DNA from: a virus
Taxonomy: Duplodnaviria; Caudoviricetes
Length of the DNA stretch: 64,000 bases
Strand: one strand, 5' to 3'
Virus record (IMG/VR): IMGVR_UViG_3300029288_000057
Location: 64,001-128,000 of that record
Shown here: positions 1 to 64,000 of the stretch, piece after piece
Position numbering within the stretch: the stretch's first letter is position 1
How the letters are laid out: every line of letters starts with the position of its first letter
Program-made: the position numbers and the translations under genes
The notes under the pieces: generated by a model
The model's database searches: none
What the model was told of the DNA's origin: nothing
Seen by the model: only the letters and a program-made list of their open reading frames with translations

Positions 1-227
1 CCACAGTCACAAATGTAACCGTACACATGGTTATATTCCATTGCTCCAATCAAAACAAGCCATCCACTTGCTTGGTTTACGTTGTCACGGATTTGTTTTC
101 TTTTAACAAGGTTTAAGAATTTACGAAGAGTGGGGAGCGTTCCTTTGGGATAACCGTCTGAATGACGATAAAAATGAATTGTGTCTCCATTTTCATCTAT
201 TAGTACTATTCCTGCTCGTGTACTCAT
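1..227 (-). CDS. Conserved phage hypothetical protein (MSTRAGI...FYRHSDGYP), runs off the window edge
   Basis: Hand-translated open frame from ATG at 227; YxHxDGYP motif typical of a common phage family; not in ORF track. Confidence 0.7.
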   Translation of the reverse strand, partial: MSTRAGIVLIDENGDTIHFYRHSDGYPKGTLPTLRKFLNLVKRKQIRDNVNQASGWLVLIGAMEYNHVYGYICDC

Positions 228-918
228 GGTTCTTGTTTTTGGTTATTAATTTATTATATAAAGCCATAGGTTTTGAAAAGAGGGAGAGTTTGCATTCGTC
301 CCAAAGTTTTTTTAGTGCCAGTTTATTCAAATAAGCCTCACTTCTTTTTACATACTTTTCATCGACATCTGAACCAATACGAACAGAAAGCCCAATATGT
401 ATTATTCCTATTTCCACATCTGTTAAAACTTTTCTTGCCAATGCAAAAATATATTTGTCGGCAGATTCTTCACTGGTATCATTATAATATTCAAAACAAA
501 AGTGGTGCCCTAATTCGTGAGCAAGCACATACGTTTCACTATATCCTTCTCTATTTGAAAAGGTCGGAAGCACAACGTGAATTTTTGGGAATTCTTTAGA
601 TATTCTGTTGAGGGGAGTGTTGTATTCTTTGGTAAGATGTTGATAAGCCCCCGCCGCATTTCTTTCGCTTTCATTTTCACAAACCGCCTCATTCAACTCT
701 TTGGTGTTATTGTAATAGCGAACATATATTAGTTCCTGACGGCAAATCTTTATTAGTTCATCATAAAACTTTTTAAGAACCCTTCTTTCTTCTTCGCCTT
801 CAATGAAAAATTTCTTTTCAAATTTTTTTAAGGAAAAATGATTAATAGCAAGTGCAATAAAAGCCAATACAAAAAGTATTGAGGAGAAGATAACCATTGT
901 AAAGGGAAGGATAGCCAT
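193..918 (-). CDS. Membrane-anchored ImmA/IrrE-like zinc metallopeptidase
   Basis: N-terminal TM segment; LAHELGHH followed by EESADKY. Confidence 0.65.
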   Translation of the reverse strand: MAILPFTMVIFSSILFVLAFIALAINHFSLKKFEKKFFIEGEEERRVLKKFYDELIKICRQELIYVRYYNNTKELNEAVCENESERNAAGAYQHLTKEYNTPLNRISKEFPKIHVVLPTFSNREGYSETYVLAHELGHHFCFEYYNDTSEESADKYIFALARKVLTDVEIGIIHIGLSVRIGSDVDEKYVKRSEAYLNKLALKKLWDECKLSLFSKPMALYNKLITKNKNHEYTSRNSTNR

Positions 919-924
919 TATAAA

Positions 925-1038
925 TTACCAGTATTTATAAACGAAGTGAATTACACAATAAATTATTCCAATGACTATTGCAATATCAACAAGGACAAAT
1001 AACGCCCAAAAAGCAATTATAAGTTTTCTTTTTTTCAT
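925..1038 (-). CDS. Small membrane protein, 37 aa
   Basis: MKKRKLIIAFWALFVLVDIAIVIGIIYCVIHFVYKYW directly downstream of cassette promoter at ~1066-1098. Confidence 0.65.
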   Translation of the reverse strand: MKKRKLIIAFWALFVLVDIAIVIGIIYCVIHFVYKYW

Positions 1039-1101
1039 AACAAGTGTTTTATTGTGTTATACGATTATATAAAGTAAAAGTTTTGAGAAAGAAGGGAGAC
1101 T

Positions 1102-1329
1102 TTAGTTATATTTCTCATATAATTTTTTGCCTTTGTTCCAGGAGGTTATTGAAGTATAAAAGTCGGCTCCAGTTTCATTACACAATTCTTTGAGCTTCAT
1201 GTATTGGTCTTTTATCACAACTTCAATTTCTTCTTCATTAACTTCATCAATGAATCCAATGGGGTCAGATGCGAACATGGATATTGTGTATTCAACACAT
1301 TCTTTTGTAGTAGTCAATATTCTTTTCAT
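1102..1329 (-). CDS. Hypothetical early protein
   Basis: ORF fills one promoter-bounded cassette. Confidence 0.75.
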   Translation of the reverse strand: MKRILTTTKECVEYTISMFASDPIGFIDEVNEEEIEVVIKDQYMKLKELCNETGADFYTSITSWNKGKKLYEKYN

Positions 1330-1386
1330 TTTATGATTCTTTGATTATGAATATATAAAGAAAGGGTTCAGGAAAGAGGGAGAGTT

Positions 1387-1638
1387 TTAAGAGCCATGAA
1401 TACCCTTAATGGTCACTTGGTCGCTCATATCAGCACCTGTCAAATTTATCTTTTTTTCAATATCAATCAGGAATGACCAATGCAATAAATCAAGGTCTTC
1501 ATCATTCTGAGCTTGAAAATAATCTGGCACTTGCCACAAAACTGTTTCGGGGCAAGCAAGAATTTCTTCTACAGTGCTGTTTTGGTTAATGTTGTTTCCA
1601 GTTTCGGTTGGAACAACTGCAACTCTAAAATCTTTCAT
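1387..1638 (-). CDS. Hypothetical early protein
   Basis: Cassette ORF. Confidence 0.75.
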   Translation of the reverse strand: MKDFRVAVVPTETGNNINQNSTVEEILACPETVLWQVPDYFQAQNDEDLDLLHWSFLIDIEKKINLTGADMSDQVTIKGIHGS

Positions 1639-1694
1639 GACTTTGTTTTTGGTTTATAACAAATATATAAAGCGAATTTATTTGGAAAGAGGGA

Positions 1695-2021
1695 TTATTC
1701 TTTTGAGCATTCCTCAACAAGTTTTTTCTCTAGCTTTTTTGCCATTTTTATATAGGTTTCTTCAGCCTTGTTTGCTCTCTTCTTTGCATCCTCCAGCTCC
1801 TTCCTTGTTGCCCATAAAGTCTTGTCAGAAAACATCATAAACATCCATATCATTAAATAATAACTAAAAGCAAATATACCAATTACTATTGCAACTCTGA
1901 TTGGTGTATTTATTACCACTGGCTCAGGCAAGGTCAATAAAGTTATCAATCCAAGTACTGCGAAAAATGAAGGAATGAAACATATAAGCCCCACAGTCCT
2001 TAAGAATTTCTTTGTTATCAT
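1695..2021 (-). CDS. Two-TM membrane protein with C-terminal coiled coil
   Basis: Two hydrophobic segments; cassette ORF. Confidence 0.75.
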   Translation of the reverse strand: MITKKFLRTVGLICFIPSFFAVLGLITLLTLPEPVVINTPIRVAIVIGIFAFSYYLMIWMFMMFSDKTLWATRKELEDAKKRANKAEETYIKMAKKLEKKLVEECSKE

Positions 2022-2082
2022 GGTTTTTTGTTTTTTGATTTAATAAATATATAAAGAAAGAATTTCAGAAAAGAGGGAGACT

Positions 2083-2436
2083 TTAACCTCTCGGTTCGTG
2101 TTTAAAACAACTTAAGAAATAATCAATTGTAGGTTCAACAACATCTACGAACACGGTTTCTTCTCTGTGGCTTCGTGGAGTGATTCTCTTTACTGCTTTT
2201 TTTCCTGTGCAAGATTGACCGTTTAAATTACCTGTATAGAAACGCAAGGCACAGCTTTCATCATTTGCAAGTTGCAACAAATGTTCTTTGTTCTCAATAA
2301 AATATGCACCCTCGTAAACGTGCAACCAACTCCTATACACATTAATCCTGATAACTTCTTTACCATTATGTTCACTGGCTTCCGCCTCGAATGTATGTTC
2401 ACCCCAATGGGCAACTTTTCCTTTTATTTGTTCCAT
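2083..2436 (-). CDS. Hypothetical early protein
   Basis: Cassette ORF. Confidence 0.75.
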   Translation of the reverse strand: MEQIKGKVAHWGEHTFEAEASEHNGKEVIRINVYRSWLHVYEGAYFIENKEHLLQLANDESCALRFYTGNLNGQSCTGKKAVKRITPRSHREETVFVDVVEPTIDYFLSCFKHEPRG

Positions 2437-2446
2437 CGTGTTTGGT

Positions 2447-2674
2447 TTATAGTTGGGATTTTTCTGTTAATATTATTTTTCTAAACAGCAAAACTTTGCT
2501 TGCACTTTCAGGCATAACTCTTAAACGCTCTTTAATAGCAATAAATTCATCTTCACTCTTAGCCGTCTTTAGCATATCATCGACTATTTTTTCAAAGTGT
2601 GCATTCATTTCATCCTCGGCTTCTTTGAGTTCTAATCGCTTTCTTTTATATTGCTCTATTAATTTAGCTTCCAT
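2447..2674 (-). CDS. Hypothetical early protein (helical)
   Basis: Cassette ORF. Confidence 0.75.
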   Translation of the reverse strand: MEAKLIEQYKRKRLELKEAEDEMNAHFEKIVDDMLKTAKSEDEFIAIKERLRVMPESASKVLLFRKIILTEKSQL

Positions 2675-2729
2675 TTATCTTATTTTTTATATAAAGAAAT
2701 AATTTTAGAAAAGAGGGAGAGTTGTCTTT

Positions 2730-3596
2730 TTAAGGTTTCTTCCCGAACATATTTTTAAATGACTCTTCAAACGCTTCATTTTGTTTTTCCACTTTTTTAA
2801 CTTCTTCGGGAAAGATTGAACCGTAATACCAACGGGTTAATGAATAAACATCTTGCCAACTTTTACTATCAGCACCATTTGTTCCCTTTAGAATTAAGCC
2901 AACCCCGTGATAATATTCATCTTTAAGGTCTGTTTTAACGTCTAACACTTTGTGAGTGCCTAACATTTCACCTTTCTTAATAGTTTTAATCTTTTCAAAC
3001 ATATCCGTTTGGGCAAAGAGTTCCAAATACTTTCCGAACAACTCTTCAAGGCAGAAAATAAAATCATCAATGCTACTGAAATACTCTCCACCATTCCAAA
3101 CATTTTTTATTTTAATGTATTTTTCTCTTTTAAATGAAAAGTCATTCCACAGACTATGTATATTTCCTTCTCCAATGAAATCCATTAGAGCTACAATGTA
3201 TTTGTTTAAATCGTAAAATTCATTATCACACCTTGCGTCTGATTCATCATCTGACAACATATCACTGTCTGTGTTGAATGTAAAACAACCAAGTTTTGTG
3301 CCGTATCTATCCTCTTTTACAACCTTTGTGAAAATGGTAAAATGGCTTTGATACTGGCGTAAAATGAAAATTACATTGTCTTTCTGAATGATTGCCCAGT
3401 TATAGTTTTTTCCTTTGTTCCATTTCAATTTGCTCAAATCTTTTTTGAGTTTCTGTACTGGCAATTTTGTAAGGAGATAATCAAATGCAGATTTAAGCTT
3501 TTCACACAACTTTAAATCATAATACATGTGCATTGTTATATCGTTTTTGTCAAATTTAAAAACGTCGTGCTTGGTAAAATACATATTCTTTGACAT
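2730..3596 (-). CDS. Hypothetical early protein, 288 aa
   Basis: Long cassette ORF. Confidence 0.8.
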   Translation of the reverse strand: MSKNMYFTKHDVFKFDKNDITMHMYYDLKLCEKLKSAFDYLLTKLPVQKLKKDLSKLKWNKGKNYNWAIIQKDNVIFILRQYQSHFTIFTKVVKEDRYGTKLGCFTFNTDSDMLSDDESDARCDNEFYDLNKYIVALMDFIGEGNIHSLWNDFSFKREKYIKIKNVWNGGEYFSSIDDFIFCLEELFGKYLELFAQTDMFEKIKTIKKGEMLGTHKVLDVKTDLKDEYYHGVGLILKGTNGADSKSWQDVYSLTRWYYGSIFPEEVKKVEKQNEAFEESFKNMFGKKP

Positions 3597-3657
3597 AATA
3601 GTTTATTTTTGGTTATACGAATATATAAAGAAAGAATTTTGAGAAAGAGGGGAACTC

Positions 3658-4704
3658 TTACTCTGTTCCCAGAACCTGTATGTTGCCATTTTTAAATCCT
3701 GCTTTTCCCAATATTGAAAACATTTTAGCAATCATTTTATAGCTTTCAGCTTCGCTGTCTTTGTCGGTTAAATCAAAGCCCTCACCTGAAAATCCATCCA
3801 TAAGACTGGCGGGAGACATTTTATAATCCAAAAATCTTTCGACATTAACAGGACGGACAAAAGATTCAGCTTTAAACCATTTTTCAGGTTTTCTGTTTCC
3901 AATATTAAAAATATACATTTCGTTGTCCTGTATGGTCTCTTTTAAAAGCACGGCTTCAATTTCTTTTAGGTTTCTCAACCTTGCGTCTATATATTCTATC
4001 ATATCACCGTAGCCGTTGCCAACTCCAATGTCATTTTTAAAAAATTCATTTTTGAAATCTGTATGTTTCAGTTTTTTCAAAATGTTTCCTTTGAACTCTT
4101 TTGAAAGTAACATTCTCATTGAGTAGCTTTGTATATCTTCAATCATATCCTGAATGATTGGGAGTACCTTTCCATTCTTAATTTTGAGAGGACAGAGCAA
4201 AAATTCGCCCTCGTCTGAAAGAGTAATTAAGGCAGAAGGAACTTTTTTAGATATTTCTATCAGTGCTTTAAAAACGAGCAAGCTGTTAAATTCATTGCCC
4301 TGTGTCTTTGTGAAGCCGTGAAACTCATTGTCCCCCTTGTCATGTGCAAGAATATATCCTTTTTTCTCCATTTCAAAAACAGCGTCAATAAAACTGCCCG
4401 TTTCCTTTTCGGCTTTTTCCATGAGCTGATTAATCAAAGCCCAACCTGCCTCTGAACCGCCTCCATTTGTCTTTGTAACGAGTTTTACAGCGTTATTTTC
4501 CCAGTTGGGATAGTAATTACCCACACCAAGCCAAAAGTTCTCACAAGTCCAAAGATTCTTTAGTTTGGTTTTGTAAGTAGTATTAATTTCTTTTAACAAA
4601 CCTTTTGAATTGTAAAAAGTAGAAACCTGATACATGGATTCAAGTTCTTTGCGTGTGAAATTTCCTTTGTCACGCTTTATTGTGTAGTGGAGTGTCCTGC
4701 CCAT
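3658..4704 (-). CDS. Hypothetical early protein, 348 aa (MGRTLHY...FTKTQ...SDEGE)
   Basis: Long cassette ORF. Confidence 0.8.
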   Translation of the reverse strand: MGRTLHYTIKRDKGNFTRKELESMYQVSTFYNSKGLLKEINTTYKTKLKNLWTCENFWLGVGNYYPNWENNAVKLVTKTNGGGSEAGWALINQLMEKAEKETGSFIDAVFEMEKKGYILAHDKGDNEFHGFTKTQGNEFNSLLVFKALIEISKKVPSALITLSDEGEFLLCPLKIKNGKVLPIIQDMIEDIQSYSMRMLLSKEFKGNILKKLKHTDFKNEFFKNDIGVGNGYGDMIEYIDARLRNLKEIEAVLLKETIQDNEMYIFNIGNRKPEKWFKAESFVRPVNVERFLDYKMSPASLMDGFSGEGFDLTDKDSEAESYKMIAKMFSILGKAGFKNGNIQVLGTE

Positions 4705-4762
4705 AGCATTGTTTTTTGGTTTACAAACATATAAAGAAATCTTTAATAAAAAGAGGGGGCTT

Positions 4763-5254
4763 TTACCAAAACCCTATATAAATTTCTGTATCGCCACAAT
4801 TAAGAATAGCATCATAAAATCCGTTTATCTTTTCCAATTCACACTTAATGGCTTCTTTATTTTCTTTTGAGAATATCTCACTGGGAGTTCCGCCAAGCAT
4901 AGAAATAAGATTCTTAAACATATTGTGCTTTTCATCTTGTGAATAACTCCCAATCTGACTACTTATCCCTTCATCAGACCCCAAATAATTTAACTTTTCC
5001 TTAGCAAGATTAATCTGTTCAGTAGAAAAAACCTCGTCCCCTCCGTCTCCGCTGCATCCACTGTTAAACTTTTGTGCATCCAAACTTTCATAAAACAAAA
5101 ATTGACCAACGACATTGCCTGCTGAAAAACGAACGTAAGCAACTTCTTCGCCGACCTCAACTCCATTGCTAAGCCTAATCACATCATCATCGTGCGATTT
5201 CTCTTCAAAAGGAAGTCTTACTTTAAATCTGCGTGCTGAAATATCGTGTCCCAT
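4763..5254 (-). CDS. Hypothetical early protein
   Basis: Cassette ORF. Confidence 0.8.
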   Translation of the reverse strand: MGHDISARRFKVRLPFEEKSHDDDVIRLSNGVEVGEEVAYVRFSAGNVVGQFLFYESLDAQKFNSGCSGDGGDEVFSTEQINLAKEKLNYLGSDEGISSQIGSYSQDEKHNMFKNLISMLGGTPSEIFSKENKEAIKCELEKINGFYDAILNCGDTEIYIGFW

Positions 5255-5451
5255 TTGTTTTGGTTTATACGAATATATAAAGCAAAAGTTTTAAAAAAGA
5301 GGGAAAGTTATACTGGTCAACCACACGCATCCCACCGTTTTATTGTCTCAAGTTTTCTCCAGTGCAAACGACTTTTTAAGTCTCCTGTGTAATCATTTTC
5401 AACTCACACGCCAAAGCCTTGTCCGTTGTGTATAACGAATATTTTTTAAAG

Positions 5452-5682
5452 CTAAAATCTTCGGGGGTAATTATTAAGGGCTTCATTCATTTTACTCATC
5501 CAATTAACTTGTTTTCCATCTGACGAATAAAACACCTTATACTGCGGAAAGAAATGGAATACCTCATTATAAGTTCTATAACGTTCCACCTTTTCTTTAA
5601 CTCCAAATAACCCTTGAAGCCAGTTCGGTATTTTTGTTACGTAGTAAACATTTTCCTTTAGTTCTATTTTTCCAATTTTCAT
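5452..5682 (-). CDS. Hypothetical protein
   Basis: ORF with A-rich leader. Confidence 0.7.
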   Translation of the reverse strand: MKIGKIELKENVYYVTKIPNWLQGLFGVKEKVERYRTYNEVFHFFPQYKVFYSSDGKQVNWMSKMNEALNNYPRRF

Positions 5683-5701
5683 AACTTTGTTTTTTAGTTT
5701 A

Positions 5702-5983
5702 TTAATAGAGACAAGTTTCAGAAACTCTTATTTGTCTTATTTCAGCTTCTCCATCTGTGTTATATTCTACATTAATTATTACACTTCCTCCATATTTAAA
5801 GTTTTCTGATATTGAAAGTGTGTCAACATTGGTAATTTCATCATTAGCCCCAAGGCAAAGCATATCTGTTAACGCTTTTGTAAGTTTAACATTAAGCTTT
5901 TTATCAGAGGTGGCTTGAATAACAGACGTGTTGCTGCTGTTGTCACTATCAACTTCTTCGACTAAAAAAAATCTCTTTTCCAT
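5702..5983 (-). CDS. Hypothetical early protein
   Basis: Cassette ORF. Confidence 0.75.
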   Translation of the reverse strand: MEKRFFLVEEVDSDNSSNTSVIQATSDKKLNVKLTKALTDMLCLGANDEITNVDTLSISENFKYGGSVIINVEYNTDGEAEIRQIRVSETCLY

Positions 5984-6043
5984 AACTTTAAATTTTATTG
6001 GTTTATGATATTATAAAGAAAAATTTTTAAAAAGAGGGAGAGT

Positions 6044-6205
6044 TTATTCAATCAATTTAAAATTAGTCTTATCTATATTCCAAAATTTATCAACATAGTT
6101 TTTTTGATATTCCCAACCAATGTGAAAAGTGGTGCCAGCCCCATAGTGATAAGTTTGCAAACAATAGTAGTAGGGCTTTTTTAAATCGTTTATCATTGTA
6201 CTCAT
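6044..6205 (-). CDS. Small hypothetical protein, 53 aa
   Basis: Hand-translated MSTMINDLKKPYYY...FKLIE exactly fills the cassette between promoters at 6228 and 6008. Confidence 0.65.
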   Translation of the reverse strand: MSTMINDLKKPYYYCLQTYHYGAGTTFHIGWEYQKNYVDKFWNIDKTNFKLIE

Positions 6206-6289
6206 GATTTTAAGATTTTTGGTTACAAATACATAAAGAAATTAAACAAAAAAGAGGGGGAGACGTTTCCGTTTCCCCCTCCCTCAGTT

Positions 6290-6520
6290 TTATTTTACGG
6301 CCAGCGGTCTTTTTGCTGTTGCCTTTTTGTTTTTGCGAATCGTTTTCCACGCTTTTAAAGCACGTTCACGGTTCTTTCTCTTTCTTTCATTGGCGTGTCG
6401 TGTTACCCAGGCAGCACGAGCAGCAGCACTTCTTTTTTCAGCTCTTGCCCGTTCATTCTTTTTACGAGTGGCAGCAGCCTTGAGCGCAATTTTAGAAAGT
6501 TCTTCTTTTGTTTTCTTCAT
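6290..6520 (-). CDS. Small highly basic K/R/A-rich repeat protein, putative nucleic-acid binding
   Basis: Three repeats ALKAAATR/ARAAWVTR/ALKAWKTI; ECF-like promoter at 6559-6585. Confidence 0.65.
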   Translation of the reverse strand: MKKTKEELSKIALKAAATRKKNERARAEKRSAAARAAWVTRHANERKRKNRERALKAWKTIRKNKKATAKRPLAVK

Positions 6521-6639
6521 GATTGTCTTTTATTAATTAATTAATATTGAGACTGGTTTATACGAATCTAATTTAAAAAGGTTACATATAATAAAAAAAG
6601 GGGAGAGTTTCACCCACCCCCATTCTATAAATATTGTTC

Positions 6640-7551
6640 TTATTTTATGCGTTTCACAACCATTAGAAGCATGGGAGGGTTTTCTAAGCCGTCTTTGTAA
6701 GAAAGGTAATTGATACGTTTGAAATTGCCAAACTTGCTCATAAAACTACTCATTGCACTTAGCGTTTTAGACTCTTCTCTTTTGTATTTTCTCTCCCCAT
6801 TCAGCCTGTCAATAATATTTACTTCTCCTTCTTTGCTTCTACCATAACGCTGACTGAAAGTGAAAGAAATTGTACCGCCCCTTTTTACAATTTTATGTTT
6901 CATTGCAGTTGTAAGGTCTTTGTTTATACTTTCAAAAGAAGCGCAATAATCGAGCAATAAATGAGAGTATTTGTCAGCTTTTGATTCTGCAATCATATCC
7001 GAAATGTTTTCAGAAATCGTTGCTACTGGCAACCCATCTTTTAAAATGGTGCGCATCATTTTTACTTTTGTGCTTGGTTCAATTTCGGCAACGTCAAACT
7101 TGAAGTGCTTAGAAACTTCATTGACAATCTTTTTTTCCAAAATGCACTTGGCAGCGGGTAAAGACAAGATTTTGCCTTCTACAAGTCCACTTTCTTTGAT
7201 AGACTCCGCCATCATATTCCTTGCAATTTCTTTCTTCTCTCCAAAGTAATTGCCAAATGAAGCTTTTTTAACCCTTTTACGAGTTCTTTTTGGCTTTTGG
7301 GACTTTGCTATGTCTGTCAAAAGAAAATCGTTGCTAATAACCCCTAAGCGTTTTAAAGCAGCAATACACCCCGCAATTCTGATAGGTTTTATTTTTAACC
7401 TCTTTGCCATTTTTTCATTGCTCATTTCTGAACCATTGGCAAGTACAAAATCACGAACGGTATCGATGGAAACAACTTTTTGAGGTCTACCAACTTTTCG
7501 AGGTGGTAACTTCTTTGCTTTCCTTACTGATAATTTTTTATTTTTTGCCAT
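6640..7551 (-). CDS. HTH plus methyltransferase-like Rossmann domain protein
   Basis: N-terminal basic/HTH-like segment; ILSLPA...VAEIE...LLLDYC resembles class I MTase strands. Confidence 0.45.
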   Translation of the reverse strand: MAKNKKLSVRKAKKLPPRKVGRPQKVVSIDTVRDFVLANGSEMSNEKMAKRLKIKPIRIAGCIAALKRLGVISNDFLLTDIAKSQKPKRTRKRVKKASFGNYFGEKKEIARNMMAESIKESGLVEGKILSLPAAKCILEKKIVNEVSKHFKFDVAEIEPSTKVKMMRTILKDGLPVATISENISDMIAESKADKYSHLLLDYCASFESINKDLTTAMKHKIVKRGGTISFTFSQRYGRSKEGEVNIIDRLNGERKYKREESKTLSAMSSFMSKFGNFKRINYLSYKDGLENPPMLLMVVKRIK

Positions 7552-7607
7552 TGTTTTAGTTTTTTGGTTATAAACATATAAAGAAACTCGTTTGTGAAAG
7601 AGGGGAT

Positions 7608-7772
7608 AAAAAAATGGGAGGTTCAGGCCTCCCAGTTTTTATGAAGTGTGGGGCTCTAACCCACGCAAAACAATTCCTGAATCTTTTTATAAAAGCGAGA
7701 GAATCTAACTCCCCAACGGCTGCCTGCACTTTCAAAATTCAAGGAACAAAAATCTGTTTCGGTTTTTCTTTC
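7608..7772 (-). ncRNA. Putative structured small RNA cassette
   Basis: Own promoter (7778-7810) and terminator (7608-7640), no ATG inside, long stem and two 7-nt TTAGANN-loop hairpins. Confidence 0.5.
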
Positions 7773-7829
7773 TTCGAATATATAAAGAGTTTTATTTTGA
7801 AAAGAAGGGCTCTCCGTTGTCACTGCAGT

Positions 7830-7870
7830 AAAAAAGAGAAAAGGGCTCCTTGGGAGGGAACCCTTTCTCA
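7830..7870 (-). terminator. Intrinsic terminator
   Basis: GAGAAAGGGTTCC...GGAGCCCTTTTCTC followed by T run on minus strand. Confidence 0.7.
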
Positions 7871-7926
7871 CTTGTTAAACCACATATGTTAAACCACAAA
7901 CATATGTCAGAATATATTCAAGGACC

Positions 7927-8211
7927 TTAGCCTTTTTTTCCAAATTTATTGTGACATTCCTGCCAGAGGCTGTTAAGTTCATTCTCTGTCATTTCTTTTA
8001 CTCCGTCACTTAATTTACTTACAAGCATTTTAACATAATTCACTTCCATTCTTATTTTCTCTTCCTGTCCTTGGAACCTTAACATTTCCTGTACATCACT
8101 AAGGTGAGAAAAAATTGCCATCTTTAGGCTTAGCTTTAATGTAGCTTTTATTTCTTCGTCAGATTCACCCTCAAATTCTGTGTATGCATCGTTTTTAATT
8201 AAATCAGCCAT
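7927..8211 (-). CDS. Hypothetical early protein
   Basis: Cassette ORF. Confidence 0.75.
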   Translation of the reverse strand: MADLIKNDAYTEFEGESDEEIKATLKLSLKMAIFSHLSDVQEMLRFQGQEEKIRMEVNYVKMLVSKLSDGVKEMTENELNSLWQECHNKFGKKG

Positions 8212-8261
8212 AGTACTTTGTTTTGATTGTATAAAGCCTTTTGTTAAGAAAGAAGGAGTTT

Positions 8262-8474
8262 TTATCCCAAAACAATTCCTCTTATATCCAACTCCCTTTG
8301 CAACGCTTCTTTATCATGACAAGCGGCAACTCTGTCATAAGTGGGAATCCCGAACATAACATAATCATAACAAAGGATATATCCCATATAAGGCTTGCCC
8401 TCATAATAATAAATTCTGTTTTCAACTGACCATCCACATCCGTGGAAAAGAAAATGTATAAATCTTTTTAACAT
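8262..8474 (-). CDS. Hypothetical protein
   Basis: Second ORF of cassette. Confidence 0.7.
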   Translation of the reverse strand: MLKRFIHFLFHGCGWSVENRIYYYEGKPYMGYILCYDYVMFGIPTYDRVAACHDKEALQRELDIRGIVLG

Positions 8475-8493
8475 AACTTTGAGTTTTTATTGA

Positions 8494-8661
8494 TTATTTT
8501 CTGCGTTTTTTCTTGGGTGTAAAATTTGTGCATTTTCTTCGGTGCTTCTTTATTTTAGAATCAAAGTGTTTTGTAAGCGTGTCTGCGCTCTTCTCATAAT
8601 TGTATATGCGTATCGGCTCAGGCTCAAAAGCATTGTCTCTTATTTCCATTCTTATTTCCAT
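8494..8661 (-). CDS. Small basic protein, 55 aa (MEIRMEIRDNAF...KKRRK)
   Basis: Hand-translated; follows promoter at 8687. Confidence 0.6.
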   Translation of the reverse strand: MEIRMEIRDNAFEPEPIRIYNYEKSADTLTKHFDSKIKKHRRKCTNFTPKKKRRK

Positions 8662-8725
8662 AACGTTTTGTTTTTTGGTTTATAAACATATAAAGGAATC
8701 CATTCGGGGAAGAGGGGAACAGAGT

Positions 8726-9046
8726 TTACTTCAATCCCAAAATCTCTCTTATTCTTTCTGCAACAATGGGGTCTTTACCTCCAATGTGCCAGTTGGTAAT
8801 TTCTTCAAGCTCTAACCCCTGTGCGCCTTTATAATTCTTGCCATCTTTCCAATTATAGATTGTGGCAACCTTGCGGTCAGGAAATTTAATAGACCACTCG
8901 GCATCCACCTTATATCCGTCTCCTCTTGAATAATCTGTGCCAAATGTTTCACACAGTTTTTTGAAAGATATTGATATTTCATCTATCAAACTTGTTCCAG
9001 TAGTGTCAATTTCTTTTCCGTTGCTTTCACGAAGTTTAAATTTCAT
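8726..9046 (-). CDS. Conserved phage hypothetical protein (GDGYKVDAEW...ATIYNWK...WHIGG)
   Basis: Recognisable phage family motifs; cassette ORF. Confidence 0.8.
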   Translation of the reverse strand: MKFKLRESNGKEIDTTGTSLIDEISISFKKLCETFGTDYSRGDGYKVDAEWSIKFPDRKVATIYNWKDGKNYKGAQGLELEEITNWHIGGKDPIVAERIREILGLK

Positions 9047-9108
9047 AGCGTTTGATTTTTATAATGATTTAAATATATAAAGCATTTCTGTCAGGAAAGA
9101 GGGAGAGT

Positions 9109-9360
9109 TTAAAACATTTCACTTCTGCACATTAAAATTTCCAACCGCCTGCCCACACCAACAAATAACACAGACACTCTCTTTGTTTCTCCGAAGGGAT
9201 AATCTTCCAAAGGATGAGTACCCTCAATAGCCATTTCACAATCAAAATGTGATTCACAAGCACGTTGCATGCCCAATTCTAAATCTACTTTGTTATTGGC
9301 TTGAACAGTTCCAATATGTTCGCCAGTAACTTCACGTAATGAATAATATCTGTAATCCAT
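9109..9360 (-). CDS. Hypothetical protein
   Basis: ORF in 3-gene cassette. Confidence 0.7.
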   Translation of the reverse strand: MDYRYYSLREVTGEHIGTVQANNKVDLELGMQRACESHFDCEMAIEGTHPLEDYPFGETKRVSVLFVGVGRRLEILMCRSEMF

Positions 9361-9364
9361 TTTA

Positions 9365-9820
9365 TTATTTTTTATCGTTTATAATTTCTTCGAGTTCTTT
9401 ATCTGACATTATACCCCCCGTAATCAGAAACAGAATACCAAACAAATAATGTTTCGTTCTCTTGGTGCATTTTGTCCTACGCCAATATGAAACCAATTCA
9501 TCGTCTCTAAATGACGCTGAATATTCACCTTTGCTGATTGTGGTGTAACTATAAAACTGTTTGAAAGGTTTGAAAACACATTGAAAAAACATTTTTACTT
9601 TTATAACAAAAATTGAAGTTTTTACCAGTATTTTTTGAAGTCGGGGGGATTTTATTGCGTTGCTCCACTTAAGAACTATTGCAGCCATTGTCTCAGTACC
9701 CTTTAACACAATTAAAAACTGCTTAAATAATTTGAAATATGCTTTCCAACCCCCAAATCTTTGATTGAGGGTGTTTTTAAACGCTTTCGTGGTGTCTTTA
9801 CAATTTACTGTTGTTATCAT
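9365..9820 (-). CDS. Hypothetical protein
   Basis: ORF in 3-gene cassette. Confidence 0.65.
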   Translation of the reverse strand: MITTVNCKDTTKAFKNTLNQRFGGWKAYFKLFKQFLIVLKGTETMAAIVLKWSNAIKSPRLQKILVKTSIFVIKVKMFFQCVFKPFKQFYSYTTISKGEYSASFRDDELVSYWRRTKCTKRTKHYLFGILFLITGGIMSDKELEEIINDKK

Positions 9821-10100
9821 TGGTTTCGTTTATTTCTTCGTAATTACGCTTAAATTGACTTACAACCCAGTCCCTTTGGCTTCGGGAAAGGTTTGATTTC
9901 TTTAACTCAATTAAACCGTATTCTTTTACAATATCAACGTTTGGACGTTCACCGCCACCCCCACCAACACAACTGCCCTGCACCCCAAACAAAGAAACCA
10001 TAGCCATAACCGTTAACACACTCCTCGATTTTAGATAACTTGGAGTTTTCCGTTCTCTCTTTTGATAAAGTTTTCCGTTTACTTCAACTGCGTTTTCCAT
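9798..10100 (-). CDS. Hypothetical early protein
   Basis: Follows promoter at 10117. Confidence 0.75.
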   Translation of the reverse strand: MENAVEVNGKLYQKRERKTPSYLKSRSVLTVMAMVSLFGVQGSCVGGGGGERPNVDIVKEYGLIELKKSNLSRSQRDWVVSQFKRNYEEINETNDNNSKL

Positions 10101-10152
10101 TGGTTCTGTTTTGTGAATATATAAAGGAAATAAAACAGGAAAGAGGGAGAGT

Positions 10153-10557
10153 TTACCACTTCTTCCGTTTCTTTTCCATAACTATTTCTTTAATTTCTCT
10201 TGCGTGTTCCAAAATAACTTCAAAGAATTTATTTCCGTAGAAATCGAATTCATCACTGTTCAAAGGTCTGTCAATGGGGTAATCAATGACTTCATCCATC
10301 CTGTCTGTAATAATATGCGCCAAATAATCGTGAACAGGCATCGTGGCTTTTACAACATTTTCTGTTTCTTCATTTCGGGGCGCACCCTCACATAAAAAAA
10401 ACATAGCAAGTCTCTGCGAAATTTCAATATGATTGCTCGCCTTTTCGCCCCCATCTTCACGCCCTTTTGAATTGCACATCATATACCTGCAAATGTAAAA
10501 ATCCAACAGATAATGAAGCATCCAGACTTCTCTCTTTGTTAATATAATTCTTGCCAT
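10153..10557 (-). CDS. Hypothetical protein
   Basis: Cassette ORF. Confidence 0.75.
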   Translation of the reverse strand: MARIILTKREVWMLHYLLDFYICRYMMCNSKGREDGGEKASNHIEISQRLAMFFLCEGAPRNEETENVVKATMPVHDYLAHIITDRMDEVIDYPIDRPLNSDEFDFYGNKFFEVILEHAREIKEIVMEKKRKKW

Positions 10558-10562
10558 TGGTT

Positions 10563-10760
10563 TTATATTGTTATATTATAATATTTTGTTATTGCAAAAG
10601 CAACGGCAATAACAAATAAAATTAAACTTGTTATCAATGTAAGCCGAGACAAATCTTTATTACTGGTTACTCCTAAAACACAATAATAAAAAACAAATGA
10701 TATAGCCCAAAGAGCTGCATAAATAAAAGCAAATATCAATAAAAGGACTACTGGATTCAT
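10563..10760 (-). CDS. Small two-TM membrane protein
   Basis: Two hydrophobic helices; follows promoter at 10787. Confidence 0.75.
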   Translation of the reverse strand: MNPVVLLLIFAFIYAALWAISFVFYYCVLGVTSNKDLSRLTLITSLILFVIAVAFAITKYYNITI

Positions 10761-10823
10761 AATTTTATATTTAATTGGTTATACGAATATATTAAGCAAA
10801 AGTTTAAGAAAAGAGGGGAGAGT

Positions 10824-11510
10824 TTACATCCCTCCCAACACAAAGAAAAATGAATTTATATCAGCAATGTGTTTATAGTGTGTGAAAGTACCAGTTTCAT
10901 AGTAGGTAAATTTATCATAATCAAAATGATAATTAATTTCCATTATCTTGTTTCCTTTACAGAAAAACTCAACTCTCTTTACTACCATCTTTTCAGAAAA
11001 TTTATCATTACTGGTAAATTCCTTGCTCATTTTCTTATAAAGAACCGCATCCCCTTCAAATCCGCTTTTGTGATTAGATACGTTAAAAGATATTTTTTGT
11101 GCTTTCGTTTTGCATGGAATTGATTTAAAAGAATTTTCTCCTGTTTCAGTTTTAAAACATTCAACATGAAAATCATCTGCCAAATAATCTTCTGTTTTAA
11201 TTCCATCAACTATATAATCTTCCTGCCCTTTGGTGTGAGCAATCCTATTCTCAATGGACTTTACAAATCCCTGAATATTGTTGTTAAAAAAGGCTTTGGC
11301 AATCGAATCATCAAATCTTGACATACCCATCAAAATAGTGCCTACTTCTTCATATCGTGGGTAGTTGCTCTGTGCAATAGCATCAGCTAATGTAAAATTG
11401 AAATGATATAAATCATCTCTTTTTGTTCCTTCATCTTCAGCAGTACACGCTTCGAGAAATTCTTCGAGAAATTTATTTGTGAGGTCTAAAAGCCTTTTGC
11501 TTACTTCCAT
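10824..11510 (-). CDS. Hypothetical early protein
   Basis: Cassette ORF. Confidence 0.8.
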   Translation of the reverse strand: MEVSKRLLDLTNKFLEEFLEACTAEDEGTKRDDLYHFNFTLADAIAQSNYPRYEEVGTILMGMSRFDDSIAKAFFNNNIQGFVKSIENRIAHTKGQEDYIVDGIKTEDYLADDFHVECFKTETGENSFKSIPCKTKAQKISFNVSNHKSGFEGDAVLYKKMSKEFTSNDKFSEKMVVKRVEFFCKGNKIMEINYHFDYDKFTYYETGTFTHYKHIADINSFFFVLGGM

Positions 11511-11566
11511 GATATTTAATTTATTGATTGAATATATAAAGCAAATTTGTTTGGAAAGAGGGCGGC

Positions 11567-11935
11567 CTATTTTCTTATAATGAGTGTAATTGTTGAGGCG
11601 TGTTTTACATATATTCGTTTTGTTAAAAACGACATCCCTGTGCTATTCCCAAACAAATATGCGACATTGACATAAAACAAACTGTTTGCATGTTCAAATT
11701 TAACATATCCAAATCCCTGTTCGCCAAACCCCATATTGGGTTTGAAAATATGAACATAATCGTCCACCTTTACATCTGTTTTCTTAATTTCAGGAAACTT
11801 TTTTATTCCTCTGCTTTCGGTCAGATATTGCAAATACAAATCAACATCAAGTTTATTTGCTTCCCTGTATGAAATACTCTTGAAATCTTTATCGAGGCAA
11901 GCAAGCGGTTTTCCGTCCATTAGTTTTGTTTTCAT
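11567..11935 (-). CDS. Hypothetical early protein
   Basis: Cassette ORF. Confidence 0.75.
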   Translation of the reverse strand: MKTKLMDGKPLACLDKDFKSISYREANKLDVDLYLQYLTESRGIKKFPEIKKTDVKVDDYVHIFKPNMGFGEQGFGYVKFEHANSLFYVNVAYLFGNSTGMSFLTKRIYVKHASTITLIIRK

Positions 11936-12110
11936 TGTTTTGTTTGTTGGTTATAAATACATAAAGCAAATAAACGTGGAAAGAGGGAAAACTTACCTCC
12001 CCCCCCTTTTTCGGTTGTTCCGAATTATCTGTCTTGCGTTTTGGCTTTGGGGAGTTTGCCCTGTTCGGTGCATCCTTTGCGTTCTCCCGTGCCTTTTCGT
12101 GCTTGTCCAT
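11889..12110 (-). CDS. Small charged protein; true stop probably near 11993 (G8 tract slip)
   Basis: ORF reads through a promoter only because of an 8-G run. Confidence 0.45.
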   Translation of the reverse strand: MDKHEKARENAKDAPNRANSPKPKRKTDNSEQPKKGGEVSFPSFHVYLLYVFITNKQNNENKTNGRKTACLPR

Positions 12111-12111
12111 T

Positions 12112-12276
12112 TTATCCCCTTGCCAGTTTACGTCTCTGTTCTCTCATACTTGCCTTTATAATTGTGTTCTTTGTGCTGACAACTTCAGCAGAGCGAACCG
12201 ATACAAAGGTAAGGGAGAATAAGGAAATGATAATTACAAATAAAATGTTTGCGGATAATTCAAATGCTTTTTTCAT
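12112..12276 (-). CDS. Small membrane protein, 54 aa
   Basis: Hand-translated MKKAFELSANILFVIIISLFSLTFV...; follows promoter at 12306. Confidence 0.6.
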   Translation of the reverse strand: MKKAFELSANILFVIIISLFSLTFVSVRSAEVVSTKNTIIKASMREQRRKLARG

Positions 12277-12341
12277 AGTGTCTAAAATTTTTAATTGGTT
12301 ATGAATATGTAAAGAAATCCGTTCGGGGAAGAGGGAGACTT

Positions 12342-13301
12342 TTACTGATAAGCCACATCATCATCAAAAATTTCAAGCTCCAATTCTTCTCTTGCCGTCC
12401 TTGCTTGTGCTTGCGTCAATCTTTTGCCGCTGTTCGGGTGCAAATGCTTCATGTCAGCGAAAATATGAATCCATCCCTTTGCTTCAATTGTAGGCACATC
12501 TGATTCTAAAATCGTATGCACATATTCAATATGATTAGTATATTTACAATAATGCATTGTTCCATCGGGGGAGAGCCAACCCATCTTTAAACTTTTATCT
12601 GTGGAATCTTTTAACAAGTCCTGATAGTGTGTTGTCTTTGCTCTCTGTTCTATTGTATTAACCACATCCCAACTTTTCGCCTTAACAGTTTCGAGAATCT
12701 TATCTTTTGACCCAAGTATACACCAACTAAAGCCATTTGATGCTAAAAGTATTTGTGAGCCGTCTGCGTGCTTTCCTCCAAGCTCTTTCCAAGAAATTTG
12801 AAAATCCGTTTCGCTTGCACCAATGAATTGTTTTACCAATACAAGCGTTTTCATATCAATAGCTTTTTTTTCATTTACAATTATTCTGTAGCAAAATTCA
12901 CCATCTGAACCAACCCATTTGCCTATACGTTTCATCTCAAAATTCTTTGGTATGCTGCCCAAATCCCTTTCAATGTTTTTAGGCTCGGAAACATATAAAA
13001 CTGTTTCAAACCTCTCAAGGTTATTTTCAATCGTTTCTTCGGGAAAACCACTGTGACAAGGACGAATGAAAACGGGTAAACAACTATCGGGGAATTTAAA
13101 TTTGGTGCAATCCAAAGGTAATACCTTTGATAAGGTTTTACCTGCATCAGCTATGCCCCCTGGCAATATATCCAAACTGATTACTTTATCCATCAAAGAG
13201 CCAAGCAACCCCTCACCTGCCCCACAATCTACAACCACACGCCCTTTGGCTTCCTTTTTAATTATCGCTAAAAGTCCTTTGTCAATTTGACAGAATATCA
13301 T
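12342..13301 (-). CDS. SAM-dependent methyltransferase-like domain fused to a GWLSPDG...H phage domain
   Basis: VVVDCGAGEGLLG motif I; C-terminal GWLSPDGTMHYC...H. Confidence 0.55.
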   Translation of the reverse strand: MIFCQIDKGLLAIIKKEAKGRVVVDCGAGEGLLGSLMDKVISLDILPGGIADAGKTLSKVLPLDCTKFKFPDSCLPVFIRPCHSGFPEETIENNLERFETVLYVSEPKNIERDLGSIPKNFEMKRIGKWVGSDGEFCYRIIVNEKKAIDMKTLVLVKQFIGASETDFQISWKELGGKHADGSQILLASNGFSWCILGSKDKILETVKAKSWDVVNTIEQRAKTTHYQDLLKDSTDKSLKMGWLSPDGTMHYCKYTNHIEYVHTILESDVPTIEAKGWIHIFADMKHLHPNSGKRLTQAQARTAREELELEIFDDDVAYQ

Positions 13302-13396
13302 AGCAGTTTGGTTTTATTGGTTTATAAACATATAAAGGAATATGTTCAGGAAAGAGGGGATAAACCACATAGAATTGTTTCTTGTGGGGTGCGTAA

Positions 13397-13537
13397 TTAT
13401 TTTCTGCGTTTAAATATTGCCTGAAATATATATATAAGTCCTTGCATTATGTAATAAACTGAAACGAGAAATATTACTCCATATCCTAATAATCTACCAG
13501 AACTCTGTTGGTTTAAAAATTCAAATAGTGTTTCCAT
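13397..13537 (-). CDS. Small membrane protein, 46 aa
   Basis: Hand-translated METLFEFL...IFKRRK; follows promoter at 13561. Confidence 0.6.
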   Translation of the reverse strand: METLFEFLNQQSSGRLLGYGVIFLVSVYYIMQGLIYIFQAIFKRRK

Positions 13538-13578
13538 TGTAATTTGTTTTTATTGATTGAATATATAAAGCAAAAGTT

Positions 13579-13881
13579 TTAGGAAAGAAGGGATTTGTCT
13601 TTTCTTACACACCACGTCTGAGTGCAATTTGAAGTATGAAGATATTCAGGACGCCCTTTGCAGGAGATATAATTAGGAAATGTTTCTACATCTATTCTTT
13701 TAGCATTCAGTAAATTGTTTCCCACATTTTCGGGAGTTACCGAATATTCATACGTATTACCCCCCATCTTATCCCACGTAACAATACAATCATAAAAAGC
13801 TCTTTCGCTCTCAAATAATTGTTTTCTTATTAATTTGCCTTTTGCACTCGTTAATGTATATTCAAATTCAAATGCGTACAT
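13579..13881 (-). CDS. Hypothetical protein (start revised to MYAFEF)
   Basis: AACCAATAAAAAACGCAACC leader before ATG 13881. Confidence 0.7.
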   Translation of the reverse strand: MYAFEFEYTLTSAKGKLIRKQLFESERAFYDCIVTWDKMGGNTYEYSVTPENVGNNLLNAKRIDVETFPNYISCKGRPEYLHTSNCTQTWCVRKDKSLLS

Positions 13882-13900
13882 GGTTGCGTTTTTTATTGGT

Positions 13901-14143
13901 TTATAAAGATACTTTAATTTTTGTTGACAGTTCATCCAGTTCCTTTTTTGTTTCGTCGTCTGATACACTTCTTACTCTCTCAATCATTCGACCAATTTGG
14001 AACGCTTCTATTGGCGTTAAGTCTTTTGGTGTTTCTACAGTTTTCTTTGCTAATTTTCTCCATGTGCTTTCCTGTAGACCGTTTAGTGGTCTTGATGAAA
14101 AATTCTCATTCGCAAATTCTAATAATAATTTTGGGAAGTTCAT
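13901..14143 (-). CDS. Hypothetical early protein
   Basis: Cassette ORF. Confidence 0.7.
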   Translation of the reverse strand: MNFPKLLLEFANENFSSRPLNGLQESTWRKLAKKTVETPKDLTPIEAFQIGRMIERVRSVSDDETKKELDELSTKIKVSL

Positions 14144-14204
14144 AGTGCAAAGTTTTATTGATTGAATATATAAAGCGAATTTATTTGGAAAGAGGGGAGA
14201 GTTT

Positions 14205-14408
14205 TTAATCCAAAAACATTAATTCCTTTTGAATGCTTTCAGCTTGCCTGCTGTATTTTTTGTACATTTCTAAACACGCATGTCTGCCGTATGTATTGTT
14301 TTTGTCTTCACCAAAAAAAAGACGTGCGCAGAACCTTCTGCTGCTTATTACACTGTTTAATTGGTATTTCAGGTATATTCTTTTGAGAAATTTCTTGAGC
14401 CTTTTCAT
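14205..14408 (-). CDS. Hypothetical early protein
   Basis: Cassette ORF. Confidence 0.7.
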   Translation of the reverse strand: MKRLKKFLKRIYLKYQLNSVISSRRFCARLFFGEDKNNTYGRHACLEMYKKYSRQAESIQKELMFLD

Positions 14409-14466
14409 GGTATTTGGTTTTTATTGGTCGCTAAATATATAAAGCAAACAAAAATGAAAAGAGGGA

Positions 14467-14655
14467 TTAATTAAAAGAATGATAAATGTACTTTGCCCCA
14501 CGCCATGTTTTCGGAAGGGGTTGTATTCGTTCTGCGTTTACTTCCAGCCCAAACTTTTGATTCTTAAAATGTACCCTTTTGGAATTAATCATGTCAATAA
14601 AACAAAGTTTGGTTCCAGAATGAGTAATAACTTTTACATATTCACCGAGTTGCAT
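14467..14655 (-). CDS. Hypothetical protein
   Basis: Cassette ORF. Confidence 0.7.
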   Translation of the reverse strand: MQLGEYVKVITHSGTKLCFIDMINSKRVHFKNQKFGLEVNAERIQPLPKTWRGAKYIYHSFN

Positions 14656-14660
14656 AGCTC

Positions 14661-14906
14661 TTAGTTTTTAGGGAATATTGTATTAAAATCAAAAGTCTCA
14701 AGTATGGGTGCGTTTCCTGGCATTTTACCAGTTCTTCTGTTTATCCTTTGAGCATAAATAGTGTCGCCTTCAAAACCAAAAACCTTGTACAATATTTCAT
14801 ATTCTCTGCCAAAGCATTTTTTAGGAGAAGGAATAAGAAAAAAACGACCTGTTTCAATCCCTTTGTGGTTTGATTCAAATTTTATGTCTGAGAGTTTCCT
14901 GCACAT
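14661..14906 (-). CDS. Hypothetical early protein
   Basis: Cassette ORF. Confidence 0.7.
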   Translation of the reverse strand: MCRKLSDIKFESNHKGIETGRFFLIPSPKKCFGREYEILYKVFGFEGDTIYAQRINRRTGKMPGNAPILETFDFNTIFPKN

Positions 14907-14963
14907 GGTAATTGTTTTTTTGGTTAAATATATAAAGCAAAAGGAAATGGAAAGAAGGAGTGT

Positions 14964-15302
14964 TTACTCCCTGTATATAGCCTCATTGAGAAAGATTTCA
15001 AAGTCTTTAATAGCTATATCAACGTTTTCACAGCTATGAAAATTGTTCTTATGGTTTGGGTGAGATAACCCACAGAATTTTTTATGCTTCATGAATACAC
15101 TATATAAATTTTCTTGATGGTCAGGATTGTATAGGGTAACTTTTAACGGTTCAATTGCACCAGCGAATGAACTTTCATCTAATGGAATTTCATATTCACA
15201 GGCTTGTGAATTAAGACTGTGAACCTTAGTCCCAGCATGATTGAGTATGATTTTCTGTATTTCTGAAACGAATTTTATTCTGTCTTTTTTTGTATTTTTC
15301 AT
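14964..15302 (-). CDS. Hypothetical early protein (start revised to MKNTKK)
   Basis: Start placed downstream of promoter at 15326. Confidence 0.75.
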   Translation of the reverse strand: MKNTKKDRIKFVSEIQKIILNHAGTKVHSLNSQACEYEIPLDESSFAGAIEPLKVTLYNPDHQENLYSVFMKHKKFCGLSHPNHKNNFHSCENVDIAIKDFEIFLNEAIYRE

Positions 15303-15363
15303 AGTTTGTGGTTTTGGCTTGTTAAATATATAAAGCAAAATATTAAAAGAAGAAGGAATCGGT

Positions 15364-15603
15364 TTAATTCCACCCCCTCAGCTTTTGAACGTATTGGATA
15401 AACATAAACCTGCAATCATTTTCAAATTCTTCGTAGGTCATTGGGGCAAACATCTCACTATTGAACTTACCTGCGATAATGAATTGCATCATATTTCTTT
15501 TAACATCGTAACGGTAAGTCGTCTCTGAACCAACTACGTGATAATAGTAAACATCCTCTGTACGAGACTTAATAAGCATTGGTTGTTTTATAGACTTTTT
15601 CAT
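15364..15603 (-). CDS. Hypothetical early protein (start revised to MKKSIK)
   Basis: Start placed downstream of promoter at 15622. Confidence 0.7.
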   Translation of the reverse strand: MKKSIKQPMLIKSRTEDVYYYHVVGSETTYRYDVKRNMMQFIIAGKFNSEMFAPMTYEEFENDCRFMFIQYVQKLRGWN

Positions 15604-15644
15604 ACCGATTGTTTGTAAGTTTATAAAGCCATTTTTAAATAAAG

Positions 15645-15792
15645 AGGGAAGACGGGGTACCAAACCCGTCTTCCAAAACCAACTAAACCTAAACATGAAA
15701 AAACCAACTTCGCTAACTAATATTTTTATAACATGTGTATTTTCTTTTTATCATGCCAGAAACTTTTATCTGGCTCTTCACCTCTGGTTCTG
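15645..15792 (-). ncRNA. Putative small RNA cassette with U/G-rich tract complementary to AACCA-type leaders
   Basis: Own promoter (15797-15826), only a 13-codon ORF, ends in 10-bp hairpin GGAAGACGGG/CCCGTCTTCC. Confidence 0.4.
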
Positions 15793-15832
15793 GAGTTATA
15801 AAGAAACCTCTCCAGAAAAGAGGGAGAATCAC

Positions 15833-16210
15833 TCAACCCGTCGTTTCAATAACTTCACAGAAGTTTGCAGTATATAAGGCGGAATTAAGCAAAAGACTTT
15901 CATAAAACGACAGTGCTTTTTCTCTATCCTCAAAGTTTTGAAAGTAGTCTGTTAAATCTTTATCCCGCCCCTCAATAACATAAGCCACACAATATTTAAT
16001 ATGAAATGTATTCTTTTTTTTAAAAAACTTATCTATAAAAGTGTTAATTCCATAAGCTGCAAAAAGAATAAGCAATATAGAAACACAAAAAGAAATAAAC
16101 CCCGACGTTACGTCCCACACTGCACCCCACCCACCACAAATAGTAATGACAATTGCAACGGCAAGTATAATTAAAATAAGTCTTTTGGATATTAAAATTT
16201 CTTTTTTCAT
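15833..16210 (-). CDS. Two-TM membrane protein
   Basis: Hydrophobic N-terminal half. Confidence 0.75.
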   Translation of the reverse strand: MKKEILISKRLILIILAVAIVITICGGWGAVWDVTSGFISFCVSILLILFAAYGINTFIDKFFKKKNTFHIKYCVAYVIEGRDKDLTDYFQNFEDREKALSFYESLLLNSALYTANFCEVIETTG

Positions 16211-16261
16211 AGTGGTTAGTTTTTATTGGTTTATAAATGTATAAAAGAAAGGAAGGAAAGA

Positions 16262-16468
16262 TTATTTTGACTCGTTTAAATCAATTATCAAATGGGTTTT
16301 AGTTTCACTAATATTAAACGTTCTCCAATCTGAATTTTGCTTTTTCGTATTGCAAACGAATATTGTTGTTTTCCTGACATCATGCTCAAATATTGCAAAG
16401 CATTTTCCGTCTTGTATCGCATAATCTGAATAAAATGTTCCTTGAGGTTTTTTAATTCTGCGTTTCAT
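16262..16468 (-). CDS. Hypothetical early protein
   Basis: Cassette ORF. Confidence 0.7.
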   Translation of the reverse strand: MKRRIKKPQGTFYSDYAIQDGKCFAIFEHDVRKTTIFVCNTKKQNSDWRTFNISETKTHLIIDLNESK

Positions 16469-16530
16469 TTTGGTTTGTTTTGGTTTAACAAATATATAAA
16501 GCGAATTTATTTTGAAAGAAGGGAAGTTTT

Positions 16531-16809
16531 TTAAACATTAATAGTTGTTGTTATTGTTGTAATAGTTTGAATCTGGAATTGAGAATTTTCGTAAGTTTTT
16601 TCCCCTTCATAAACACTTTCTCTTAATTCCTGTATATGTTCAAGTGCTTGTTCATATCCATAAATATCAAGAGTTGTCTTTCCTCCTTCGGGGTTAAACT
16701 TTTTCCATCTTTCATCAAATTTTGAATATCCTTCTGGTGAAAAATAACCATTCATATCTTTAGTTTTTACAACTAAATATGTATTTGTTTCTGTTGTTGT
16801 GTCTTTCAT
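16531..16809 (-). CDS. Hypothetical early protein
   Basis: Cassette ORF. Confidence 0.75.
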   Translation of the reverse strand: MKDTTTETNTYLVVKTKDMNGYFSPEGYSKFDERWKKFNPEGGKTTLDIYGYEQALEHIQELRESVYEGEKTYENSQFQIQTITTITTTINV

Positions 16810-16877
16810 GGTTTCTATATTTGAATATATAAAGTAAATTGTTTCAAAAAGAAGGGATTTATTATTGACTTTTGGTT

Positions 16878-17183
16878 TTATAATTTACTTGCAATAGATT
16901 TTAGCAAATTATGGAACTCTTCAAAGTCTTCTAATGACTTCCGTATTGTAAACACATTACAGTAATCTTCTGCCTGCCTATAGGTTGTAATTTGTTCATC
17001 AACATTAAAATCATTCACATAAGAAACAAATTCCTCTTTGGTAAATGGGCGTAAAAGAATAATCATATCCACCCCGCCAGAAGTCCATATTTCTAATTCG
17101 GCAACTTGTGTTTTTTCTTCTTTGAACAAAGATACGTTAAACCCGTTGTCTTCAAAAAATTTGGTTAATTGTTTTATTTTCAT
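16878..17183 (-). CDS. Hypothetical protein (start revised to MKIKQL)
   Basis: Upstream extension overlaps a promoter and the tRNA-like element. Confidence 0.75.
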   Translation of the reverse strand: MKIKQLTKFFEDNGFNVSLFKEEKTQVAELEIWTSGGVDMIILLRPFTKEEFVSYVNDFNVDEQITTYRQAEDYCNVFTIRKSLEDFEEFHNLLKSIASKL

Positions 17184-17203
17184 GTTTGACAGTTTTTTGT
17201 CTT

Positions 17204-17291
17204 TTGCCCCACGAACAGGACTCGAACCTGTCACAGTATTATTTCCTGCGTTGTTCACAACATTACATTGTGTGCCTGACAAGACGTGGAG
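17204..17291 (-). tRNA. tRNA-like / pseudo-tRNA element lacking a D-arm (nominal anticodon TAA)
   Basis: Acceptor-like CTCCACG/CGTGGGG, canonical T-arm ACAGG-TTCGAGT-CCTGT, stem CACAA/TTGTG with 7-nt loop TGTAATG, long variable stem; no encoded CCA. Confidence 0.55.
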
Positions 17292-17316
17292 TGTAAGTAT
17301 ATAAAGCAAATTTATC

Positions 17317-17544
17317 TTAAAGAAGGAGACTTTTTTCACCAGCCAGGATTTCTTTCATTTCTTTAGAGCTTACAAAGTCAGCTCCTCTTGAAAATGGTTC
17401 GTCAAATGCTTTGATTTCTTTTTTTAATTTCCTTGCTCCACATTTGCATTCAAAGATTATTTCTCTTGTGTGAAAAGAAATATACATACATGCTATTGGT
17501 TTGCTGAAATTATGTATATGCAGCTTTTTAAATAATTTTTTCAT
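17317..17544 (-). CDS. Hypothetical protein (HxH...CxCG putative Zn site)
   Basis: Cassette ORF. Confidence 0.7.
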   Translation of the reverse strand: MKKLFKKLHIHNFSKPIACMYISFHTREIIFECKCGARKLKKEIKAFDEPFSRGADFVSSKEMKEILAGEKSLLL

Positions 17545-17576
17545 TTGTTATAGGTTTATTGGTTAAATATATAAAA

Positions 17577-17984
17577 TTACCGAAAACTTGTCCTGTATGG
17601 GTAGCTTGGCTGCGTTTTAGAGATTAATATTCCATACCTCCAAACTTCTTTTGTGTTTTGTTCATACCACTTGTTTATTATATAATGTCTTGCTTCAATA
17701 TGAGGGGGCAATTTATCAATATAAGAATTAACATTCAATTTATTAAATTCCTGAAACGTTATTTTGCTCCTTTCATCAACAAATTTTTCAGCAGCCTTCA
17801 ATGGACTTGGATAATTGCATTGTTTCAAAAAATCATAAACAGCTTGCAAAGATTTACCTTCAATATAAGCGTGCCTGTAAAAATCATCAATCCATGAATT
17901 AAAAATAAATTTAGGGCAGTTCAAATAGTTTCTTGAATAATATACATAGTCAATAAACTTTTCAGTGGGGTTTAAAAGTTCCAT
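17577..17984 (-). CDS. Hypothetical early protein
   Basis: Cassette ORF. Confidence 0.75.
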   Translation of the reverse strand: MELLNPTEKFIDYVYYSRNYLNCPKFIFNSWIDDFYRHAYIEGKSLQAVYDFLKQCNYPSPLKAAEKFVDERSKITFQEFNKLNVNSYIDKLPPHIEARHYIINKWYEQNTKEVWRYGILISKTQPSYPYRTSFR

Positions 17985-18054
17985 TTGTTTTAATTTTTAT
18001 TGGTTAAGTATATAAAGCAAAATTCCCTCCAAGAAGGAAACATTTGCTATTTTT

Positions 18055-18180
18055 TTACTTTGCCCTTACTCCTCTTTTACGTGCAAAAGTGGTATTCGGA
18101 TTGCCTTTTTCCAGTCTGATTGCTTCAGCAGTTTTGCGAGCAAATTTACGTGCTGTCCTGAGAATAGATTTGTCGTTCAT
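18055..18180 (-). CDS. Small basic protein, 41 aa
   Basis: Hand-translated MNDKSILRTARKFARK...; fills cassette after promoter 18207. Confidence 0.6.
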   Translation of the reverse strand: MNDKSILRTARKFARKTAEAIRLEKGNPNTTFARKRGVRAK

Positions 18181-18299
18181 GTTGTTTTATTTTTATGGGT
18201 TATGATTATATAAAGCAAAATTCCCTCAAAAGAGGGAGGTTTATAAAATAATTATAAATAAGTCTTTGTTTTTTTAAATTTCTTTTTTATATTTATAAT

Positions 18300-18495
18300 A
18301 AAGTTCTTTAAAATATTGCTGTGGTGAATAGGGACATTCGTTGCAGGATAAACAAAAAAACGGTGAGGCGTTGACAATAGTCAAGTCTGTGAAACGTTAA
18401 ATTCCACTATTAATTTGGATAAGTTCACGGGTTAATAACTAAAGTAAATTTTTTTAGAAAATGACCAAAAAGCCCCTGACTTTGGGGCTTTTTTA
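18300..18495 (+). ncRNA. Putative late-expressed structured RNA
   Basis: TATTTATA at 18290, boxA-like GTTCTTTAAAA, several hairpins, no ORF, terminator 18466-18495. Confidence 0.5.
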
Positions 18496-18654
18496 TTATT
18501 ATAATGTAAGATTTAAAATGTTTTTTACAGTTAGAAGAAAGTCGGCGCTCGTATCATATCTATTCAGTATTTAAGGTAAATCAATAAGGCGTTAATTAAC
18601 TCAATCTTTTTGCAGGGAAGGACTTTTATTTCTCAGCATAGCTTTTAAGGCTTT

Positions 18655-18945
18655 TTAGATGATTAATAGATTTGTTTTCGTTGTCAGCTCAATATTTAAA
18701 GCAACCGCATTGATTAAGCTTTTTATGGTTACAACTTTTTGTGCTTCGTTGAATTGTGAAAAATCTTTATCCACAATAATCTCAGAAAGATTCTGAATGG
18801 TCTCTAAAAGGTCAGCCTGTGCAGGCGAAATAGGTACTGTCTTTTCTCCCTGTGGAACAACTGAAATTTGCTCTAATGGTGCAGACAAGTTTTCGGAGGG
18901 GTTATCATCATAACTCTTGAACCCGATTTTGTTTCTAGTTTTCAT
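18655..18945 (-). CDS. Hypothetical early protein (start revised to MKTRNK)
   Basis: Start downstream of promoter 18973. Confidence 0.75.
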   Translation of the reverse strand: MKTRNKIGFKSYDDNPSENLSAPLEQISVVPQGEKTVPISPAQADLLETIQNLSEIIVDKDFSQFNEAQKVVTIKSLINAVALNIELTTKTNLLII

Positions 18946-19240
18946 GGCTCGTAGTTTTAATTGGTTTGCGGATATATAAAGCAAATAAAAACAAAAAGAG
19001 GGAGAGACAAACAGCCCCAAAAATACCCCAATCCCGCACCTTGTGAGTGCAGGTCAACAAACTTTCGTTCTCTGAGAAAAGGACTGAACCTCTTAACGCT
19101 TAATCATAATTGTTTTCCTTTCATTGTTTCTTATTCTGTTATGTATATAAAGAAAATCATTAGCAAAGAGGGAAACTTTTTTGAGTGAAAAAAAAAGAGA
19201 GTGCGACTTGTACCCCCTTTTTACCTATTTTTTTTAACCC

Positions 19241-19798
19241 TTATTCAATTTCAATCGTTTCGCCGCTTACTTTAACTTTGCTTGTAATGTTAGCAATTTT
19301 ATAATAGCGAATTTTTGATGTTTTAAGGTCAAGCACCTTTTCAATATGCTTTTTTGCAAGTGTCAAAGGACGGCTTTTTACTTCTTTGTAAATGCCTGCC
19401 TTGATAACATTTTTGCGTACCACCGTACCCGAAATTAATACACTGCCTGTTTCCTTGCAATATTTCAGCGTACCCTTATCGTTTAAAGAAATGTAAGCTT
19501 CTTTTTGTCCATTTGAACGTACTTCGTTCGGCTTAACAAGGGACTGCAATTTTTCAGTAAGTGCCTGCTCAATTAGTGAATGACCAAAATTGTCATTTAC
19601 TAAATCATTTAACTTTGCACCCTTTAAAGTTTCAATGTCGGCTTCTTTCATATTGCCGTAACTTGCACCTACGTTAATTAAAACGTCTGCAATTTCACTG
19701 TTTTCGGATGAATCTGAACAGTAACCCTTAATTGCAACAAAGGAAACACCGTTAAAGTTGAATCCCTCAATCAGTTTTAGTAATGTTATATATTCCAT
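19241..19798 (-). CDS. Hypothetical early protein, first gene of the leftward array
   Basis: Long ORF, promoter at 19826, terminator at ~19190-19222. Confidence 0.8.
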   Translation of the reverse strand: MEYITLLKLIEGFNFNGVSFVAIKGYCSDSSENSEIADVLINVGASYGNMKEADIETLKGAKLNDLVNDNFGHSLIEQALTEKLQSLVKPNEVRSNGQKEAYISLNDKGTLKYCKETGSVLISGTVVRKNVIKAGIYKEVKSRPLTLAKKHIEKVLDLKTSKIRYYKIANITSKVKVSGETIEIE

Positions 19799-19929
19799 TT
19801 TATTCGTGTTTTAATTAGTTTACGCATATATAAAGGAAAAAGTTACAAAAGAGGGACAAAAATTATCAACACCACCGCCCTCTTTTCATAACAAATATCT
19901 TTATATGTTTAACCAAAAAACCAAACGAT

Positions 19930-20130
19930 ATGTTTAAGCTATTAGAAAAAAAAATAAGGGGCTTGCTTATGCAAATTGAAAGTGGAAAAACCACCCCAGA
20001 AGAAAGTGGTATCGCAGACTTGTTAAACAGAATGAAAGAAATTGACGAACCTTGTTGGGAAGGACTGGCACAACGATACATAAAAGCTTTAGGAAAGATT
20101 GAAGCAGCTGAAGTAAAACAAACCGCCTAA
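19930..20130 (+). CDS. Hypothetical early protein, divergent
   Basis: Preceded by the inverted cassette promoter at 19877-19908. Confidence 0.75.
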   Translation: MFKLLEKKIRGLLMQIESGKTTPEESGIADLLNRMKEIDEPCWEGLAQRYIKALGKIEAAEVKQTA

Positions 20131-20139
20131 ACGTAGGGT

Positions 20140-20715
20140 GTTAATTTAGACCCCCTATATAGATTAAACCCCCTAATTAGACCCCTTAATTAGCCCCCTC
20201 GTACCTATAATAAGGGGCTTAATTGACCCCCTATTTGACCCCCCTCCCGTACCGCTCACAATTTTTTTCCCAATTTTTTCCCAAAAATCTCAACCATTGA
20301 AATTCCCCCAAATCCCATCTTCATTTCCAATTTCCTTCCACCTTCACTCCTAAAGTGGTCAAGCTTCACTCCAATATGGGGAATTGTTTCTTTATATGGG
20401 GAATTGTTTCGGGGCATTTACGCCCATTTTCCTTCGATATGGGGAACTTTTATCTTAATATGGGGAATTGTGCCAGCTATACTCCAAAATAGCAACAGGT
20501 GTTCTTATTTTTACATTGGTGGTGATTTGTCAGGTTATGCCCTGACTTTTACCCCCCCTTTGTCAGGTTATAGCCTGACAAATTCTTTTGGGATATTTTA
20601 AAGTGAGTCCTCAAAAAAATTTTTCCCCCAATTTTTTAGCCAAAATTTCAACCTTTAAGACAGGGGCAGAAAAGATATAGGTTTTTCTATATTCATCCTG
20701 GCAAAAAATTTTTTT
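20140..20715. repeat. Non-coding iteron/palindrome block; candidate replication origin or genome terminus signal
   Basis: About 6x TAATT(A)GACCCCCT-like, 4x ATATGGGGAA, 2x TTGTCAGGTTATRNCCTGAC hairpins, A/T tracts. Confidence 0.65.
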
Positions 20716-20717
20716 TC

Positions 20718-21005
20718 TTATTTTTTTGTTAAAATTATACCACTCCATGCATCTCTTGCATTATCTGCTTTTCTAAGGTGTTTGGGGAGTTCTAGCTTTA
20801 TGGTTTCAAACAATGTTTTCACTCCGTCTTCGTGTGGTTTAAGATAATGTTCCCCCAGGTGCTGATAGAAACATTTAAGGAATGCTTCGGTGCCATATCC
20901 AACGATTGCTTCAAGAGCTCTGGCTTCTTGTTCTGTTAAACTAAGAATTATTTGCACATCCAATTTAGATGTTGATTTAATTTTATTTTCCATTTGTATA
21001 CTCAT
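20718..21005 (-). CDS. Hypothetical protein
   Basis: ORF. Confidence 0.75.
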   Translation of the reverse strand: MSIQMENKIKSTSKLDVQIILSLTEQEARALEAIVGYGTEAFLKCFYQHLGEHYLKPHEDGVKTLFETIKLELPKHLRKADNARDAWSGIILTKK

Positions 21006-21018
21006 ATAGTTTATATTG

Positions 21019-21432
21019 TTAAAATCGTTCTACCATATCAAGCGCATTACTTTCAGTACAGTCAGTTTTTTTAAATAATCTGTCCAGGTGATTTCTCAAC
21101 GCTTCAATTTTTTGTTCTTGTTTTTCCAACAGAGCACATTCCTTTTCAATTTCCTCTAGCAATTTAATATTTCTTTCGGTGTTTTCAATGAATGCCCAGC
21201 CGTAAGTGCAGGTATATTTTTTATTTTTATCTTCCCCTTCCCCTTTAATATTAAAGCAATAGTCTCCAGCGTCTAGTTGTTCTACGTTTTCGACAATTAT
21301 TCCTTTTCCTATTGGAAAATGGCCTTCACAGGAACCTTTTTCCCAAATCATATCCAAGTTATAGATATATTCTGTGTTTGGTTTTGGTTCTAAGTTTTCT
21401 TCCGAAATAATGTTTCCAAATGTTTTTCTCAT
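21019..21432 (-). CDS. Hypothetical protein
   Basis: ORF. Confidence 0.75.
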   Translation of the reverse strand: MRKTFGNIISEENLEPKPNTEYIYNLDMIWEKGSCEGHFPIGKGIIVENVEQLDAGDYCFNIKGEGEDKNKKYTCTYGWAFIENTERNIKLLEEIEKECALLEKQEQKIEALRNHLDRLFKKTDCTESNALDMVERF

Positions 21433-21442
21433 ATAGATTAGT

Positions 21443-21694
21443 TTAATTATTTTTTTCCATTTTTTGTTTTTTTATATGTTCTATGACTGCAGGTCTCAAT
21501 GACATGAATACATCAGAACCTGCATATTGAGCGAAGGATATGTTGGGGTCATTTTTGACTTCATAAAACAACCTGCCATCTTCACTTTCGTACCATTCGG
21601 TTTCTGTGTCTATATGTTTGTGGTAATATTCAACTATTTCCTTTTCGGTCATTCCTTGGTCTGAGTTTGGGTCTAATAGTAATTCTATATTCAT
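21443..21694 (-). CDS. Hypothetical protein
   Basis: ORF, coupled stop/start. Confidence 0.7.
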   Translation of the reverse strand: MNIELLLDPNSDQGMTEKEIVEYYHKHIDTETEWYESEDGRLFYEVKNDPNISFAQYAGSDVFMSLRPAVIEHIKKQKMEKNN

Positions 21695-21915
21695 ATAGAT
21701 TGTTTTTGTGCGTCTTCCAATTTTTTAATTTTTTCTTCCATGTAATCATTTTTAGTTGATTGCATTACATCGTTTAAATAGATGTAAAATGATATTACTG
21801 CTGCCATCCATGTATCTATTGAAATAAATTCAGTAATCAAAAGAAATGGGATGAACCAGCTTGTTACGCAAAAGAAAAGATTAAAGACAAGATATTTAAG
21901 TTTTTCCTTATTCAT
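21691..21915 (-). CDS. Small membrane protein
   Basis: Two hydrophobic segments. Confidence 0.7.
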   Translation of the reverse strand: MNKEKLKYLVFNLFFCVTSWFIPFLLITEFISIDTWMAAVISFYIYLNDVMQSTKNDYMEEKIKKLEDAQKQSI

Positions 21916-21917
21916 AT

Positions 21918-23048
21918 TTAATTCCAGTTTTCGTTTTTATCTACGGATACGTAATAGGTATCGGGGTTAAAATATTTATCACAGGCTTTTAAGACCTGTC
22001 CCAGGTTGAAGTCTTTTCTTTTAAAAAGTTTTTTGCTGTCCCAGTTTGGTTGTCTTATATATTTGAAAGGGTAGTTATATCTTTCGATTTCATTTTTCTT
22101 GAAGTTGATTTCAAGGTATTTTTTGATGGAGTTAAATCTTTCCTGGGTGATGAACTTTTCTTTGTTGGCCATTACTTCTTTGATGGTTGAGATGAATTCT
22201 TCCACATTTTCGTTGGAGGCTTCGCTGGAGATGAATATGGAGCCGTTTGTATTAAATTCCTGCAGGTAGCAATGAATATAATATACGAGTCCTTTTTTCT
22301 CTCTTACTTCCTGGTAAAATGGGGATTGGAGTCCGAATCCGAACAGTTTACAGATAAATGAGACCATGGCCACATCTTTATCTTTTACGATGGGGGAAAC
22401 AAGGATGATGGATGATTTTTCTTTAAAGTCGTTTGATTTCTCGTAGACGACTTCTTTTTTCTTTTCCTTCAGTTTCAATTTACCTTCTGGAATAACAAGG
22501 TCTGTTTCGACAAATCCCTCCAGAGAGAATTTATTTTTTTTGGATACGTTTATGATTTGGGGGTTTTTGTATTGCTGGTTGAAGTGTTCTTCACAATCTT
22601 TGAGGGTGATTGCTTCTATACTTTCTCTTTGACCTATGGCATTATAGTCCCCGTACAATTTTCTCAGCAGGTTAAGTGCATGAGCTTCGTTTTGTGTATT
22701 GAAAGAGTCTTTATATTCTTCCAGCACGATTAATTTTTCCTTATCTAGGGTTTCCTGTGTAACGTTAAAGTTTTTCAATCTTTCGTAGAATATATATTTC
22801 CATTTGTTGATATATTCGTCGAGGCCTGTGATGTGAAAGCAGATTACATCTGAGGAGGTATATGCGTTCCATTGTATTCCGTCTTGGTCGAATGATTTTT
22901 GTAGGTCTTCGAATGTTTTGCACATCAGGTGTTCCATAAGGTGGGAAATTCCGTAGGTGCCAGGTTTTTCAATAAATGTACTTCCGTGGTATACCATATA
23001 AAATCCTGAGAGTTCGGTTTTGCTTTTTAGGTTGATTAAATTTTTCAT
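21918..23048 (-). CDS. M16 (insulinase/pitrilysin) family zinc peptidase
   Basis: GISHLMEHL (HxxEH), NAYTS, EVREKKGLVY. Confidence 0.92.
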   Translation of the reverse strand: MKNLINLKSKTELSGFYMVYHGSTFIEKPGTYGISHLMEHLMCKTFEDLQKSFDQDGIQWNAYTSSDVICFHITGLDEYINKWKYIFYERLKNFNVTQETLDKEKLIVLEEYKDSFNTQNEAHALNLLRKLYGDYNAIGQRESIEAITLKDCEEHFNQQYKNPQIINVSKKNKFSLEGFVETDLVIPEGKLKLKEKKKEVVYEKSNDFKEKSSIILVSPIVKDKDVAMVSFICKLFGFGLQSPFYQEVREKKGLVYYIHCYLQEFNTNGSIFISSEASNENVEEFISTIKEVMANKEKFITQERFNSIKKYLEINFKKNEIERYNYPFKYIRQPNWDSKKLFKRKDFNLGQVLKACDKYFNPDTYYVSVDKNENWN

Positions 23049-23100
23049 ATTTATTTTGTGGGTTATATTGTTTTTTTAACAGGCTTCGCCTTTGGGGTTT

Positions 23101-23493
23101 TTATTCGCTATAATAATGTCTTCTACAATCAGCTGTGCAAAATACGGTTCCGCTTTCCAATTCTTTCCCGCATTCTTCGCAGTGGTTTTTTGTTTCGTAT
23201 TTGCCAATTTTCAATTCAGCCCCCACTCCCATTTGCTGAAGTTTTTTAACGGCGTCTTGGACTATTTTTGTATAATGTTTTACTGAATCATTTTCATCGG
23301 TAAAGGTGTAGTAATGACTTTCTTGTCCTGTTCCTTCATAGTCCCACTTGTCGAAAAGCACTTTAAAACCGAATGGTTTAAAATATTCTCCATCTTCTTC
23401 TACACAAAGGAATGCATCTTTAAGTTCTTCAAACTTTTTATCGGTCAGTTCAATCTTTGTATTGAATGTGAAAAAAAATTCTTGTGCTGGCAT
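23101..23493 (-). CDS. Hypothetical protein with C-terminal CxxC...CxxxC zinc ribbon
   Basis: CEECG...FCTADC. Confidence 0.7.
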   Translation of the reverse strand: MPAQEFFFTFNTKIELTDKKFEELKDAFLCVEEDGEYFKPFGFKVLFDKWDYEGTGQESHYYTFTDENDSVKHYTKIVQDAVKKLQQMGVGAELKIGKYETKNHCEECGKELESGTVFCTADCRRHYYSE

Positions 23494-23712
23494 AGGATTA
23501 TAAATTTTCCTGCTAAATTAAAAAAAAGTTATGAATTAAACAAGTTTTTTGTAATATTTATATAAAATTGTTCATTTTGGAAAAGTATATAAGGAAAATA
23601 ATAAGAAATAACATATCTTTTATATTCTGTGAGGTCACTTCTGTAATGAGCAATACCAAACACTTAAGTTAATGTTGCATAATTTTATAATATTTATAAA
23701 CAAAATCATCAT

Positions 23713-23937
23713 ATGGATATAAGAGAATTTATAAAAGAAGAAGTAAAAAGGCTTCACAAAAAAACTTTAAAAGAAGATATATTTACAGGTGGATATATAA
23801 ATCCTGCGGCGCTTGCTGATGTTCTTGTACAAGCTGGTGTAATAAAAGATGAGTATACGGATTTATCGGGACAAAAGGCATCATCTAAATTGGCTTTTAT
23901 TGTAAAAAAAGCGGTGGATAAGGTTAAAGATATTTAA
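23713..23937 (+). CDS. Small late protein with IREFIKEE tag
   Basis: TATTTATA at 23691. Confidence 0.7.
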   Translation: MDIREFIKEEVKRLHKKTLKEDIFTGGYINPAALADVLVQAGVIKDEYTDLSGQKASSKLAFIVKKAVDKVKDI

Positions 23938-23940
23938 TCA

Positions 23941-24581
23941 ATGTTATTGTCGGAGTCATATAAAAGAAGATTGCAGGAGCTCGCTGGACTTGTGAAAATG
24001 GATTATTTTTCCGCTGGGGATGAGCGCTTTAATTTAGAAGATGAAGATGCTATTCCGTTCTTATATTATAATGGAGAATTGCTCATGAAGGATGAGGGCG
24101 GATATTTTTATAAAAGAGAAAGTCATTGGGATATTATTAATGATATGGTGGATGAGTTTCTTAAAGCAAGAAGAATTGCACACCAAGTGGGCGATTATGA
24201 TATGATGGAAGGTTATGGGTTGACAGTAAAGTAATTTCGTTTTGGGAAATGCCAGAAAATAAAGCTGTTTTGGACAAAATTGTGAATGATTTAAATAAAG
24301 AAAGCAATGGGGATTTTCACATAGATAGCTCATGGAGATTAAGAATTGGGGAAGAAGGAAACCAAATTCCATATAAATTAATTCCAATAGATGATTATAC
24401 GGGCGCAGAAATAAGCGATGAAGAAAAGAAAGATTTGGAGGGAAAATGGAAACAACACATCATGTCTCCGTTGGAAAAAACTAAGCTGGGGTTAAATAAA
24501 GCTCCCCAGGGGTTTGGGTCGAAGCACAAAGACTATTTGGGACACAGAGCGATTGATAGAGCTGTGGGAAGAGCGGAATAA
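23941..24581 (+). pseudogene. Late ELAG-tagged gene split by a frameshift at ~24196-24205
   Basis: Removing one TATGA copy joins both ORFs via DYDGRLWVDSKVISFWEMP. Confidence 0.6.
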
Positions 24582-24585
24582 AAGA

Positions 24586-24612
24586 AAAAAGCCCCAAATT
24601 AAGGGGCTTTCT
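24586..24612. terminator. Bidirectional terminator
   Basis: AAAAAGCCCC-aaattaa-GGGGCTTT between convergent genes. Confidence 0.8.
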
Positions 24613-25179
24613 TTATTTTATAGGTTGAACAACTACATAGTTTTGGTATTCGTCGGGGACATCACGATATATAAATGCAGGTAGCCATATGTTTCCTCGA
24701 TATATTTTAATACTTGCTATTTTGTCTTGTATTTCTATTTGGGAGTTGTATACAAGTGAGTTAAGAGAGTCCATTCTAACGACCAGAGCAATAAGAGATG
24801 GTTGATATTTTGTTTGGGGATATTGCGGAAGCACATTAATAGAAACTTCTCCTTTTGCACTCATAGCCGATTTGTTTACATTGGTCATTTTGTCGAACAG
24901 CCCAGATTCGTATTTATTATAATTTGTATCCAGCAGTTGCTTATATTGTTTCTGCAGATTGTCACGCTGGTTTTCGTATATTTTAACCTTGTTTTCCATA
25001 ACATTTAGACACTGAATTTCGTAGTTGTTGCAGCTGAGCGCAATACCTGCTATAATAACAACAACAATAATTGTAACAAAATCAGCGACCCAAAATCCAA
25101 TGGCGCTGTTTTTCCATTTCATAGCATGGCAAAAGATTGCGATTGACGCAAATAAAAGTAATAAAATCGGAAAAATCAT
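24613..25179 (-). CDS. Membrane protein with coiled coil
   Basis: Two N-terminal TM; ECF-like promoter 25215-25241. Confidence 0.75.
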   Translation of the reverse strand: MIFPILLLLFASIAIFCHAMKWKNSAIGFWVADFVTIIVVVIIAGIALSCNNYEIQCLNVMENKVKIYENQRDNLQKQYKQLLDTNYNKYESGLFDKMTNVNKSAMSAKGEVSINVLPQYPQTKYQPSLIALVVRMDSLNSLVYNSQIEIQDKIASIKIYRGNIWLPAFIYRDVPDEYQNYVVVQPIK

Positions 25180-25284
25180 AGTTTTAAGTTTTAAGTGAAT
25201 AATTTGTACTTACTAATACGAAAAAAAATATAGAAAGTTACAAAAATCTTTATATTTATATAAGAACTGAAAAATCAAATCACT

Positions 25285-25854
25285 ATGTTAACTTATCAAA
25301 CCCTCCCAGAAAAGGTAAAAAAGTATTTCCACAGGAATATTACTATGAGTGTGGCCTTTGTAAAAAAGGACGGAAGCGTAAGACACATATCTTTTAGGAG
25401 AAATCTCAAGTCTTATGTTAAAAGTGATGCTGAAAAATCAAATTCCCAGACAAACATGCTGCAGAATAATAATTTGATGTTGGTTTATGATACAAATTTA
25501 TATATTAAGGCGCTTAAGGGCGGTGCTGATGAAGGAGCTGCGTCAAAGGTAAGTTATAGAAACTTTAAATTGGAGAATGTAATGGTTTTCTTATGTGGCG
25601 GAGAGCTTTTTGATTTGCGTCAGGAGAATGATATTGCAAAAAGGTTTGGAGAAGGGGTGGCTGGCCAGCTAACCAAAAGCATGGTAAGTGCAATGAAAAA
25701 AGATGAAGATGATGCTATGGAATTAACGGGGGGTCTTGCTGAAAGCTCCCTCAAACAGTTCATTAAAGAAACAGCAACAAAGCTTCATAAGAAGACTTTG
25801 TTGGAAAATGCGAAGAGTGAAATTTTAAAAGAAATAAAGTTATTAGAAGAATAA
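25285..25854 (+). CDS. SH3/WYL-like beta-barrel protein with C-terminal LKQFIKE tag
   Basis: VAFVKKDGSVR motif; TATTTATA at 25253. Confidence 0.55.
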   Translation: MLTYQTLPEKVKKYFHRNITMSVAFVKKDGSVRHISFRRNLKSYVKSDAEKSNSQTNMLQNNNLMLVYDTNLYIKALKGGADEGAASKVSYRNFKLENVMVFLCGGELFDLRQENDIAKRFGEGVAGQLTKSMVSAMKKDEDDAMELTGGLAESSLKQFIKETATKLHKKTLLENAKSEILKEIKLLEE

Positions 25855-25906
25855 ATAAAAGCACCACAACATTATATTTTCATATAAATATTATGAATTT
25901 TTAAAG

Positions 25907-26224
25907 TCAAAAAACAAATTCTGGCCAGGAGAATTTGGGAGTTTTGAATCTTGGCATATGTATTGGTTCAGGAAAGCGTTCTATGGTTGCCACGTCTAGT
26001 ATTGATGCTAGCATGACAATATCTTTATAATCAGACAGGCGTATCTTTCTTTTCTTTCCCCCCTCGTTTGTTTGTCCGAAGCAATAGAAGTCGCACCATC
26101 TGTTTACAATATTGCCTTCGATGGATGCGGGCAGCTTTTTATTGTGGGGATTTTTGCAGAAAACATAGTCTCCTGTGTGGAACTTTTGTCCTTTGTGTTT
26201 GTAGATATAGATTGTATTGTTCAT
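25907..26224 (-). CDS. Hypothetical protein
   Basis: ORF. Confidence 0.7.
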   Translation of the reverse strand: MNNTIYIYKHKGQKFHTGDYVFCKNPHNKKLPASIEGNIVNRWCDFYCFGQTNEGGKKRKIRLSDYKDIVMLASILDVATIERFPEPIHMPRFKTPKFSWPEFVF

Positions 26225-26226
26225 AT

Positions 26227-26568
26227 TTATTCTTCTATTTCTGTTTCTCTTATGTCCCAGTATTGGTCGAATCCAAATTTATTTTCTTCCTGGTCTTTTT
26301 TTGTTGGGTATGTTTGTTGCCATTCTTCCCATTTTTGTTTTTTATGGAATTCCAATGCCATTTCGGCACCTTTTCTGGTTCGGTGGATGCTCATGGTTGC
26401 GCATGCGCTTTCGCATGCCTCAGCGGTGTAGATGAATTCATAAAGAGTGGAGGTCTCGGCGATTATTTGTCGTGCGTATTCTTCGGCTGCAAGTTGATAT
26501 GCTGCTTCTGTGGTTCCGTAATATTCTATTTTACATTTAAGAATTTTTTGAAATGCTAGGTTTTCCAT
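26227..26568 (-). CDS. Hypothetical protein
   Basis: ORF. Confidence 0.75.
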   Translation of the reverse strand: MENLAFQKILKCKIEYYGTTEAAYQLAAEEYARQIIAETSTLYEFIYTAEACESACATMSIHRTRKGAEMALEFHKKQKWEEWQQTYPTKKDQEENKFGFDQYWDIRETEIEE

Positions 26569-26629
26569 TTGCGGGTTTTGGTTTTGGAGGGTGGGGTTTA
26601 GGACATACGAAAAAAAATCAGGGCCGAGG

Positions 26630-27442
26630 TCACTTTATACATTTTAAGGATTGTAGGTATTTTGCACTTACCATTGCTTTGGAGAAAGGTTGATTGGTGA
26701 TTGTTCTATATCCTTTTTTGTTTAGATAATCTGCTATTTCTGGACAAGTTTTCTTTTTTTGTCTCATATTCTTTATCATTTTCAGAATTCGCTTGTTTTC
26801 ATTGATATGTCCCTTTTCTGCTCTGATTAGTTTGGGAGTGCGTTGGCAGTTTGCTTCTCCAATTATTTTATAAATTCTATTGATGTCTTTGATTGCAAGG
26901 ACGCCTTTTTCTACAATTTCTTTTGCCGACAATCCCTGTTTGTATAGCTTTATTATTTCTTTATTTCTTTTTCTTTTTAAGCTGTTTACGTTTGGGAGTC
27001 CGTGTCTTATAAGTGTTTGTAGACGATAATCTTTGGAAATTTTGATTTTACGAACGCCTTGTTCGGCTTGGTTTTGCATTTCTTCTGACAATTCCTTTAC
27101 AATCTTTTTGTATTTGTCAGCCTTAAGGGCTTTGGAACTCAATCTTATTTCGCTAGCTATCTGTTGTATTCTTTGTCTTGTAAGCTGAAACTTGTCAGCC
27201 ACCTCAGTATAACTGCTGCCGTTCTTAATCATTTCGATAATTTCATAATTTCTATCAAAATTATCCCTGTTCCACTTTAAAAGTTTTTTGGGAGGAACAA
27301 TTCCATTTTTTCTGCATATAAAAAGAACACTGTTATAAGTAAGATTAACACAAAATGCAACCTCTTTATAACTATATCCTGATTGAATTAGCTCCTCTAT
27401 TTCTTTATTTCTCTTTCTGAGGCCTTCTTGAAATGTGGTCAT
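26630..27442 (-). CDS. Multi-HTH DNA-binding protein (sigma region 4-like repeats)
   Basis: SYKEVA, SYTEVADKFQLTRQRIQQI, SAKEI, TCPEIADYLN. Confidence 0.7.
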   Translation of the reverse strand: MTTFQEGLRKRNKEIEELIQSGYSYKEVAFCVNLTYNSVLFICRKNGIVPPKKLLKWNRDNFDRNYEIIEMIKNGSSYTEVADKFQLTRQRIQQIASEIRLSSKALKADKYKKIVKELSEEMQNQAEQGVRKIKISKDYRLQTLIRHGLPNVNSLKRKRNKEIIKLYKQGLSAKEIVEKGVLAIKDINRIYKIIGEANCQRTPKLIRAEKGHINENKRILKMIKNMRQKKKTCPEIADYLNKKGYRTITNQPFSKAMVSAKYLQSLKCIK

Positions 27443-27450
27443 TGGTTTTT

Positions 27451-27741
27451 TTAATAAAAAAATGGTTTATAATCGGTCTTTATTGGTCTTTGTTCATAGG
27501 TATATTGTTTCGTTCCGCAGAGCTTACATTCTCTACTCCATCTATCCTTTTGAACATCTCTATATCCAGCATAACTCCAATGGGGGTCAGAGCCCGCTCC
27601 ATCTTGAACAGAGCCATATCCTTCTTGAACAGTTTCTGGGTCATAGATTGGGTCTTTGAAGTCATGCTTACAGTTCCTGATTTTTTCTTTCAGAGAATTG
27701 ATTTTCTCTTGTAGCTGGTTTATTTCTTCTTGTGTATTCAT
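27451..27741 (-). CDS. Hypothetical protein (CxH...CxxCG)
   Basis: ORF. Confidence 0.7.
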   Translation of the reverse strand: MNTQEEINQLQEKINSLKEKIRNCKHDFKDPIYDPETVQEGYGSVQDGAGSDPHWSYAGYRDVQKDRWSRECKLCGTKQYTYEQRPIKTDYKPFFY

Positions 27742-27753
27742 GATTCATTCTTT

Positions 27754-28104
27754 TTATTCTTTAATTAGCCTTGCGTTTGCTGGGATAAGTTCACATTTTT
27801 CTGAAGCGGTATCTCCACTCTTTGTGTACTTTGCATATCCGTTTTTAACATCAAGGATTATAATGGTGTCCCTTGTCGGTTTTTGAAACGGGTTGTTGAG
27901 GTTGTATTCCTTCACCCATATCTGACCAGGATTGATTTTTTTATTTTTTCGAAAAGGGATTCCGTTTGCAGCTGATAGCAGCACAATGATTGATATAATT
28001 ATTAATGCAACACAAGTTATTAACGTTGCCTTGTGTTCTGTGATAGCTGCAAGAACGACACATAGAATGAGAACAGTGCCAGATATAATTATTGTTGGTA
28101 ACAT
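27754..28104 (-). CDS. Membrane protein
   Basis: Two TM segments. Confidence 0.7.
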   Translation of the reverse strand: MLPTIIISGTVLILCVVLAAITEHKATLITCVALIIISIIVLLSAANGIPFRKNKKINPGQIWVKEYNLNNPFQKPTRDTIIILDVKNGYAKYTKSGDTASEKCELIPANARLIKE

Positions 28105-28114
28105 ATATTAATCT

Positions 28115-28312
28115 TTAAATGTTTATAAGCTTTTCTTTAAGGTCATACCCAATACGCATCCATGTGCTTCTTAATTGTTCCTGCGATTGGTCATATCTCG
28201 TGTTGTTTACTTTTGGCGCTATTACACAAATTGCTCCTATGATGGACAGTGCCAGGACAAGTGTAAAAATCATCCAAAAAACCAATGTAATTGTAATACA
28301 AGTTGTTTTCAT
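28115..28312 (-). CDS. Small membrane protein
   Basis: One TM segment. Confidence 0.65.
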   Translation of the reverse strand: MKTTCITITLVFWMIFTLVLALSIIGAICVIAPKVNNTRYDQSQEQLRSTWMRIGYDLKEKLINI

Positions 28313-28315
28313 AAT

Positions 28316-28612
28316 TTATGAATTAACATCGTTTTCAAGCTGATTGAATCTTTTCAAATCCGATTCTTCCTTGCGCTTTTTAACCTCTTCTATAAATAAA
28401 GAATACAATTCTTTGTACTCCTTTTTCGTTAATGGCACTATGGCATTGGAATACTTAAGACACTTGTTGTCTTCCCCTATAATTTCAATGGTGTGATTGC
28501 CATATAAAACGGCTACTTTTTTATGAGAAGAGTAGAATCTTGTACTCAACACAGACCTTTTATTTTCGATTAAAGCTTTAAGAATTCTAACTGCTTTTTC
28601 TTTTTCAATCAT
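28316..28612 (-). CDS. Hypothetical protein
   Basis: ORF. Confidence 0.7.
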   Translation of the reverse strand: MIEKEKAVRILKALIENKRSVLSTRFYSSHKKVAVLYGNHTIEIIGEDNKCLKYSNAIVPLTKKEYKELYSLFIEEVKKRKEESDLKRFNQLENDVNS

Positions 28613-28616
28613 GATT

Positions 28617-29528
28617 TTAAATTTTATTATTTCTAACTGAGTCTTTTATTTCAATGTAAATGGGTGAAGCCCCAGCGTACTTTTCTACAACATCGAGCTT
28701 TATCTGTTCTATAACGTTTTCGATTTCATAAGCGTGAACCTCATCTTCAATATCCAATGACAAAAGTAACATAAATTTTTCTTTCCCAATAAACATTGTT
28801 TGAATTTTATTTATGTGTTTGACGATTGAGTATTCATGAATTATAGATTTTATGTCAGCACGAACTTCTCTTGGCACACTTTCTCCAACCATAAGCTTTC
28901 TGAGTTCATTAGAGAGCGTATAAGAGATGATAATAAGGATTGAGCCCACAAGTATTGACCCGATGGCATCGAAGATTGGGGACACTGTAAATGCCAAAAT
29001 CGTCGTAATAAGAACAACAATTAATCCCAATAGCGCAGCAAAATCTTCCAACAATATAACCATAAGATTTGTATTGCTCATGGCAATTATGGTTTTATAC
29101 AGTGATTCTTTATGTTTAAGTTGATTATATGCAACTCTAAAGGAGTTAAATTCTATTACAATAGCAATACTCAACACAACGAATGCCCACACCACGTTTT
29201 GTATTGGCTCAGGATTAATCAGCTTATGAACTCCTTCGTATACGGAAAATCCCCCTCCCACAAAGAACAATAAAATAGCGACCATAAAACCCCAGAAGTA
29301 TTCTTCCTTTCCATATCCGAAAGAGTGTTGTTCGGTGGGGACTTTTTTTGTTCTTTTATTTCCTATGAGCAAGAATATTTGATTAAAGCAGTCTGCGGTT
29401 GAATGGATAGCCTCGGCCATCATTGCGGCGCTGAACGTTATAATAGCAACAATGAATTTGATAACGGTGATAATAAAATTCCCTGCTAATGCTACGAATA
29501 CTGCTTTTAATGAGTTTGCTTGTGACAT
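28617..29528 (-). CDS. Cation diffusion facilitator (CDF) transporter
   Basis: AEAIHSTAD, HSFGYGKEEYFW, LLEDFAA, six TM plus cytosolic domain. Confidence 0.92.
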   Translation of the reverse strand: MSQANSLKAVFVALAGNFIITVIKFIVAIITFSAAMMAEAIHSTADCFNQIFLLIGNKRTKKVPTEQHSFGYGKEEYFWGFMVAILLFFVGGGFSVYEGVHKLINPEPIQNVVWAFVVLSIAIVIEFNSFRVAYNQLKHKESLYKTIIAMSNTNLMVILLEDFAALLGLIVVLITTILAFTVSPIFDAIGSILVGSILIIISYTLSNELRKLMVGESVPREVRADIKSIIHEYSIVKHINKIQTMFIGKEKFMLLLSLDIEDEVHAYEIENVIEQIKLDVVEKYAGASPIYIEIKDSVRNNKI

Positions 29529-29806
29529 TATTTTTTAACTATTTTATATCCGTTGTTTTCGAGTTCCATAAGAATTACTCTCGCTTCTTTATTATAACTT
29601 CCTTCTCCAGAGTCGGCATGCTTTAAGCAGGCGCCTGCGATTATTTTAACTACTTCAAACTTTGGATAAAATGGCGCTATTTTTTGCGGAGCATTATCCT
29701 CAGCATTTAATGCTAATAGAACTCCCTGGTAAATTCCAGAATAAAAATCTTTTGTGCAAGGCTTGCACTGGTCAGCAATCATTTTTGCTTTTTTTTCGTT
29801 TGTCAT
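29528..29806 (-). CDS. Hypothetical protein
   Basis: ORF. Confidence 0.65.
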   Translation of the reverse strand: MTNEKKAKMIADQCKPCTKDFYSGIYQGVLLALNAEDNAPQKIAPFYPKFEVVKIIAGACLKHADSGEGSYNKEARVILMELENNGYKIVKK

Positions 29807-29813
29807 AGGTTGT

Positions 29814-30422
29814 TTATTTGTGGTAATCTTCTTTATATTTCATGGACCAAGATGGGTTTGGCCTGTACATTGTGTTGTACAAATAGTCATAAACTTGTTT
29901 CCAGTCTGTTTCTGGATTAAATCCTGCTTTATCTTCAAAGAGTACATTAAAATACATTTTCTTGTAATAATATCCGAATGACCCTTTTGAGTCTGTGATT
30001 TCTGGATTTTCGTTTATGTATTTAAAATCAATTCCATCTTTTTTAAATTGCTCATTGTAAAATTCAATTTCTTGTGGATATGAAGAAGTAAACATGATGA
30101 TGATAGTATCAGGTCTTTTAGATAAAAGCTGCATGGTTTCTTTTGCATATGGATAATAGACAACTTCTTTTACAGTTTTTCTATAATCTGGTTTACATAT
30201 GGTACCGTGCACATCAAATACCCAATATGTTTCAAACCACTGTTTCTTTTCAGCGTGTTCAAACATAGTTTTAATCCAGGTAAGAATTTGTGGCGTGGAT
30301 TCTTTTTGTTCTAATTCTTTAATTTTCTTTTCTAACCAGCCTATGTATCTAGCTGGATAATAAGCTCCACTTAACATCAAAATGCTACCTGTATCCTTTT
30401 CAAATTCTTCTTTTAAGCCCAT
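29814..30422 (-). CDS. HAD-superfamily phosphatase-like protein
   Basis: VFDVHGTI, FTSS, FEDKAGF. Confidence 0.65.
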   Translation of the reverse strand: MGLKEEFEKDTGSILMLSGAYYPARYIGWLEKKIKELEQKESTPQILTWIKTMFEHAEKKQWFETYWVFDVHGTICKPDYRKTVKEVVYYPYAKETMQLLSKRPDTIIIMFTSSYPQEIEFYNEQFKKDGIDFKYINENPEITDSKGSFGYYYKKMYFNVLFEDKAGFNPETDWKQVYDYLYNTMYRPNPSWSMKYKEDYHK

Positions 30423-32095
30423 TATTTTTTGTTAACTAAATACAAGTTTTTTGAATCATTTAATAATATACCAGCCTTCGTGTAGAAAACTTGAGTAGTT
30501 TCGTCAACCAAACTACATTTAAACTTAGCCAGCGGCTGCATATCCTCATTTCTAAGGAATATTAGCTGGTTGTCTTCTGGCATGATAATATAATTGTTCG
30601 GATTGTATCCAAAATGTCTTATGGATGATAGTGGATATGAATATTTGTCTACATTCAGTCCATTTATCTTAAACAAGTTGAATTCTACTTTTCCATTCTT
30701 TATTGTTTGGGCAATTCCTACATTTCCGTTCTGATAAACATCACTTAGCACTTCATCATATATGATTGTGTCCAGATTATCATTTGTGTTAAATCTCAGA
30801 TATGTGTTCTTTCCGAAATTTTGTATCATTCCATTGTACTTTTTAAAGCTGCTTCCGAACACTTCTTTTGTTCTGAATTTAATATGAGTTCCAACAGTTT
30901 CGTCGAGGAAAATAGTAAACATTTTATCTTTTTCAATCACAACAAATATGTTCCCATATTGTTTGGCCATCACCATATCTTCAATGCCCATATCATCCAT
31001 TTCAATTCTTTGAAAGGTATTTAAGTCGTATTTGAAAAACTTTTTGTTTTCAAAAACAAACAATCCCTTATCGGTTGGTAGCGGTGCCATGTCCTTGCTT
31101 GTTCTTGGTATTCTTCCAAGCTCCTTGTAATAACTTTTGTCTTTTAAACTATAAACGACTATTTCGTCTTTAAGAGCCACACAAGCCATGTTGTTACTGC
31201 AATTGACATATCGAATTTCAACATTGTTTAGCATTGGTGTAATTGTTAATTCTCCTTCTTTTTCTACAACCTTATCAATGTTAATTACGTGGATTGTCTG
31301 AGTTGCAGCGTCAAGACTTAATATAAATCTTTCTCCATCTTTAAATATTCTTGTAAACTGTTCCATCAAATTCTTATCCTGTAATGGATGATAACATTTT
31401 GGAACAATCAGGTCTTTATCATTGTCAAAGACTGTGATTTTGTGAATTGCACGTTCAGGAAGGCTTTTGTATTTTGAATGTGTTCCTTTGTAGGGATGTA
31501 TGTTTGTTAAGAAATTAAACACTACAACTGCCAAGGCGTAGTAATCACTTTCTTTACTAATTTTTCCAAAGTTTAAATGGTCTCTGATGTCGTCCAATAA
31601 TTTACCAGAATGAACGGTTCCTGGGGTTTGATAAGAGTCTGTATCAATAAAAAATGTAGTTCCAGAATCATTCATCATAATGTTAAATGGATTAAAATCT
31701 CCAATAACAATTTGCTTTGCATGTACAGAATTGATGCTTTCTATAAGCGTCCTTACTACTTTTATTTTAATTTTGTCTGTTAATCCTTTTGTGTTGCAGA
31801 AATTATAGCTATAGGCCGAATATAAAGGAAAAAAATCCTGAGACAATTTCTTCATTATGAAACCTGCTATTTTTTTATTTTTGTTAAAAAGAAGTTCTTC
31901 GGGTTTTATAAAAATTGAGCCGTCTAATGCAGAAAGACAGTCAAGTTTTTTTTCAGTGAACAATGGGTTTATTTGATGATAGACTTTAGCAACCTTTCCT
32001 TTGCCCATATCTATAATCATTCCTTCTCCGCCTCTGGCAATTTCCTTGCTTTCGTTTATGTTAACGACGTCTCCAACTTTATTGAACAGCTTCAT
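30422..32095 (-). CDS. Ser/Thr protein kinase (TerY-P triad type) with beta-rich C-terminus
   Basis: ARGGEG, VAKVY, IGDFNPFNIM, IDTDS. Confidence 0.88.
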   Translation of the reverse strand: MKLFNKVGDVVNINESKEIARGGEGMIIDMGKGKVAKVYHQINPLFTEKKLDCLSALDGSIFIKPEELLFNKNKKIAGFIMKKLSQDFFPLYSAYSYNFCNTKGLTDKIKIKVVRTLIESINSVHAKQIVIGDFNPFNIMMNDSGTTFFIDTDSYQTPGTVHSGKLLDDIRDHLNFGKISKESDYYALAVVVFNFLTNIHPYKGTHSKYKSLPERAIHKITVFDNDKDLIVPKCYHPLQDKNLMEQFTRIFKDGERFILSLDAATQTIHVINIDKVVEKEGELTITPMLNNVEIRYVNCSNNMACVALKDEIVVYSLKDKSYYKELGRIPRTSKDMAPLPTDKGLFVFENKKFFKYDLNTFQRIEMDDMGIEDMVMAKQYGNIFVVIEKDKMFTIFLDETVGTHIKFRTKEVFGSSFKKYNGMIQNFGKNTYLRFNTNDNLDTIIYDEVLSDVYQNGNVGIAQTIKNGKVEFNLFKINGLNVDKYSYPLSSIRHFGYNPNNYIIMPEDNQLIFLRNEDMQPLAKFKCSLVDETTQVFYTKAGILLNDSKNLYLVNKK

Positions 32096-32864
32096 TTTCG
32101 TCTTCTATAATTTCTACAAAAGTTATATGCGCAATAGACAAATCATCACTTGGGGCAATGTTTTTGTCGTCAAGAATATTGCAAATTCTTGCAAGTCCTA
32201 TTTTGTTGTTTAAAAGAAAACCACTTTCGAAAAAACGTTTTATTATTTCGTCCTTTTCGTCATCAGTTATATATCTGTTCTCATCATAATTTCTAAATGA
32301 ATCAATTCCATCACTCATTACAGCAATGGTTTTTTCAATTTTAAAATTATATTTGTAAACATTGTTTTTCCACACATCTGAGAATAGGCTTGTCAAATAA
32401 TAAGCAATGTAGTCTGGCGCATTCTCATTGGTTGGTTTTATTGTGTGAATTTTCCCGTCAATGTAAATACTTCCATCTCCAACAATAATTGAATATGACT
32501 GTTTTGTTTTTAAGTTTACAGCAGATAGTACTATTGTTGAGAGTATTTCGGTTAAATCAAGCACAAAATAATTGAATGAGTATCTCAGTTCATTAAAAAA
32601 CAATTCAATTAAAGTGTGCACAACATCTTCCAAGTTTGATTCTTCGTTTATGCTTTCAAGAAAAGTTTTGTGTTGAATGGCTATTTTCTTGAATATTTTT
32701 GCAAAAAGTCCAGACGCAAAATATGAATCTCTCCCAGTAGAACAGCCATCAAATACAATGATGACTGCGATTTGATTGTAAGAGAAGACGAGGGATTCGT
32801 CTTCACACCTGTGGGCGTGAGCTCTCCCTCGTCTTGTTACTTGCCGTGATTTAACTTCAAACAT
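32079..32864 (-). CDS. PP2C-like protein phosphatase
   Basis: GRAH...CEDE, VFDGCS, VGDG, MSDG, DDLS. Confidence 0.88.
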   Translation of the reverse strand: MFEVKSRQVTRRGRAHAHRCEDESLVFSYNQIAVIIVFDGCSTGRDSYFASGLFAKIFKKIAIQHKTFLESINEESNLEDVVHTLIELFFNELRYSFNYFVLDLTEILSTIVLSAVNLKTKQSYSIIVGDGSIYIDGKIHTIKPTNENAPDYIAYYLTSLFSDVWKNNVYKYNFKIEKTIAVMSDGIDSFRNYDENRYITDDEKDEIIKRFFESGFLLNNKIGLARICNILDDKNIAPSDDLSIAHITFVEIIEDENEAVQ

Positions 32865-32867
32865 TTT

Positions 32868-33566
32868 TTAGAAGTTTAAATTCTGAGAAATGTTCTGGCC
32901 GTTTGAAACGCTTGTCACAGAACTGCTGATGATAGCAACAGCTTTTCTGATGTTGTCACCAAGAACTGCTAAAGACTGAAATCCCAAAGCGTCAAATGCT
33001 TCTTTGAAATACTGGTCTTCACCAATTCCCAACAGGACAGAAGAGAATGTCATAATGTTCTGCTCTTCTTTGTTCAGTTCAATCAGTTTGTCTTTCACAT
33101 ACTGAGCATCTGAGTCAGGAGAGGCATTGTTTTCGCCGTCAGTAATTACAAAAAGAATAGTTTTTGCTTTTACGCCAGTTTTCTGGAGAGAATCTCTGTA
33201 ATCAATTGCCTTGTCCAAAGCCATTCTTGCAGCTGCGTATAATGCAGTTGCACCGTTTCTTGGAGACAGTTTGAATTCTTCAACTTCTGTTACTGGCTGA
33301 AACCCTGTGAGAACTTCAACATCATTATCAAAAACAATAGTTGATATTAACAACCTGTCTTTAACATGGCTTTTTGACATATTTTCAACGAATTCATTGG
33401 CTGCTTTATTCAGCTCTTCACACCTTGTGGTGCTCAAACTTGTAACCCGCTGAGACATAGACCCAGATAGGTCAAATGCAAATACTGCATTTATCGTTTC
33501 TTCGACTTCAATGTTTTCAGGATTAAAATCCGCATCTCCGCCAAAATCAAATTTAACTTTTTCCAT
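32868..33566 (-). CDS. vWA domain protein (TerY-like)
   Basis: DLSGSM MIDAS, GATALY, VITDG. Confidence 0.88.
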   Translation of the reverse strand: MEKVKFDFGGDADFNPENIEVEETINAVFAFDLSGSMSQRVTSLSTTRCEELNKAANEFVENMSKSHVKDRLLISTIVFDNDVEVLTGFQPVTEVEEFKLSPRNGATALYAAARMALDKAIDYRDSLQKTGVKAKTILFVITDGENNASPDSDAQYVKDKLIELNKEEQNIMTFSSVLLGIGEDQYFKEAFDALGFQSLAVLGDNIRKAVAIISSSVTSVSNGQNISQNLNF

Positions 33567-33585
33567 TTTTTTTGAATTAAGGGGT

Positions 33586-34395
33586 TTATAAAATGTCGTC
33601 TGTGCTTTTGACGAACTTGATTCCTAATGCTTTTGCCTCATCGTAAATTGGTTGTGCCAATTTTTCGAATGTAACCCCAGGGGCAACTTCTCCTGGAACA
33701 GGGGACATACAGTCTTCGAGAATAACGAATTTCTTAGCAAGAGCTTCGTCAAACTTCATAGCCTGTTTCAATGAGGTAGCTGTACAATGTGTTTTAGCTT
33801 CACCTGCAAAATAAACGACATCATAATCGTTAAGAATTTTTGCAAGTCTGTCATTAAACTGAGTTCCATCTTCTCCTGGAATTGGAATGTTTGCCTGGAA
33901 AACTCCGAAATGCTCAGTTAAAGGATGAACGCCTTTTTTTACAATCTTATGGAACAAACATTCTGATGTTGACCAGTCTTTTACTGCATCCATAAGTACG
34001 GGGAAGATTGCTGCGCCTTCACTTCCATCAACACAATGGACTGGCCATATGCAATGTGGAAATTCTCCTTGTGTTGCAAGGTCTTCTAAATATTTAAGAG
34101 CTGCTTGTGGATAAAACCTTGGAGTCCATATTCCACTTTTCACATCTTCCACAGAAATAATGGTAAATGGATTTGGAAACTTTCCTTCTTTATCCTGCCA
34201 AAATGCTGGATGGCTGATGTCAATAACCATATGGCTGTCCTGAGTTAATCCAATGTAGCCGATTTTGGATTTGTTTCTTGTAATAAAGCTAGCAAGACGT
34301 TCCATGTCTTTATCCGCTCCTGGGACTGAAAGAGCACCAGTTGGTTTGCAGAAGTCATTCTGCCCATCAATAATTAAAACTGCAATTTTTTTCAT
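33586..34395 (-). CDS. pncA: Nicotinamidase
   Basis: IIDGQNDFC, QDSH, WPVHC, GEAKTHC. Confidence 0.85.
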   Translation of the reverse strand: MKKIAVLIIDGQNDFCKPTGALSVPGADKDMERLASFITRNKSKIGYIGLTQDSHMVIDISHPAFWQDKEGKFPNPFTIISVEDVKSGIWTPRFYPQAALKYLEDLATQGEFPHCIWPVHCVDGSEGAAIFPVLMDAVKDWSTSECLFHKIVKKGVHPLTEHFGVFQANIPIPGEDGTQFNDRLAKILNDYDVVYFAGEAKTHCTATSLKQAMKFDEALAKKFVILEDCMSPVPGEVAPGVTFEKLAQPIYDEAKALGIKFVKSTDDIL

Positions 34396-34429
34396 TGTAA
34401 TAAATTTTAAAGTTAATATTTTTTTAACC

Positions 34430-34456
34430 TATACGAGAAAAAACGAAAAATGTTAT
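34430..34456 (-). promoter_or_regulatory. ECF-like promoter (AAC-N16-CGTATA) heading the pncA operon
   Basis: Same 16-nt spacing at 6559, 25215, 36705, 36742(+), 40369, 42991, 49825. Confidence 0.65.
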
Positions 34457-34457
34457 A

Positions 34458-34487
34458 AAAAAGCCCCAAAATATTTCGGGGCTTTTG
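34458..34487. terminator. Intrinsic terminator
   Basis: AAAAGCCCC...GGGGCTTTT. Confidence 0.75.
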
Positions 34488-35723
34488 TTATTTTATTTCT
34501 GACGTGTCAGAATTTGTGGTATCATCTTTTTTTTCTGGGGCGTCTCCTGTTGTGTATTTATCATAAAAGACTCCATATACATACACACGATTAAAGTTGT
34601 CTTTCACTCCATAAAGCAATATGTTTGGCTGTCTTGGGAAATCAACTCCGTACATAATAATTTGTGGAGAAACAACCGCATACATTACCACAGCATAATC
34701 TTGAATTTGTGGTCTTGGGTTTTCTTTGACGATTTCTTCTATAAATTTTTTCCAATCTTTTTCTTTTTCAATTGGAATTTCAATAAATTCACGTCCAGCA
34801 AAAATATCGGTTTTTTGTTGTAAACATTTATTGTCGCAGGCATCCTTACAACATTTAAAGATTCCGAATCTTTGTTCCTTAAATGAGTTAATCCATATTT
34901 GTTCGAGGGGAGTTATTAAAATATTGATGAGCTCTCCAAAATCTTTTGTCCAGCTTCTCATTGAGAGACACGGGATAACCTTTCCGTCATAAGTGATTCC
35001 AAGAGATGATATTCCAGCTCCGCATGGCATATCGTTTCTTATATTATCAGAAAGAATTATTCTTGCTCCACTTTTTTCTACCTTTTCCTTAAGAACATTA
35101 AACGCAGCTTCGTTGTCTGGATGGTATAATGCGAGCGGGTTGTTTGGGTCATCATAAACAGTAAATTGAATAGTCCACATTTTGTTGTTTTTTTTCACGA
35201 ACTCTTCAATTGAATCAAAAATATAAAGGTTTTGAATATTAAAATTTGTAATTACTGTATAATTTTCGAATTTTTCTCTTTGTGTGGGTGTTTCCGTTTC
35301 TACTACAAGAACATCAGGAGATACAAATTTTGGATTTAATAATTCTTTTATTTTTTCCAATTCAGAACTTGTGTTTACAGAAATCCCTGTCCAATCGTAT
35401 TTTTTAAGAATTTCAAATGTGGCTGAGTTGGATGAGTCTCCAAGAGAATTAGGATTTACCAAGATTTTACAAACAATATTCTTTTCTTTGAATATCTTTA
35501 GGATTTCTTCATGCATGGAAATGCTCAAAAGAAGCGGGTCTCCTCCACTAATATTAATTTCTTCTGGGGGATATTCAGCAATGGCTTTCGCAATTTTAAG
35601 AATTGTTTCATTATCAGTTTTTGTGTTTCTGACAGATTTGGAACCACAATAAGTGCATCCGTTTTTACACTCTCCTGTAATCTCCCAGATAATTTCTCTG
35701 AGTTTAATGTGCTGTTGTTGCAT
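34488..35723 (-). CDS. Radical SAM/SPASM enzyme (splicease-like) with C-terminal XYG/XYA repeat tail
   Basis: WEITGECKNGCTYCGS, SGGDP, CGAGISSLGITYDGKVIPCLS; tail DYAV/MYAV/MYGV/LYGV/VYGV. Confidence 0.85.
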   Translation of the reverse strand: MQQQHIKLREIIWEITGECKNGCTYCGSKSVRNTKTDNETILKIAKAIAEYPPEEINISGGDPLLLSISMHEEILKIFKEKNIVCKILVNPNSLGDSSNSATFEILKKYDWTGISVNTSSELEKIKELLNPKFVSPDVLVVETETPTQREKFENYTVITNFNIQNLYIFDSIEEFVKKNNKMWTIQFTVYDDPNNPLALYHPDNEAAFNVLKEKVEKSGARIILSDNIRNDMPCGAGISSLGITYDGKVIPCLSMRSWTKDFGELINILITPLEQIWINSFKEQRFGIFKCCKDACDNKCLQQKTDIFAGREFIEIPIEKEKDWKKFIEEIVKENPRPQIQDYAVVMYAVVSPQIIMYGVDFPRQPNILLYGVKDNFNRVYVYGVFYDKYTTGDAPEKKDDTTNSDTSEIK

Positions 35724-35737
35724 AATTTTAAATTATT

Positions 35738-36196
35738 TTATTGTTGTCTACCGCTAATGTCTACGGTAGGGTGACATGCTTCAATAATAAACAACCTTCC
35801 TGGTTCTTCTCTGAGACACAATTCTAGCCTTTTGTCCTCTAAACAGCAGAGCCAGCTTTCTTTGCCATTATAATCGTATTTTTTTACCAACAATTGTTCA
35901 ACATAACTTCTACTAAGATTATAATAAATTACGGTAAACGATATACAAGTATCATTCTTAAAATAACAACTTATTATTCTAAAATTACTTATATCATGTA
36001 CAATCATTTTGCTTTCTTTTTTTAGACTCCTTGTTTCAAGAAAAACATCTTTCTTTTCCCACATTTCTGTTGAATCTGGGCTCATTACATATAGTTCATT
36101 GGCTATAATTTGAAATGAGCTTTTCCCAATGTAGTTTTGGGAAAAAATTAAAGTTGTACAAAAAAGCACAATTAAGAGTAAAATAATTTTTTTCAT
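35738..36196 (-). CDS. Secreted hypothetical protein
   Basis: Bacteroidota-style signal peptide MKKIILLL...FSQ; TATATTTG promoter at 36224. Confidence 0.7.
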   Translation of the reverse strand: MKKIILLLIVLFCTTLIFSQNYIGKSSFQIIANELYVMSPDSTEMWEKKDVFLETRSLKKESKMIVHDISNFRIISCYFKNDTCISFTVIYYNLSRSYVEQLLVKKYDYNGKESWLCCLEDKRLELCLREEPGRLFIIEACHPTVDISGRQQ

Positions 36197-36247
36197 TTTG
36201 TTCCTTTTTTAAGATTTGCAAAGCAAATATACAAATTCTTTTTGGAA

Positions 36248-36499
36248 CTAGATAATAATTTTTGTTGTTTTTTTTATTTCGTTTTTAACAACATCTATAT
36301 GTTGTTGATTTCCAACAACAATCAGTTTGGTTTTTTCTTTTTTCCATGGCCAAAAATGTTTTTCACTGATAACATAACACAGAATTTTGTTTTTTGAACA
36401 GAATTCGTGAAAGTCTCTTCTGAAAGACTTTGTGGCAAATTTATACATTTTAATCTCAAAAGTGGCTCTTTGTGTTTCCATATTATTAATCAGTTCCAA
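36248..36499 (-). CDS. Hypothetical protein
   Basis: ORF. Confidence 0.65.
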   Translation of the reverse strand: MELINNMETQRATFEIKMYKFATKSFRRDFHEFCSKNKILCYVISEKHFWPWKKEKTKLIVVGNQQHIDVVKNEIKKTTKIII

Positions 36500-36683
36500 G
36501 TTGGATGAGTAAACGAATTAACGTAATTGACATTACAATAATTGCTATAGGTAAGCAACTCCACGTGCTGATAACCAAGATTGCTGACAACGTAAGGTTT
36601 GCATTTGCTTCACCAGATAAAATGTCGTTTATGATAGAAAAAAAGAATCCTATTCCAGCGATAATTGCGATTGCTAATATCAT
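36486..36683 (-). CDS. Small membrane protein
   Basis: Hydrophobic; ECF-like promoter 36705-36731. Confidence 0.65.
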   Translation of the reverse strand: MILAIAIIAGIGFFFSIINDILSGEANANLTLSAILVISTWSCLPIAIIVMSITLIRLLIQLGTD

Positions 36684-36776
36684 GTTTGTATAGTTTTTGT
36701 ATGCTATACGAAAAAAAAAGAAAAAAGTTACTTCATAATAAAACTTTTATTAATTTTATTCGTATAAAATAGAAGA

Positions 36777-37067
36777 ATGATAAAATGTTATCACATATCG
36801 CCCATTAGAAATAGGCAGTCCATATTAAAAAAAGGATTGGTTCCGAAAGACAATAAGGCCATGAATTATTCAAAAAAGCTTTTTTTCTCCACTGACAGAA
36901 ACAATCTGGGATTTGATTATGTTGATTATTCTAATGTTGATGTCTGGTCTTTCGTTTTACCGAAAAGTAAAATAAAAGCAGATGATAACGCATGGAAAGA
37001 ATGCTTTTGTTATATTTCAGAGAAAATTCCTGCAGAAAAGATTAAACTAGAAGAAACGATTGTTTAA
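36777..37067 (+). CDS. ADP-ribosyltransferase-fold / KptA-like small protein
   Basis: YHISP...SILKKGL...FFS...IPAEKI pattern. Confidence 0.55.
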   Translation: MIKCYHISPIRNRQSILKKGLVPKDNKAMNYSKKLFFSTDRNNLGFDYVDYSNVDVWSFVLPKSKIKADDNAWKECFCYISEKIPAEKIKLEETIV

Positions 37068-37585
37068 TAAATCTTTTTTTGTTTAATCAAATCAATATTT
37101 TTAACAAAAACATCAACCCTCATTTTTTCGATTATATTTTTCATTGAATAGCTCTTTCCGAAAAAAGCTGTTACAATTTGATTGTCTCTTACAACGGCGT
37201 ATAGTTGATTCCCGTTACTGTTTGTTTCTTTATCAATAAAGAGCATTGTTGGTCTGGTCCTTAACACGTCCTGTTTCTCTTGTTCACTAAAATATTTTAT
37301 TTGATTAGAGTCAATTGGAATATCTGATATTTTAACAGCATATGATTTGTTCTTGGGAAAATTGTAGTCTTCAACGATTTTGGTGTTTTCTATAATTTTA
37401 TTTTTTAATTCTTTTGGCAACGCATAAAGTCCCACCTCATTATATTCTCCAACTGTACCTGGAATTTCATACCCAACGGTTATTTCATCTTGATTGACCA
37501 GTCTGTTAAAAACACGAACTTCGTAGTGAATGCTTTGCATAGCTTCATTTATAATTTTTCTTATATATAATCTTAATTGATTCAT
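37064..37585 (-). CDS. Late protein with LRLYIRKIINE tag
   Basis: TATTTATT at 37594. Confidence 0.75.
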   Translation of the reverse strand: MNQLRLYIRKIINEAMQSIHYEVRVFNRLVNQDEITVGYEIPGTVGEYNEVGLYALPKELKNKIIENTKIVEDYNFPKNKSYAVKISDIPIDSNQIKYFSEQEKQDVLRTRPTMLFIDKETNSNGNQLYAVVRDNQIVTAFFGKSYSMKNIIEKMRVDVFVKNIDLIKQKKIY

Positions 37586-37617
37586 GTGCCAACAATAAAT
37601 ATTTAAAAATATAATAA

Positions 37618-37650
37618 AAAAAGCCCCCTTTTTAAAAAAAGGAGGCTTTT
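37618..37650. terminator. Intrinsic terminator
   Basis: AAAAAGCCCCCTTTTT/AAAAAGGAGGCTTTT inverted repeat. Confidence 0.7.
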
Positions 37651-37667
37651 CTTTTGATGGTTTTGTT

Positions 37668-38345
37668 TTAAGGAAGTAATAGCGTTGCCAAATTCATGGC
37701 AATCCCAAGTTTGCCGACACATTTACTGGATGTTTTTCCCTTTCCAACAATATAGGCAATGTGTTCGTTGTTTTCCTTCATTTCTTGTTTGTCATTAGCC
37801 ACAACCAAATCACAGTTATTCCTTACTAATGATTCATAGGCAATGTCAATCAATTCTTCGTGAGTCTTGTTTACTTCAAATTTAAACCCCACTAGCCTCA
37901 CTGTGTGGTTCCATTTCTTTATGAATGAGATAATCTTCGGATTAACAACAATTCGGTCTCTGAGGGAATCTATGAAGGCGTGGGGGTCATTACTCTTAAG
38001 TTTAATGTTGGATGGTTTGAACCCAAAGTCGCTTATCGCCATGGAATGAATTACAACATCAACTTTCGGGACAAGTCTTTCCATTATGTCATATACATCT
38101 TGAGTGCTGTCGGCATAAATAACTTCAACCATATTTTTCTCGTTGTCCTCCACCAATGTATGAAGATTACAAACACTTGGAATTGCTGAGCCCTTACTGC
38201 AGACATAATAAATCTTTTCAATATTATGATTGAGATAGAATGTGTTTGCTATCTGTGCACCCAACTTTCCAGTGCTGATGTTTGTTAAAACCCGAACCTC
38301 ATCAATGTGTTCACGGGTTCCTCCGCTTGTTACTAAAATTTTCAT
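37668..38345 (-). CDS. coaB: Phosphopantothenate-cysteine ligase
   Basis: ILVTSGGTREHIDEVRVLTNISTGKLG, MAISDF, LVGFKFE, VVAND. Confidence 0.9.
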   Translation of the reverse strand: MKILVTSGGTREHIDEVRVLTNISTGKLGAQIANTFYLNHNIEKIYYVCSKGSAIPSVCNLHTLVEDNEKNMVEVIYADSTQDVYDIMERLVPKVDVVIHSMAISDFGFKPSNIKLKSNDPHAFIDSLRDRIVVNPKIISFIKKWNHTVRLVGFKFEVNKTHEELIDIAYESLVRNNCDLVVANDKQEMKENNEHIAYIVGKGKTSSKCVGKLGIAMNLATLLLP

Positions 38346-38623
38346 TATTTTAAATATCTTTTTAAACTAATTCCCAATTCATCCAAAGTTCTTCTAAAAT
38401 GTGAATAACTCTGAAATACCATTTTTGAATTGCATGGTGCGCTATAAAAGGACACTATACTCGTTTCAATGTTTTCCATTATTTCTGCACTCATCTTTTT
38501 TCGTAAAGACAGCGGAGCTTTTTTGCTCACATCTCCTTCAAAGAGCTCTTTTGTAAAAAAAAGTTGACTTTTTTCTTTCTGGCCTTCTGTTATGATAGAG
38601 CCTTTATAACATATAATGTCCAT
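38345..38623 (-). CDS. Hypothetical protein
   Basis: ORF between coaC and coaB. Confidence 0.6.
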   Translation of the reverse strand: MDIICYKGSIITEGQKEKSQLFFTKELFEGDVSKKAPLSLRKKMSAEIMENIETSIVSFYSAPCNSKMVFQSYSHFRRTLDELGISLKRYLK

Positions 38624-38633
38624 AATTGTATTT

Positions 38634-39725
38634 TTAAAATTTATAATATTTTTTCATTGACCTTATTAGAAATGGGGTGGGGTCTAACAAACCTTCGGGA
38701 AGAGTTTGTCCCCACTCTTTATCAATATTTCTTAAGAACCCTGGTTTTCTCAATTCCAGATGAAGCATGCTGGTCGGGCGACCTTTGTCTTTCTTGAGAA
38801 CTTGCAGAACGGTGCCAAGCAAATCTCCCGCATTAACCTCATCTCCAGTCTTCCATTGTGAATGTACTTGAATCTCTCCGTAAACGATGAGCCCATCGTC
38901 ACCCTCGATTGAAATAGCGTCTGTGTCGTTCCACCAGTCACAATTTGCCTTTATTCCAGTCCATGGACGAATATCTTTCACAATGCCCTTTTGCACCGCA
39001 TAAACAGAAGTTCCAATTGGAGCATATAAATCAACGCCTCTGTGCCTATCATATCTTCTCATTGCTCCAAATGCTCCAAAATGATGCTTTATCGGAATTT
39101 CAACATCTCGTTCAAGATTTATTCTTAAAAAAGAATTTGAGTCTTCCGTGGTTCTGATTGGTTTTATCAAATTAAACGGCCAACTCCAAATAATTCTTGT
39201 ATCCAGGCCTTCAATAATCTCGTTAACAATATCACGTGGTTTTGGTAATTTTCCAATTCCCGTAACTCCACAAGCAAGCTCTCCATAAACAGGTTCAATA
39301 ACATGACAACCTCTACTGGAAAGTATTTGCAAATTACTTGTACATGCGTCGCTTTCATACATTACTGTATTCATAGCTGGGCATATAAATTTTGGAATGT
39401 TTTTGGGGATTGCAATAAAAGTAGAAGAAACAAGGTCGTCGGCAATTCCAAATGTGAATTTTGCAATTATATTTGCAGTTGCAGGGACACAGACAAAAGC
39501 ATCACAATGTTGAGCTTCCTGAATGTGTGTTATTGTATTTACATTTTCTTCGGTGATATAGTGGCCGTCAGAAACGGCGCCAAGGACGGTGGGAGTTACG
39601 AAGTCAAGAGCATTTTTTGTTGTAATAACGTGAACTTCGTATCCGTTACGCTTAAGCCCACTAATTACATCTGCAGCTTTGTATGCTGAGATTCCACCAG
39701 AAATAGCAACTAAAATAGTTTTCAT
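38634..39725 (-). CDS. coaC: Phosphopantothenoylcysteine decarboxylase (CoaC) fused to M23 peptidase domain
   Basis: GGISAYKA, PATANIIAK, PAMNTVMY, LACGVTGIGKL; then HRGVDL...VYAV...HLE...DP. Confidence 0.85.
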   Translation of the reverse strand: MKTILVAISGGISAYKAADVISGLKRNGYEVHVITTKNALDFVTPTVLGAVSDGHYITEENVNTITHIQEAQHCDAFVCVPATANIIAKFTFGIADDLVSSTFIAIPKNIPKFICPAMNTVMYESDACTSNLQILSSRGCHVIEPVYGELACGVTGIGKLPKPRDIVNEIIEGLDTRIIWSWPFNLIKPIRTTEDSNSFLRINLERDVEIPIKHHFGAFGAMRRYDRHRGVDLYAPIGTSVYAVQKGIVKDIRPWTGIKANCDWWNDTDAISIEGDDGLIVYGEIQVHSQWKTGDEVNAGDLLGTVLQVLKKDKGRPTSMLHLELRKPGFLRNIDKEWGQTLPEGLLDPTPFLIRSMKKYYKF

Positions 39726-39736
39726 AGTTTAAAAAA

Positions 39737-40348
39737 TTACTGCCACATTATCAAATCGGGTTCTGGAACATATTTTAAATCAAAATGCAATAAAGTTCTG
39801 GTAGAGTTTTTGGGAATAATTATTCTTGCGTCATGAGAATTGTTAACACACATGCCAAACAAATTGTAATATTCTTCTGTAAATTCAGCCCTCAAGTATT
39901 CTATCCGTGGAATGGATGAATCATCCTCAACCAATTGGACATCTGTCATTTGCATTTTGTTTAATAGATTTCCATATTCTGAATTACTCAAAGAATAAAA
40001 GTAGTAGGGTGTTTTTTTATAAATGCTAATTCCAACATAACCACGCTCCCCGCTTCTACAAGAATCGTTCATGGGATAAATGCCATTTGTGATTATAACT
40101 ACTTGTTTGTGAGGAAAGAAAAATCCAACTGTTATAGCAAAAAATCCACCAATTACAATTCCGATAATGAATGCAATTATGGGTCTCCATATACACATCC
40201 AAATTTTTTCAAAAGTGTCTGTTGACATCTCAACAACTCTGTTTGGATTAGATTCGGAACATCTTTCTTTGTGGGTTTTCCAATCTCTTTTTATAGTTAT
40301 TATAGCTATAATCAGAGCTGCTAAAACAAAAAGGATTTTCGTAATCAT
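39737..40348 (-). CDS. Membrane protein
   Basis: Two TM segments; ECF-like promoter 40369-40395. Confidence 0.75.
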   Translation of the reverse strand: MITKILFVLAALIIAIITIKRDWKTHKERCSESNPNRVVEMSTDTFEKIWMCIWRPIIAFIIGIVIGGFFAITVGFFFPHKQVVIITNGIYPMNDSCRSGERGYVGISIYKKTPYYFYSLSNSEYGNLLNKMQMTDVQLVEDDSSIPRIEYLRAEFTEEYYNLFGMCVNNSHDARIIIPKNSTRTLLHFDLKYVPEPDLIMWQ

Positions 40349-40437
40349 ATAAAGTTCTTTTGTTAATTTATACGATTTTTTGGCAGAAAAGTTACAAAAA
40401 GCAAAAAGCCGCTATATTTATAAGAAAATTATATCTC

Positions 40438-41037
40438 ATGGAACAACTGGAACAAATAGCACTTGAAGCTCCGAAATATAGGAGTATATTTTTTAGCAAA
40501 GATGTTGATTCAGAGTCGGTTGGAGAAGCTATAAGGCAGATTGTAGAAATAAATGAACACGATGAAAAACTCAAAGTTCTTTATAGTGTGTTATATGGAA
40601 TCGAATATAATCCAAATCCAATAAAAATATACATTGATTGTACTGGGGGCTATGTTTATTCATGCTTTGGGTTATTGTCTATAATTGAGTGTTCCAAAAC
40701 TCCAATTTATACAATTGCAACTGGTGCAGCTATGTCTTCTGGTTTATTGATTCTTGTTTGTGGGCACAAAAGATTTGCATACGAATTAACCACATTTTTA
40801 TATCACCAAACAAGCTCTGAGTCTTTAGGAACAGCCAAAGAAATGAAGGATGATGCTACGGAGATTCAAAGGATACAAAAAATATTTGAAGATGTTACGA
40901 TAAAAAAAACAAAGATTCCAAAAAGTAAATTAAAAAACGTATACGAGACAAAAACAGATTGGTATTTTTCTTCGGCAGAAGCAAAAAGACTATGTGTAAT
41001 AGATAAAATTTTGAAGCCTGGGGACGAAATTGAATAA
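40438..41037 (+). CDS. ClpP-like serine protease
   Basis: IYIDCTGGYV, GAAMSSG, YHQ, DWYFSSAEA; start revised after TATTTATA at 40415. Confidence 0.85.
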   Translation: MEQLEQIALEAPKYRSIFFSKDVDSESVGEAIRQIVEINEHDEKLKVLYSVLYGIEYNPNPIKIYIDCTGGYVYSCFGLLSIIECSKTPIYTIATGAAMSSGLLILVCGHKRFAYELTTFLYHQTSSESLGTAKEMKDDATEIQRIQKIFEDVTIKKTKIPKSKLKNVYETKTDWYFSSAEAKRLCVIDKILKPGDEIE

Positions 41038-41039
41038 TT

Positions 41040-41579
41040 ATGTTGTCTGAAAATTATAAAGAAAGAATCCAAGAGCTTGCTGGAATAAAAACAGATAAAG
41101 AAATTTTGTTTTTAGTTGGATTTCCTGGTTCAGGAAAATCTTCCTACATTAAAGCATTAAGAACAAAACGGCCAGATAAGGATTATGTGGTAGTTTCTTT
41201 CGATAGCACACTTGAAAAATTAGGTGATGAACTGGGGCTTGGATATAATGACGCATATGAAAAAATTGATTTTCATGGGAAAATTATGCCTGCTTATGTT
41301 AAGGCATTTGAAAAGGCTATAAAAAAAGGCAAAAGTATTATAATAGATGATACCAACATGAAAAGAAGCGATAGGGCTGATGCTCTTGAAAGGGTGCCGA
41401 GTGATTATAAAAAAATAGCTGTGGTATTTAATGTTCCAGAGGAAGAATTAAAAAGAAGACTTGAAAAAAGGGCGCAAGAAACTGGAAAATATATTCCCCC
41501 AGAAGCGATAGAAAAAATGAAAAATTATTATATACCTCCCTCAAAAGAAGAAGGGTTTGATAAAATTATAAATCTTTAA
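41040..41579 (+). CDS. P-loop (AAA_33/PNK-like) kinase with ELAG tag
   Basis: LVGFPGSGKS, IIDDTN, RLEKR. Confidence 0.85.
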   Translation: MLSENYKERIQELAGIKTDKEILFLVGFPGSGKSSYIKALRTKRPDKDYVVVSFDSTLEKLGDELGLGYNDAYEKIDFHGKIMPAYVKAFEKAIKKGKSIIIDDTNMKRSDRADALERVPSDYKKIAVVFNVPEEELKRRLEKRAQETGKYIPPEAIEKMKNYYIPPSKEEGFDKIINL

Positions 41580-41580
41580 C

Positions 41581-42147
41581 ATGATATCTGAAAGTTATAG
41601 AAACAAAATACGTGAGCTTGCTGGGATAAAATCAAAATATTATCGGGCAGTAGATACGTTTTTAGGAGACAATGTTGTTTTTGAACCAGGTGGTTATTAT
41701 GAAGAAATTGGTGATGACGATGAAGCAGTTATGAGTTTTGGAGAGTATATGCAATCAGAAACATATGAAACCAGCGCATCAAAATATATTGGCGGTTGTG
41801 TGATGGGGGCTTTTTCGGGAAGAAATTTGGGTGCAAAAAAAACAAACACATTTTATATATACGAAATCAATGAATCTCCAGACAAGGATATTAGTCACTG
41901 GGGAGGTGGTGATTTTATGTTTTTAGAGGAAGTTAGATATAGAAGAAATGTGACTGGCATCTATATTGGGAAAGTGGTCTTAAACAAAGTCCAAGAGGAA
42001 ATGTTGGATTGTTGGTATAAGTTTTATAATGCAGACCAATATGCAGACGAAGAAGAGGACCCCATTTGTGACAAGTTCAGAAATGTTAACAATGGAGATT
42101 TTAACGATTACGTCTCAAAAGAATTAAAAAAAATAAGCGTCAACTAA
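41581..42147 (+). CDS. ELAG-tagged protein, possible ART-like fold
   Basis: MISESYRNKIRELAGI; YYRA...TSAS...EEVRY is a weak R-S-E pattern. Confidence 0.6.
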   Translation: MISESYRNKIRELAGIKSKYYRAVDTFLGDNVVFEPGGYYEEIGDDDEAVMSFGEYMQSETYETSASKYIGGCVMGAFSGRNLGAKKTNTFYIYEINESPDKDISHWGGGDFMFLEEVRYRRNVTGIYIGKVVLNKVQEEMLDCWYKFYNADQYADEEEDPICDKFRNVNNGDFNDYVSKELKKISVN

Positions 42148-42968
42148 GACGCTATTTCTCCAATGCTTACCACAGGAGCTTCATCAAAGAAAACCACGCC
42201 CACTCTATTTTTTATTTTATTAAAAACAGGAAACTCAATTTCTTTAATAACATTCCTTTCAATAACAAGGTCGGGGTTTTTGTGAGCATTGTGTTTTGGT
42301 GGAAGCGATGCTAATTCTTCGGCAGTAAAAGGCTTCGAAACCTTTGTGTTTTTTACATAGGCGCCTCTTTTGAATTTTGTGTCCAAGTCGTTCCAATTAA
42401 CACCCTTCTCAATCATCATTTTATCCTGCATTTTGTTACCATCAAGATACTTCAGCTCCTCATGTGAAAAAAAACTCCTAGCCAACATAGAAATGCTATT
42501 TTTTGTTGCGTCATTTTCCCTCCATAACAATTGTGCTACAGCATCTTCCAATGTTGGAGTCTGATAAATCCTACAATCAAAGTTAGCAATTTTATTGTGT
42601 AATGGAAGCCACATCGGCCTGTTTGTGTTAAAATAAGTTACACACTTGGCTGTTAACTTTGACAAAATCTTTTGTTTTTTTCCATCATTGTAAATGAAAG
42701 ATTTATTATTATCAATGTAGATAACAAGGGTTATTTCATCAGACTGGGTATATCCAATAATTGCATTGGTTTCTTTAACAAGAAATTTTGTTGTGTCAAC
42801 CATTAAATTTGTCAAACCAGAATCAAAAGGACGGTTTAGCCCCTTTGTCCAGTTGCTGAAATTATTACCGTCCAGACGAATGATTACTGGAAGTTTTGGA
42901 ATCATTACTTCTGGGGAAAAGTTTTTCTCCAGCCACTTACACCACTCACTTAATGATTGTTCTTGCAT
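42144..42968 (-). CDS. tRNA(His) guanylyltransferase Thg1-like
   Basis: IIRLDGNNFS, YTQSDEITL, FDCR, WRENDATKNS. Confidence 0.92.
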   Translation of the reverse strand: MQEQSLSEWCKWLEKNFSPEVMIPKLPVIIRLDGNNFSNWTKGLNRPFDSGLTNLMVDTTKFLVKETNAIIGYTQSDEITLVIYIDNNKSFIYNDGKKQKILSKLTAKCVTYFNTNRPMWLPLHNKIANFDCRIYQTPTLEDAVAQLLWRENDATKNSISMLARSFFSHEELKYLDGNKMQDKMMIEKGVNWNDLDTKFKRGAYVKNTKVSKPFTAEELASLPPKHNAHKNPDLVIERNVIKEIEFPVFNKIKNRVGVVFFDEAPVVSIGEIAS

Positions 42969-43021
42969 ATTATTTTTTTTTACTTTATTTTATACGTAAA
43001 ATTATAAATTAAGTTACAAAT

Positions 43022-43050
43022 AAAAAACCCCCAGATTTCTTTGGGGGTTT
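43022..43050. terminator. Intrinsic terminator
   Basis: AAAACCCCC...GGGGTTTT. Confidence 0.7.
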
Positions 43051-43075
43051 ATAATTAAGAATATAATAATTTTAA

Positions 43076-43549
43076 TTACAAGTTACCAAAAGAAACAACT
43101 ATGTTCTTGTCTTGATTAATACTTGATAAAGTATAAACTGTTGTAGCGGTTGATGCTGACGAAACTATGGTTTGTGCCACATCGTTAACAGTATAAGCAG
43201 AAAGATATGTTACTCCAACGTCTGGATATACAGAGAATGACAAATTAAGTCCTTCTGCAACCGTTACAGACGCTCCACTTAACGACGTTGTTCCACCAGT
43301 AACTCTACCTGTACTTGTGGCTTGAACTATGTAATAAAATTCTGGAGTTGGAGTTGGGTCTGGCTCATGTCCAGTATGTTCTTCTGTATGAATTATTGCT
43401 TCTTCGTGAGCATTAAGATTAAGTTGGTCCCTTCTTGTAACCTCTGGAAGTATAATTGAGGAGTATGCTGCTATCCATTTTTTATAAGAAACTCCGTTTA
43501 TTTTAACGTGTATCCATTTTCCCTTTGCGAAGTTGTTCGTAATTTTCAT
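43076..43549 (-). CDS. Late protein with C-terminal Ig/InlB-B-like repeat domain (putative virion surface)
   Basis: PT linker then beta-rich VTVAEG...FSVYPD...YTLSSI...VSF; TATTTATA at 43565. Confidence 0.55.
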   Translation of the reverse strand: MKITNNFAKGKWIHVKINGVSYKKWIAAYSSIILPEVTRRDQLNLNAHEEAIIHTEEHTGHEPDPTPTPEFYYIVQATSTGRVTGGTTSLSGASVTVAEGLNLSFSVYPDVGVTYLSAYTVNDVAQTIVSSASTATTVYTLSSINQDKNIVVSFGNL

Positions 43550-43600
43550 AATTATAATTTTTTTTATAAATAGTTATTTTTTTTCAAATTCTTATATGTT

Positions 43601-44263
43601 TTAAAAGTTTTTGGATTTATTATTTGAAACTCCCCCTTCTCTGCTGTCTCCAGCTGGAATTTCCTTTAATTCTCTGTCGATATTATTGTTGTGCAAATCA
43701 AACTCTTCTTGTGCGTCTTTGGTAAAGCTAGCGGTTTTGGGAGGAACTCCACCATCTGAGTCAAGGTTTTGTTGGGCGGCTTGCGTGGAACCGTATATTC
43801 CATAGCTTTCTTCTATTTCTTTTGCTTCGTATATGTTTGTAGAGACCGTTGCGCCGCCTGAATTAATTGCTGGCGAATTAAATTTATCGATTACTTCTTC
43901 CTCTTTTTCCTCTGGGGAATCTTCTTTGTCCAAACAAGCTTGCACTAAATTATAATTGTTTATGGAATCATCCATTCCTTTCCTTGGCAATTTAAACAAT
44001 GACATATTCATAGCCATTTGTTCAACAGCGGTGGTGGGAAAATCCAATACTTCAAAAAGTTTATCTAATTCTTCTTTAATTAGCTTTTTAATTCTAAATT
44101 TAAGAATTGTTTTGCCATTAATGGTAGGTTGGTTTTTGTCGTCTTTTCCTATGCTTTTTACTATGACTTTTTTATTCTTGAATCTTCCTGCTAGGATTTC
44201 GTCTCCGACATTGATGTCAAGTTCAATTGCTTCTCGTATTAGTTTTCTAAGTTTATCTTTCAC
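43601..44263 (-). CDS. Late acidic protein with LRKLIRE/LIKEE tags (start probably GTG 44263)
   Basis: TATTTATT at 44277. Confidence 0.7.
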   Translation of the reverse strand: MKDKLRKLIREAIELDINVGDEILAGRFKNKKVIVKSIGKDDKNQPTINGKTILKFRIKKLIKEELDKLFEVLDFPTTAVEQMAMNMSLFKLPRKGMDDSINNYNLVQACLDKEDSPEEKEEEVIDKFNSPAINSGGATVSTNIYEAKEIEESYGIYGSTQAAQQNLDSDGGVPPKTASFTKDAQEEFDLHNNNIDRELKEIPAGDSREGGVSNNKSKNF

Positions 44264-44301
44264 GACATTTATTTTCAATAAATATCTTTAAAAAACAATA
44301 C

Positions 44302-44739
44302 TTAGACCCCAGCGAGCGTTTTCATCTTATCATTGTCTTCCTGGTTGTTTAAAAACGTAGCTATATCAGACAAATTGTCGAATACTTTTGCACCATTTTT
44401 TTTAACCAATTCTTTGACTTGGGTCAAAGATTTCATTTCTGGTTTCTCAAATTCTTTATCGTCATCTTTTTCAAGAACGCAGAACAAAGTAGATTCTGGC
44501 CTTTTGTTTGAATCGTCTGTCACTTCTGCAATTGAGTATACACCCTTCATTAACGGAGTTATTACATAGAGTACAAATTTGGCAGTTTCTCTTTCTTCTC
44601 TTTCTTTCTTCTGAGCCGCCTCGTCCCAATCATCAACTACTGGGTTAAAGTATGGAACTTTCAAATCTTTAATTAGTCTTTCTCTCCACGTGGAATCATT
44701 GCAAGTTCCTCCGAGGAACACGTTGGGGTTGTTTTTCAT
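44302..44739 (-). CDS. Nucleoside 2-deoxyribosyltransferase-like protein
   Basis: VFLGGTCN...WR...YFNPVV...YSIAE; C-terminal MKTLAGV. Confidence 0.75.
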   Translation of the reverse strand: MKNNPNVFLGGTCNDSTWRERLIKDLKVPYFNPVVDDWDEAAQKKEREERETAKFVLYVITPLMKGVYSIAEVTDDSNKRPESTLFCVLEKDDDKEFEKPEMKSLTQVKELVKKNGAKVFDNLSDIATFLNNQEDNDKMKTLAGV

Positions 44740-44750
44740 ATTATGTGGTT

Positions 44751-45800
44751 TTATTTGTTAAATCTTTCGTATGCTTTGTCACTAATTTGGATTGTTTCTG
44801 CCTCTCCAATAAATTCTTTGAGGTTTTTCGAATTTGAATAACTCATCGTTGACCTTAAATAGTCTTCAAAATTTTCTACCCACTGCTCTAATGTATATTC
44901 CACCCTTTGTCTTTTTGAAACCCCCTCAGAAGTTCTTACAACCTCTTTGTGCCACTTTCTTTGTACTTCCTTAGTGGACATACCCCTAAAGCTTTTTGTG
45001 AGCTTAAAATTGTTCCTAAACAGCCATTTTGCAAATTTTGAGTATTGGTTAATTTTTATTTTATTAAAGAGATAGGTGTTCCCACAAGATTCAAGAGCTT
45101 TGTTAAACAATGAACCAATCATAACATAGTCTGCTCCAAGTGCTAATGCTAAAATAACATCAGAAAAATCTTTCATTCCACCATCGGCCACAATTTTTGT
45201 TTGAAATCTATTTTGTTTTTTTATTTCATAGCACTCTCTGATTAAAGACGCCATGGGATATCCAACTGTTGTTTGTTTTGTGGTTAAGCAGGCATTTCCA
45301 TTTCCAATACCGATTCTAACCATATCCACTCCGATTTCTGCAAAAAGCTTATATGTTTCTGGGTTGGCAACATTACCAACCATTAATACCATTTTATCCC
45401 CGTATTTTTCTTTTGCATCTTTTGCCGCACTAATGAGTTTATTCATGTGTCCATTGGCCATATCAATAAGAATGTAAATTGTGTTTTCAGACTGAAAGTG
45501 TTGTTCCATATAATCAATGTTTATATATTGATTGATAAAATCATTCAGTCCAATAGATTTAAACCAGTGGTCACCACCATATCTTGGCTGTTTTTCTCCT
45601 CTTGGGATAATTGCATGAACTCTGTTTTTCGTAAACAAGCTGGCATTTTTATTATTAACAACAGTATCCATTGGGGCTGTAAAAATTGGGAGATATGAGT
45701 TGTAGTAGGGGTCTATTTCTGTTCTTGAGTTAATAAAGCTAATCGTATCTGGCTTAACCCTTAAGTCATGAAAATCTAGTTTTATGTCTTTGTCGTACAT
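44751..45800 (-). CDS. IMPDH/GMP reductase family enzyme
   Basis: TAPMDTV, IDMANGH, GIGNGNACLT, VADGG, FRGM, SEG. Confidence 0.88.
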   Translation of the reverse strand: MYDKDIKLDFHDLRVKPDTISFINSRTEIDPYYNSYLPIFTAPMDTVVNNKNASLFTKNRVHAIIPRGEKQPRYGGDHWFKSIGLNDFINQYINIDYMEQHFQSENTIYILIDMANGHMNKLISAAKDAKEKYGDKMVLMVGNVANPETYKLFAEIGVDMVRIGIGNGNACLTTKQTTVGYPMASLIRECYEIKKQNRFQTKIVADGGMKDFSDVILALALGADYVMIGSLFNKALESCGNTYLFNKIKINQYSKFAKWLFRNNFKLTKSFRGMSTKEVQRKWHKEVVRTSEGVSKRQRVEYTLEQWVENFEDYLRSTMSYSNSKNLKEFIGEAETIQISDKAYERFNK

Positions 45801-45935
45801 GTTTTTTGTTTAAAATAATGTTTACAATATAAACAAATTTTATTATATTATCAATAAAACATTTACGCTTTATGGAATTTGAATATATTTATATGTCCCA
45901 TAAGTATTGTGGGATAAAACTTTAAAAAAAATTAT

Positions 45936-46481
45936 ATGAAAAAAATTATTGTTGTAATTGGTGCTCCACGTTCTGGAAAAGATACACACGCAAAGATGCT
46001 GTCGGGAAAATTGAATTATAAATATTTTTCTTTAGATTATGTTATATCCGAAGAGGTTAAAAATAAAACAAAAATTGGGTTAATTCTTGAAAAATACTCT
46101 CAATCTGAAGTACAAGCTCCAGATGAATATGCGATTATGTTAATGAAAGATGCTATTATTAACCTGAAGGAAGATGGAATTGTTTTTAATAATTATCCAC
46201 AAACAATTGCCCAGGCAAAAGCGTTAGACTCATTTTTGTTCTCAAGAAGAATTGAAAAGGTTGTCCCTGTGTTTTTAAATATAGACCAATTTGACACTCT
46301 AAATCGCATGGTAGAGAACTCAAGAGACTCTTTTAATAAAACCATGAATGATTATGACAAAAACAAAAAGCCTGTTGTAGATTATTATACATCAAACAGA
46401 ATAGAGTTCGATACTTCCAAGAATAATTCAGAAATAATCAATGAAGAAATAATAAAAAAGCTGAAGGAGAAGGGTTGCTAA
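45936..46481 (+). CDS. adk: Adenylate kinase-like
   Basis: IGAPRSGKDT, NNYPQTIAQA; divergent. Confidence 0.7.
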   Translation: MKKIIVVIGAPRSGKDTHAKMLSGKLNYKYFSLDYVISEEVKNKTKIGLILEKYSQSEVQAPDEYAIMLMKDAIINLKEDGIVFNNYPQTIAQAKALDSFLFSRRIEKVVPVFLNIDQFDTLNRMVENSRDSFNKTMNDYDKNKKPVVDYYTSNRIEFDTSKNNSEIINEEIIKKLKEKGC

Positions 46482-46864
46482 AAATAAACTATTAGCATGT
46501 CTTTTTTTAATTGATGAGCTTTTTTCATAGAATCTCTTGTCCCTGGCGATTTTCCATCCCAAAAAATTACTATAAAATCAGCACTTTGTATTATTTGTGT
46601 ATTACGATTAAACCCAGCCAAAGCATTATATTGCTTCCCTTTATCGTTGACTTTTATTTTGCAGGGCTCAGAAAAGTCTTCCCAATTTGCTGGAAATATT
46701 TTTGTTGGAATGTTAAATTCTTTCGCAAACGTTTCTCCTAATTTATCTGCACCCAAGGCACCGCCACTCACAATCTCTGTGATATTTGCCTTAAACGGCA
46801 ACAACTTATATTTAAGTAAATCGTAGTTGTTAAAATTACGACTTCCTATTATGGCTACTTTCAT
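46478..46864 (-). CDS. SLOG (YspA/DUF2493-like) protein
   Basis: IIGSRNF, VSGGALGAD, AGFNRN, WDGKSPGT. Confidence 0.85.
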   Translation of the reverse strand: MKVAIIGSRNFNNYDLLKYKLLPFKANITEIVSGGALGADKLGETFAKEFNIPTKIFPANWEDFSEPCKIKVNDKGKQYNALAGFNRNTQIIQSADFIVIFWDGKSPGTRDSMKKAHQLKKDMLIVYF

Positions 46865-47784
46865 TTTTCTCTTAAGAAGTTAACATCACAAATTGGAGGC
46901 ATGTTCATTTTGTGAGCATTTGCATTGTGTCTTTTTTTGTAGATTTTTAAGACCTCCATTTGACGGGGGGTAAACGAAGCAGTCGCCATGTCAATATACT
47001 CATCTTGCATATAAAGAATTGAGCTCCCTGGCTGACTACACTCTTTCATTGCCCATTCCAATTCATCGTAAGTGGCACCAACTTGGTCTTCATCTCCCCT
47101 TCCATCGTCCCAAAGCCCATCTGTGGGTTTTGCATTTATAATATCAATAGAAACTCCCATAAATCTTCCGAGAGCACGGACTTCAGATTTCATTAAATCT
47201 CCTATGGGAGAAATATCAACACCACCGTCGCCATATTTTGTAAAAAACCCAATTCCAAAATCTTCAACTTTATTTCCAGTGCCAAGCACTAAGCATTTTT
47301 TAATAGATGCATAGTAATATAATGCGGTCATTCTTATTCTTGACCTTGTGTTAGCAGCTGCCAGATTCTTCTTTTCAACATCTTCTATCTGAGATTGTTC
47401 AACACTAGACAGAAGGGTGTCAAATGTATTTGTTAAATTACAATCAATTGATGATACATTTGGGAAATTCTCTGTCAACCAATTAATATGCTGTTTTGCC
47501 CTGTCTACTTCTGCTTCCTTTTGATGGATATGCATTTGGATTACATATAGTTTTAATCCAGTTTTTGCGGCCAGGGTTGATGTTACTGCAGAATCTATTC
47601 CTCCAGAAATTCCAATAACAAAACCATCAACTTTTGCTGTGTCAGCATATTGTTTCAACCAACTAATGATATAAGCCTCAACTCTTGAGTATTCTAATGA
47701 TGATACATTTGGGAAATTCTCTGTCAAGCAATTAATATGCTGTTTTGCCCTATTTTCCATAATTATCCTTTCTGATTTGTTCAT
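46861..47784 (-). CDS. nadE: NH3-dependent NAD+ synthetase
   Basis: GISGGIDSAV, NTRSRIRM, GTGNKVE, FFTKYGDGG, PTDGLW. Confidence 0.93.
   Translation of the reverse strand: MNKSERIIMENRAKQHINCLTENFPNVSSLEYSRVEAYIISWLKQYADTAKVDGFVIGISGGIDSAVTSTLAAKTGLKLYVIQMHIHQKEAEVDRAKQHINWLTENFPNVSSIDCNLTNTFDTLLSSVEQSQIEDVEKKNLAAANTRSRIRMTALYYYASIKKCLVLGTGNKVEDFGIGFFTKYGDGGVDISPIGDLMKSEVRALGRFMGVSIDIINAKPTDGLWDDGRGDEDQVGATYDELEWAMKECSQPGSSILYMQDEYIDMATASFTPRQMEVLKIYKKRHNANAHKMNMPPICDVNFLREK
47449..47751. repeat. 54-bp direct repeat (1 mismatch) inside nadE
   Basis: 47449-47502 vs 47698-47751. Confidence 0.9.
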
Positions 47785-47787
47785 TTT

Positions 47788-48006
47788 TTATAGATTATTT
47801 TTGTTTTTAACCCAATACCAAAATTTACCATATTGTAAATAATTATACATTGGTATTGCAAGCAACATCATTGCTGTGTATATGCAAAATGCAATAACGC
47901 CACCTTTAATCAATCCAAAGTCAAGTGCAAAAAATGCATGAATAAGCGGAAATATCATTGCAAATGCGCCTGCTATTGTTAAATAGCTTTTAATGTCTTC
48001 TTTCAT
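47788..48006 (-). CDS. Small two-TM membrane protein
   Basis: Hydrophobic; within NAD operon. Confidence 0.7.
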   Translation of the reverse strand: MKEDIKSYLTIAGAFAMIFPLIHAFFALDFGLIKGGVIAFCIYTAMMLLAIPMYNYLQYGKFWYWVKNKNNL

Positions 48007-48596
48007 GTTCTATCAAATAAGTTTCTGTAATGAGCTTCAAATGCTAATAGTTTTGTTTTTGCGTCATCTAAGATGTCCATCATGCTTCTAAACTGAAGGT
48101 AATGAATTTCACAAATTTCAATATTTTCGTGTTCTCCCTTGACTCCACCACCAGCATTTTTTACCTTCTCCTTGTTTGTTACTGTAGCAATAAAATAATG
48201 CATTTTTTCAGTTGAATATCCTGGGGTGGTATAACAGCTTCCACAATGTTCTACGTTGTTTTCATCAAGTTTATATCCAACTTCTTCAAGAGATTCTCTT
48301 ATAAATGTTTGCTTGGGAGTTTCTCCTGAGTCCATGGTGCCAGCCATTGCCTCGTAAATAAATCCACCGTGATTCTTTGTTCGTGTCGGATACCTAAATT
48401 GTTTAACTAAAACAATACATTCAGTATCAACATTGTAAATAAGTCCTGAAACAGTGTCTGGTCTTGAAACCTTTTGTCTTTTGTATGTGGACACACTTCC
48501 ATCCTCTAAAGTGTCTTTAATTGACGCCTCATCAACCTTGGTGTATCCATGGTACACTCTTTTTTCTTCTACTATTTCAATGGTTCTTTTTGACAT
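48003..48596 (-). CDS. Nudix hydrolase, ADP-ribose pyrophosphatase-like
   Basis: LVKQFRYP, AGTMDSGETP...RESLEEVGY, TPGYSTE, GGG..GEHENI. Confidence 0.88.
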   Translation of the reverse strand: MSKRTIEIVEEKRVYHGYTKVDEASIKDTLEDGSVSTYKRQKVSRPDTVSGLIYNVDTECIVLVKQFRYPTRTKNHGGFIYEAMAGTMDSGETPKQTFIRESLEEVGYKLDENNVEHCGSCYTTPGYSTEKMHYFIATVTNKEKVKNAGGGVKGEHENIEICEIHYLQFRSMMDILDDAKTKLLAFEAHYRNLFDRT

Positions 48597-48600
48597 AAAT

Positions 48601-49797
48601 TTATTTTTTTGCCATTTTATTTATCTGCCACTCTACAAACTTAATTGTTTCTTCGTCTCCAACGTGTTTTGTGGGAGAATCAGAAAGCTTAATGGCTGGC
48701 ATTCCGTTTATTTCAAACAATTTTATGACAATATTCATTGGCTTCACGCCGATAATATCATTTGTCAAATTGGTGCCAATTCCATATGACTTCCTTATTT
48801 CTTTCCTTCGATAATTATCAATTTTTATTACCAACTCTGGGTTTAGAGCATCAGAGTACACAATCGTTTTTGTAGTTGGGTCAATCCCAAGACTTTTATA
48901 ATGGTCAATAATTTTATCTGTAAAAACGAATGGGTCTCCACTGTCATGTCTCACTCCAGTAAACAAGTTTGCATATTTGCTATCAAAATCTCGCAAAAAA
49001 GCATCTGTTGTGAATGTGTCTGACAAGGCAATTCCAAGATTTCCATTGTATGTCTTTATCCAATATTCCATGGCAATTCTGTTGGCGTGAGCATATCCGA
49101 ACATTGCTGCAATCCCAGAAACCCATTCGTGTGCATATGTTCCAATTACTTTGATTCCGTTGTATAAACCAAGTTCAACATTGCTTGTTCCTGCAAAGTT
49201 TTCATACATGGAAGAACCACAGAATATGTCAACAACACTAGCGTGAACATCTTCGGACTTTGCCCTTCGTGTTCCGAAGTCTACTACCTGTATGTTGTTT
49301 AAATAAAAGTATTGTGCTTTGTCCTGTGCCTTTTCTAAAGATTTGGCTATATCAACATTTTCGTCACTTTGACCTGTCATTTCGTAATACAACTTACAAA
49401 TATCTTTCATAAGAGTTGTTTCCCACGGGCATGTTCTGTACCAATATCCTGCAATTTGCATCGATAGGTCTCCGCCGTTTTGTACGATGCCAACTTCACT
49501 TGGGTCATATCTATATCCTTCAAGAAAATCAAAGAATGCGGCTGGCAAATAAGGACTCCTTGCTTCAAATTCCAGTCTACGTTGTTTTGACATTTTTTTG
49601 TTTCGGTACTCATCAACAATTTTTCTCAATCTGACAGCAAATCCATCTGGGTATTGAGTGTGGCTTCTATCAATAAATTCATAACGAACCTTTGCCTCTG
49701 GAAAATTCTTTATAATAGCCCACATCATTGTAAATTTGTACAAGTCTGCCCAAAGAATGGAATCTTTGTTAATGGACTCTGGAGATTTAGTTTTCAT
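48601..49797 (-). CDS. pncB: Nicotinate phosphoribosyltransferase
   Basis: DLYKFTM, DFGTRR, GTSN, GTYAHEW, RHDSGDP, GIGTNLTND, KLSD. Confidence 0.93.
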   Translation of the reverse strand: MKTKSPESINKDSILWADLYKFTMMWAIIKNFPEAKVRYEFIDRSHTQYPDGFAVRLRKIVDEYRNKKMSKQRRLEFEARSPYLPAAFFDFLEGYRYDPSEVGIVQNGGDLSMQIAGYWYRTCPWETTLMKDICKLYYEMTGQSDENVDIAKSLEKAQDKAQYFYLNNIQVVDFGTRRAKSEDVHASVVDIFCGSSMYENFAGTSNVELGLYNGIKVIGTYAHEWVSGIAAMFGYAHANRIAMEYWIKTYNGNLGIALSDTFTTDAFLRDFDSKYANLFTGVRHDSGDPFVFTDKIIDHYKSLGIDPTTKTIVYSDALNPELVIKIDNYRRKEIRKSYGIGTNLTNDIIGVKPMNIVIKLFEINGMPAIKLSDSPTKHVGDEETIKFVEWQINKMAKK

Positions 49798-49835
49798 AGT
49801 AAAAAATTTTTGTTTTCACTACTTTATACGAAAAA

Positions 49836-50069
49836 TTATTGAATATGTTCTCTTTTTTCTAATATTTTTTTCAACTCTTCCTTATAATTTTTGAATTTCT
49901 GAAGATTTATCTTCGCTTGTTCTTCATTTTCTTCATCATGATGATATCCGTTTACTTCGAGTTGAGAAATGTGTTTCTGAATTCTATCTTTGTATGCATT
50001 GATTCTTTTTGTATCCCAAGTTCTGACTGATGCAAGAGGTTGTAAGTTTACGTTGTGTATTCTTTCCAT
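49836..50069 (-). CDS. Hypothetical protein
   Basis: ORF; TATATTTG at 50085. Confidence 0.65.
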   Translation of the reverse strand: MERIHNVNLQPLASVRTWDTKRINAYKDRIQKHISQLEVNGYHHDEENEEQAKINLQKFKNYKEELKKILEKREHIQ

Positions 50070-50110
50070 GTTTTTTATTTTTTACAAATATATAGCTTTT
50101 AATTTAATAT

Positions 50111-51112
50111 TCAAAATGTATTTTTGTTGATGGTGTTTTGATAGGTTGTGTCTGATTTAAATTCTAATATTATTTCTTCTATATAAATACTAGAATTGTG
50201 TTGCTTTTTTCTGTTTTCAGACATTGGAATGATAATTAAATTAGATATATGCCCAATAATTTCTGGGTTTATGTTGTTTTTAAATCCATCAATCTTAGAA
50301 ACTTGGTGGTCTAAATCATAACCATTTTTTATTCCTCTTAAATCAGAATTATCTAATTTATTTAATTGTAATGAAAGTCTGCTAAATTTATTTACAGCAA
50401 GACAATATTTTTCAAAATCCTTTCTCATACATTTTTCAATTTTTGAGTTTGCTTGTGAAATTTTATCATTTTTTTTAAACCACCTGTCAACTCCATCATC
50501 ATAGCCATATTTTTCAATAAAATGTTTAATTGAGTTCTTTGTTTTTTGTCTGATTTTCCAATTGTTGTATTTTTCAGTTCCTATTTCTTTCCCATATTTT
50601 TTAATAAAATTTTTTAATGTCACAGCTTTTTTTAATTGAATGTTTTTAAATTTTAAGCTACCTTCAAGGTTTCCAAATTTCTCAATATAATAATCTAAAG
50701 TTTTGCATTTTTTCATATTATCATTGCGCTCTTTATATTTAATAGCACCCAGTGATTTTCCATATTTTTCAATAAAACCACCAAGTGTGTGTGAGTATGA
50801 TAGTTTTTTTGACAATTCTGGTGTTAATATTTTCGTTAAAGTGTCTTTTCTCCCCCTTGTTTTTGAAGATATTCTATTTCCGTATAATTTATCATATTCT
50901 TCTTTGTTTATGTCGTGTAAATATAAATGGTCAGCATTTATCTCTTTAAACTTTAATCCACAAATTTTACATTTTACATAATCAACACCTTCGATTCCTA
51001 CCATCCTGTTTTGTGTGCTATTTTTTGTTCTACAATTTGACGAACAAAATTTCTTCTTTTGATTTGATTTTACCTCAAACTCTTTGTTACATAATAAACA
51101 TTTATTTTTCAT
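50111..51112 (-). CDS. HNH homing-endonuclease-like protein with zinc fingers and KYG repeats
   Basis: CxxC...CSSNC, CKICG, 4x (I/F)xKYG, LDH...SNL...EN. Confidence 0.75.
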   Translation of the reverse strand: MKNKCLLCNKEFEVKSNQKKKFCSSNCRTKNSTQNRMVGIEGVDYVKCKICGLKFKEINADHLYLHDINKEEYDKLYGNRISSKTRGRKDTLTKILTPELSKKLSYSHTLGGFIEKYGKSLGAIKYKERNDNMKKCKTLDYYIEKFGNLEGSLKFKNIQLKKAVTLKNFIKKYGKEIGTEKYNNWKIRQKTKNSIKHFIEKYGYDDGVDRWFKKNDKISQANSKIEKCMRKDFEKYCLAVNKFSRLSLQLNKLDNSDLRGIKNGYDLDHQVSKIDGFKNNINPEIIGHISNLIIIPMSENRKKQHNSSIYIEEIILEFKSDTTYQNTINKNTF

Positions 51113-51238
51113 TTTGCTTTATTTATAAATATATTAAAAAACGCAAATAGACGGGATTTGACAATAATATTAAAACTATTTATTAAAATAAACGTATAAT
51201 AATAAAAAATAAAAATATTTATTAAAAAATATCTTTAC

Positions 51239-52624
51239 ATGGAAACAATAAAGAAAAGAATAAGAAAAATATTATTAGAAAATTACATACAAGAAAACAA
51301 TGATAATTTTTTTCGTACTGATATGGTAGTAAAAGATAGCGATAAAAGTGATATTTTAAACATAAAAGATAAACTTAATGAAAAAGGATTTAAAATTTGG
51401 ATTGTTGGGGGGGCGGTCAGAGATACAGTTAAAAATGCTATAAAACTATCAAAAAACCCTACGGATGAAACATTAGATACGCCAAAGGATTTCGATTTGG
51501 TTACAGATGCTGTTCCAGGTCAAGTAATTGATATATTTAAGGATGCCAGTTTTGTTTCAAACATTTTGAATATTGGTGAATCTTTTGCGATTATGTTTCT
51601 TGTCACAAAACACGGAAATAGATATGAATTGGCCACATTAAGAAGTGAGTCTGGTGGAGGAAGGAAGCCAGATTCAGTGCAATATGAAAAAACAATAGAA
51701 AAGGATGCTCAAAGAAGAGATTTAAAAATTAATGCTTTATACTATGAAATATTAGGAACAAATGAAAATGGGTTTTATGGAATAGTACACGATTTAGTTG
51801 GAGGTATAGATGATATTAAAACAAATTCATTAAACACCGTTGGAGACCCAAGAGAAAGGTTTAACGAAGACCCCCTAAGAAAGATTCGTGCTATTCGTTT
51901 TGCTTCTAAAATGGGCTCTCAAATACCAGACAACGTAGCAGATGCAATCAGAGAAGGTGGCACATCATTAACAGACCCCACAGGAAAAATTGTGTCAAAT
52001 GAAAGAATAAGAGAAGAGTTCTACAAGGGAGTTAAAAGCTCAAAAAGTGTAAGGTATTTTTTAGCGTTATTGGTCAGTTTTGATTTTATTAAACACCTAT
52101 TTGCAGACCTTAGAATGTCACCAGACTCTTTTGTTGAAGAGAGGCATCCAATTGTTTTGTTGGCTAATTTATTAAAACGCAATGGAATAAAAGAAATAGA
52201 AAGGAACTTATCAACAAAGAAATACAGCGCTGATGAAATAAACAGCGTTAAGTTTTTAGTGTCACTTCTTGACCTTAAAGAGAACACTGCGTCTGCAATA
52301 AAAAGATTTTATCTTCAAAAGGCAAAGAATTCAAATCCAAAAATAAATGAAAAATTTTACCCAATGACGGATGATGTGATATATAAATTTGCAGATTTAA
52401 ATCACATTGACAAATTGAAAATAAAGAACTTTTTAAGATTGGCAAACGAATTTGTACAGCCTTCTGAATTGTTAAAATCGTTGGGATATGAACGTGAGGC
52501 TCTTGGAATGGCAATTGCAAGACTTGAGAAGGAGTTTTATAAAAACCCAAATAGAGTTAAAAACATAATTAGTTCTGGTGACGCAGAGGAAATAAAGAAA
52601 TTAATCTTTATTGGAAAATCTTAA
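51239..52624 (+). CDS. CCA-adding tRNA nucleotidyltransferase / poly(A) polymerase family
   Basis: VGGAVRD, DFDL, RRDLKINA, EDPLRKIRAIRF, SNERIREE; N-terminal IRKILLE tag. Confidence 0.9.
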   Translation: METIKKRIRKILLENYIQENNDNFFRTDMVVKDSDKSDILNIKDKLNEKGFKIWIVGGAVRDTVKNAIKLSKNPTDETLDTPKDFDLVTDAVPGQVIDIFKDASFVSNILNIGESFAIMFLVTKHGNRYELATLRSESGGGRKPDSVQYEKTIEKDAQRRDLKINALYYEILGTNENGFYGIVHDLVGGIDDIKTNSLNTVGDPRERFNEDPLRKIRAIRFASKMGSQIPDNVADAIREGGTSLTDPTGKIVSNERIREEFYKGVKSSKSVRYFLALLVSFDFIKHLFADLRMSPDSFVEERHPIVLLANLLKRNGIKEIERNLSTKKYSADEINSVKFLVSLLDLKENTASAIKRFYLQKAKNSNPKINEKFYPMTDDVIYKFADLNHIDKLKIKNFLRLANEFVQPSELLKSLGYEREALGMAIARLEKEFYKNPNRVKNIISSGDAEEIKKLIFIGKS

Positions 52625-53105
52625 TCTTCTTTTAAAATTGTAGCAAATCCAGGAGTTTTCTTTCCTACATATGCTCCAGCTGTATTATAATAGAAATATT
52701 CCAAGGCCATTAATTGTAAGTCTTCATCAGATTCTTTTATAGACTTATCTTTTTTATAATTCTCAAACAAAATATTAAGGCACTTTTCTGTGTCATAAAT
52801 TACAAAGGCTTCTGCATCATCTGTCTCTGCATATCCCAATATTGCATCGTCGAATCCATCTGCAACCAACAAAGTGCCGTTTTTGAAATCTTTGATTTCG
52901 TCTAACGTGGCCTCTGTAAAAAGAAGGTGCTCTTTTTTATGTGCAATGGTTCAAGCTCATAGTGTTCAAACAATTTGTTTTTATCGTACAAAACAAGGCT
53001 AGAGTCTCCAGCCCTTTCTACAAATCCGATTATTGAATCGTCGGCTGTTTCTTTAAGTAGCTCTACATTTTCAAGTAGTTCTAATATTTCATCACGTTTA
53101 TTCAT
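52621..53105 (-). CDS. Two-domain hypothetical protein split at A_AAA_AAG (52932-52938)
   Basis: Paralogous halves (ADDSIIG / DGFDDAILG) joined by a -1 shift. Confidence 0.55.
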
Positions 53106-53221
53106 TTGCTTATTTTTTTACAAATATATATAATATTTTTAAGATTAGGAAATGTTTTATTTGCAAAATATTAGATTTTGATTTTTTTGTATATTTATAA
53201 AAAAAACAAACAATAAAGGTT

Positions 53222-53665
53222 ATGGGCCTAAACGAGTTTAAAGAGTTTGTGATTAAAAGCGCTCAAAAATATATTTTTGAAGATGAGGAATTGGATGAAA
53301 CAAAGAAAATCTTGAAGCAGCCTGAGCCCCCAAAGCTAACGAAACCTGATTTTATGAAAAGGGATGTGAACAAATTACCCAAGGAGCCAAAAGCACCAAA
53401 AACCCCAGAAGTAAAAACCATTGCAACTCCAAAAGCACCGTCTGTTAATGAAGAGGTGTGTTCTCCTGATAAAATTAAAATTTTGGCAGAAGAGATGAAA
53501 AAAATTAATAAAAAGATTGATTTAAGAAATCCATTGATTAGTCCAGAATTGTTTGATATTGTGGCTGAAGATAGAAAACCAACGGAAGATGTAATAAAAG
53601 AGGATTCTACAGAGAGATGGAAAAATCTATACAACTACGAAATACCAGATGATAATTTAAGATAA
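53222..53665 (+). CDS. Late Pro/Lys-rich protein
   Basis: TATTTATA at 53192. Confidence 0.75.
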   Translation: MGLNEFKEFVIKSAQKYIFEDEELDETKKILKQPEPPKLTKPDFMKRDVNKLPKEPKAPKTPEVKTIATPKAPSVNEEVCSPDKIKILAEEMKKINKKIDLRNPLISPELFDIVAEDRKPTEDVIKEDSTERWKNLYNYEIPDDNLR

Positions 53666-53673
53666 TATGCTAC

Positions 53674-53703
53674 AAAAAAGCCCCAAAAGTTGGGGCTTTT
53701 TTT
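53674..53703. terminator. Bidirectional terminator
   Basis: AAAAAAGCCCCAA-aag-TTGGGGCTTTTTT. Confidence 0.8.
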
Positions 53704-53825
53704 ATTCCTATAATTAATTGAAAATGGCTGTGTCATTTCCAACTTTGCTGTTTCCAAAACTTAATAAATTTTCATTCATAATAATATGGTTAGGTTAAGT
53801 TTATATAAATAATTAAAAATATTAT

Positions 53826-53856
53826 TTTGAATTATTATAAACTTTCCCTATATTTG
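53826..53856 (+). promoter_or_regulatory. Bacteroidota primary-sigma promoter TTTG-N19-TATATTTG
   Basis: Exact consensus match; second match on minus strand at 59717-59747. Confidence 0.6.
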
Positions 53857-53878
53857 CAAATAAGACAAAACAGACAAA

Positions 53879-54334
53879 ATGGACAGAATACGAGGTGAAT
53901 ACGATTTCAAAAAAGACTGTGTTAAGGGAGAAGGTGGAGAAGATATAGTTAAGAATTATTTAATTGACTTTGGCTTTGTTTTCTTAAACAATAACCGAGA
54001 TTACAGATATGACTTAAAAATGTCTTATCAAAACAGAACGGTAACCTATGAGGTAAAAACCGATATTTATCCACGAGATACTGGCAACATTGTTATAGAG
54101 TTTGAATCGGGGGGCAAGCCGTCTGGAATTGCAGTAACCGAGGCAGAGTATTTCGTAACATATTTCCTACATTTCGGAGAAATATGGAATATATCAACAC
54201 AAAAATTGAGGTTAATGATTCAATATCTTAATCCACATGTGTTTGAAATGGCTGGGGATTCTGGCAGCAATACGAAATTATATTCATTTAAAAAGCATGA
54301 AGTTGCTAATTTTTTCAAAATACACAAAATTTGA
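53879..54334 (+). CDS. PD-(D/E)XK nuclease family protein
   Basis: GE...YDL...YEVKTD...NIVIE...GKPSGI. Confidence 0.75.
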   Translation: MDRIRGEYDFKKDCVKGEGGEDIVKNYLIDFGFVFLNNNRDYRYDLKMSYQNRTVTYEVKTDIYPRDTGNIVIEFESGGKPSGIAVTEAEYFVTYFLHFGEIWNISTQKLRLMIQYLNPHVFEMAGDSGSNTKLYSFKKHEVANFFKIHKI

Positions 54335-54367
54335 TATTTGTGACTATTTATGAAAAATGTTGTTTAA

Positions 54368-56482
54368 ATGAATTCCGATAAAAGAAATCCATATATTTTA
54401 AGAAGAAACTTCAATTTTTTTAACGAAACAATTTCTCCAGAAGATATTGACGTACAAGTAAACGAGCCTAAAGATACGTTAAATAAAGAAATTTGGGATA
54501 ACGGAAGGTTAAAAAAAGAAGTGAGAATTGCTATGTTAAAAATAGCAAAGGCATTTAAGGAATATTTAAAATTAGACACACGATTAAAAGATGTTATTTT
54601 TACTGGAAGTTTAGCCAACTATAACTGGACTTTGGTGAGTGATATCGATATTCACTTAATTCTTGATTTATCATCAATGGACGAACCTGAAGAGTTCTTG
54701 GCAGAATATATTGCTGCAAAAAAGGCTGTGTGGAACGAAAATCACAACATTAAAATAAAGGGATTTGAAGTAGAGCTTTATGCAAAAGATAAAGAAAATT
54801 TATTTTCATCAAAGGGTATTTACAGCGTTCTTAGAGATGCGTGGATTCAAAAACCAGAAAAATATACACAAGACATTGACGAGCCTGCTATAAAAGAAAA
54901 AGCAGCTGTTGTCATGAATGATATTGATGATTTGCAACAAGCAACGGACGATGAGGAAATATTAACGAAGTCAGAAAAGATAAAGGAAAGAATAAAAAAA
55001 CTAAGACAATCTGGGCTAGAACAGGGGGGAGAATTTTCTGTTGAAAATCTTGCTTTTAAGGTTCTGAGAAAGCTTGGATATTTAGAAAAACTTTCTGACA
55101 TTAAAAAGGGCGCTTTTGATACATCTTTGTCCTTGGCCGAAACGTTGGATGAACACGAAGAAGGAAGTCAACGTCCAAGTTCGATTGGGTCCAATTATAA
55201 TGAAGTAAAGGTTCTATATTCATTGACAAAAGATGATTTTGCATTTGTTCCTGCTAGTCTAAAATATTGGGACATAAACACGGTAAAGGCACAACGATGG
55301 AATTTGTTAGTTAATTTTAGAGATGAAGAGGATTACCAAAGACAAATAAAAAGCAAAAGATTTTTTATGATTTTATATGATGATAAATTGTATTTCTACA
55401 AACCAGAGTACAAAAGACTGTATGATAATCATGAAAATATAGTAGATTCAAAAAAAATGAACCCAACTTTTGTCTACCAGATGAACGAAATAATCAAAGG
55501 GACATTAAATAGTGCAATAACCGAATCTTCTATGAAAACAAAAACGCTTCTCAAAGAAGGGAAAGATGAGGCACCAAAGAAATACGGGTGTTTAATGTTA
55601 GATTTGAACATAAAGAATTGGAAAGAAATTACCGATAAGATAAGCCAGGAAGATGTTTATGATGCACCTGGATTTGAAATAGAAGACAGTCCCCACATTA
55701 CTGCACTGTTTGGCTTCATATACACTGAAACCACGCCAGAAGATGTAAAGAGAGTGACAAAAAAGATATTGAGCGGGAAAGATAAAGTAAAGGTGAAATT
55801 AAAAGAGATTTCTTTGTTTGAAAACAAAGATTATGATGTTTTAAAGTTTGATATTGATTCCTCTGATTTGCATAAACTCAATGAGGCGTTAAGAGAAAAG
55901 TTTCCTTACAAAAACGACCATCCCGATTATCATCCACACATGACAATTGCTTATTTAAAGCCAGGGCTTGGGAAAAAGTACGCAAAAAAATTAAAAAAGA
56001 ATATTGTTTTCGAAAGTGATTCTTTCGTTTATTCATATCCACCAAATGAAAAGTATTATTTCAACTTAAAAAAAGGAGAAAACACTTTGGGGGTTGAGCA
56101 TGGGATTGATGATATGACCGAGGAAAAGGTTGAAATTATAAGAAATTTTATAAACTTTGTTTGTAACAGACTTGAGCTCCAGGAACCAGTATCGATTTAT
56201 CTTCACAAGGGAAGAGATGAGTATATAGTAACAACTGCATCATATGTTCCAGACGAGAATTCAAATCATATCAGATGTAACGGTAGAGCGCTTGTTGATA
56301 TATTAAGAAGCATTGCGCATGAGCTCACTCATAACAGACAGAGAGAGGTTGAGAGTTTTGCGTCTGGGGAAAATGTTCAAACTATTGGCGGCTGGATAGA
56401 AGACGAAGCAAATGCAAAGGCTGGAATTTTAATTAAAGATTTCGCAATGAATCAAGGTTTTGATGAAATTTATGATTTATAA
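54368..56482 (+). CDS. Fusion: Pol-beta-like nucleotidyltransferase + 2H phosphoesterase + zincin-like domain
   Basis: TGSLANYNW...SDIDIH; PHIT...PHMT; IAHELTH...EDEANA. Confidence 0.8.
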   Translation: MNSDKRNPYILRRNFNFFNETISPEDIDVQVNEPKDTLNKEIWDNGRLKKEVRIAMLKIAKAFKEYLKLDTRLKDVIFTGSLANYNWTLVSDIDIHLILDLSSMDEPEEFLAEYIAAKKAVWNENHNIKIKGFEVELYAKDKENLFSSKGIYSVLRDAWIQKPEKYTQDIDEPAIKEKAAVVMNDIDDLQQATDDEEILTKSEKIKERIKKLRQSGLEQGGEFSVENLAFKVLRKLGYLEKLSDIKKGAFDTSLSLAETLDEHEEGSQRPSSIGSNYNEVKVLYSLTKDDFAFVPASLKYWDINTVKAQRWNLLVNFRDEEDYQRQIKSKRFFMILYDDKLYFYKPEYKRLYDNHENIVDSKKMNPTFVYQMNEIIKGTLNSAITESSMKTKTLLKEGKDEAPKKYGCLMLDLNIKNWKEITDKISQEDVYDAPGFEIEDSPHITALFGFIYTETTPEDVKRVTKKILSGKDKVKVKLKEISLFENKDYDVLKFDIDSSDLHKLNEALREKFPYKNDHPDYHPHMTIAYLKPGLGKKYAKKLKKNIVFESDSFVYSYPPNEKYYFNLKKGENTLGVEHGIDDMTEEKVEIIRNFINFVCNRLELQEPVSIYLHKGRDEYIVTTASYVPDENSNHIRCNGRALVDILRSIAHELTHNRQREVESFASGENVQTIGGWIEDEANAKAGILIKDFAMNQGFDEIYDL

Positions 56483-56485
56483 ATT

Positions 56486-56983
56486 ATGAAAAAATTTTTA
56501 TTATTAATTGCTCTAATGTTAATTGGCCTTATATGCATAGCTCAAAGCATTCAGAACATGCATCAAAAGAGCTATAAAAGAGCCATAGAAAAAAGCTCAA
56601 TAAATTATACTCAAACTTTAATTGACAGGACTGGGTTTGTTTATGATTGGTGGATGTGTGGAATTACATGTCCTGGTTGTGCCTCACTTTATACAAAAAT
56701 AATGAGAACAGCATACCCAGAATATGGGAAATATGCCTATTATGTCTACTTTTATAGCAATAGCTACACTACATATGGACTTCTTGCTGGGACATATTTA
56801 ACTGGTGTTAATATATACAGAACAGATGCGCCTGGAATAAAAAGCAATATTTTATATATAGATTATGTTTTAATTAATCCCAAAACAGCATATTTTGATG
56901 GGGTTAATTTGGGTGCCACGTTTTATTCTGTTTCACCAGACGATTTAATATTAATTACTTGGCAGAGTGCTGCAGTTTATTAA
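56486..56983 (+). CDS. Secreted hypothetical protein
   Basis: Signal peptide MKKFLLL...IAQ. Confidence 0.7.
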   Translation: MKKFLLLIALMLIGLICIAQSIQNMHQKSYKRAIEKSSINYTQTLIDRTGFVYDWWMCGITCPGCASLYTKIMRTAYPEYGKYAYYVYFYSNSYTTYGLLAGTYLTGVNIYRTDAPGIKSNILYIDYVLINPKTAYFDGVNLGATFYSVSPDDLILITWQSAAVY

Positions 56984-57015
56984 TTTTTTTAATATTTATA
57001 TAAAAGCATAATTCA

Positions 57016-57402
57016 ATGGCAGATAAAGAAATAAAAATCGGACAAAAAGTAATAGGAGAAAAAACCAAAATCACATTAACTGTTCAGGTTGCTTTGTGGA
57101 TAATTGGTGGTATTATCTTCTTAGCCTCTACCGCTTTTACCTTTGCTTACCTAGATGTAAAAAAAGACGTAAGAACATATAAGGCACAAATGGAAACAGA
57201 TAAAAATGATTTCATAAAAACTGTTGAGAAAAAACTAGATGATAAACTTGGAAGTTTTGAGGACAAAGACGAACAGTTTATAAAGGACATGGGTGATATG
57301 AAGGGTGATATTAAAGTAATTTTAGATAGAACATCTGGAATTAGAGCAACAGACAACACAATCAATAACTCAAATATAAATAGACCCCCAGGGTCAAAAT
57401 AA
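57016..57402 (+). CDS. Single-TM coiled-coil late protein (possible holin-like)
   Basis: One TM then coiled coil; TATTTATA at 56993. Confidence 0.5.
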   Translation: MADKEIKIGQKVIGEKTKITLTVQVALWIIGGIIFLASTAFTFAYLDVKKDVRTYKAQMETDKNDFIKTVEKKLDDKLGSFEDKDEQFIKDMGDMKGDIKVILDRTSGIRATDNTINNSNINRPPGSK

Positions 57403-57412
57403 CAAATAAAAC

Positions 57413-57440
57413 AAAAGCCAGAGTTTATCTGGCTTTTTTT
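57413..57440. terminator. Bidirectional terminator
   Basis: AAAAGCCAGA-gttta-TCTGGCTTTT. Confidence 0.8.
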
Positions 57441-57729
57441 ATGCTTCTTTTGCTAATAAATCTATAATTTCTTGTTCGTAATTTCTTTCACACTCTTTTT
57501 CGAAATCTTTTATCATTTCTTCGGTTGAAATAGCGAGCCATGAATACCATTTTAATTTTTTGGTTTTATCTATTTTTAACACTACCATTCCATCATAACT
57601 TGCATATACAAAAGACCTGTCCCCCACAACCTTGTCTCCTCTTTCACGAATTCTTTTATAAGCGGCTTTTCTGCGAATTCTCAAATCACGCTTCGCCCTC
57701 CATTTTGTTTTAAATCCCTTTTTTTCCAT
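57439..57729 (-). CDS. Hypothetical protein
   Basis: ORF. Confidence 0.7.
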   Translation of the reverse strand: MEKKGFKTKWRAKRDLRIRRKAAYKRIRERGDKVVGDRSFVYASYDGMVVLKIDKTKKLKWYSWLAISTEEMIKDFEKECERNYEQEIIDLLAKEA

Positions 57730-57730
57730 T

Positions 57731-59020
57731 TTAAACAGATACAGGTGCCTTTATAGCAGGCAGTGGGTTATAATCAATTATTTCAATATCTTCAGCTCTA
57801 AAATCTGTAATGTTTTTTATTGCAGGATTTAGTTTCAGCGTTGGGAGGGGAGGTCCATAATAATTTCCTATAAGCTCTGACGTATGAGTGAGATTAATAT
57901 TATACCAATAATCAATTGGTTCCTTAGATTTGTTCCACGGATTAAAGTCTGCTATTGTTGCGCCTTCTCCTTCTCTGTGCGTTCTATTTAAAAATTCATT
58001 AACCTGTTCTTTATGATTAAGGTATAAATGCAAGTCTCCAAATGTATGAACAAACTTATAAGGAACCATATTTACAACTTGAGCGACCATATGTAATAAC
58101 AATGAAAATGAAGCAATGTTAAATGGAACTCCTAAAAATGTATCGCAGGACCTCTGATAGAGCTGGAGTGAGAGTCTAAATTTTGGGATGTTAAACTCAT
58201 CACATTTTTTAACATTATCATCACCTGGTTCTAGATATAAAATTTTATCTACCTTTTTGTTTTTTTCCCACAAACCAACTCTTTCTTGAATCGTTAATGG
58301 CTCAGTAATAAATTGAAATATTGTGTGACACGGCCTAAGTGCCATTTGAGATAGTTCGCTAACATCCCACGCAGAAACCATAATTCCCCTATCGTCTGGT
58401 CTGTTTTTCAAAGTATCAATGGCTACTTGTATTTGGTTAATTCCGTTTATTTTTACTTTTTCCATCTTGCCTTGAATGTGGTGAGTGGGTCCTCCAAAAG
58501 ACCCTCCGTAACTATATCCCCCAACTTCTTCCCAAGATGTTCTTCCGCCCCAATCGACCCACTGTTTTCCATAAACAGGACCAAGTTCTCCCCAGTGTTT
58601 TGCGCACTCATCACAACTTTTTATATCTTCAATAAACTCTTTTTGTGTCATGTTTCTGAGGCAACCTAAAATCGGGTCGTCAACTAACAATTTGACATCT
58701 GGCTCTTGCAGATTAGAGACATGTTTCACATACTTGTCATAAGCCCATTCGTCCCAAATGTGCACATTATTATCAACAAGATATTTAATGTTTGTATTGC
58801 CGAATTCTTTATATTTTTCTGGCATTGCATTAAGAAACCATAATAGTTCGTGTATAACGCCCTTTGAATAGGTGTTTTTAAGAGTTAACAGTGGAAACCC
58901 ATTTTTCATATAAAAAACAGATTGATGGCCGAAGGTTGATATAGTACCAGTACCTGTGCGGTCAGTTTTTATTCTTCCTTCTTTAAGAATAGTTGTAATT
59001 AATTCTACGTATTGTTTCAT
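57731..59020 (-). CDS. thyA: Thymidylate synthase with insertions
   Basis: DRTGTGT, ELLWFL, GPVYGKQW, MALRPCH, YQRSCD.FLGVPFN, HLYLNH. Confidence 0.95.
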   Translation of the reverse strand: MKQYVELITTILKEGRIKTDRTGTGTISTFGHQSVFYMKNGFPLLTLKNTYSKGVIHELLWFLNAMPEKYKEFGNTNIKYLVDNNVHIWDEWAYDKYVKHVSNLQEPDVKLLVDDPILGCLRNMTQKEFIEDIKSCDECAKHWGELGPVYGKQWVDWGGRTSWEEVGGYSYGGSFGGPTHHIQGKMEKVKINGINQIQVAIDTLKNRPDDRGIMVSAWDVSELSQMALRPCHTIFQFITEPLTIQERVGLWEKNKKVDKILYLEPGDDNVKKCDEFNIPKFRLSLQLYQRSCDTFLGVPFNIASFSLLLHMVAQVVNMVPYKFVHTFGDLHLYLNHKEQVNEFLNRTHREGEGATIADFNPWNKSKEPIDYWYNINLTHTSELIGNYYGPPLPTLKLNPAIKNITDFRAEDIEIIDYNPLPAIKAPVSV

Positions 59021-59247
59021 ATTGTTTTTTTGCTGGAATTGTTTAACCAATCATTTATTTCTATAATATTGCATTCTATAATAGATTTTTTTATTCTTTC
59101 CTTAAATTCTTTTAGCGTTATTTGTTCATTATGAAATGAGTGGCTGAAATTATTCAAATTCCAGCCGCATGGTTCCGCATTTAAATCTATTACCAAATGT
59201 ATTTTTGATTGTATTTCATCTAACCATTCTCTCGATGTCTTTTCCAT
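59017..59247 (-). CDS. Hypothetical protein (start revised to MEKTSR)
   Basis: Sits between dut and thyA. Confidence 0.65.
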   Translation of the reverse strand: MEKTSREWLDEIQSKIHLVIDLNAEPCGWNLNNFSHSFHNEQITLKEFKERIKKSIIECNIIEINDWLNNSSKKTI

Positions 59248-59254
59248 AATTGTA

Positions 59255-59695
59255 TTATTTCTTTCCAGTATGCCCGAAACCACCTTTACTTCTCTTGGTT
59301 TCAGATAAAACAAGAACATTGTCCCATTCTATTTGTGTACATTCTGAAATTACCATTTGAGCAATTCTGTCTCCTTGATATACGGTAAAATCTCTACTTG
59401 ATAGGTTTACAAGTATTACTCCGATTTCTCCTCTGTAATCAGCATCGATTGTTCCTGGGGAATTAAGCACGGTGATTCCGTTGACAATTGCCAATCCGCT
59501 GCGAGGACGGATTTGCGCTTCAAACCCTTCTGGCAACTCAATAAAAAGGTTTGTGTGTATTAGAACTCGCTCAAGTGGTTTGATTGTTACTGGGGTGTAT
59601 TCGCCCACATCTGCTCTTAAATCCATTCCAGCTGATAATGATGTTTCATATGCTGGTAACGGATTTTGGGATTTGTTTACTATTCTTACTGCCAT
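59255..59695 (-). CDS. dut: Trimeric dUTPase
   Basis: [38 protein letters not shown]. Confidence 0.95.
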
Positions 59696-59748
59696 TTTTG
59701 TTTTTTTTAAGTCAAACAAATATATAAAAAAAATGGCGATTATCAAAA

Positions 59749-60834
59749 TTAATTTATGTGAAAAGTTTTAACGTATTGAGAAAAGGGCACACTAGTCACG
59801 TTTACTAGCTTTAGCTTTTCAATTTTACCTTCTACATATTTGATATCTTTTTTTATTTTAGCAGCTCTTTCATATTCTTCTTCATCTGATAAATTGAGCA
59901 TTTTAGATTTTAATATCTCTTTTATTCTTTCAAGCACTTCTGACATACCATCTATATCATATTTTGATTTTGACAGGGACTCATAGTGTTCTTTTATATC
60001 TTTTGATATAGAAATCATTTGGTCAAAATTGCTTGAGGTGTCTATTTCTATGGTAATTCTGTTTTCTTGTGGCAAATTGTTTTTAACTTCCATCAAATAA
60101 TAAACAAACAATTTGTCTATCAACAGGTTTTTTTCTTTTATTTTTAAATTAAAAGACCCACCATAGTTAATGGGGAGTTTTTTTAAAATCTCTCTATTCG
60201 TTTTACAGCTTTTTAAAATTATTTTATTCGGGTTATAAACATTGTTAATCCTAATAAAATCACATTTAAACGGAAGTAAATAATTTCTCAAATCACTATT
60301 TGACTTTGACGTAAAGTCTCCGTTAAGATTTAAATAACATTTGTCTCCAGAAAACTTGCATTCAATGAATAAATAAAAATATAATGACAACTTTTCTCCT
60401 ATCTCTGGAATTTTACACTTACCTATTTTGAAGGCTTGTAGAATGTTTCTTTTTGATTCCTCTTTGTAATCTGCTTTAGCTGCAATGTCTTGCAAAAGCT
60501 GTTTTGTTCCATTTAAGTTCAATATTTCCAGTTCACCCTTTATTGTTTCTTCCAACTCCTGACTATATCTCATGCCCTTTTTTTCTAAAATATTTTTAAT
60601 ATCTGGAACCTCAATTCTTGGGAAATCTGGGTCTTGAGAAAACTCAAATGTTAATATGTCAGATTCAACATACCCTATGTTCTGGATTGCGAAAATGGCT
60701 TTTTCATAGTCATCTTCGTTAATAACCGTTTCATCTAAATATTGTCTTCCTTTCCTGGTTACAAAGATAATCGGGCGTTTAGTCTTGTCCAGGGGATTTT
60801 CAATTATACAAAAATCTAAATTTATATAGTTCAT
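59749..60834 (-). CDS. Hypothetical protein with C-terminal UvrB/C coiled-coil motif
   Basis: [14 protein letters not shown]. Confidence 0.7.
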
Positions 60835-60949
60835 TAATGCTGTATTTTTTTAATAAATATTATTTAATTTTAAGTCTTTTGGAAAATATAAAAAAAATGA
60901 TGTTTAAAAAAAACAGTTTTTGCTGATATTTATATAAAATAGAAAAAAC

Positions 60950-61219
60950 ATGATGGAACTTGAAGAAATTAAAAAGCAATTAAGGAAACAAATTAGGGAA
61001 ATACTTTTGAACACGGACGAATTAAGGGATGTTAAATCTTTAAATCAAAAAAAGGGGCTGCCTGAACTAAAAAAAGATGCTTATATTAAGCTTGTTGACT
61101 TAAAAAATGAATTCGAGGCCGTTAAGGAAGATCCTGACAAAGAGGATGTGATTAAAAAAATTGACGGTTTGATTGTTTCATTAAATCTTGTGAAAAAGAA
61201 TCTCAGTAATCAATTGTAA
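60950..61219 (+). CDS. Small late protein with LRKQIRE tag
   Basis: TATTTATA at 60927. Confidence 0.7.
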   Translation: MMELEEIKKQLRKQIREILLNTDELRDVKSLNQKKGLPELKKDAYIKLVDLKNEFEAVKEDPDKEDVIKKIDGLIVSLNLVKKNLSNQL

Positions 61220-61226
61220 TAAACTA

Positions 61227-62117
61227 TTAAGTTTTATATGTAATTAGCTGTGGATGAACGTTTACAATGTTTTTCCAATTAGTTTCATTCAATTTCCAAA
61301 AACAACATTCATTTATATATTTACCTGGTTTGTTTATTATTAGTTTTTCCCATCCAAAAGCAGAAAGTTCTTCTTTATAATTTCGTTCTTTTATCAAATA
61401 ATCAAAATTCTCGTCTGGGAATAAACAAATAAGTTCAACGCTGTTGTAAATATCGCTTTGAATAAATTTTAAGAAATTACAATAACACAACAATTCTGGT
61501 CTATTTTCTAATATTTCTATCCACTTCCTTGCTGTAAGCTTGTTTAGGTCTAGGGATTGAAAATAGATGTCTCCTGTGTTGATAATCATATCACACACAT
61601 GATAATCTTTTAAGTTGCTTAAATCAAAACTCCTTATTACACCGTCTGCAAATTCATTAAATTCTATTATTTCAAACTTTTCTTTGGCCGTAAATTCATA
61701 TTTACTTACATCAACTTTCTCAGATAGCTCTTCAGCTCCAATAGTAAGTAGACAAAATGCTTCTTCATGATTCATCTTCTCTAAGTCAATATTGATTTTA
61801 TCAATTAAGTGTGGACGAATCCTCAACATTTCTCGTGCCTCTCTTATGGTATAGTTATATTTCGATAGGTCTACATAATCTGCTATCCTTACATTCCTAG
61901 CCACCACTCTTATTATTTTCATCCTGTCAAAACTTTCCCACGGAATCATGTCATGCATGACCTCGTTGTCAGCAATTGTTCTGTCTGGAATTTTATTAAA
62001 ATCAACATATTGACACAAATGTCTCAATTCCTCACTATTCAACTCAACCCATTCATCTGATATGATTTTTGACAAAAATGCCTGTACAATTATATTTGTT
62101 TTTTGAGTTTTATTCAT
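61227..62117 (-). CDS. Helical-repeat hypothetical protein
   Basis: Recurrent DLSK/W..I...P repeats. Confidence 0.75.
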   Translation of the reverse strand: MNKTQKTNIIVQAFLSKIISDEWVELNSEELRHLCQYVDFNKIPDRTIADNEVMHDMIPWESFDRMKIIRVVARNVRIADYVDLSKYNYTIREAREMLRIRPHLIDKINIDLEKMNHEEAFCLLTIGAEELSEKVDVSKYEFTAKEKFEIIEFNEFADGVIRSFDLSNLKDYHVCDMIINTGDIYFQSLDLNKLTARKWIEILENRPELLCYCNFLKFIQSDIYNSVELICLFPDENFDYLIKERNYKEELSAFGWEKLIINKPGKYINECCFWKLNETNWKNIVNVHPQLITYKT

Positions 62118-62168
62118 TATATTTGTGCTGTTATTAAAAATATAGAATATTTAAATAAAAAAATCAAT

Positions 62169-62435
62169 ATGGAAGAAAACAAAAAAGAAATTGCAATTGA
62201 TATGAATAAATTGATTGTCAGGGTTCATAATAAAATTGCTATATGGAACAATCAAGATGTTACAAGTGATGAAAAATCCATTATGTTAAAAGTTTTGTCA
62301 CACGATATCGTTTCAGACATTATATCTACTGCTTTCAGTCAGCTAGAAGGAGTAAAAACAAAAGAAAGAATCCTTCCTGGAGAAGCTCCTAAGAGAAAAA
62401 ACCTTTTAAAAAGAATGTTTAATAAGACCGAATAA
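62169..62435 (+). CDS. Hypothetical protein (start revised to MEENKK)
   Basis: ORF with A-rich leader. Confidence 0.7.
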   Translation: MEENKKEIAIDMNKLIVRVHNKIAIWNNQDVTSDEKSIMLKVLSHDIVSDIISTAFSQLEGVKTKERILPGEAPKRKNLLKRMFNKTE

Positions 62436-62445
62436 AAACTATTCT

Positions 62446-63009
62446 TTAAAGATTCTTCTTTTTTCTTTGCATTTTGTAAAGGTCAATTTCGTCTTCTGTC
62501 CTTTTTTCTCCCAATCCATCATTGCTAAATTTAACAATGTTGAATTTGGTTGGGTCTATTTCTTCAGTCAAAAGAGTCTTTTTACTGTTTTCTTGATATA
62601 ATTCGTTGGTTAGTTGTTTCTTTTCTTCATTTTCTACTATGCCGCAAAGCTCTTTGAATCTTTTAGAAACGCATTCAACAGTAGCTTTTTTCTCATCTTT
62701 TTCTTCATATAAGTCATCTTCTTTCTCTGAATCATCAGTTTTAACGGAATCTGCTTCACTTTCCATTTTCTTTAATCTGGTATAATAGTCTGACAATTCA
62801 TCCATGTGTGCTAGAACTATTTTAAAGGTCTTCTCTGGGTCATCGTCTGTAACATTTGTTTCTGGATTTTGGGTGCCATGTTCTAGCTCTACGAGCATTC
62901 CTTGAATTAACTCATCCATATCGTATGTTGATATGTCAGTCCCAGTCTTCTTTGCTAATAGTGTAATTAATTTTTCGGCATAGCCTTTGGTTGTTTCGTT
63001 TACTTCCAT
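62446..63009 (-). CDS. DUF5661-like protein
   Basis: GMLVELEH...KIVLAHMDE...YYTRL; internal RFKELCGI. Confidence 0.7.
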   Translation of the reverse strand: MEVNETTKGYAEKLITLLAKKTGTDISTYDMDELIQGMLVELEHGTQNPETNVTDDDPEKTFKIVLAHMDELSDYYTRLKKMESEADSVKTDDSEKEDDLYEEKDEKKATVECVSKRFKELCGIVENEEKKQLTNELYQENSKKTLLTEEIDPTKFNIVKFSNDGLGEKRTEDEIDLYKMQRKKKNL

Positions 63010-63042
63010 GGTTGTGTGATTTTTTAAATATTGTGAAAATTA

Positions 63043-63834
63043 TTAGAACTTCAGTATAGAATACTGTAAGCTTACCCCCACTCCTGGTCCTATTATATAA
63101 CCATCTTTGCCAAAACTCATCCCAAACCCAATATAAGGCCCTACAGACCATCTTTTTGTTTTGGATGATGATTGGGGAGGATTAATCAAATTAGACACGT
63201 CAGCGCCTTCTATTTGGCCTACAATTACGTTTTTATTGTCTGGGGTGATAAATATTTTATACAAACCCCCTTCTTTTTTAATTCCAGTCGTAAACCCCAA
63301 CTTTAAACTCATGTCGTCTATTGTTGAAATATCTGGTTTTGTAACGATATCATACCTGTTTGTAATTTTATCTGTAAGCATAGCCTCAATAAAGAGCATA
63401 CTGGTTGATTTAATATGCAATGAACCATCTTTGGAATAATAATCATATTTTACAGCGTATTTGTTATTTCCAAGCGAAACAACTCCGTTTTTGACGGAGC
63501 CAGTATCTCTGTATTCTATTTTGGTCATCCATATAATTTTAACTTCGCCCAATTCTGCCTTTAATCTTTTATAGAGTTCGGGGAAGTATTTCTCAACCTC
63601 GCTCACAGACATGTCTGCTATTGGCTTGCTATAAGATAATTGGCCAAGCTTGTTTTTGTAAACCTTAACAGAATCATTCAATGCCGCCAAGTTCTGTTTA
63701 GAAACCTGTTCCTGGCGCTTCATTTCATTTTTTAACTTTCTAGTTGTGTTGCATTGATTTAAGAAGAGTAAGAGAATTAGAACTCCAGCAATAATTAATA
63801 TTGCATTTATGTTTTTTTTAATTGTTTCCCACAT
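63043..63834 (-). CDS. Membrane-anchored coiled-coil protein with C-terminal beta-signal-like tail (possible spanin)
   Basis: N-terminal TM/NQC, coiled coil, ends SVGPYIGFG...GVGVSLQYSILKF; TATTTATA at 63848. Confidence 0.5.
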   Translation of the reverse strand: MWETIKKNINAILIIAGVLILLLFLNQCNTTRKLKNEMKRQEQVSKQNLAALNDSVKVYKNKLGQLSYSKPIADMSVSEVEKYFPELYKRLKAELGEVKIIWMTKIEYRDTGSVKNGVVSLGNNKYAVKYDYYSKDGSLHIKSTSMLFIEAMLTDKITNRYDIVTKPDISTIDDMSLKLGFTTGIKKEGGLYKIFITPDNKNVIVGQIEGADVSNLINPPQSSSKTKRWSVGPYIGFGMSFGKDGYIIGPGVGVSLQYSILKF

Positions 63835-63872
63835 AACTACTTTTTCTTATAAATAGTGAGAAAATGTGTTTT

Positions 63873-63998
63873 TCAAAGGGTCTGATTAAGATTTAAAAAG
63901 TGAATTACTTCTTTATTCTCTGAATTTGTATAATTTGTTGCAAACAAAACGAATTCCAAAATCATTCTTTTATATTCTGGCAGAGGCACTGTATTTCC
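63873..63998 (-). CDS. C-terminus of a CDS entering from beyond the window
   Basis: Open frame GNTVPLPEYKRMIL...NQTL*. Confidence 0.5.
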   Translation of the reverse strand, partial: GNTVPLPEYKRMILEFVLFATNYTNSENKEVIHFLNLNQTL

Positions 63999-64000
63999 TT

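Follow-up and report, generated by a model that had tools for sequence, protein, structure and literature searches.

A repeated two-box element in an array of small genes

The 64,000-nucleotide stretch analysed here (the window) belongs to the 290,886-bp contig of an uncultured 291-kb jumbo phage of Bacteroidota. It opens inside a long array in which the same module of 36-45 nt, hereafter the class A element, stands in front of ~60 unrelated small genes. The array spans 42.5 kb (contig 41,406-83,909, equal to window -22,594 to 19,909) and continues past the left edge of the window; the 20 kb given for it in the original prediction was too short.

Allowing at most two substitutions per box, we counted 63 loose copies in the array, and 58 good ones, so that the copy number is ~58-63. 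The region 1038-20130 holds 35 loose copies (34 minus, one plus), in agreement with the earlier estimate of about 38, and an additional copy lies outside that region at 253-284. The exact pattern CCCTCTTT-N11-14-CTTTATATRTT has 14 matches in the window and none in 100 shuffles. The motif is therefore present as first described, and its orientation is corrected to the minus strand, the coding strand of this region, which carries 13 of the 14 exact matches. Neither the rest of the window nor the rest of the contig contains a convincing copy beyond the array, as had been noted for the window after 20.1 kb. The copies in the window, from the start of the C-rich box to the end of box 2 in plus-strand coordinates, are:

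253-284, minus, class A
1064-1095, minus, class A
1350-1380, minus, class A
1662-1693, minus, class A
2046-2077, minus, class A
2686-2717, minus, class A
3620-3651, minus, class A
4726-4757, minus, class A
5272-5303, minus, class A
6228-6258, minus, class A
7573-7604, minus, class A
7777-7808, minus, class A
8226-8256, minus, class A
8685-8716, minus, class A
9072-9103, minus, class A
10116-10147, minus, class A
10786-10817, minus, class A
11531-11562, minus, class A
11956-11987, minus, class A
12304-12335, minus, class A
13327-13358, minus, class A
13560-13591, minus, class A
14165-14196, minus, class A
14434-14465, minus, class A
14927-14958, minus, class A
15325-15356, minus, class A
15618-15648, minus, class A
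16491-16522, minus, class A
16824-16855, minus, class A
17296-17326, minus, class A
18007-18037, minus, class A
18205-18236, minus, class A
18971-19002, minus, class A
19142-19172, minus, class A
19825-19855, minus, class A
19878-19909, plus, sole plus-strand class A copy, facing the 66-aa gene 19930-20130 (plus)

The last two copies, 19825(-) and 19878(+), lie back to back as a divergent pair that marks the promoter-proximal end of the array, and the relative G001 has the same pair at 316977(-) and 317014(+).

The anchored consensus of class A reads aaa..ttCCCTCTTTTc..aaa..tTTGCTTTATATAtT(T/C)(A/G)TAtAACCAAAAA. Conservation is concentrated in the two boxes while the spacer varies, and the C-T-T-T-A-T-A-T-A block is near invariant (53-58 of 58 copies at each position). 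The boxes are 12 or 13 nt apart as defined here, which corresponds to 16-17 nt from (t)CCCTC to TTTATA. The preceding stop codon most often ends 4-6 nt before CCCTC and the ATG follows 10-27 nt downstream of box 2, so the tiling of promoter, payload and stop that had been proposed is found here as units of element, payload and stop. Most units contain one gene and some contain two or three; intergenic distances in the array are typically 56-64 nt, and ~62% of the gene junctions carry an element. There are no paralogue pairs among the array genes. None of the 46 window array proteins scanned, for which host-takeover or anti-defence roles had been proposed, has a Pfam match, and no recombinase or integrase is among them; ~48 further array genes lie to the left of the window.

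RNA cassettes and promoter-like behaviour

As originally predicted, the payloads include RNAs as well as proteins:

17200-17291, minus, tRNA-like RNA cassette, beginning 4 nt past box 2 of the 17296 element
7606-7772, minus, candidate small RNA unit, flanked by the elements at 7777 and 7573

The first of these has an acceptor stem, a 4-bp D-like arm carrying a 17-nt hairpin insert, a 5-bp arm with the 9-nt loop GAAAUAAUA, and a T arm with GGUUCGAGUCC. We call it tRNA-like only, because the loop has 9 nt and not 7, a variable loop is missing, and neither ARAGORN nor Rfam made a call at 17200-17291. Its copies in two relatives (L190 and L171) also lie directly after a class A element, and in all three phages the RNA begins 2-4 nt after box 2. 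Among the copies 26 pairs are 100% paired, with five changed on both sides, which supports a four-arm cloverleaf. The candidate small RNA lacks an AUG and is closed by a hairpin of its own (7615-7634) followed by a U tract; G001 carries a partly conserved version at the corresponding position, and the fold z-score of the unit is only -1.5.

The location of the tRNA-like RNA bears on the function of the element. Class A has the geometry of a sigma-70-type promoter, with two boxes at a fixed spacing upstream of the predicted transcript start; its orientation tracks that of the gene, and the predicted 5' end of the tRNA-like RNA copies abuts it, 4-6 nt after TATATA. These sequence features are promoter-like, in keeping with the earlier reading of the motif. 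Class A would thus be a phage-specific promoter in ~60 copies, whose geometry would fit a sigma-70-family holoenzyme. Its putative parts are an upstream box (t)CCCTC(TTT), a spacer of ~16-17 nt and an invariant CTTTATATA block, with transcription probably starting 2-6 nt past box 2. The mRNA leaders would be short and A-rich and would lack a Shine-Dalgarno sequence, in line with a Bacteroidota host. We infer that class A is active as a promoter from such a start site and with early or delayed-early timing, and that its copies would drive the whole 42.5-kb hyperplastic block of unrelated small ORFans and a few small RNAs.

Terminator-like hairpins at the elements

A hairpin that uses the C-box as its 3' arm was found in ~30% of the copies, compared with 6-13% in shuffles, and is absent from ~70%. 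Predicted terminator-like sites number 31, against 12.2 +/- 3.8 expected. Among the predicted hairpins are:

15647-15674, minus, strongest composite terminator, a 10-bp hairpin ending in the C-box of the element at 15618
10816-10836, minus, similar hairpin
14955-14972, minus, similar hairpin
4757-4774, minus, similar hairpin
6603-6621, minus, similar hairpin
6254-6281, minus, similar hairpin

In the element at 3620-3651 the C-box is the 3' arm of the hairpin GGGAAC/GTTCCC, and the equivalent in the relative L192 is GGGAGAG/CTCTCCC; the arms differ between relatives yet still pair. An exact-complement test gave no covariation of the hairpin arms with the CCCAC/CCCTC box variant. In about one third of the copies, the C-rich box and the T run may serve as the 3' half of an intrinsic terminator that closes the previous unit. 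The hairpin-bearing copies would then be composite terminator-promoter modules, of the type of the promoter-early stem-loops (PeSLs) compared below.

Promoter classes and sigma factors

The genome has four promoter classes, and class A does not match the host-type one. The Bacteroidota consensus is TTTG-N19-TAnnTTTG (PMC6847099), and canonical sites of this form, some of them perfect, are present elsewhere in the genome. The ECF-type motif AAC-N16-CGTAT occurs in 35 copies at spacer 16 versus 2-11 at other spacers, and TATTTATA precedes ~65 starts, including those of genes that our scans assign to DNA polymerase, terminase, portal, tail fibre and head-tail adaptor. E. coli-type sites are not enriched, and class A has no match to TTGACA/TATAAT.

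The phage encodes two sigma factors, an RpoD-like one of 280 aa and one of ECF type. A host-type promoter lies in front of the RpoD-like sigma operon, and the ECF sigma gene is placed under a class A element within the array. The RpoD-like sigma is 86% identical in G001. The sequence LTNERVRQ is invariant in 18 phage sigma sequences, whereas seven cellular Bacteroidota RpoD proteins have LTRERVRQ, and this R-to-N change falls in the -35 recognition helix. No RNA polymerase beta domain and no late gp55-like sigma were found in the phage; a search for a T7-type RNA polymerase gave no matches for its own controls. We infer the pairing of sigma factors with promoter classes from motif type for ECF and by elimination, an assignment that is weakened because no gp55-like sigma was found. 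Our favoured guess, to which we give about an even chance, is that the phage's own RpoD-like sigma reads class A.

The phage sigma shares the region 2.4 core with host RpoD, so that the host sigma could read class A as well. The elements would then be immediate-early promoters for the unmodified host RNA polymerase and primary sigma, as in T4, with TATATT(Y)(R) as a relaxed -7 box and the C-box acting only as a terminator half or an UP-like element. TATATT indeed lies as far from the ATG as the -7 box does in canonical sites, TATATTTG or TATATTCG is found in 17 of the 58 copies, and the block resembles a T4-type early region in a phage with a gp20-like portal. T4 early promoters also deviate from the host -35 consensus. 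The boxes themselves fit less well. In the Flavobacterium johnsoniae -7 box, T-6 and G-5 are nearly invariant (PMC6847099), while class A has T-6 in 50% and G-5 in 29% of its copies, measured against this F. johnsoniae consensus. In addition, the invariant C and TTTA upstream and the CCC.C fall outside the host consensus, in L190 and L171 a TATATTYR box would put the start within the tRNA-like RNA's acceptor stem, and perfect host-type promoters are used elsewhere in the genome. For its mismatch with the consensus we rejected class A as a host-type promoter of the T4 early or PeSL kind, and we regard reading by the host sigma as unlikely, if still a serious contender.

Cassette turnover among relatives

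We compared the array with a 372-kb phage and several metagenome fragments, in which the element is kept while few genes are shared and their order has changed. At least five related phage lineages conserve the element while having little gene content in common. G001 shares ~17 of ~94 array genes, two of which are displaced, and six fragments (L153, L157, L171, L190, L140 and L205) have the element with a different gene order. The check on gene order that had been suggested thus came out in favour of turnover, since neither content nor order is conserved where the element is kept. The close relative L192 lacks four cassettes, with the gap exactly between two elements:

1388-3583, minus, 4-cassette indel absent from L192, with five genes (288, 75, 117, 108 and 83 aa)
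1350-1380, minus, element at the downstream end of the indel, preceding the 75-aa gene 1102-1329
3620-3651, minus, element at the upstream end of the indel, after the 348-aa gene 3658-4704

Nucleotides 1-306 of L192 match window 1083-1388 at 97% identity and nucleotides 234-1728 match window 3583-5094 at 79%, so that the identity jumps from 79% to 97% at the 2.2-kb indel. L192 is the one comparison close enough for breakpoints at the nucleotide level; the mosaic arrangement in the more distant relatives fits at the level of gene order. Three genes of a single cassette in this phage have homologues in L190 that lie scattered, and therefore exchange is not confined to element-bounded units. Since ~62% of the junctions carry an element, a breakpoint near an element says little outside the L192 comparison. 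The proposal that the motif is a recombination joint is accordingly supported by L192, where both ends of the indel lie in elements, and does not cover L190, where genes that have no element between them in this phage are separated.

The mechanism we envisage is homologous recombination between copies, within one genome or between co-infecting relatives. Because the same 36-45 nt lie at most gene junctions, such recombination could delete, insert or reorder whole expression-ready units. Alternatively, the element may be nothing but a strong, constrained promoter, kept alike by the need for one transcription factor to recognise every copy, with turnover by illegitimate or gene-flank recombination and selection keeping intact units. 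The concentration of conservation in two functional boxes around a variable spacer fits this alternative, as do the rearrangements between genes without an element and the likelihood of coincidence at the observed element density. The copies of this phage are also not homogenised, being no more alike among themselves than to those of G001. However, within G001 the copies are closer to one another than to their orthologues, the non-adjacent elements at 1662 and 14165 share an identical 32-mer, and both ends of the L192 indel lie in elements, with a shift of identity there. Equivalent elements of T4-type phages recombine into mini-circles (PMC2839356). We consider the promoter-only explanation rather improbable, if still a serious contender, and favour the element as both promoter and joint.

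Relation to known systems

The portal protein matches gp20-type portals in 2,566 T4-like records, which places the phage in the T4 superfamily, and the terminase and DNA polymerase PHROG matches agree. Its nearest cultured portals, of Microcystis phage Mel-JY01 and Flavobacterium phage immuto, have 38-42% identity over half the protein. PeSLs are known from RB49/phi1, T4/PST and KVP40/nt-1 and number 51-52 in a genome; their G-run/C-run stems may overlap with the -35 box, and inverse PCR has revealed mini-circles (Arbiol et al. 2010, PMC2839356; Comeau et al. 2014, PMC4122927). The nt-1-type stem-loop is A3-4G3-loop-C3T3-4, and nt-1 also has stem-loop-associated middle-promoter variants, 'PmSL' (PMC4122927).

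The class A array resembles the PeSL system in belonging to the T4 superfamily, in its ~50-60 copies per genome and hyperplastic block of small ORFans, and in a module that extends between the stop of one gene and the ATG of the next, here confined to the 42.5-kb ORFan block. Stem-loops can overlap the upstream promoter box in both, and both have module-bounded indels or replacements, here in one nucleotide-level case (L192). In contrast, the PeSL promoter is sigma-70-like while class A is off the host consensus; class A lacks a Shine-Dalgarno part, has the stem-loop in only ~30% of copies, forms one contiguous array instead of several regions, belongs to a phage of a Bacteroidota host, and has some cassettes that carry RNAs. 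Judged from its sequence, the array appears to be a PeSL-type system in a variant built on a non-host promoter. That the repeats are phage-specific promoters driving a recombinable PeSL-type cassette block is, as the whole explanation, the one we find reasonably probable.

To our knowledge, descriptions of PeSL-type shuffling have been limited to T4-like phages of Proteobacteria, with a host-consensus promoter; the same architecture would now extend to an uncultured Bacteroidota jumbo-phage clade, on a non-host promoter. Transcription in Bacteroidota phages has, as far as we know, hardly been studied, and the 45-nt element offers a defined candidate for a phage-specific signal, with sigma candidates open to expression and assay. 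The array is also a natural library of ~90 genes of no known function, probably early, and a few RNAs, delimited unit by unit for defence-system screening, and its comparison with relatives gives a direct example of accessory-gene exchange in very large phage genomes. More speculatively, and with considerable doubt, class A may be the private promoter language of an uncultured clade of Bacteroidota jumbo/megaphages, read by their own RpoD-like sigma (R-to-N) or by an activator that binds the box. In that case the array would amount to a library of self-expressing cassettes in active recombination, including the tRNA-like RNA, which, with its 9-nt loop, might mislead host defences directed at tRNAs as a decoy or a mimic of their substrate.

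T4 middle promoters combine a MotA box at -30 with a normal -10 and are read by sigma-70 remodelled by AsiA/MotA. Class A likewise pairs a good downstream element with an upstream box, centred near -30, that is not of host type, and its recognition would require a phage factor. Its box has an unrelated sequence, however, and this phage encodes an RpoD-like sigma, which T4 does not. In the Bacillus phage SPO1, a sigma cascade runs from host sigma A to gp28 and then to gp33/34. Here too, several promoter classes would be matched with phage-encoded sigmas and the first phage sigma lies behind a host-type promoter, with the later ECF sigma inside the class A block. We know of no described counterpart of the cassette array in SPO1. 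Integrons share the long one-directional row of unrelated small genes with a short repeat between them and a content that varies strongly among relatives. They differ in having a single Pc where each unit here has its own predicted promoter; the repeats here are not attC-type imperfect palindromes, and no integrase is among the 46 window array proteins. Unlike in integrons, exchange here is probably by homologous recombination.

That the repeats are not promoters at all, but integron-like recombinase sites or signals for RNA processing or termination in long polycistronic transcripts, would agree with the stop codon at a fixed distance and the hairpins in part of the copies, and is highly improbable, since most copies have no hairpin, the bipartite AT-rich box sits at promoter distance from the starts, the divergent pair shows the element turning with its gene, a structured RNA starts immediately behind the element, and no recombinase is among the 46 window array proteins scanned.

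Overlap with ECF-type promoters

A weak putative copy at 6560-6601 was rejected as class A, being an ECF-type promoter only. At four other places the two classes overlap, one of which is:

5267-5303, minus, class A element overlapped by the ECF-type promoter AAC-N16-CGTATAA

The same overlap occurs on the minus strand at 1059, at 10781 and, outside the window, at -5636.

Array of cassettes bounded by a predicted promoter

The phage genome is a single contig of 290,886 bp with 33% G+C, and the window covers its positions 64,001-128,000. The phage is present in run SRR8542065 and in the JGI sample of Ga0172379. In the window, the exact pattern CCCTCTTT-N11-14-CTTTATATRTT occurs 14 times versus 0 in 100 shuffles, and 13 of the 14 matches lie on the minus strand. 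The genes of the array region are also on the minus strand; therefore, the motif precedes the genes. When two substitutions were tolerated per box, we counted 63 copies of this bipartite element, termed class A, in the whole contig (58 of them clean), all within contig positions 41,406-83,909. In window coordinates, where negative values lie to the left of the window start, the array runs from -22,594 to 19,909 and is 42.5 kb long, and the same search returned only poor matches in the rest of the 291-kb contig. The original prediction of about 38 copies in a 20-kb array was close in number, with 35 copies within 1038-20130 and one more at 253, but those 20 kb are the right-hand part of the 42.5-kb array. 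At the promoter-proximal end of the array lies a divergent pair (copies are named by their plus-strand window start):

19825 (minus) and 19878 (plus): two class A elements back to back on opposite strands, each pointing at its own gene

Anchored on box 2, the consensus reads aaa..ttCCCTCTTTTc..aaa..tTTGCTTTATATAtT(T/C)(A/G)TAtAACCAAAAA, with 53-58 of 58 copies keeping the box 2 run C-T-T-T-A-T-A-T-A and 45-58 keeping the C-box. The stop codon of the upstream gene usually ends 4-6 nt ahead of CCCTC, the next ATG follows box 2 by 10-27 nt, and the intergenic distances in the array cluster at 56-64 nt. Units mostly contain one gene, sometimes two or three. The leaders are A-rich and lack a Shine-Dalgarno sequence, which is a trait of Bacteroidota (PMC6847099).

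Protein and RNA payloads

Among the ~94 ORFs of the array, we found no paralogues at E < 1e-5. The Pfam scan assigned no family to any of the 46 array proteins in the window, and the PHROG scan of the same proteins gave one match, to which no function is assigned. Thus, ~60 different payloads stand behind one regulatory element. One array protein of 348 aa (window 3658-4704, minus strand) is a member of a family with 83 or more proteins. Genes for some of them occur on bacterial contigs and have integrase, DUF3846, DUF2779, Dam methylase or Cas9 genes as neighbors, which suggests a function common to mobile elements. Outside the window but inside the array, ARAGORN called the only two tRNAs of the whole contig, tRNA-Glu(UUC) and tRNA-Met(CAU) (contig 53,143-53,220 and 53,375-53,445), which adjoin a plus-strand 342-aa gene whose conservation among relatives exceeds that of the cassettes around it.

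Two units contain candidate RNAs:

17200-17291 (minus): cloverleaf RNA directly behind a class A element
7606-7772 (minus): candidate small RNA, a ~170-nt promoter-to-terminator unit with no AUG and its own terminator

The cloverleaf fold is found in three phages, the other two copies lying on metagenome fragments (L190:1227-1310 and L171:2201-2285), each directly behind a class A element. In the alignment, each of the 68 cells in the 26 pairs forms a standard pair. Double-sided changes occur in five pairs, which are distributed across all four arms; with slid partners as a control, only 34-53% of the cells pair. The RNA contains a canonical T loop (GGUUCGAGUCC) and a 9-nt loop, GAAAUAAUA, at the place of the anticodon loop, has no variable loop, and in the present genome alone carries a 17-nt hairpin insert in the D-like loop. 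ARAGORN and Rfam made no call on it, and no family emerged when window 1-22000 and both RNA units were scanned for tRNAs and against Rfam. This tRNA-like RNA might serve as a decoy or mimic for tRNA-directed enzymes. The 7606-7772 unit has a partly conserved counterpart at the matching place in a 372-kb relative, G001 (L013:7640-7930), and its fold is not exceptional.

Predicted start site and terminator half

The cloverleaf RNA (90 nt) places a constraint on the start site. Its 5' end lies 4 nt past box 2 of the copy at 17296, and its homologues in L190 and L171 begin 2 nt past box 2. If the primary transcript spans the whole acceptor stem, transcription would start at most 2-4 nt after box 2. 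Such a start would fit TTTATA in the role of a -10-like hexamer, with (t)CCCTC, 16-17 nt further upstream, in that of a -35-like box. A host-type -7 box on TATATTYR does not fit a start at this distance.

G-rich stretches upstream of the element often pair with the C-box; in the copy at 15618, the C-box forms the end of a 10-bp hairpin. Hairpins of ≤ -7 kcal/mol that involve the box are found in 31% of the copies in the present genome and 27% of those in G001, compared with 13% and 6%, respectively, when the upstream sequence is shuffled. In window 1-20000, there are 31 terminator-like sites versus 12.2 ± 3.8 expected, and many of them overlap C-boxes. Orthologous hairpin arms differ in sequence and keep their pairing (GGGAAC/GTTCCC in the present genome, GGGAGAG/CTCTCCC in the metagenome fragment L192). 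In a test for exact 5-mer complements, the arm did not covary with the CCCAC/CCCTC box variant. We rejected the idea that every class A copy has a hairpin, as most copies lack one; hairpin-bearing copies include 15618, 10786 and 6228, and hairpin-free ones 14165 and 16824. From the limited share of copies with hairpins and the missing link between arm and box variant, class A is a predicted promoter of which a minority of copies would also serve as a terminator half. A 440-nt inter-cassette stretch without a called gene contains, on both strands of window 18467-18493, a perfect predicted two-way terminator, AAAAAGCCCC-loop-GGGGCTTTTT.

Predicted promoter classes and the candidate reader of class A

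The genome has four predicted promoter classes, one of which is class A. Scanning with the Bacteroidota promoter consensus (PMC6847099) revealed perfect TTTG-N18-21-TAnnTTTG sites, 14 of them within 120 nt of starts, and one of these sites fronts an operon with an RpoD-like sigma gene. The third class, TATTTATA, lies 10-25 nt ahead of ~65 starts, and the scanned genes that it fronts include those for DNA polymerase, terminase, portal, tail fibre and head-tail adaptor. TATTTATA corresponds to the T4 late box TATAAATA in reverse complement, as seen in gene orientation. The fourth class, TG(a/t)AAC-N16-CGTATAa, is of the ECF type; 35 copies have a spacer of exactly 16 nt versus 2-11 at other spacers, and 28 copies are near starts. 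Examples are as follows:

Window 40415, 43565, 51124, 53192, 56993, 60927: TATTTATA class, outside the array
Window 25216, 34431, 36706, 36742, 40370, 42992, 49826, 51174: TG(a/t)AAC-N16-CGTATAa class

Class A matches neither the other three classes nor E. coli-type sites, and four of its copies are overlapped by a predicted ECF-type promoter, at 1059, 5267, 10781 and -5636.

A search for an RNA polymerase beta-type or beta-subunit domain found none in the phage, which on this search appears not to bring its own RNA polymerase. It encodes two sigma-70-family proteins, with no further sigma detected:

Contig 289,764-290,606 (L010:1372-2214): RpoD-like sigma, 280 aa, with regions 1.2, 2, 3 and 4; counterpart in G001 at 98,742-99,578
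Window -16,861 to -16,190: ECF-type sigma, 223 aa, inside the array and directly behind a class A element

PHROG and Pfam scans of the ORFs near contig 179.5 kb gave no sigma match, and no gp55-like sigma was identified. The 280-aa sigma is 86% identical to its G001 counterpart and is part of a tightly related group of 279-aa proteins with 80-89% identical members on contigs of up to 540 kb. Its nearest cellular homologues are RpoD proteins of Bacteroidota and neighboring phyla (41-45% identity). This homology, the host-type promoters and the lack of Shine-Dalgarno sequences point to a Bacteroidota host.

The region 4.2 motif is LTNERVRQ in all 18 sequences of the phage family, in contrast to LTRERVRQ in seven cellular Bacteroidota RpoD proteins. 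The substituted position corresponds to E. coli R584, which contacts bases as part of the -35 helix. TGAAAC-N16-CGTA, as for SigW, is the canonical ECF-sigma architecture, and the natural pairing for the phage ECF sigma would be the TG(a/t)AAC-N16-CGTATAa class. Because of this pairing, the arginine-to-asparagine change in the -35 helix and the host-type promoter ahead of its operon, we favor the 280-aa sigma as the reader of class A, at roughly even chances. Reading by the host sigma alone is possible, if rather unlikely, and a hypothetical activator binding the box may be a further route.

Conservation of the element and turnover of the genes

The relative G001 (IMGVR_UViG_3300014208_000024, 372 kb) carries ~55 class A copies over 33 kb (317,014-349,752, L012-L014), and the start of its array is marked by the same divergent pair. 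Box 2 is identical, and the C-box is mostly CCCACTTT in place of CCCTCTTT; the spacer is also more uniform (..AAATAATTTG). Thus, the upstream box is able to drift as a set inside a single genome. Each G001 copy is more like its genome-mates (14-17 differences per 50 nt) than its orthologous copy in the present genome (13-25); the copies of the present genome showed no such likeness among themselves. Class A is also present in seven metagenome fragments (L145, L153, L157, L171, L179, L190 and L140) and an ENA scaffold (L205). This predicted promoter is thus conserved well beyond the present genome, and the gene content is not.

The two genomes have ~17 array genes in common, with 30-72% amino-acid identity, and these are mostly collinear, with two displaced by >13 kb. 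On L205, the homologues of genes -6458, -8102 and -13479 follow the order -6458, -13479, -8102. On L153, the homologue of the 2083-2436 gene lies between homologues of genes ~11-15 kb further downstream, and on L157, the homologue of -7298 comes after those of -15508 to -18027.

A Logan contig, L200, is 100% identical to the present genome and hence has no variants; searching the phage collection for near-identical DNA with window 1000-9000 as the query returned nothing; the loose pattern CTTT-N11-14-GCTTTATATA in viral contigs gave only chance single matches among the matches listed; related-locus searches with a 185-aa protein and with the sigma alignment each returned G001 only; and no fragments close to G001 at the nucleotide level were found.

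The closest comparison is provided by L192 (Ga0172379_10147240, 1,728 nt), which aligns with window 3583-5094 at 79% identity and with window 1083-1388 at 97%; these alignments overlap in one class A element. In L192, the element and the 75-aa gene come immediately after the homologue of the 348-aa gene, and the four cassettes between elements 3620 and 1350 (five genes, ~2.2 kb) are missing. The element's 5' edge marks the change in identity. With breakpoints random along the DNA, both ends would be expected in elements in well below 1% of cases; with breakpoints confined to intergenic spacers, the figure would be roughly 40%, because ~62% of the array junctions carry an element. For the original prediction of the motif as a recombination joint, there is one indel with both ends in elements; given the high expectation for spacer-confined breakpoints, this indel fits recombination at the elements and does not prove it.

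Comparison with promoter-early stem-loops

The promoter-early stem-loops (PeSLs) of T4-type phages are composite modules that join an early promoter to a stem-loop, with 51-52 per genome concentrated in hyperplastic regions, where they precede ORFans; the G-run/C-run stems can overlap with the -35 box, and the modules bound indels between close relatives and recombine into mini-circles (PMC2839356, PMC4122927). Our literature search for comparable arrays in Bacteroidota phages found no paper. By its portal, the present phage falls in the T4 superfamily, and the class A array corresponds to the PeSLs in architecture, number and comparative behavior. In contrast to the PeSLs, the promoter part of class A departs from the host consensus, a stem-loop is missing from most copies, the array forms one contiguous block in a phage of a different host phylum, and some of the cassettes carry RNAs.

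Follow-up and report, generated by a model that had tools for sequence, protein, structure and literature searches.

Gene P0001 of a large uncultured phage encodes a radical SAM/SPASM-type enzyme that continues into a C-terminal tail of repeated tyrosine motifs, and it is probably a self-contained enzyme-substrate fusion in which the enzyme modifies its own tail. The motif is conserved across the family, the motif array is unique in the phage genome, and no partner gene is conserved beside it; taken together, these observations make a fused substrate the best reading. We infer the role of the tail as a substrate, the reaction, and any biological target from the comparisons reported below.

Gene and domain organization

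The window, a stretch of 64,000 nucleotides, belongs to an IMG/VR virus record of 290,886 bp (a 291-kb uncultured phage) that is 91% complete by the CheckV estimate, and the gene is a phage gene, as an earlier sequence-only reading had taken it to be. The open reading frame proposed in that reading was recovered exactly, on the minus strand and with a length of 411 aa (Table 1). Its description as a radical SAM/SPASM-type enzyme with a fused Tyr motif tail was borne out by Pfam, as both domains scored above their cut-offs: Radical_SAM (PF04055) at aa 14-131 (40.7 bits; cut-off, 29.5) and SPASM (PF13186) at aa 234-296 (25.6 bits; cut-off, 21.5).

Table 1. Features of the P0001 gene and its 3' flank, with coordinates in the window
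Feature	Position	Strand	Basis
Whole gene P0001, 411-aa radical SAM/SPASM-type enzyme with C-terminal tyrosine motif tail	34488..35723	minus	Open reading frame list and translation
Radical SAM core, about aa 1-230	35034..35723	minus	Pfam PF04055, cysteine conservation, AF2
SPASM/twitch-like auxiliary Fe-S domain, aa 234-300	34824..35024	minus	Pfam PF13186, conservation, fold
Linker, aa 301-338	34710..34823	minus	Predicted amphipathic helix, then Pro-rich stretch ahead of the first motif
Five-Tyr-motif array, candidate cis-substrate	34569..34700	minus	Motif positions, shuffle test, family conservation
Polar, acidic, low-complexity C-terminal end (...TTGDAPEKKDDTTNSDTSEIK), aa 386-411	34491..34568	minus	Translation
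Intrinsic-terminator-like hairpin	34457..34486	minus	Directly 3' of the stop codon; seen in the sequence itself

The CxxxCxxC motif is formed by C19, C23, and C26 (nt 35646-35669) and the SAM-binding motif GGDP by G60-P63; C19, C23, C26, G60, and G61 are invariant in the 150-sequence family alignment. The cysteine strings CGAG, PCLS, and CCKDACDNKC singled out in the sequence-only reading match the auxiliary cysteines found here (C234, C252, C291, C292, C296, and C300). Three of these (C234, C252, and C292) do not vary in the family alignment, two (C291 and C296) are conserved in at least 90% of sequences, and C300 is not conserved. The conserved auxiliary cysteines number five, below the number in a full two-cluster SPASM domain. 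Overall, these residues show the catalytic apparatus of P0001 to be intact and conserved, and the enzyme looks active.

The AF2 model of the core has a pLDDT mostly >90, and its nearest solved folds include the peptide- or protein-modifying SPASM/twitch enzymes PqqE, SuiB, CteB, ChlB, SkfB, and anSME, the first three being the closest. Viperin-like enzymes are also among the fold matches. Searches of the family profile against PDB sequences returned weak, generic matches (lysine 2,3-aminomutase, BtrN, and MoaA), the weak BtrN match being to the twitch region. The neighbors of the core in the ESM Atlas were viral radical SAM clusters, a PqqE-like cluster, and an rSAM/lipoprotein cluster (TM 0.72), with no splicease among them.

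Within the linker, AF2 predicts with moderate pLDDT a helix at aa 324-334 (KDWKKFIEEIV, nt 34722-34754), and P336 and P338 are conserved in at least 90% of the family alignment. The linker string DWKK[FIL]LEE is confined to the closest subclade. A leader-like linker helix common to the whole family was rejected, as W[KEDQNST][KERQ] was present in only 42 of 240 linkers. The hairpin behind the stop codon consists of AAAAGCCCC, a loop, and GGGGCTTTT, followed by a T-run. Although missing from the terminator listing of the consensus scanner, its position directly after the stop suggests that the gene closes its transcription unit.

The tyrosine motif tail and its conservation

The five tail motifs of P0001 are DYAV (Y343), MYAV (Y348), MYGV (Y358), LYGV (Y371), and VYGV (Y383), and they lie at nt 34569-34700, inside the interval of about 34555-34710 to which they had been assigned before. 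An origin of the motifs by chance or from low complexity was rejected both by family conservation and by a composition-preserving shuffle test of the 115-aa tail, in which 0 of 200,000 shuffles reached five Y[GA]V. Among the 4,467 stop-to-stop frames of at least 30 aa in the whole 290,886-bp record, only the P0001 tail carries more than one phi-Y-[GA]-[VI] motif. Y358 is the same in all 150 aligned sequences.

The tail is predicted to be disordered (AF2 pLDDT, 37-58); likewise, the short single-motif homologue P0133 has a confident core and a tail pLDDT of 43-49. In both models, AF2 leaves the tail unplaced relative to the core. A complex prediction of the core (aa 1-305) with the tail (aa 306-411) gave a score of 0.00, which counts neither for nor against binding. 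No usable match to the P0001 tail was obtained from the ESM Atlas.

Tail conservation in homologues had been proposed as a check, and the outcome was strongly positive: between 1 and 9 copies of [VTI]-x-[VMLA]-Y-[G/A]-V follow the last cluster cysteines in about 230 of the 240 scored relatives. In the first set of 208 anchored homologues, the motif was present in 205 (206 if the frameshifted P0136 tail is read through), and 174 carried two or more copies. The motif persists down to 34-36% identity, while the remainder of the tail is unalignable. Across the same 208 homologues, the density of Y[GA] was 2.85 per 100 aa in the tails versus 0.16 in the cores, an 18-fold difference.

Around the Tyr, the consensus is Val at +2 (80%), V/T/I at -3 (77%), and V/M/L/A at -1 (82%), with Val at +2 being the best-kept neighbor. 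The motif had been described previously as XYG. This holds for the 58% of Y[GA] sites that have Gly at +1 but not for the other 42%, which have Ala, and a few Y-S-V sites occur besides. The +1 residues are mixed within 128 of 192 multi-motif tails. Motif spacing varies as well as copy number, with a mode of 10-13 aa, and exact tandem unit duplications are found in the tails of P0048 and P0205; this variability and these duplications resemble the behavior of multi-core RiPP precursors. Past the last motif, ends rich in T/S/N/D/E/K occur family-wide (median, 26 aa).

A small number of members lack the standard motif. The tail of P0136 was lost through a frameshift, an IS605-type element abuts the 3' end of the P0245 gene, and the tails of P0137 and P0252 finish in phi-Y-L-V; these are damaged or variant genes. 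P0167 is also tailless. Three more members are motif-less, among which P0241 and P0248 keep single Y-G-C and Y-A-A sites. Across the sequences compared, the tail motif appears to survive wherever the enzyme does.

Distribution and genomic context

The family is matched by 414 clusters (50% identity) at an E value of up to 0.001, 178 of them at up to 1e-30; the homologue sets used ranged from 237 to 414. A tblastn search of GenBank phages gave no match to the family, and the cellular genomes of 185,579 species gave three matches only. Two of these are short MAG contigs resembling mis-binned phage. The third (L011) was rejected as an unrelated PqqD-associated SPASM enzyme. The family is essentially restricted to large uncultured phages.

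No conserved neighbor gene was detected in an all-versus-all BLAST of open reading frames from 23 loci, beyond the local synteny of close relatives. The sole multi-locus cluster in that comparison consisted of antisense frames inside the radical SAM gene itself. A profile of 13 tails retrieved no stand-alone tail-like peptide at E values of up to 10 among the 24- to 123-aa proteins of a set of 5.8 billion, which is a weak negative, as small open reading frames are under-called in metagenomes. The view that no separate precursor lies nearby thus agrees with the genome frames, the 23 loci, and the stand-alone peptide search, none of which yielded one.

A 152-aa Cys-rich signal peptide protein is encoded 14 bp upstream (35738-36196). 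The closest relative phage encodes a counterpart with 55% identity, the other loci lack one, and no NCBIfam model matches the protein. The M16 peptidase that had been suggested to release the tail is a real gene (21918-23048); however, it lies 11 kb from the radical SAM gene, and no protease is conserved across the 23 loci. Release of the tail by a protease is unsupported.

Proposed self-modification and the borosin precedent

In the proposed fusion, the N-terminal 300 residues of P0001 form the radical SAM enzyme and its auxiliary cluster domain of the SPASM/twitch type, a fold of the peptide-modifying kind. A flexible linker of 30-60 residues tethers the disordered tail, in which the unit [V/T/I]-x-[V/M/L/A]-Tyr-[Gly/Ala]-Val recurs (five times in P0001). 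The enzyme would presumably cleave SAM reductively, and the resulting 5'-deoxyadenosyl radical would attack each Tyr-centered unit, either in its own tail or in that of a neighboring copy. The protein would thereby modify itself and need no precursor, leader, or helper from another gene. In the family, the first motif is always distant from the enzyme, following CCKD by a median of 45 aa (28 aa at the 5th percentile), which fits a tether that must reach back to the active site.

Borosins (OphMA/dbOphMA) carry a modifying enzyme and a C-terminal core on one polypeptide and modify themselves iteratively, and OphMA dimers modify the tail of the partner copy. To our knowledge, no other natural fusion of an enzyme with its substrate is well known among RiPPs. 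P0001 matches the borosin architecture in having a single open reading frame with its tail at aa 339-411, and the fusion is found in about 98% of the family. However, the borosin enzyme is a SAM-dependent alpha-N-methyltransferase, whereas P0001 is a radical SAM enzyme in which no methyltransferase domain was found. Furthermore, borosins are fungal or bacterial rather than viral and have a single core and no repeated Tyr motif.

Comparison with spliceases

The sequence-only reading had likened P0001 to the PlpX/PcpX-type spliceases. Membership in that family was not upheld: the TIGR04103 model scored 30.1 bits against a cut-off of 725 and covered the N terminus only (aa 7-89; model positions 3-85 of 412). 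Within the family, TIGR04103 matches 79 of 102 members with a best E value of 2.4e-9, always far below cut-off; we take IPR026482 to correspond to this model. Comparisons with TIGR03913 and TIGR04133, suggested at the same time, likewise ended far below cut-off. TIGR03913 (GDL-motif peptide-associated maturase) gave 20.4 bits (cut-off, 591.75) over aa 10-90 only and matches 62 of 102 members (best E value, 2e-9), while TIGR04133 (rSAM/lipoprotein system) gave 31.6 bits (cut-off, 425) over aa 5-287. TIGR04133 is nonetheless the best and most consistent named model, matching 100 of 102 members with a best E value of 1.3e-16. Its proteins, which are from Bacteroidota and have no assigned function, are described with a separate lipoprotein gene and not with a Tyr repeat tail.

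Several features are shared with the splicease systems PlpX/PlpY/PlpA, PcpX, RhaX/RhaA, RcsX, and RasX. Like P0001, these spliceases combine a radical SAM core with a SPASM-type domain and start at the CxxxCxxC region, with no N-terminal recognition domain ahead of it. The splicease sites, which the candidate sites of the P0001 family resemble in context, consist of a hydrophobic residue followed by Tyr-Gly, often with Val or Leu next and sometimes in multiple copies. PlpXY acts on MYG and LYG, with splice tag contexts of AAGYGVV (an engineered GYG form) and RPLYGLP (PMC10533398), and the substrates of RcsX and RasX also have MYG and LYG sites (PMC11626197). An activating leader or Y helix engineered as a C-terminal fusion to spliceases was functional (PMC11414181), which indicates that a C-terminal fusion is mechanistically feasible.

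In contrast to the P0001 family, where the candidate substrate is within the enzyme polypeptide, spliceases act on a separate leader-core precursor. Splicease systems may also include a small Y protein, which the P0001 family does not, and are cyanobacterial or proteobacterial rather than phage restricted. In the splicease literature covered, the experimentally spliced sites are X-Y-G without exception, whereas Ala occupies +1 in 42% of the Y[GA] sites of the P0001 family. On the evidence of sequence, "splicease" describes no more than a likeness: the tail sites look like spliceotide sites, but the enzyme falls below the cut-off of every splicease model. Splicing offers no obvious explanation for Val at +2, the strongest conservation after the Tyr itself.

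If the tail is indeed the substrate, tyramine excision as in spliceases has a little less than an even chance of being the reaction. Something else, such as epimerization or Val-directed chemistry, would then be unlikely, and a Tyr-to-Val three-residue crosslink (cyclophane) would be more doubtful still.

Alternative roles of the tail

Taken together, and as an absolute judgment nested in the fusion reading, it is possible but unlikely that the tail is a cis-substrate for a reaction other than tyramine splicing. The leading candidate is a Tyr(1)-x-Val(3) C-C crosslink, i.e., a triceptide-like cyclophane joining the Tyr ring to the Val C-beta, with epimerization or Val-directed chemistry as further options. 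Three-residue cyclophane RiPPs follow an Omega1-X2-X3 logic, and such a logic would be consistent with Val at +2 being the best-kept position (80%), with a +1 residue that is merely small (G, 58%; A, 42%; occasionally S), and with the phi-Y-L-V ends of a small subclade. The triceptide and repeat motif maturases (HxsB/HxsC, WgkB, and TvgB) are radical SAM/SPASM enzymes acting on short repeated precursor motifs, repeats of this kind being typical of such maturases, and their aromatic-x-x motif logic is compatible with the Y-[G/A/S]-V of the P0001 family. The HxsC, HxsB, and WgkB models match 91, 36, and 38 of 102 family members (best E value for WgkB, 1.4e-10), about as well as TIGR04103 does. 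The radical SAM cyclopropyl synthase, one such enzyme, is reported to act on valines (PMC10878394).

However, the cut-off of none of these maturase families was reached, with P0001 scoring 26.9 bits against HxsC (cut-off, 267.9) and 23.9 bits against HxsB (cut-off, 370). With proven splice sites, in contrast, the P0001 family shares a hydrophobic residue at -1 (V/M/L/A in 82%) and an M/L-Y-G-V context. Furthermore, triceptide maturase precursors are separate genes, whereas the P0001 motifs are fused to the enzyme; we know of no triceptide enzyme fused to its substrate and of no Y-small-V motif among the triceptide and repeat motif maturases. The similarity of P0001 to the HxsC, MoaA, and viperin models is as weak as that to the splicease model.

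Equally, we think it unlikely that the tail is not a substrate at all but a disordered array of linear motifs for partner tethering, self-association, or delivery, with the enzyme acting on a nucleotide, a cofactor, or another protein. The disorder of the tails in the AF2 models would suit such an array, and the tails of five homologues end in a D[DE]DLPF tip, which we take to resemble the partner-recruiting C-terminal tip of bacterial SSB. These SSB-like tips hint that the tails may also serve as protein-binding elements. The best single-model matches for the N-terminal half are prokaryotic viperins (NF038283, 35.8 bits over aa 11-121 only; PADLOC pVip, 41.9 bits over aa 11-177), which would also accord with a nonsubstrate tail. 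However, the viperin scores are far below cut-off (180 for NF038283) and cover only the generic radical SAM half, and viperins are without the auxiliary cluster domain that P0001 has. A binding motif has no obvious need for an invariant Tyr followed by a small residue and then Val, in 1 to 9 copies and on one enzyme family exclusively. The motif clusters nowhere else in the genome, and the 23 loci contain no conserved partner gene.

Finally, storage of a protein radical by the tail motifs, in the manner of the Gly loop of glycyl radical enzymes and with the N-terminal domain as a built-in activase, is highly improbable: the N-terminal domain has weak activase matches (indoleacetate decarboxylase activase, E value of 1.8e-4; a PHROG NrdG-type family, 1.4e-3) and the glycyl radical signature (RVxG-Y-A-V in pyruvate formate-lyase) superficially contains Y-A-V, but the radical Gly of that signature precedes the aromatic residue, whereas here -1 is V/M/L/A and Gly, if present, comes after the Tyr, Gly is absent from 42% of sites, and the motifs sit in a disordered repeated tail rather than in a folded barrel.

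Biological implications

The most specific version of the self-splicing scenario, which we consider improbable, is that large phages use a one-gene system that cuts tyramine from its own x-Tyr-Gly/Ala-Val units and so produces a multivalent alpha-ketoamide string that traps host proteases. Such a "warhead string" could covalently trap serine, cysteine, or threonine proteases of the host, possibly housekeeping Lon or ClpP or the protease effectors of antiphage defense systems. Ketoamide formation and protease inhibition by the P0001 tail are put forward here purely by inference. Should self-splicing prove true, P0001 would be the first spliceotide from a virus and the first natural fusion of a radical SAM enzyme with its substrate, as well as a splicease accepting Tyr-Ala sites.

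The searchable literature yielded no description of a radical SAM enzyme to which its own substrate is fused, and the closest engineered analogue, the splicease-leader fusions, was built only in 2024. If the tail is a substrate, the P0001 family would be a large, phage-restricted family in which a peptide-modifying radical SAM system occurs naturally on a single polypeptide. It would allow a radical reaction on Tyr-Gly/Ala-Val sites, whether new or an extension of a known one, to be assayed with a single gene, and it could supply compact, self-contained tags for installing beta-amino groups, ketoamide groups, or crosslinks in proteins. For the phages themselves, it would mean a previously unseen form of host manipulation by jumbo phages, possibly by protease inhibition. 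Whatever the chemistry, an invariant Tyr motif maintained in hundreds of phage lineages points to a function that deserves to be identified.

The radical SAM gene and its product

The gene encoding P0001, a radical SAM/SPASM-type protein with a tail of tyrosine motifs, lies in a 290,886-bp IMG/VR virus record that is 91% complete according to CheckV. The span assigned to it when only the sequence had been read (the sequence-only reading) matched the minus-strand ORF exactly. The CxxxCxxC triad consists of C19, C23, and C26, the SAM-binding GGDP motif occupies residues 60 to 63, and auxiliary cysteines are located at positions 234, 252, 291, 292, 296, and 300. In alignments of 102 to 150 homologues, the triad, G60, G61, C234, C252, and C292 were invariant, C291 and C296 were at least 90% conserved, and C300 was not conserved. 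As C300 varies while C234, C252, C291, C292, and C296 are kept, the family retains five of these cysteines, whereas a full two-cluster SPASM domain has more. The auxiliary domain may therefore be nearer the twitch type, which would fit the weak match of the family profile to the twitch region of BtrN. In an AF2 model of P0001 (150 sequences), residues 1 to 300 were confidently predicted, with most blocks at a pLDDT of >90; a short helix was predicted at residues 324 to 334, and the rest of the tail had pLDDT values of 37 to 58.

Features of the window, with positions in nucleotides unless marked aa
Feature	Position	Strand	Remarks
P0001 gene	34488-35723	-	ORF, 411-aa product
Radical_SAM domain	P0001 aa 14-131		Above cut-off (Pfam)
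SPASM domain	P0001 aa 234-296		Above cut-off (Pfam)
GC-rich hairpin and T-run	34457-34486		Immediately 3' of P0001 gene
Signal-peptide protein	35738-36196	-	152 aa, several Cys; 14 bp upstream of P0001 gene, co-oriented
PncA-type nicotinamidase/pyrazinamidase-like protein	33586-34395	-	NF008623, E 3e-11
Three consecutive genes (kinase-like, PP2C, vWA)	30422-33566	-	557, 261, and 232 aa
M16 peptidase	21918-23048	-	
Cation-efflux (CDF) transporter	28617-29528	-	
CoaB-like DFP domain protein	37668-38345	-	Coenzyme A pathway
CoaC-like flavoprotein fused to M23 peptidase domain	38634-39725	-	Coenzyme A pathway
IMPDH/GMP reductase family protein	44751-45800	-	
CCA-adding/poly(A) polymerase-type nucleotidyltransferase	51239-52624	+	
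2H phosphoesterase domain protein	54368-56482	+	704 aa; domain at aa 436-551
Thymidylate synthase	57731-59050	-	439 aa

No NCBIfam model reached its cut-off for the P0001 family, including TIGR03913 and TIGR04133, the two to which the sequence-only reading had pointed. TIGR04133, which describes an rSAM/lipoprotein system of unknown function, was the most consistent, matching 100 of 102 members along almost the entire core (best E value, 1.3e-16), and is the nearest sequence model rather than a family assignment. The splicease-type model TIGR04103 matched 79 of the 102 members; on P0001, the match covered only the first 83 model positions (30 bits versus a cut-off of 725). Comparable matches, N-terminal only, were obtained with the TIGR03913, HxsC, MoaA, and viperin models. 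The nearest structures in Foldseek were PqqE, SuiB, CteB, ChlB, SkfB, anSME, MoaA, and viperin-like enzymes (11 to 17% identity), and the ESM Atlas neighbours were viral radical SAM clusters, a PqqE-like cluster, and an rSAM/lipoprotein cluster. As the models stay below cut-off and the fold neighbours are maturase-like, these comparisons indicate that P0001 belongs to a deep and separate clade of SPASM/twitch radical SAM enzymes whose predicted fold resembles that of peptide maturases.

The proposed membership of P0001 in the characterised splicease family was not borne out by the family-model and fold searches. Searches of the accessible literature found no description of this phage family or of a natural fusion between a radical SAM enzyme and its own substrate.

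Conservation of the tyrosine-motif tail

The five tyrosine motifs of P0001 (DYAV, MYAV, MYGV, LYGV, and VYGV, with tyrosines at positions 343, 348, 358, 371, and 383) are present as originally read, and they are real and non-random. When the 115-aa tail was shuffled 200,000 times, no shuffle reached five Y[GA]V motifs. Among the 4,467 stop-to-stop frames of at least 30 aa that a six-frame scan yielded for the complete phage record, this tail alone contained more than one phi-Y-[GA]-[VI] motif (phi, hydrophobic residue).

The key result is that this tail is conserved family-wide. Homologues were collected by a word-index search (237) and by an exhaustive search of 50%-identity representatives (414 matches, 178 of them with E values up to 1e-30); almost none had a specific name from any source. 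At least one tail Y[GA] was found in 205 and at least two in 174 of the 208 homologues with an anchorable CCKD end of the auxiliary cluster domain, so that what had been noted in a single protein is kept in its relatives. Tails of this set carried 0 to 7 copies, and the homologue P0085 reaches 9. Motif density was 2.85 per 100 aa in tails versus 0.16 in cores. The consensus is [V/T/I] at -3, any residue, [V/M/L/A] at -1, Tyr, Gly (58%) or Ala (42%) at +1, and Val (80%) at +2, often followed by S/T-P; after 1,173 tail tyrosines, the next two residues were GV in 260 cases, AV in 192, SV in 20, and GI in 19. Even the most distant homologues (34 to 36% identity; E value, ~1e-37) carry the motif, and the sequence between motifs is unalignable. 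Spacing between motifs peaks at 10 to 13 residues, the first motif follows CCKD after a median of 45 residues (5th percentile, 28), and a polar stretch of a median of 26 residues extends beyond the last. Exact tandem duplications of the motif unit were observed in P0048 and P0205.

The members without a standard tail support the rule. P0136 is seemingly tailless, but its tail runs on in another frame as LYGV...MYAV...AYAV, which indicates a frameshift. P0245 stops just past CCKD and lacks the tyrosine tail; an IS605-type element (L029, 3386-5105), encoding TnpB/OrfB with a Cas12f-like domain and a Y1 TnpA, adjoins its 3' end. P0137 and P0252 have phi-Y-L-V ends, and P0167 is a further exception.

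In one relative (locus L007), the family member whose tail is broken by a frameshift is directly followed downstream by a second, shorter radical SAM gene (3768-4511; 247 aa).

Genomic context and distribution

ORFs were taken from 23 loci, comprising the window itself, loci from IMG/VR, and contigs encoding diverse homologues, and clustered all-against-all; apart from local synteny among near-identical phages, only the gene itself recurred. No separate precursor was conserved, in agreement with the earlier remark that no precursor gene is evident nearby, and neither was any helper protein, protease, or transporter. The M16 peptidase then suggested as possibly releasing the tail is present, but it lies 11 kb from the P0001 gene and is not kept beside homologues. 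The closest relative phage encodes the adjacent signal-peptide protein at 55% identity; more distant loci lack it, and it fits no family model.

Homologue-bearing contigs are phage-like (80 to 456 kb), with the gene among replication genes and many small ORFs. No homologue was found in GenBank phages, and the three matches in the genome_contigs collection (185,579 species) were two short MAG contigs and one unrelated enzyme. A profile of 13 tails detected no stand-alone tail-like peptide of 24 to 123 aa. From these searches, the enzyme-tail fusion appears obligate and the family virus-restricted.

Several other genes of the window were annotated. The PncA-type gene directly downstream of the radical SAM gene has its own upstream region, and the three genes just past it look like a kinase-phosphatase-vWA triad, with weak Pkinase/RIO matches in the kinase-like protein. 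The CoaB-like/CoaC-like pair is also found at locus L002 of a relative phage. The 2H phosphoesterase domain additionally scores just above the cut-off for the anti-CBASS Acb1 family (PF23474; 27.7 bits versus 27) and is a possible cyclic-nucleotide-degrading counter-defence domain within a much larger protein. The thymidylate synthase was matched in two stretches (aa 12 to 360 versus a 266-position model), which suggests a large insertion.

The tail as a candidate substrate

On the most economical reading, which we hold with moderate confidence, the enzyme uses its own tail as substrate. It has intact catalytic machinery and a maturase-like predicted fold; a flexible tether carries a variable number of copies of the short tyrosine motif, which is repeated nowhere else in the genome; the motif is kept across hundreds of lineages while its surroundings drift; and no other candidate substrate or partner exists. 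The main alternative, in which the tail is not a substrate but an array of partner-binding motifs, has some support from five homologues (P0013, P0024, P0029, P0115, and P0235) ending in D[DE]DLPF, which we take to resemble the acidic C-terminal tip through which bacterial SSB recruits other proteins. The tails of P0001 and its closest relatives end in E-I-K instead. Neither of two AF2 models placed the tail.

If the tail is a substrate, tyramine splicing is one candidate chemistry. It would turn the hydrophobic -1 residue into a ketoamide side chain, and the tail sites resemble the proven splice sites of PlpA (MYG and LYG, in the contexts AAGYGVV and RPLYGLP; PMC10533398) and of RcsA and RasA (MYG and LYG; PMC11626197). 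Furthermore, an activating helix is functional when fused C-terminally to spliceases (PMC11414181). However, nothing in its sequence links the P0001 family specifically to spliceases, 42% of the sites have Ala in place of Gly, and conservation is strongest at Val +2. The last feature would suit a three-residue Tyr-x-Val crosslink or Val-directed chemistry at least as well as splicing.

As analogies rather than family assignments, the splicease/spliceotide system is functionally nearest to P0001 and the borosin enzyme-core fusion architecturally nearest. As Gly, Ala, and sometimes Ser are mixed at +1 in 128 of 192 multi-motif tails, a single enzyme would have to accept these variants.
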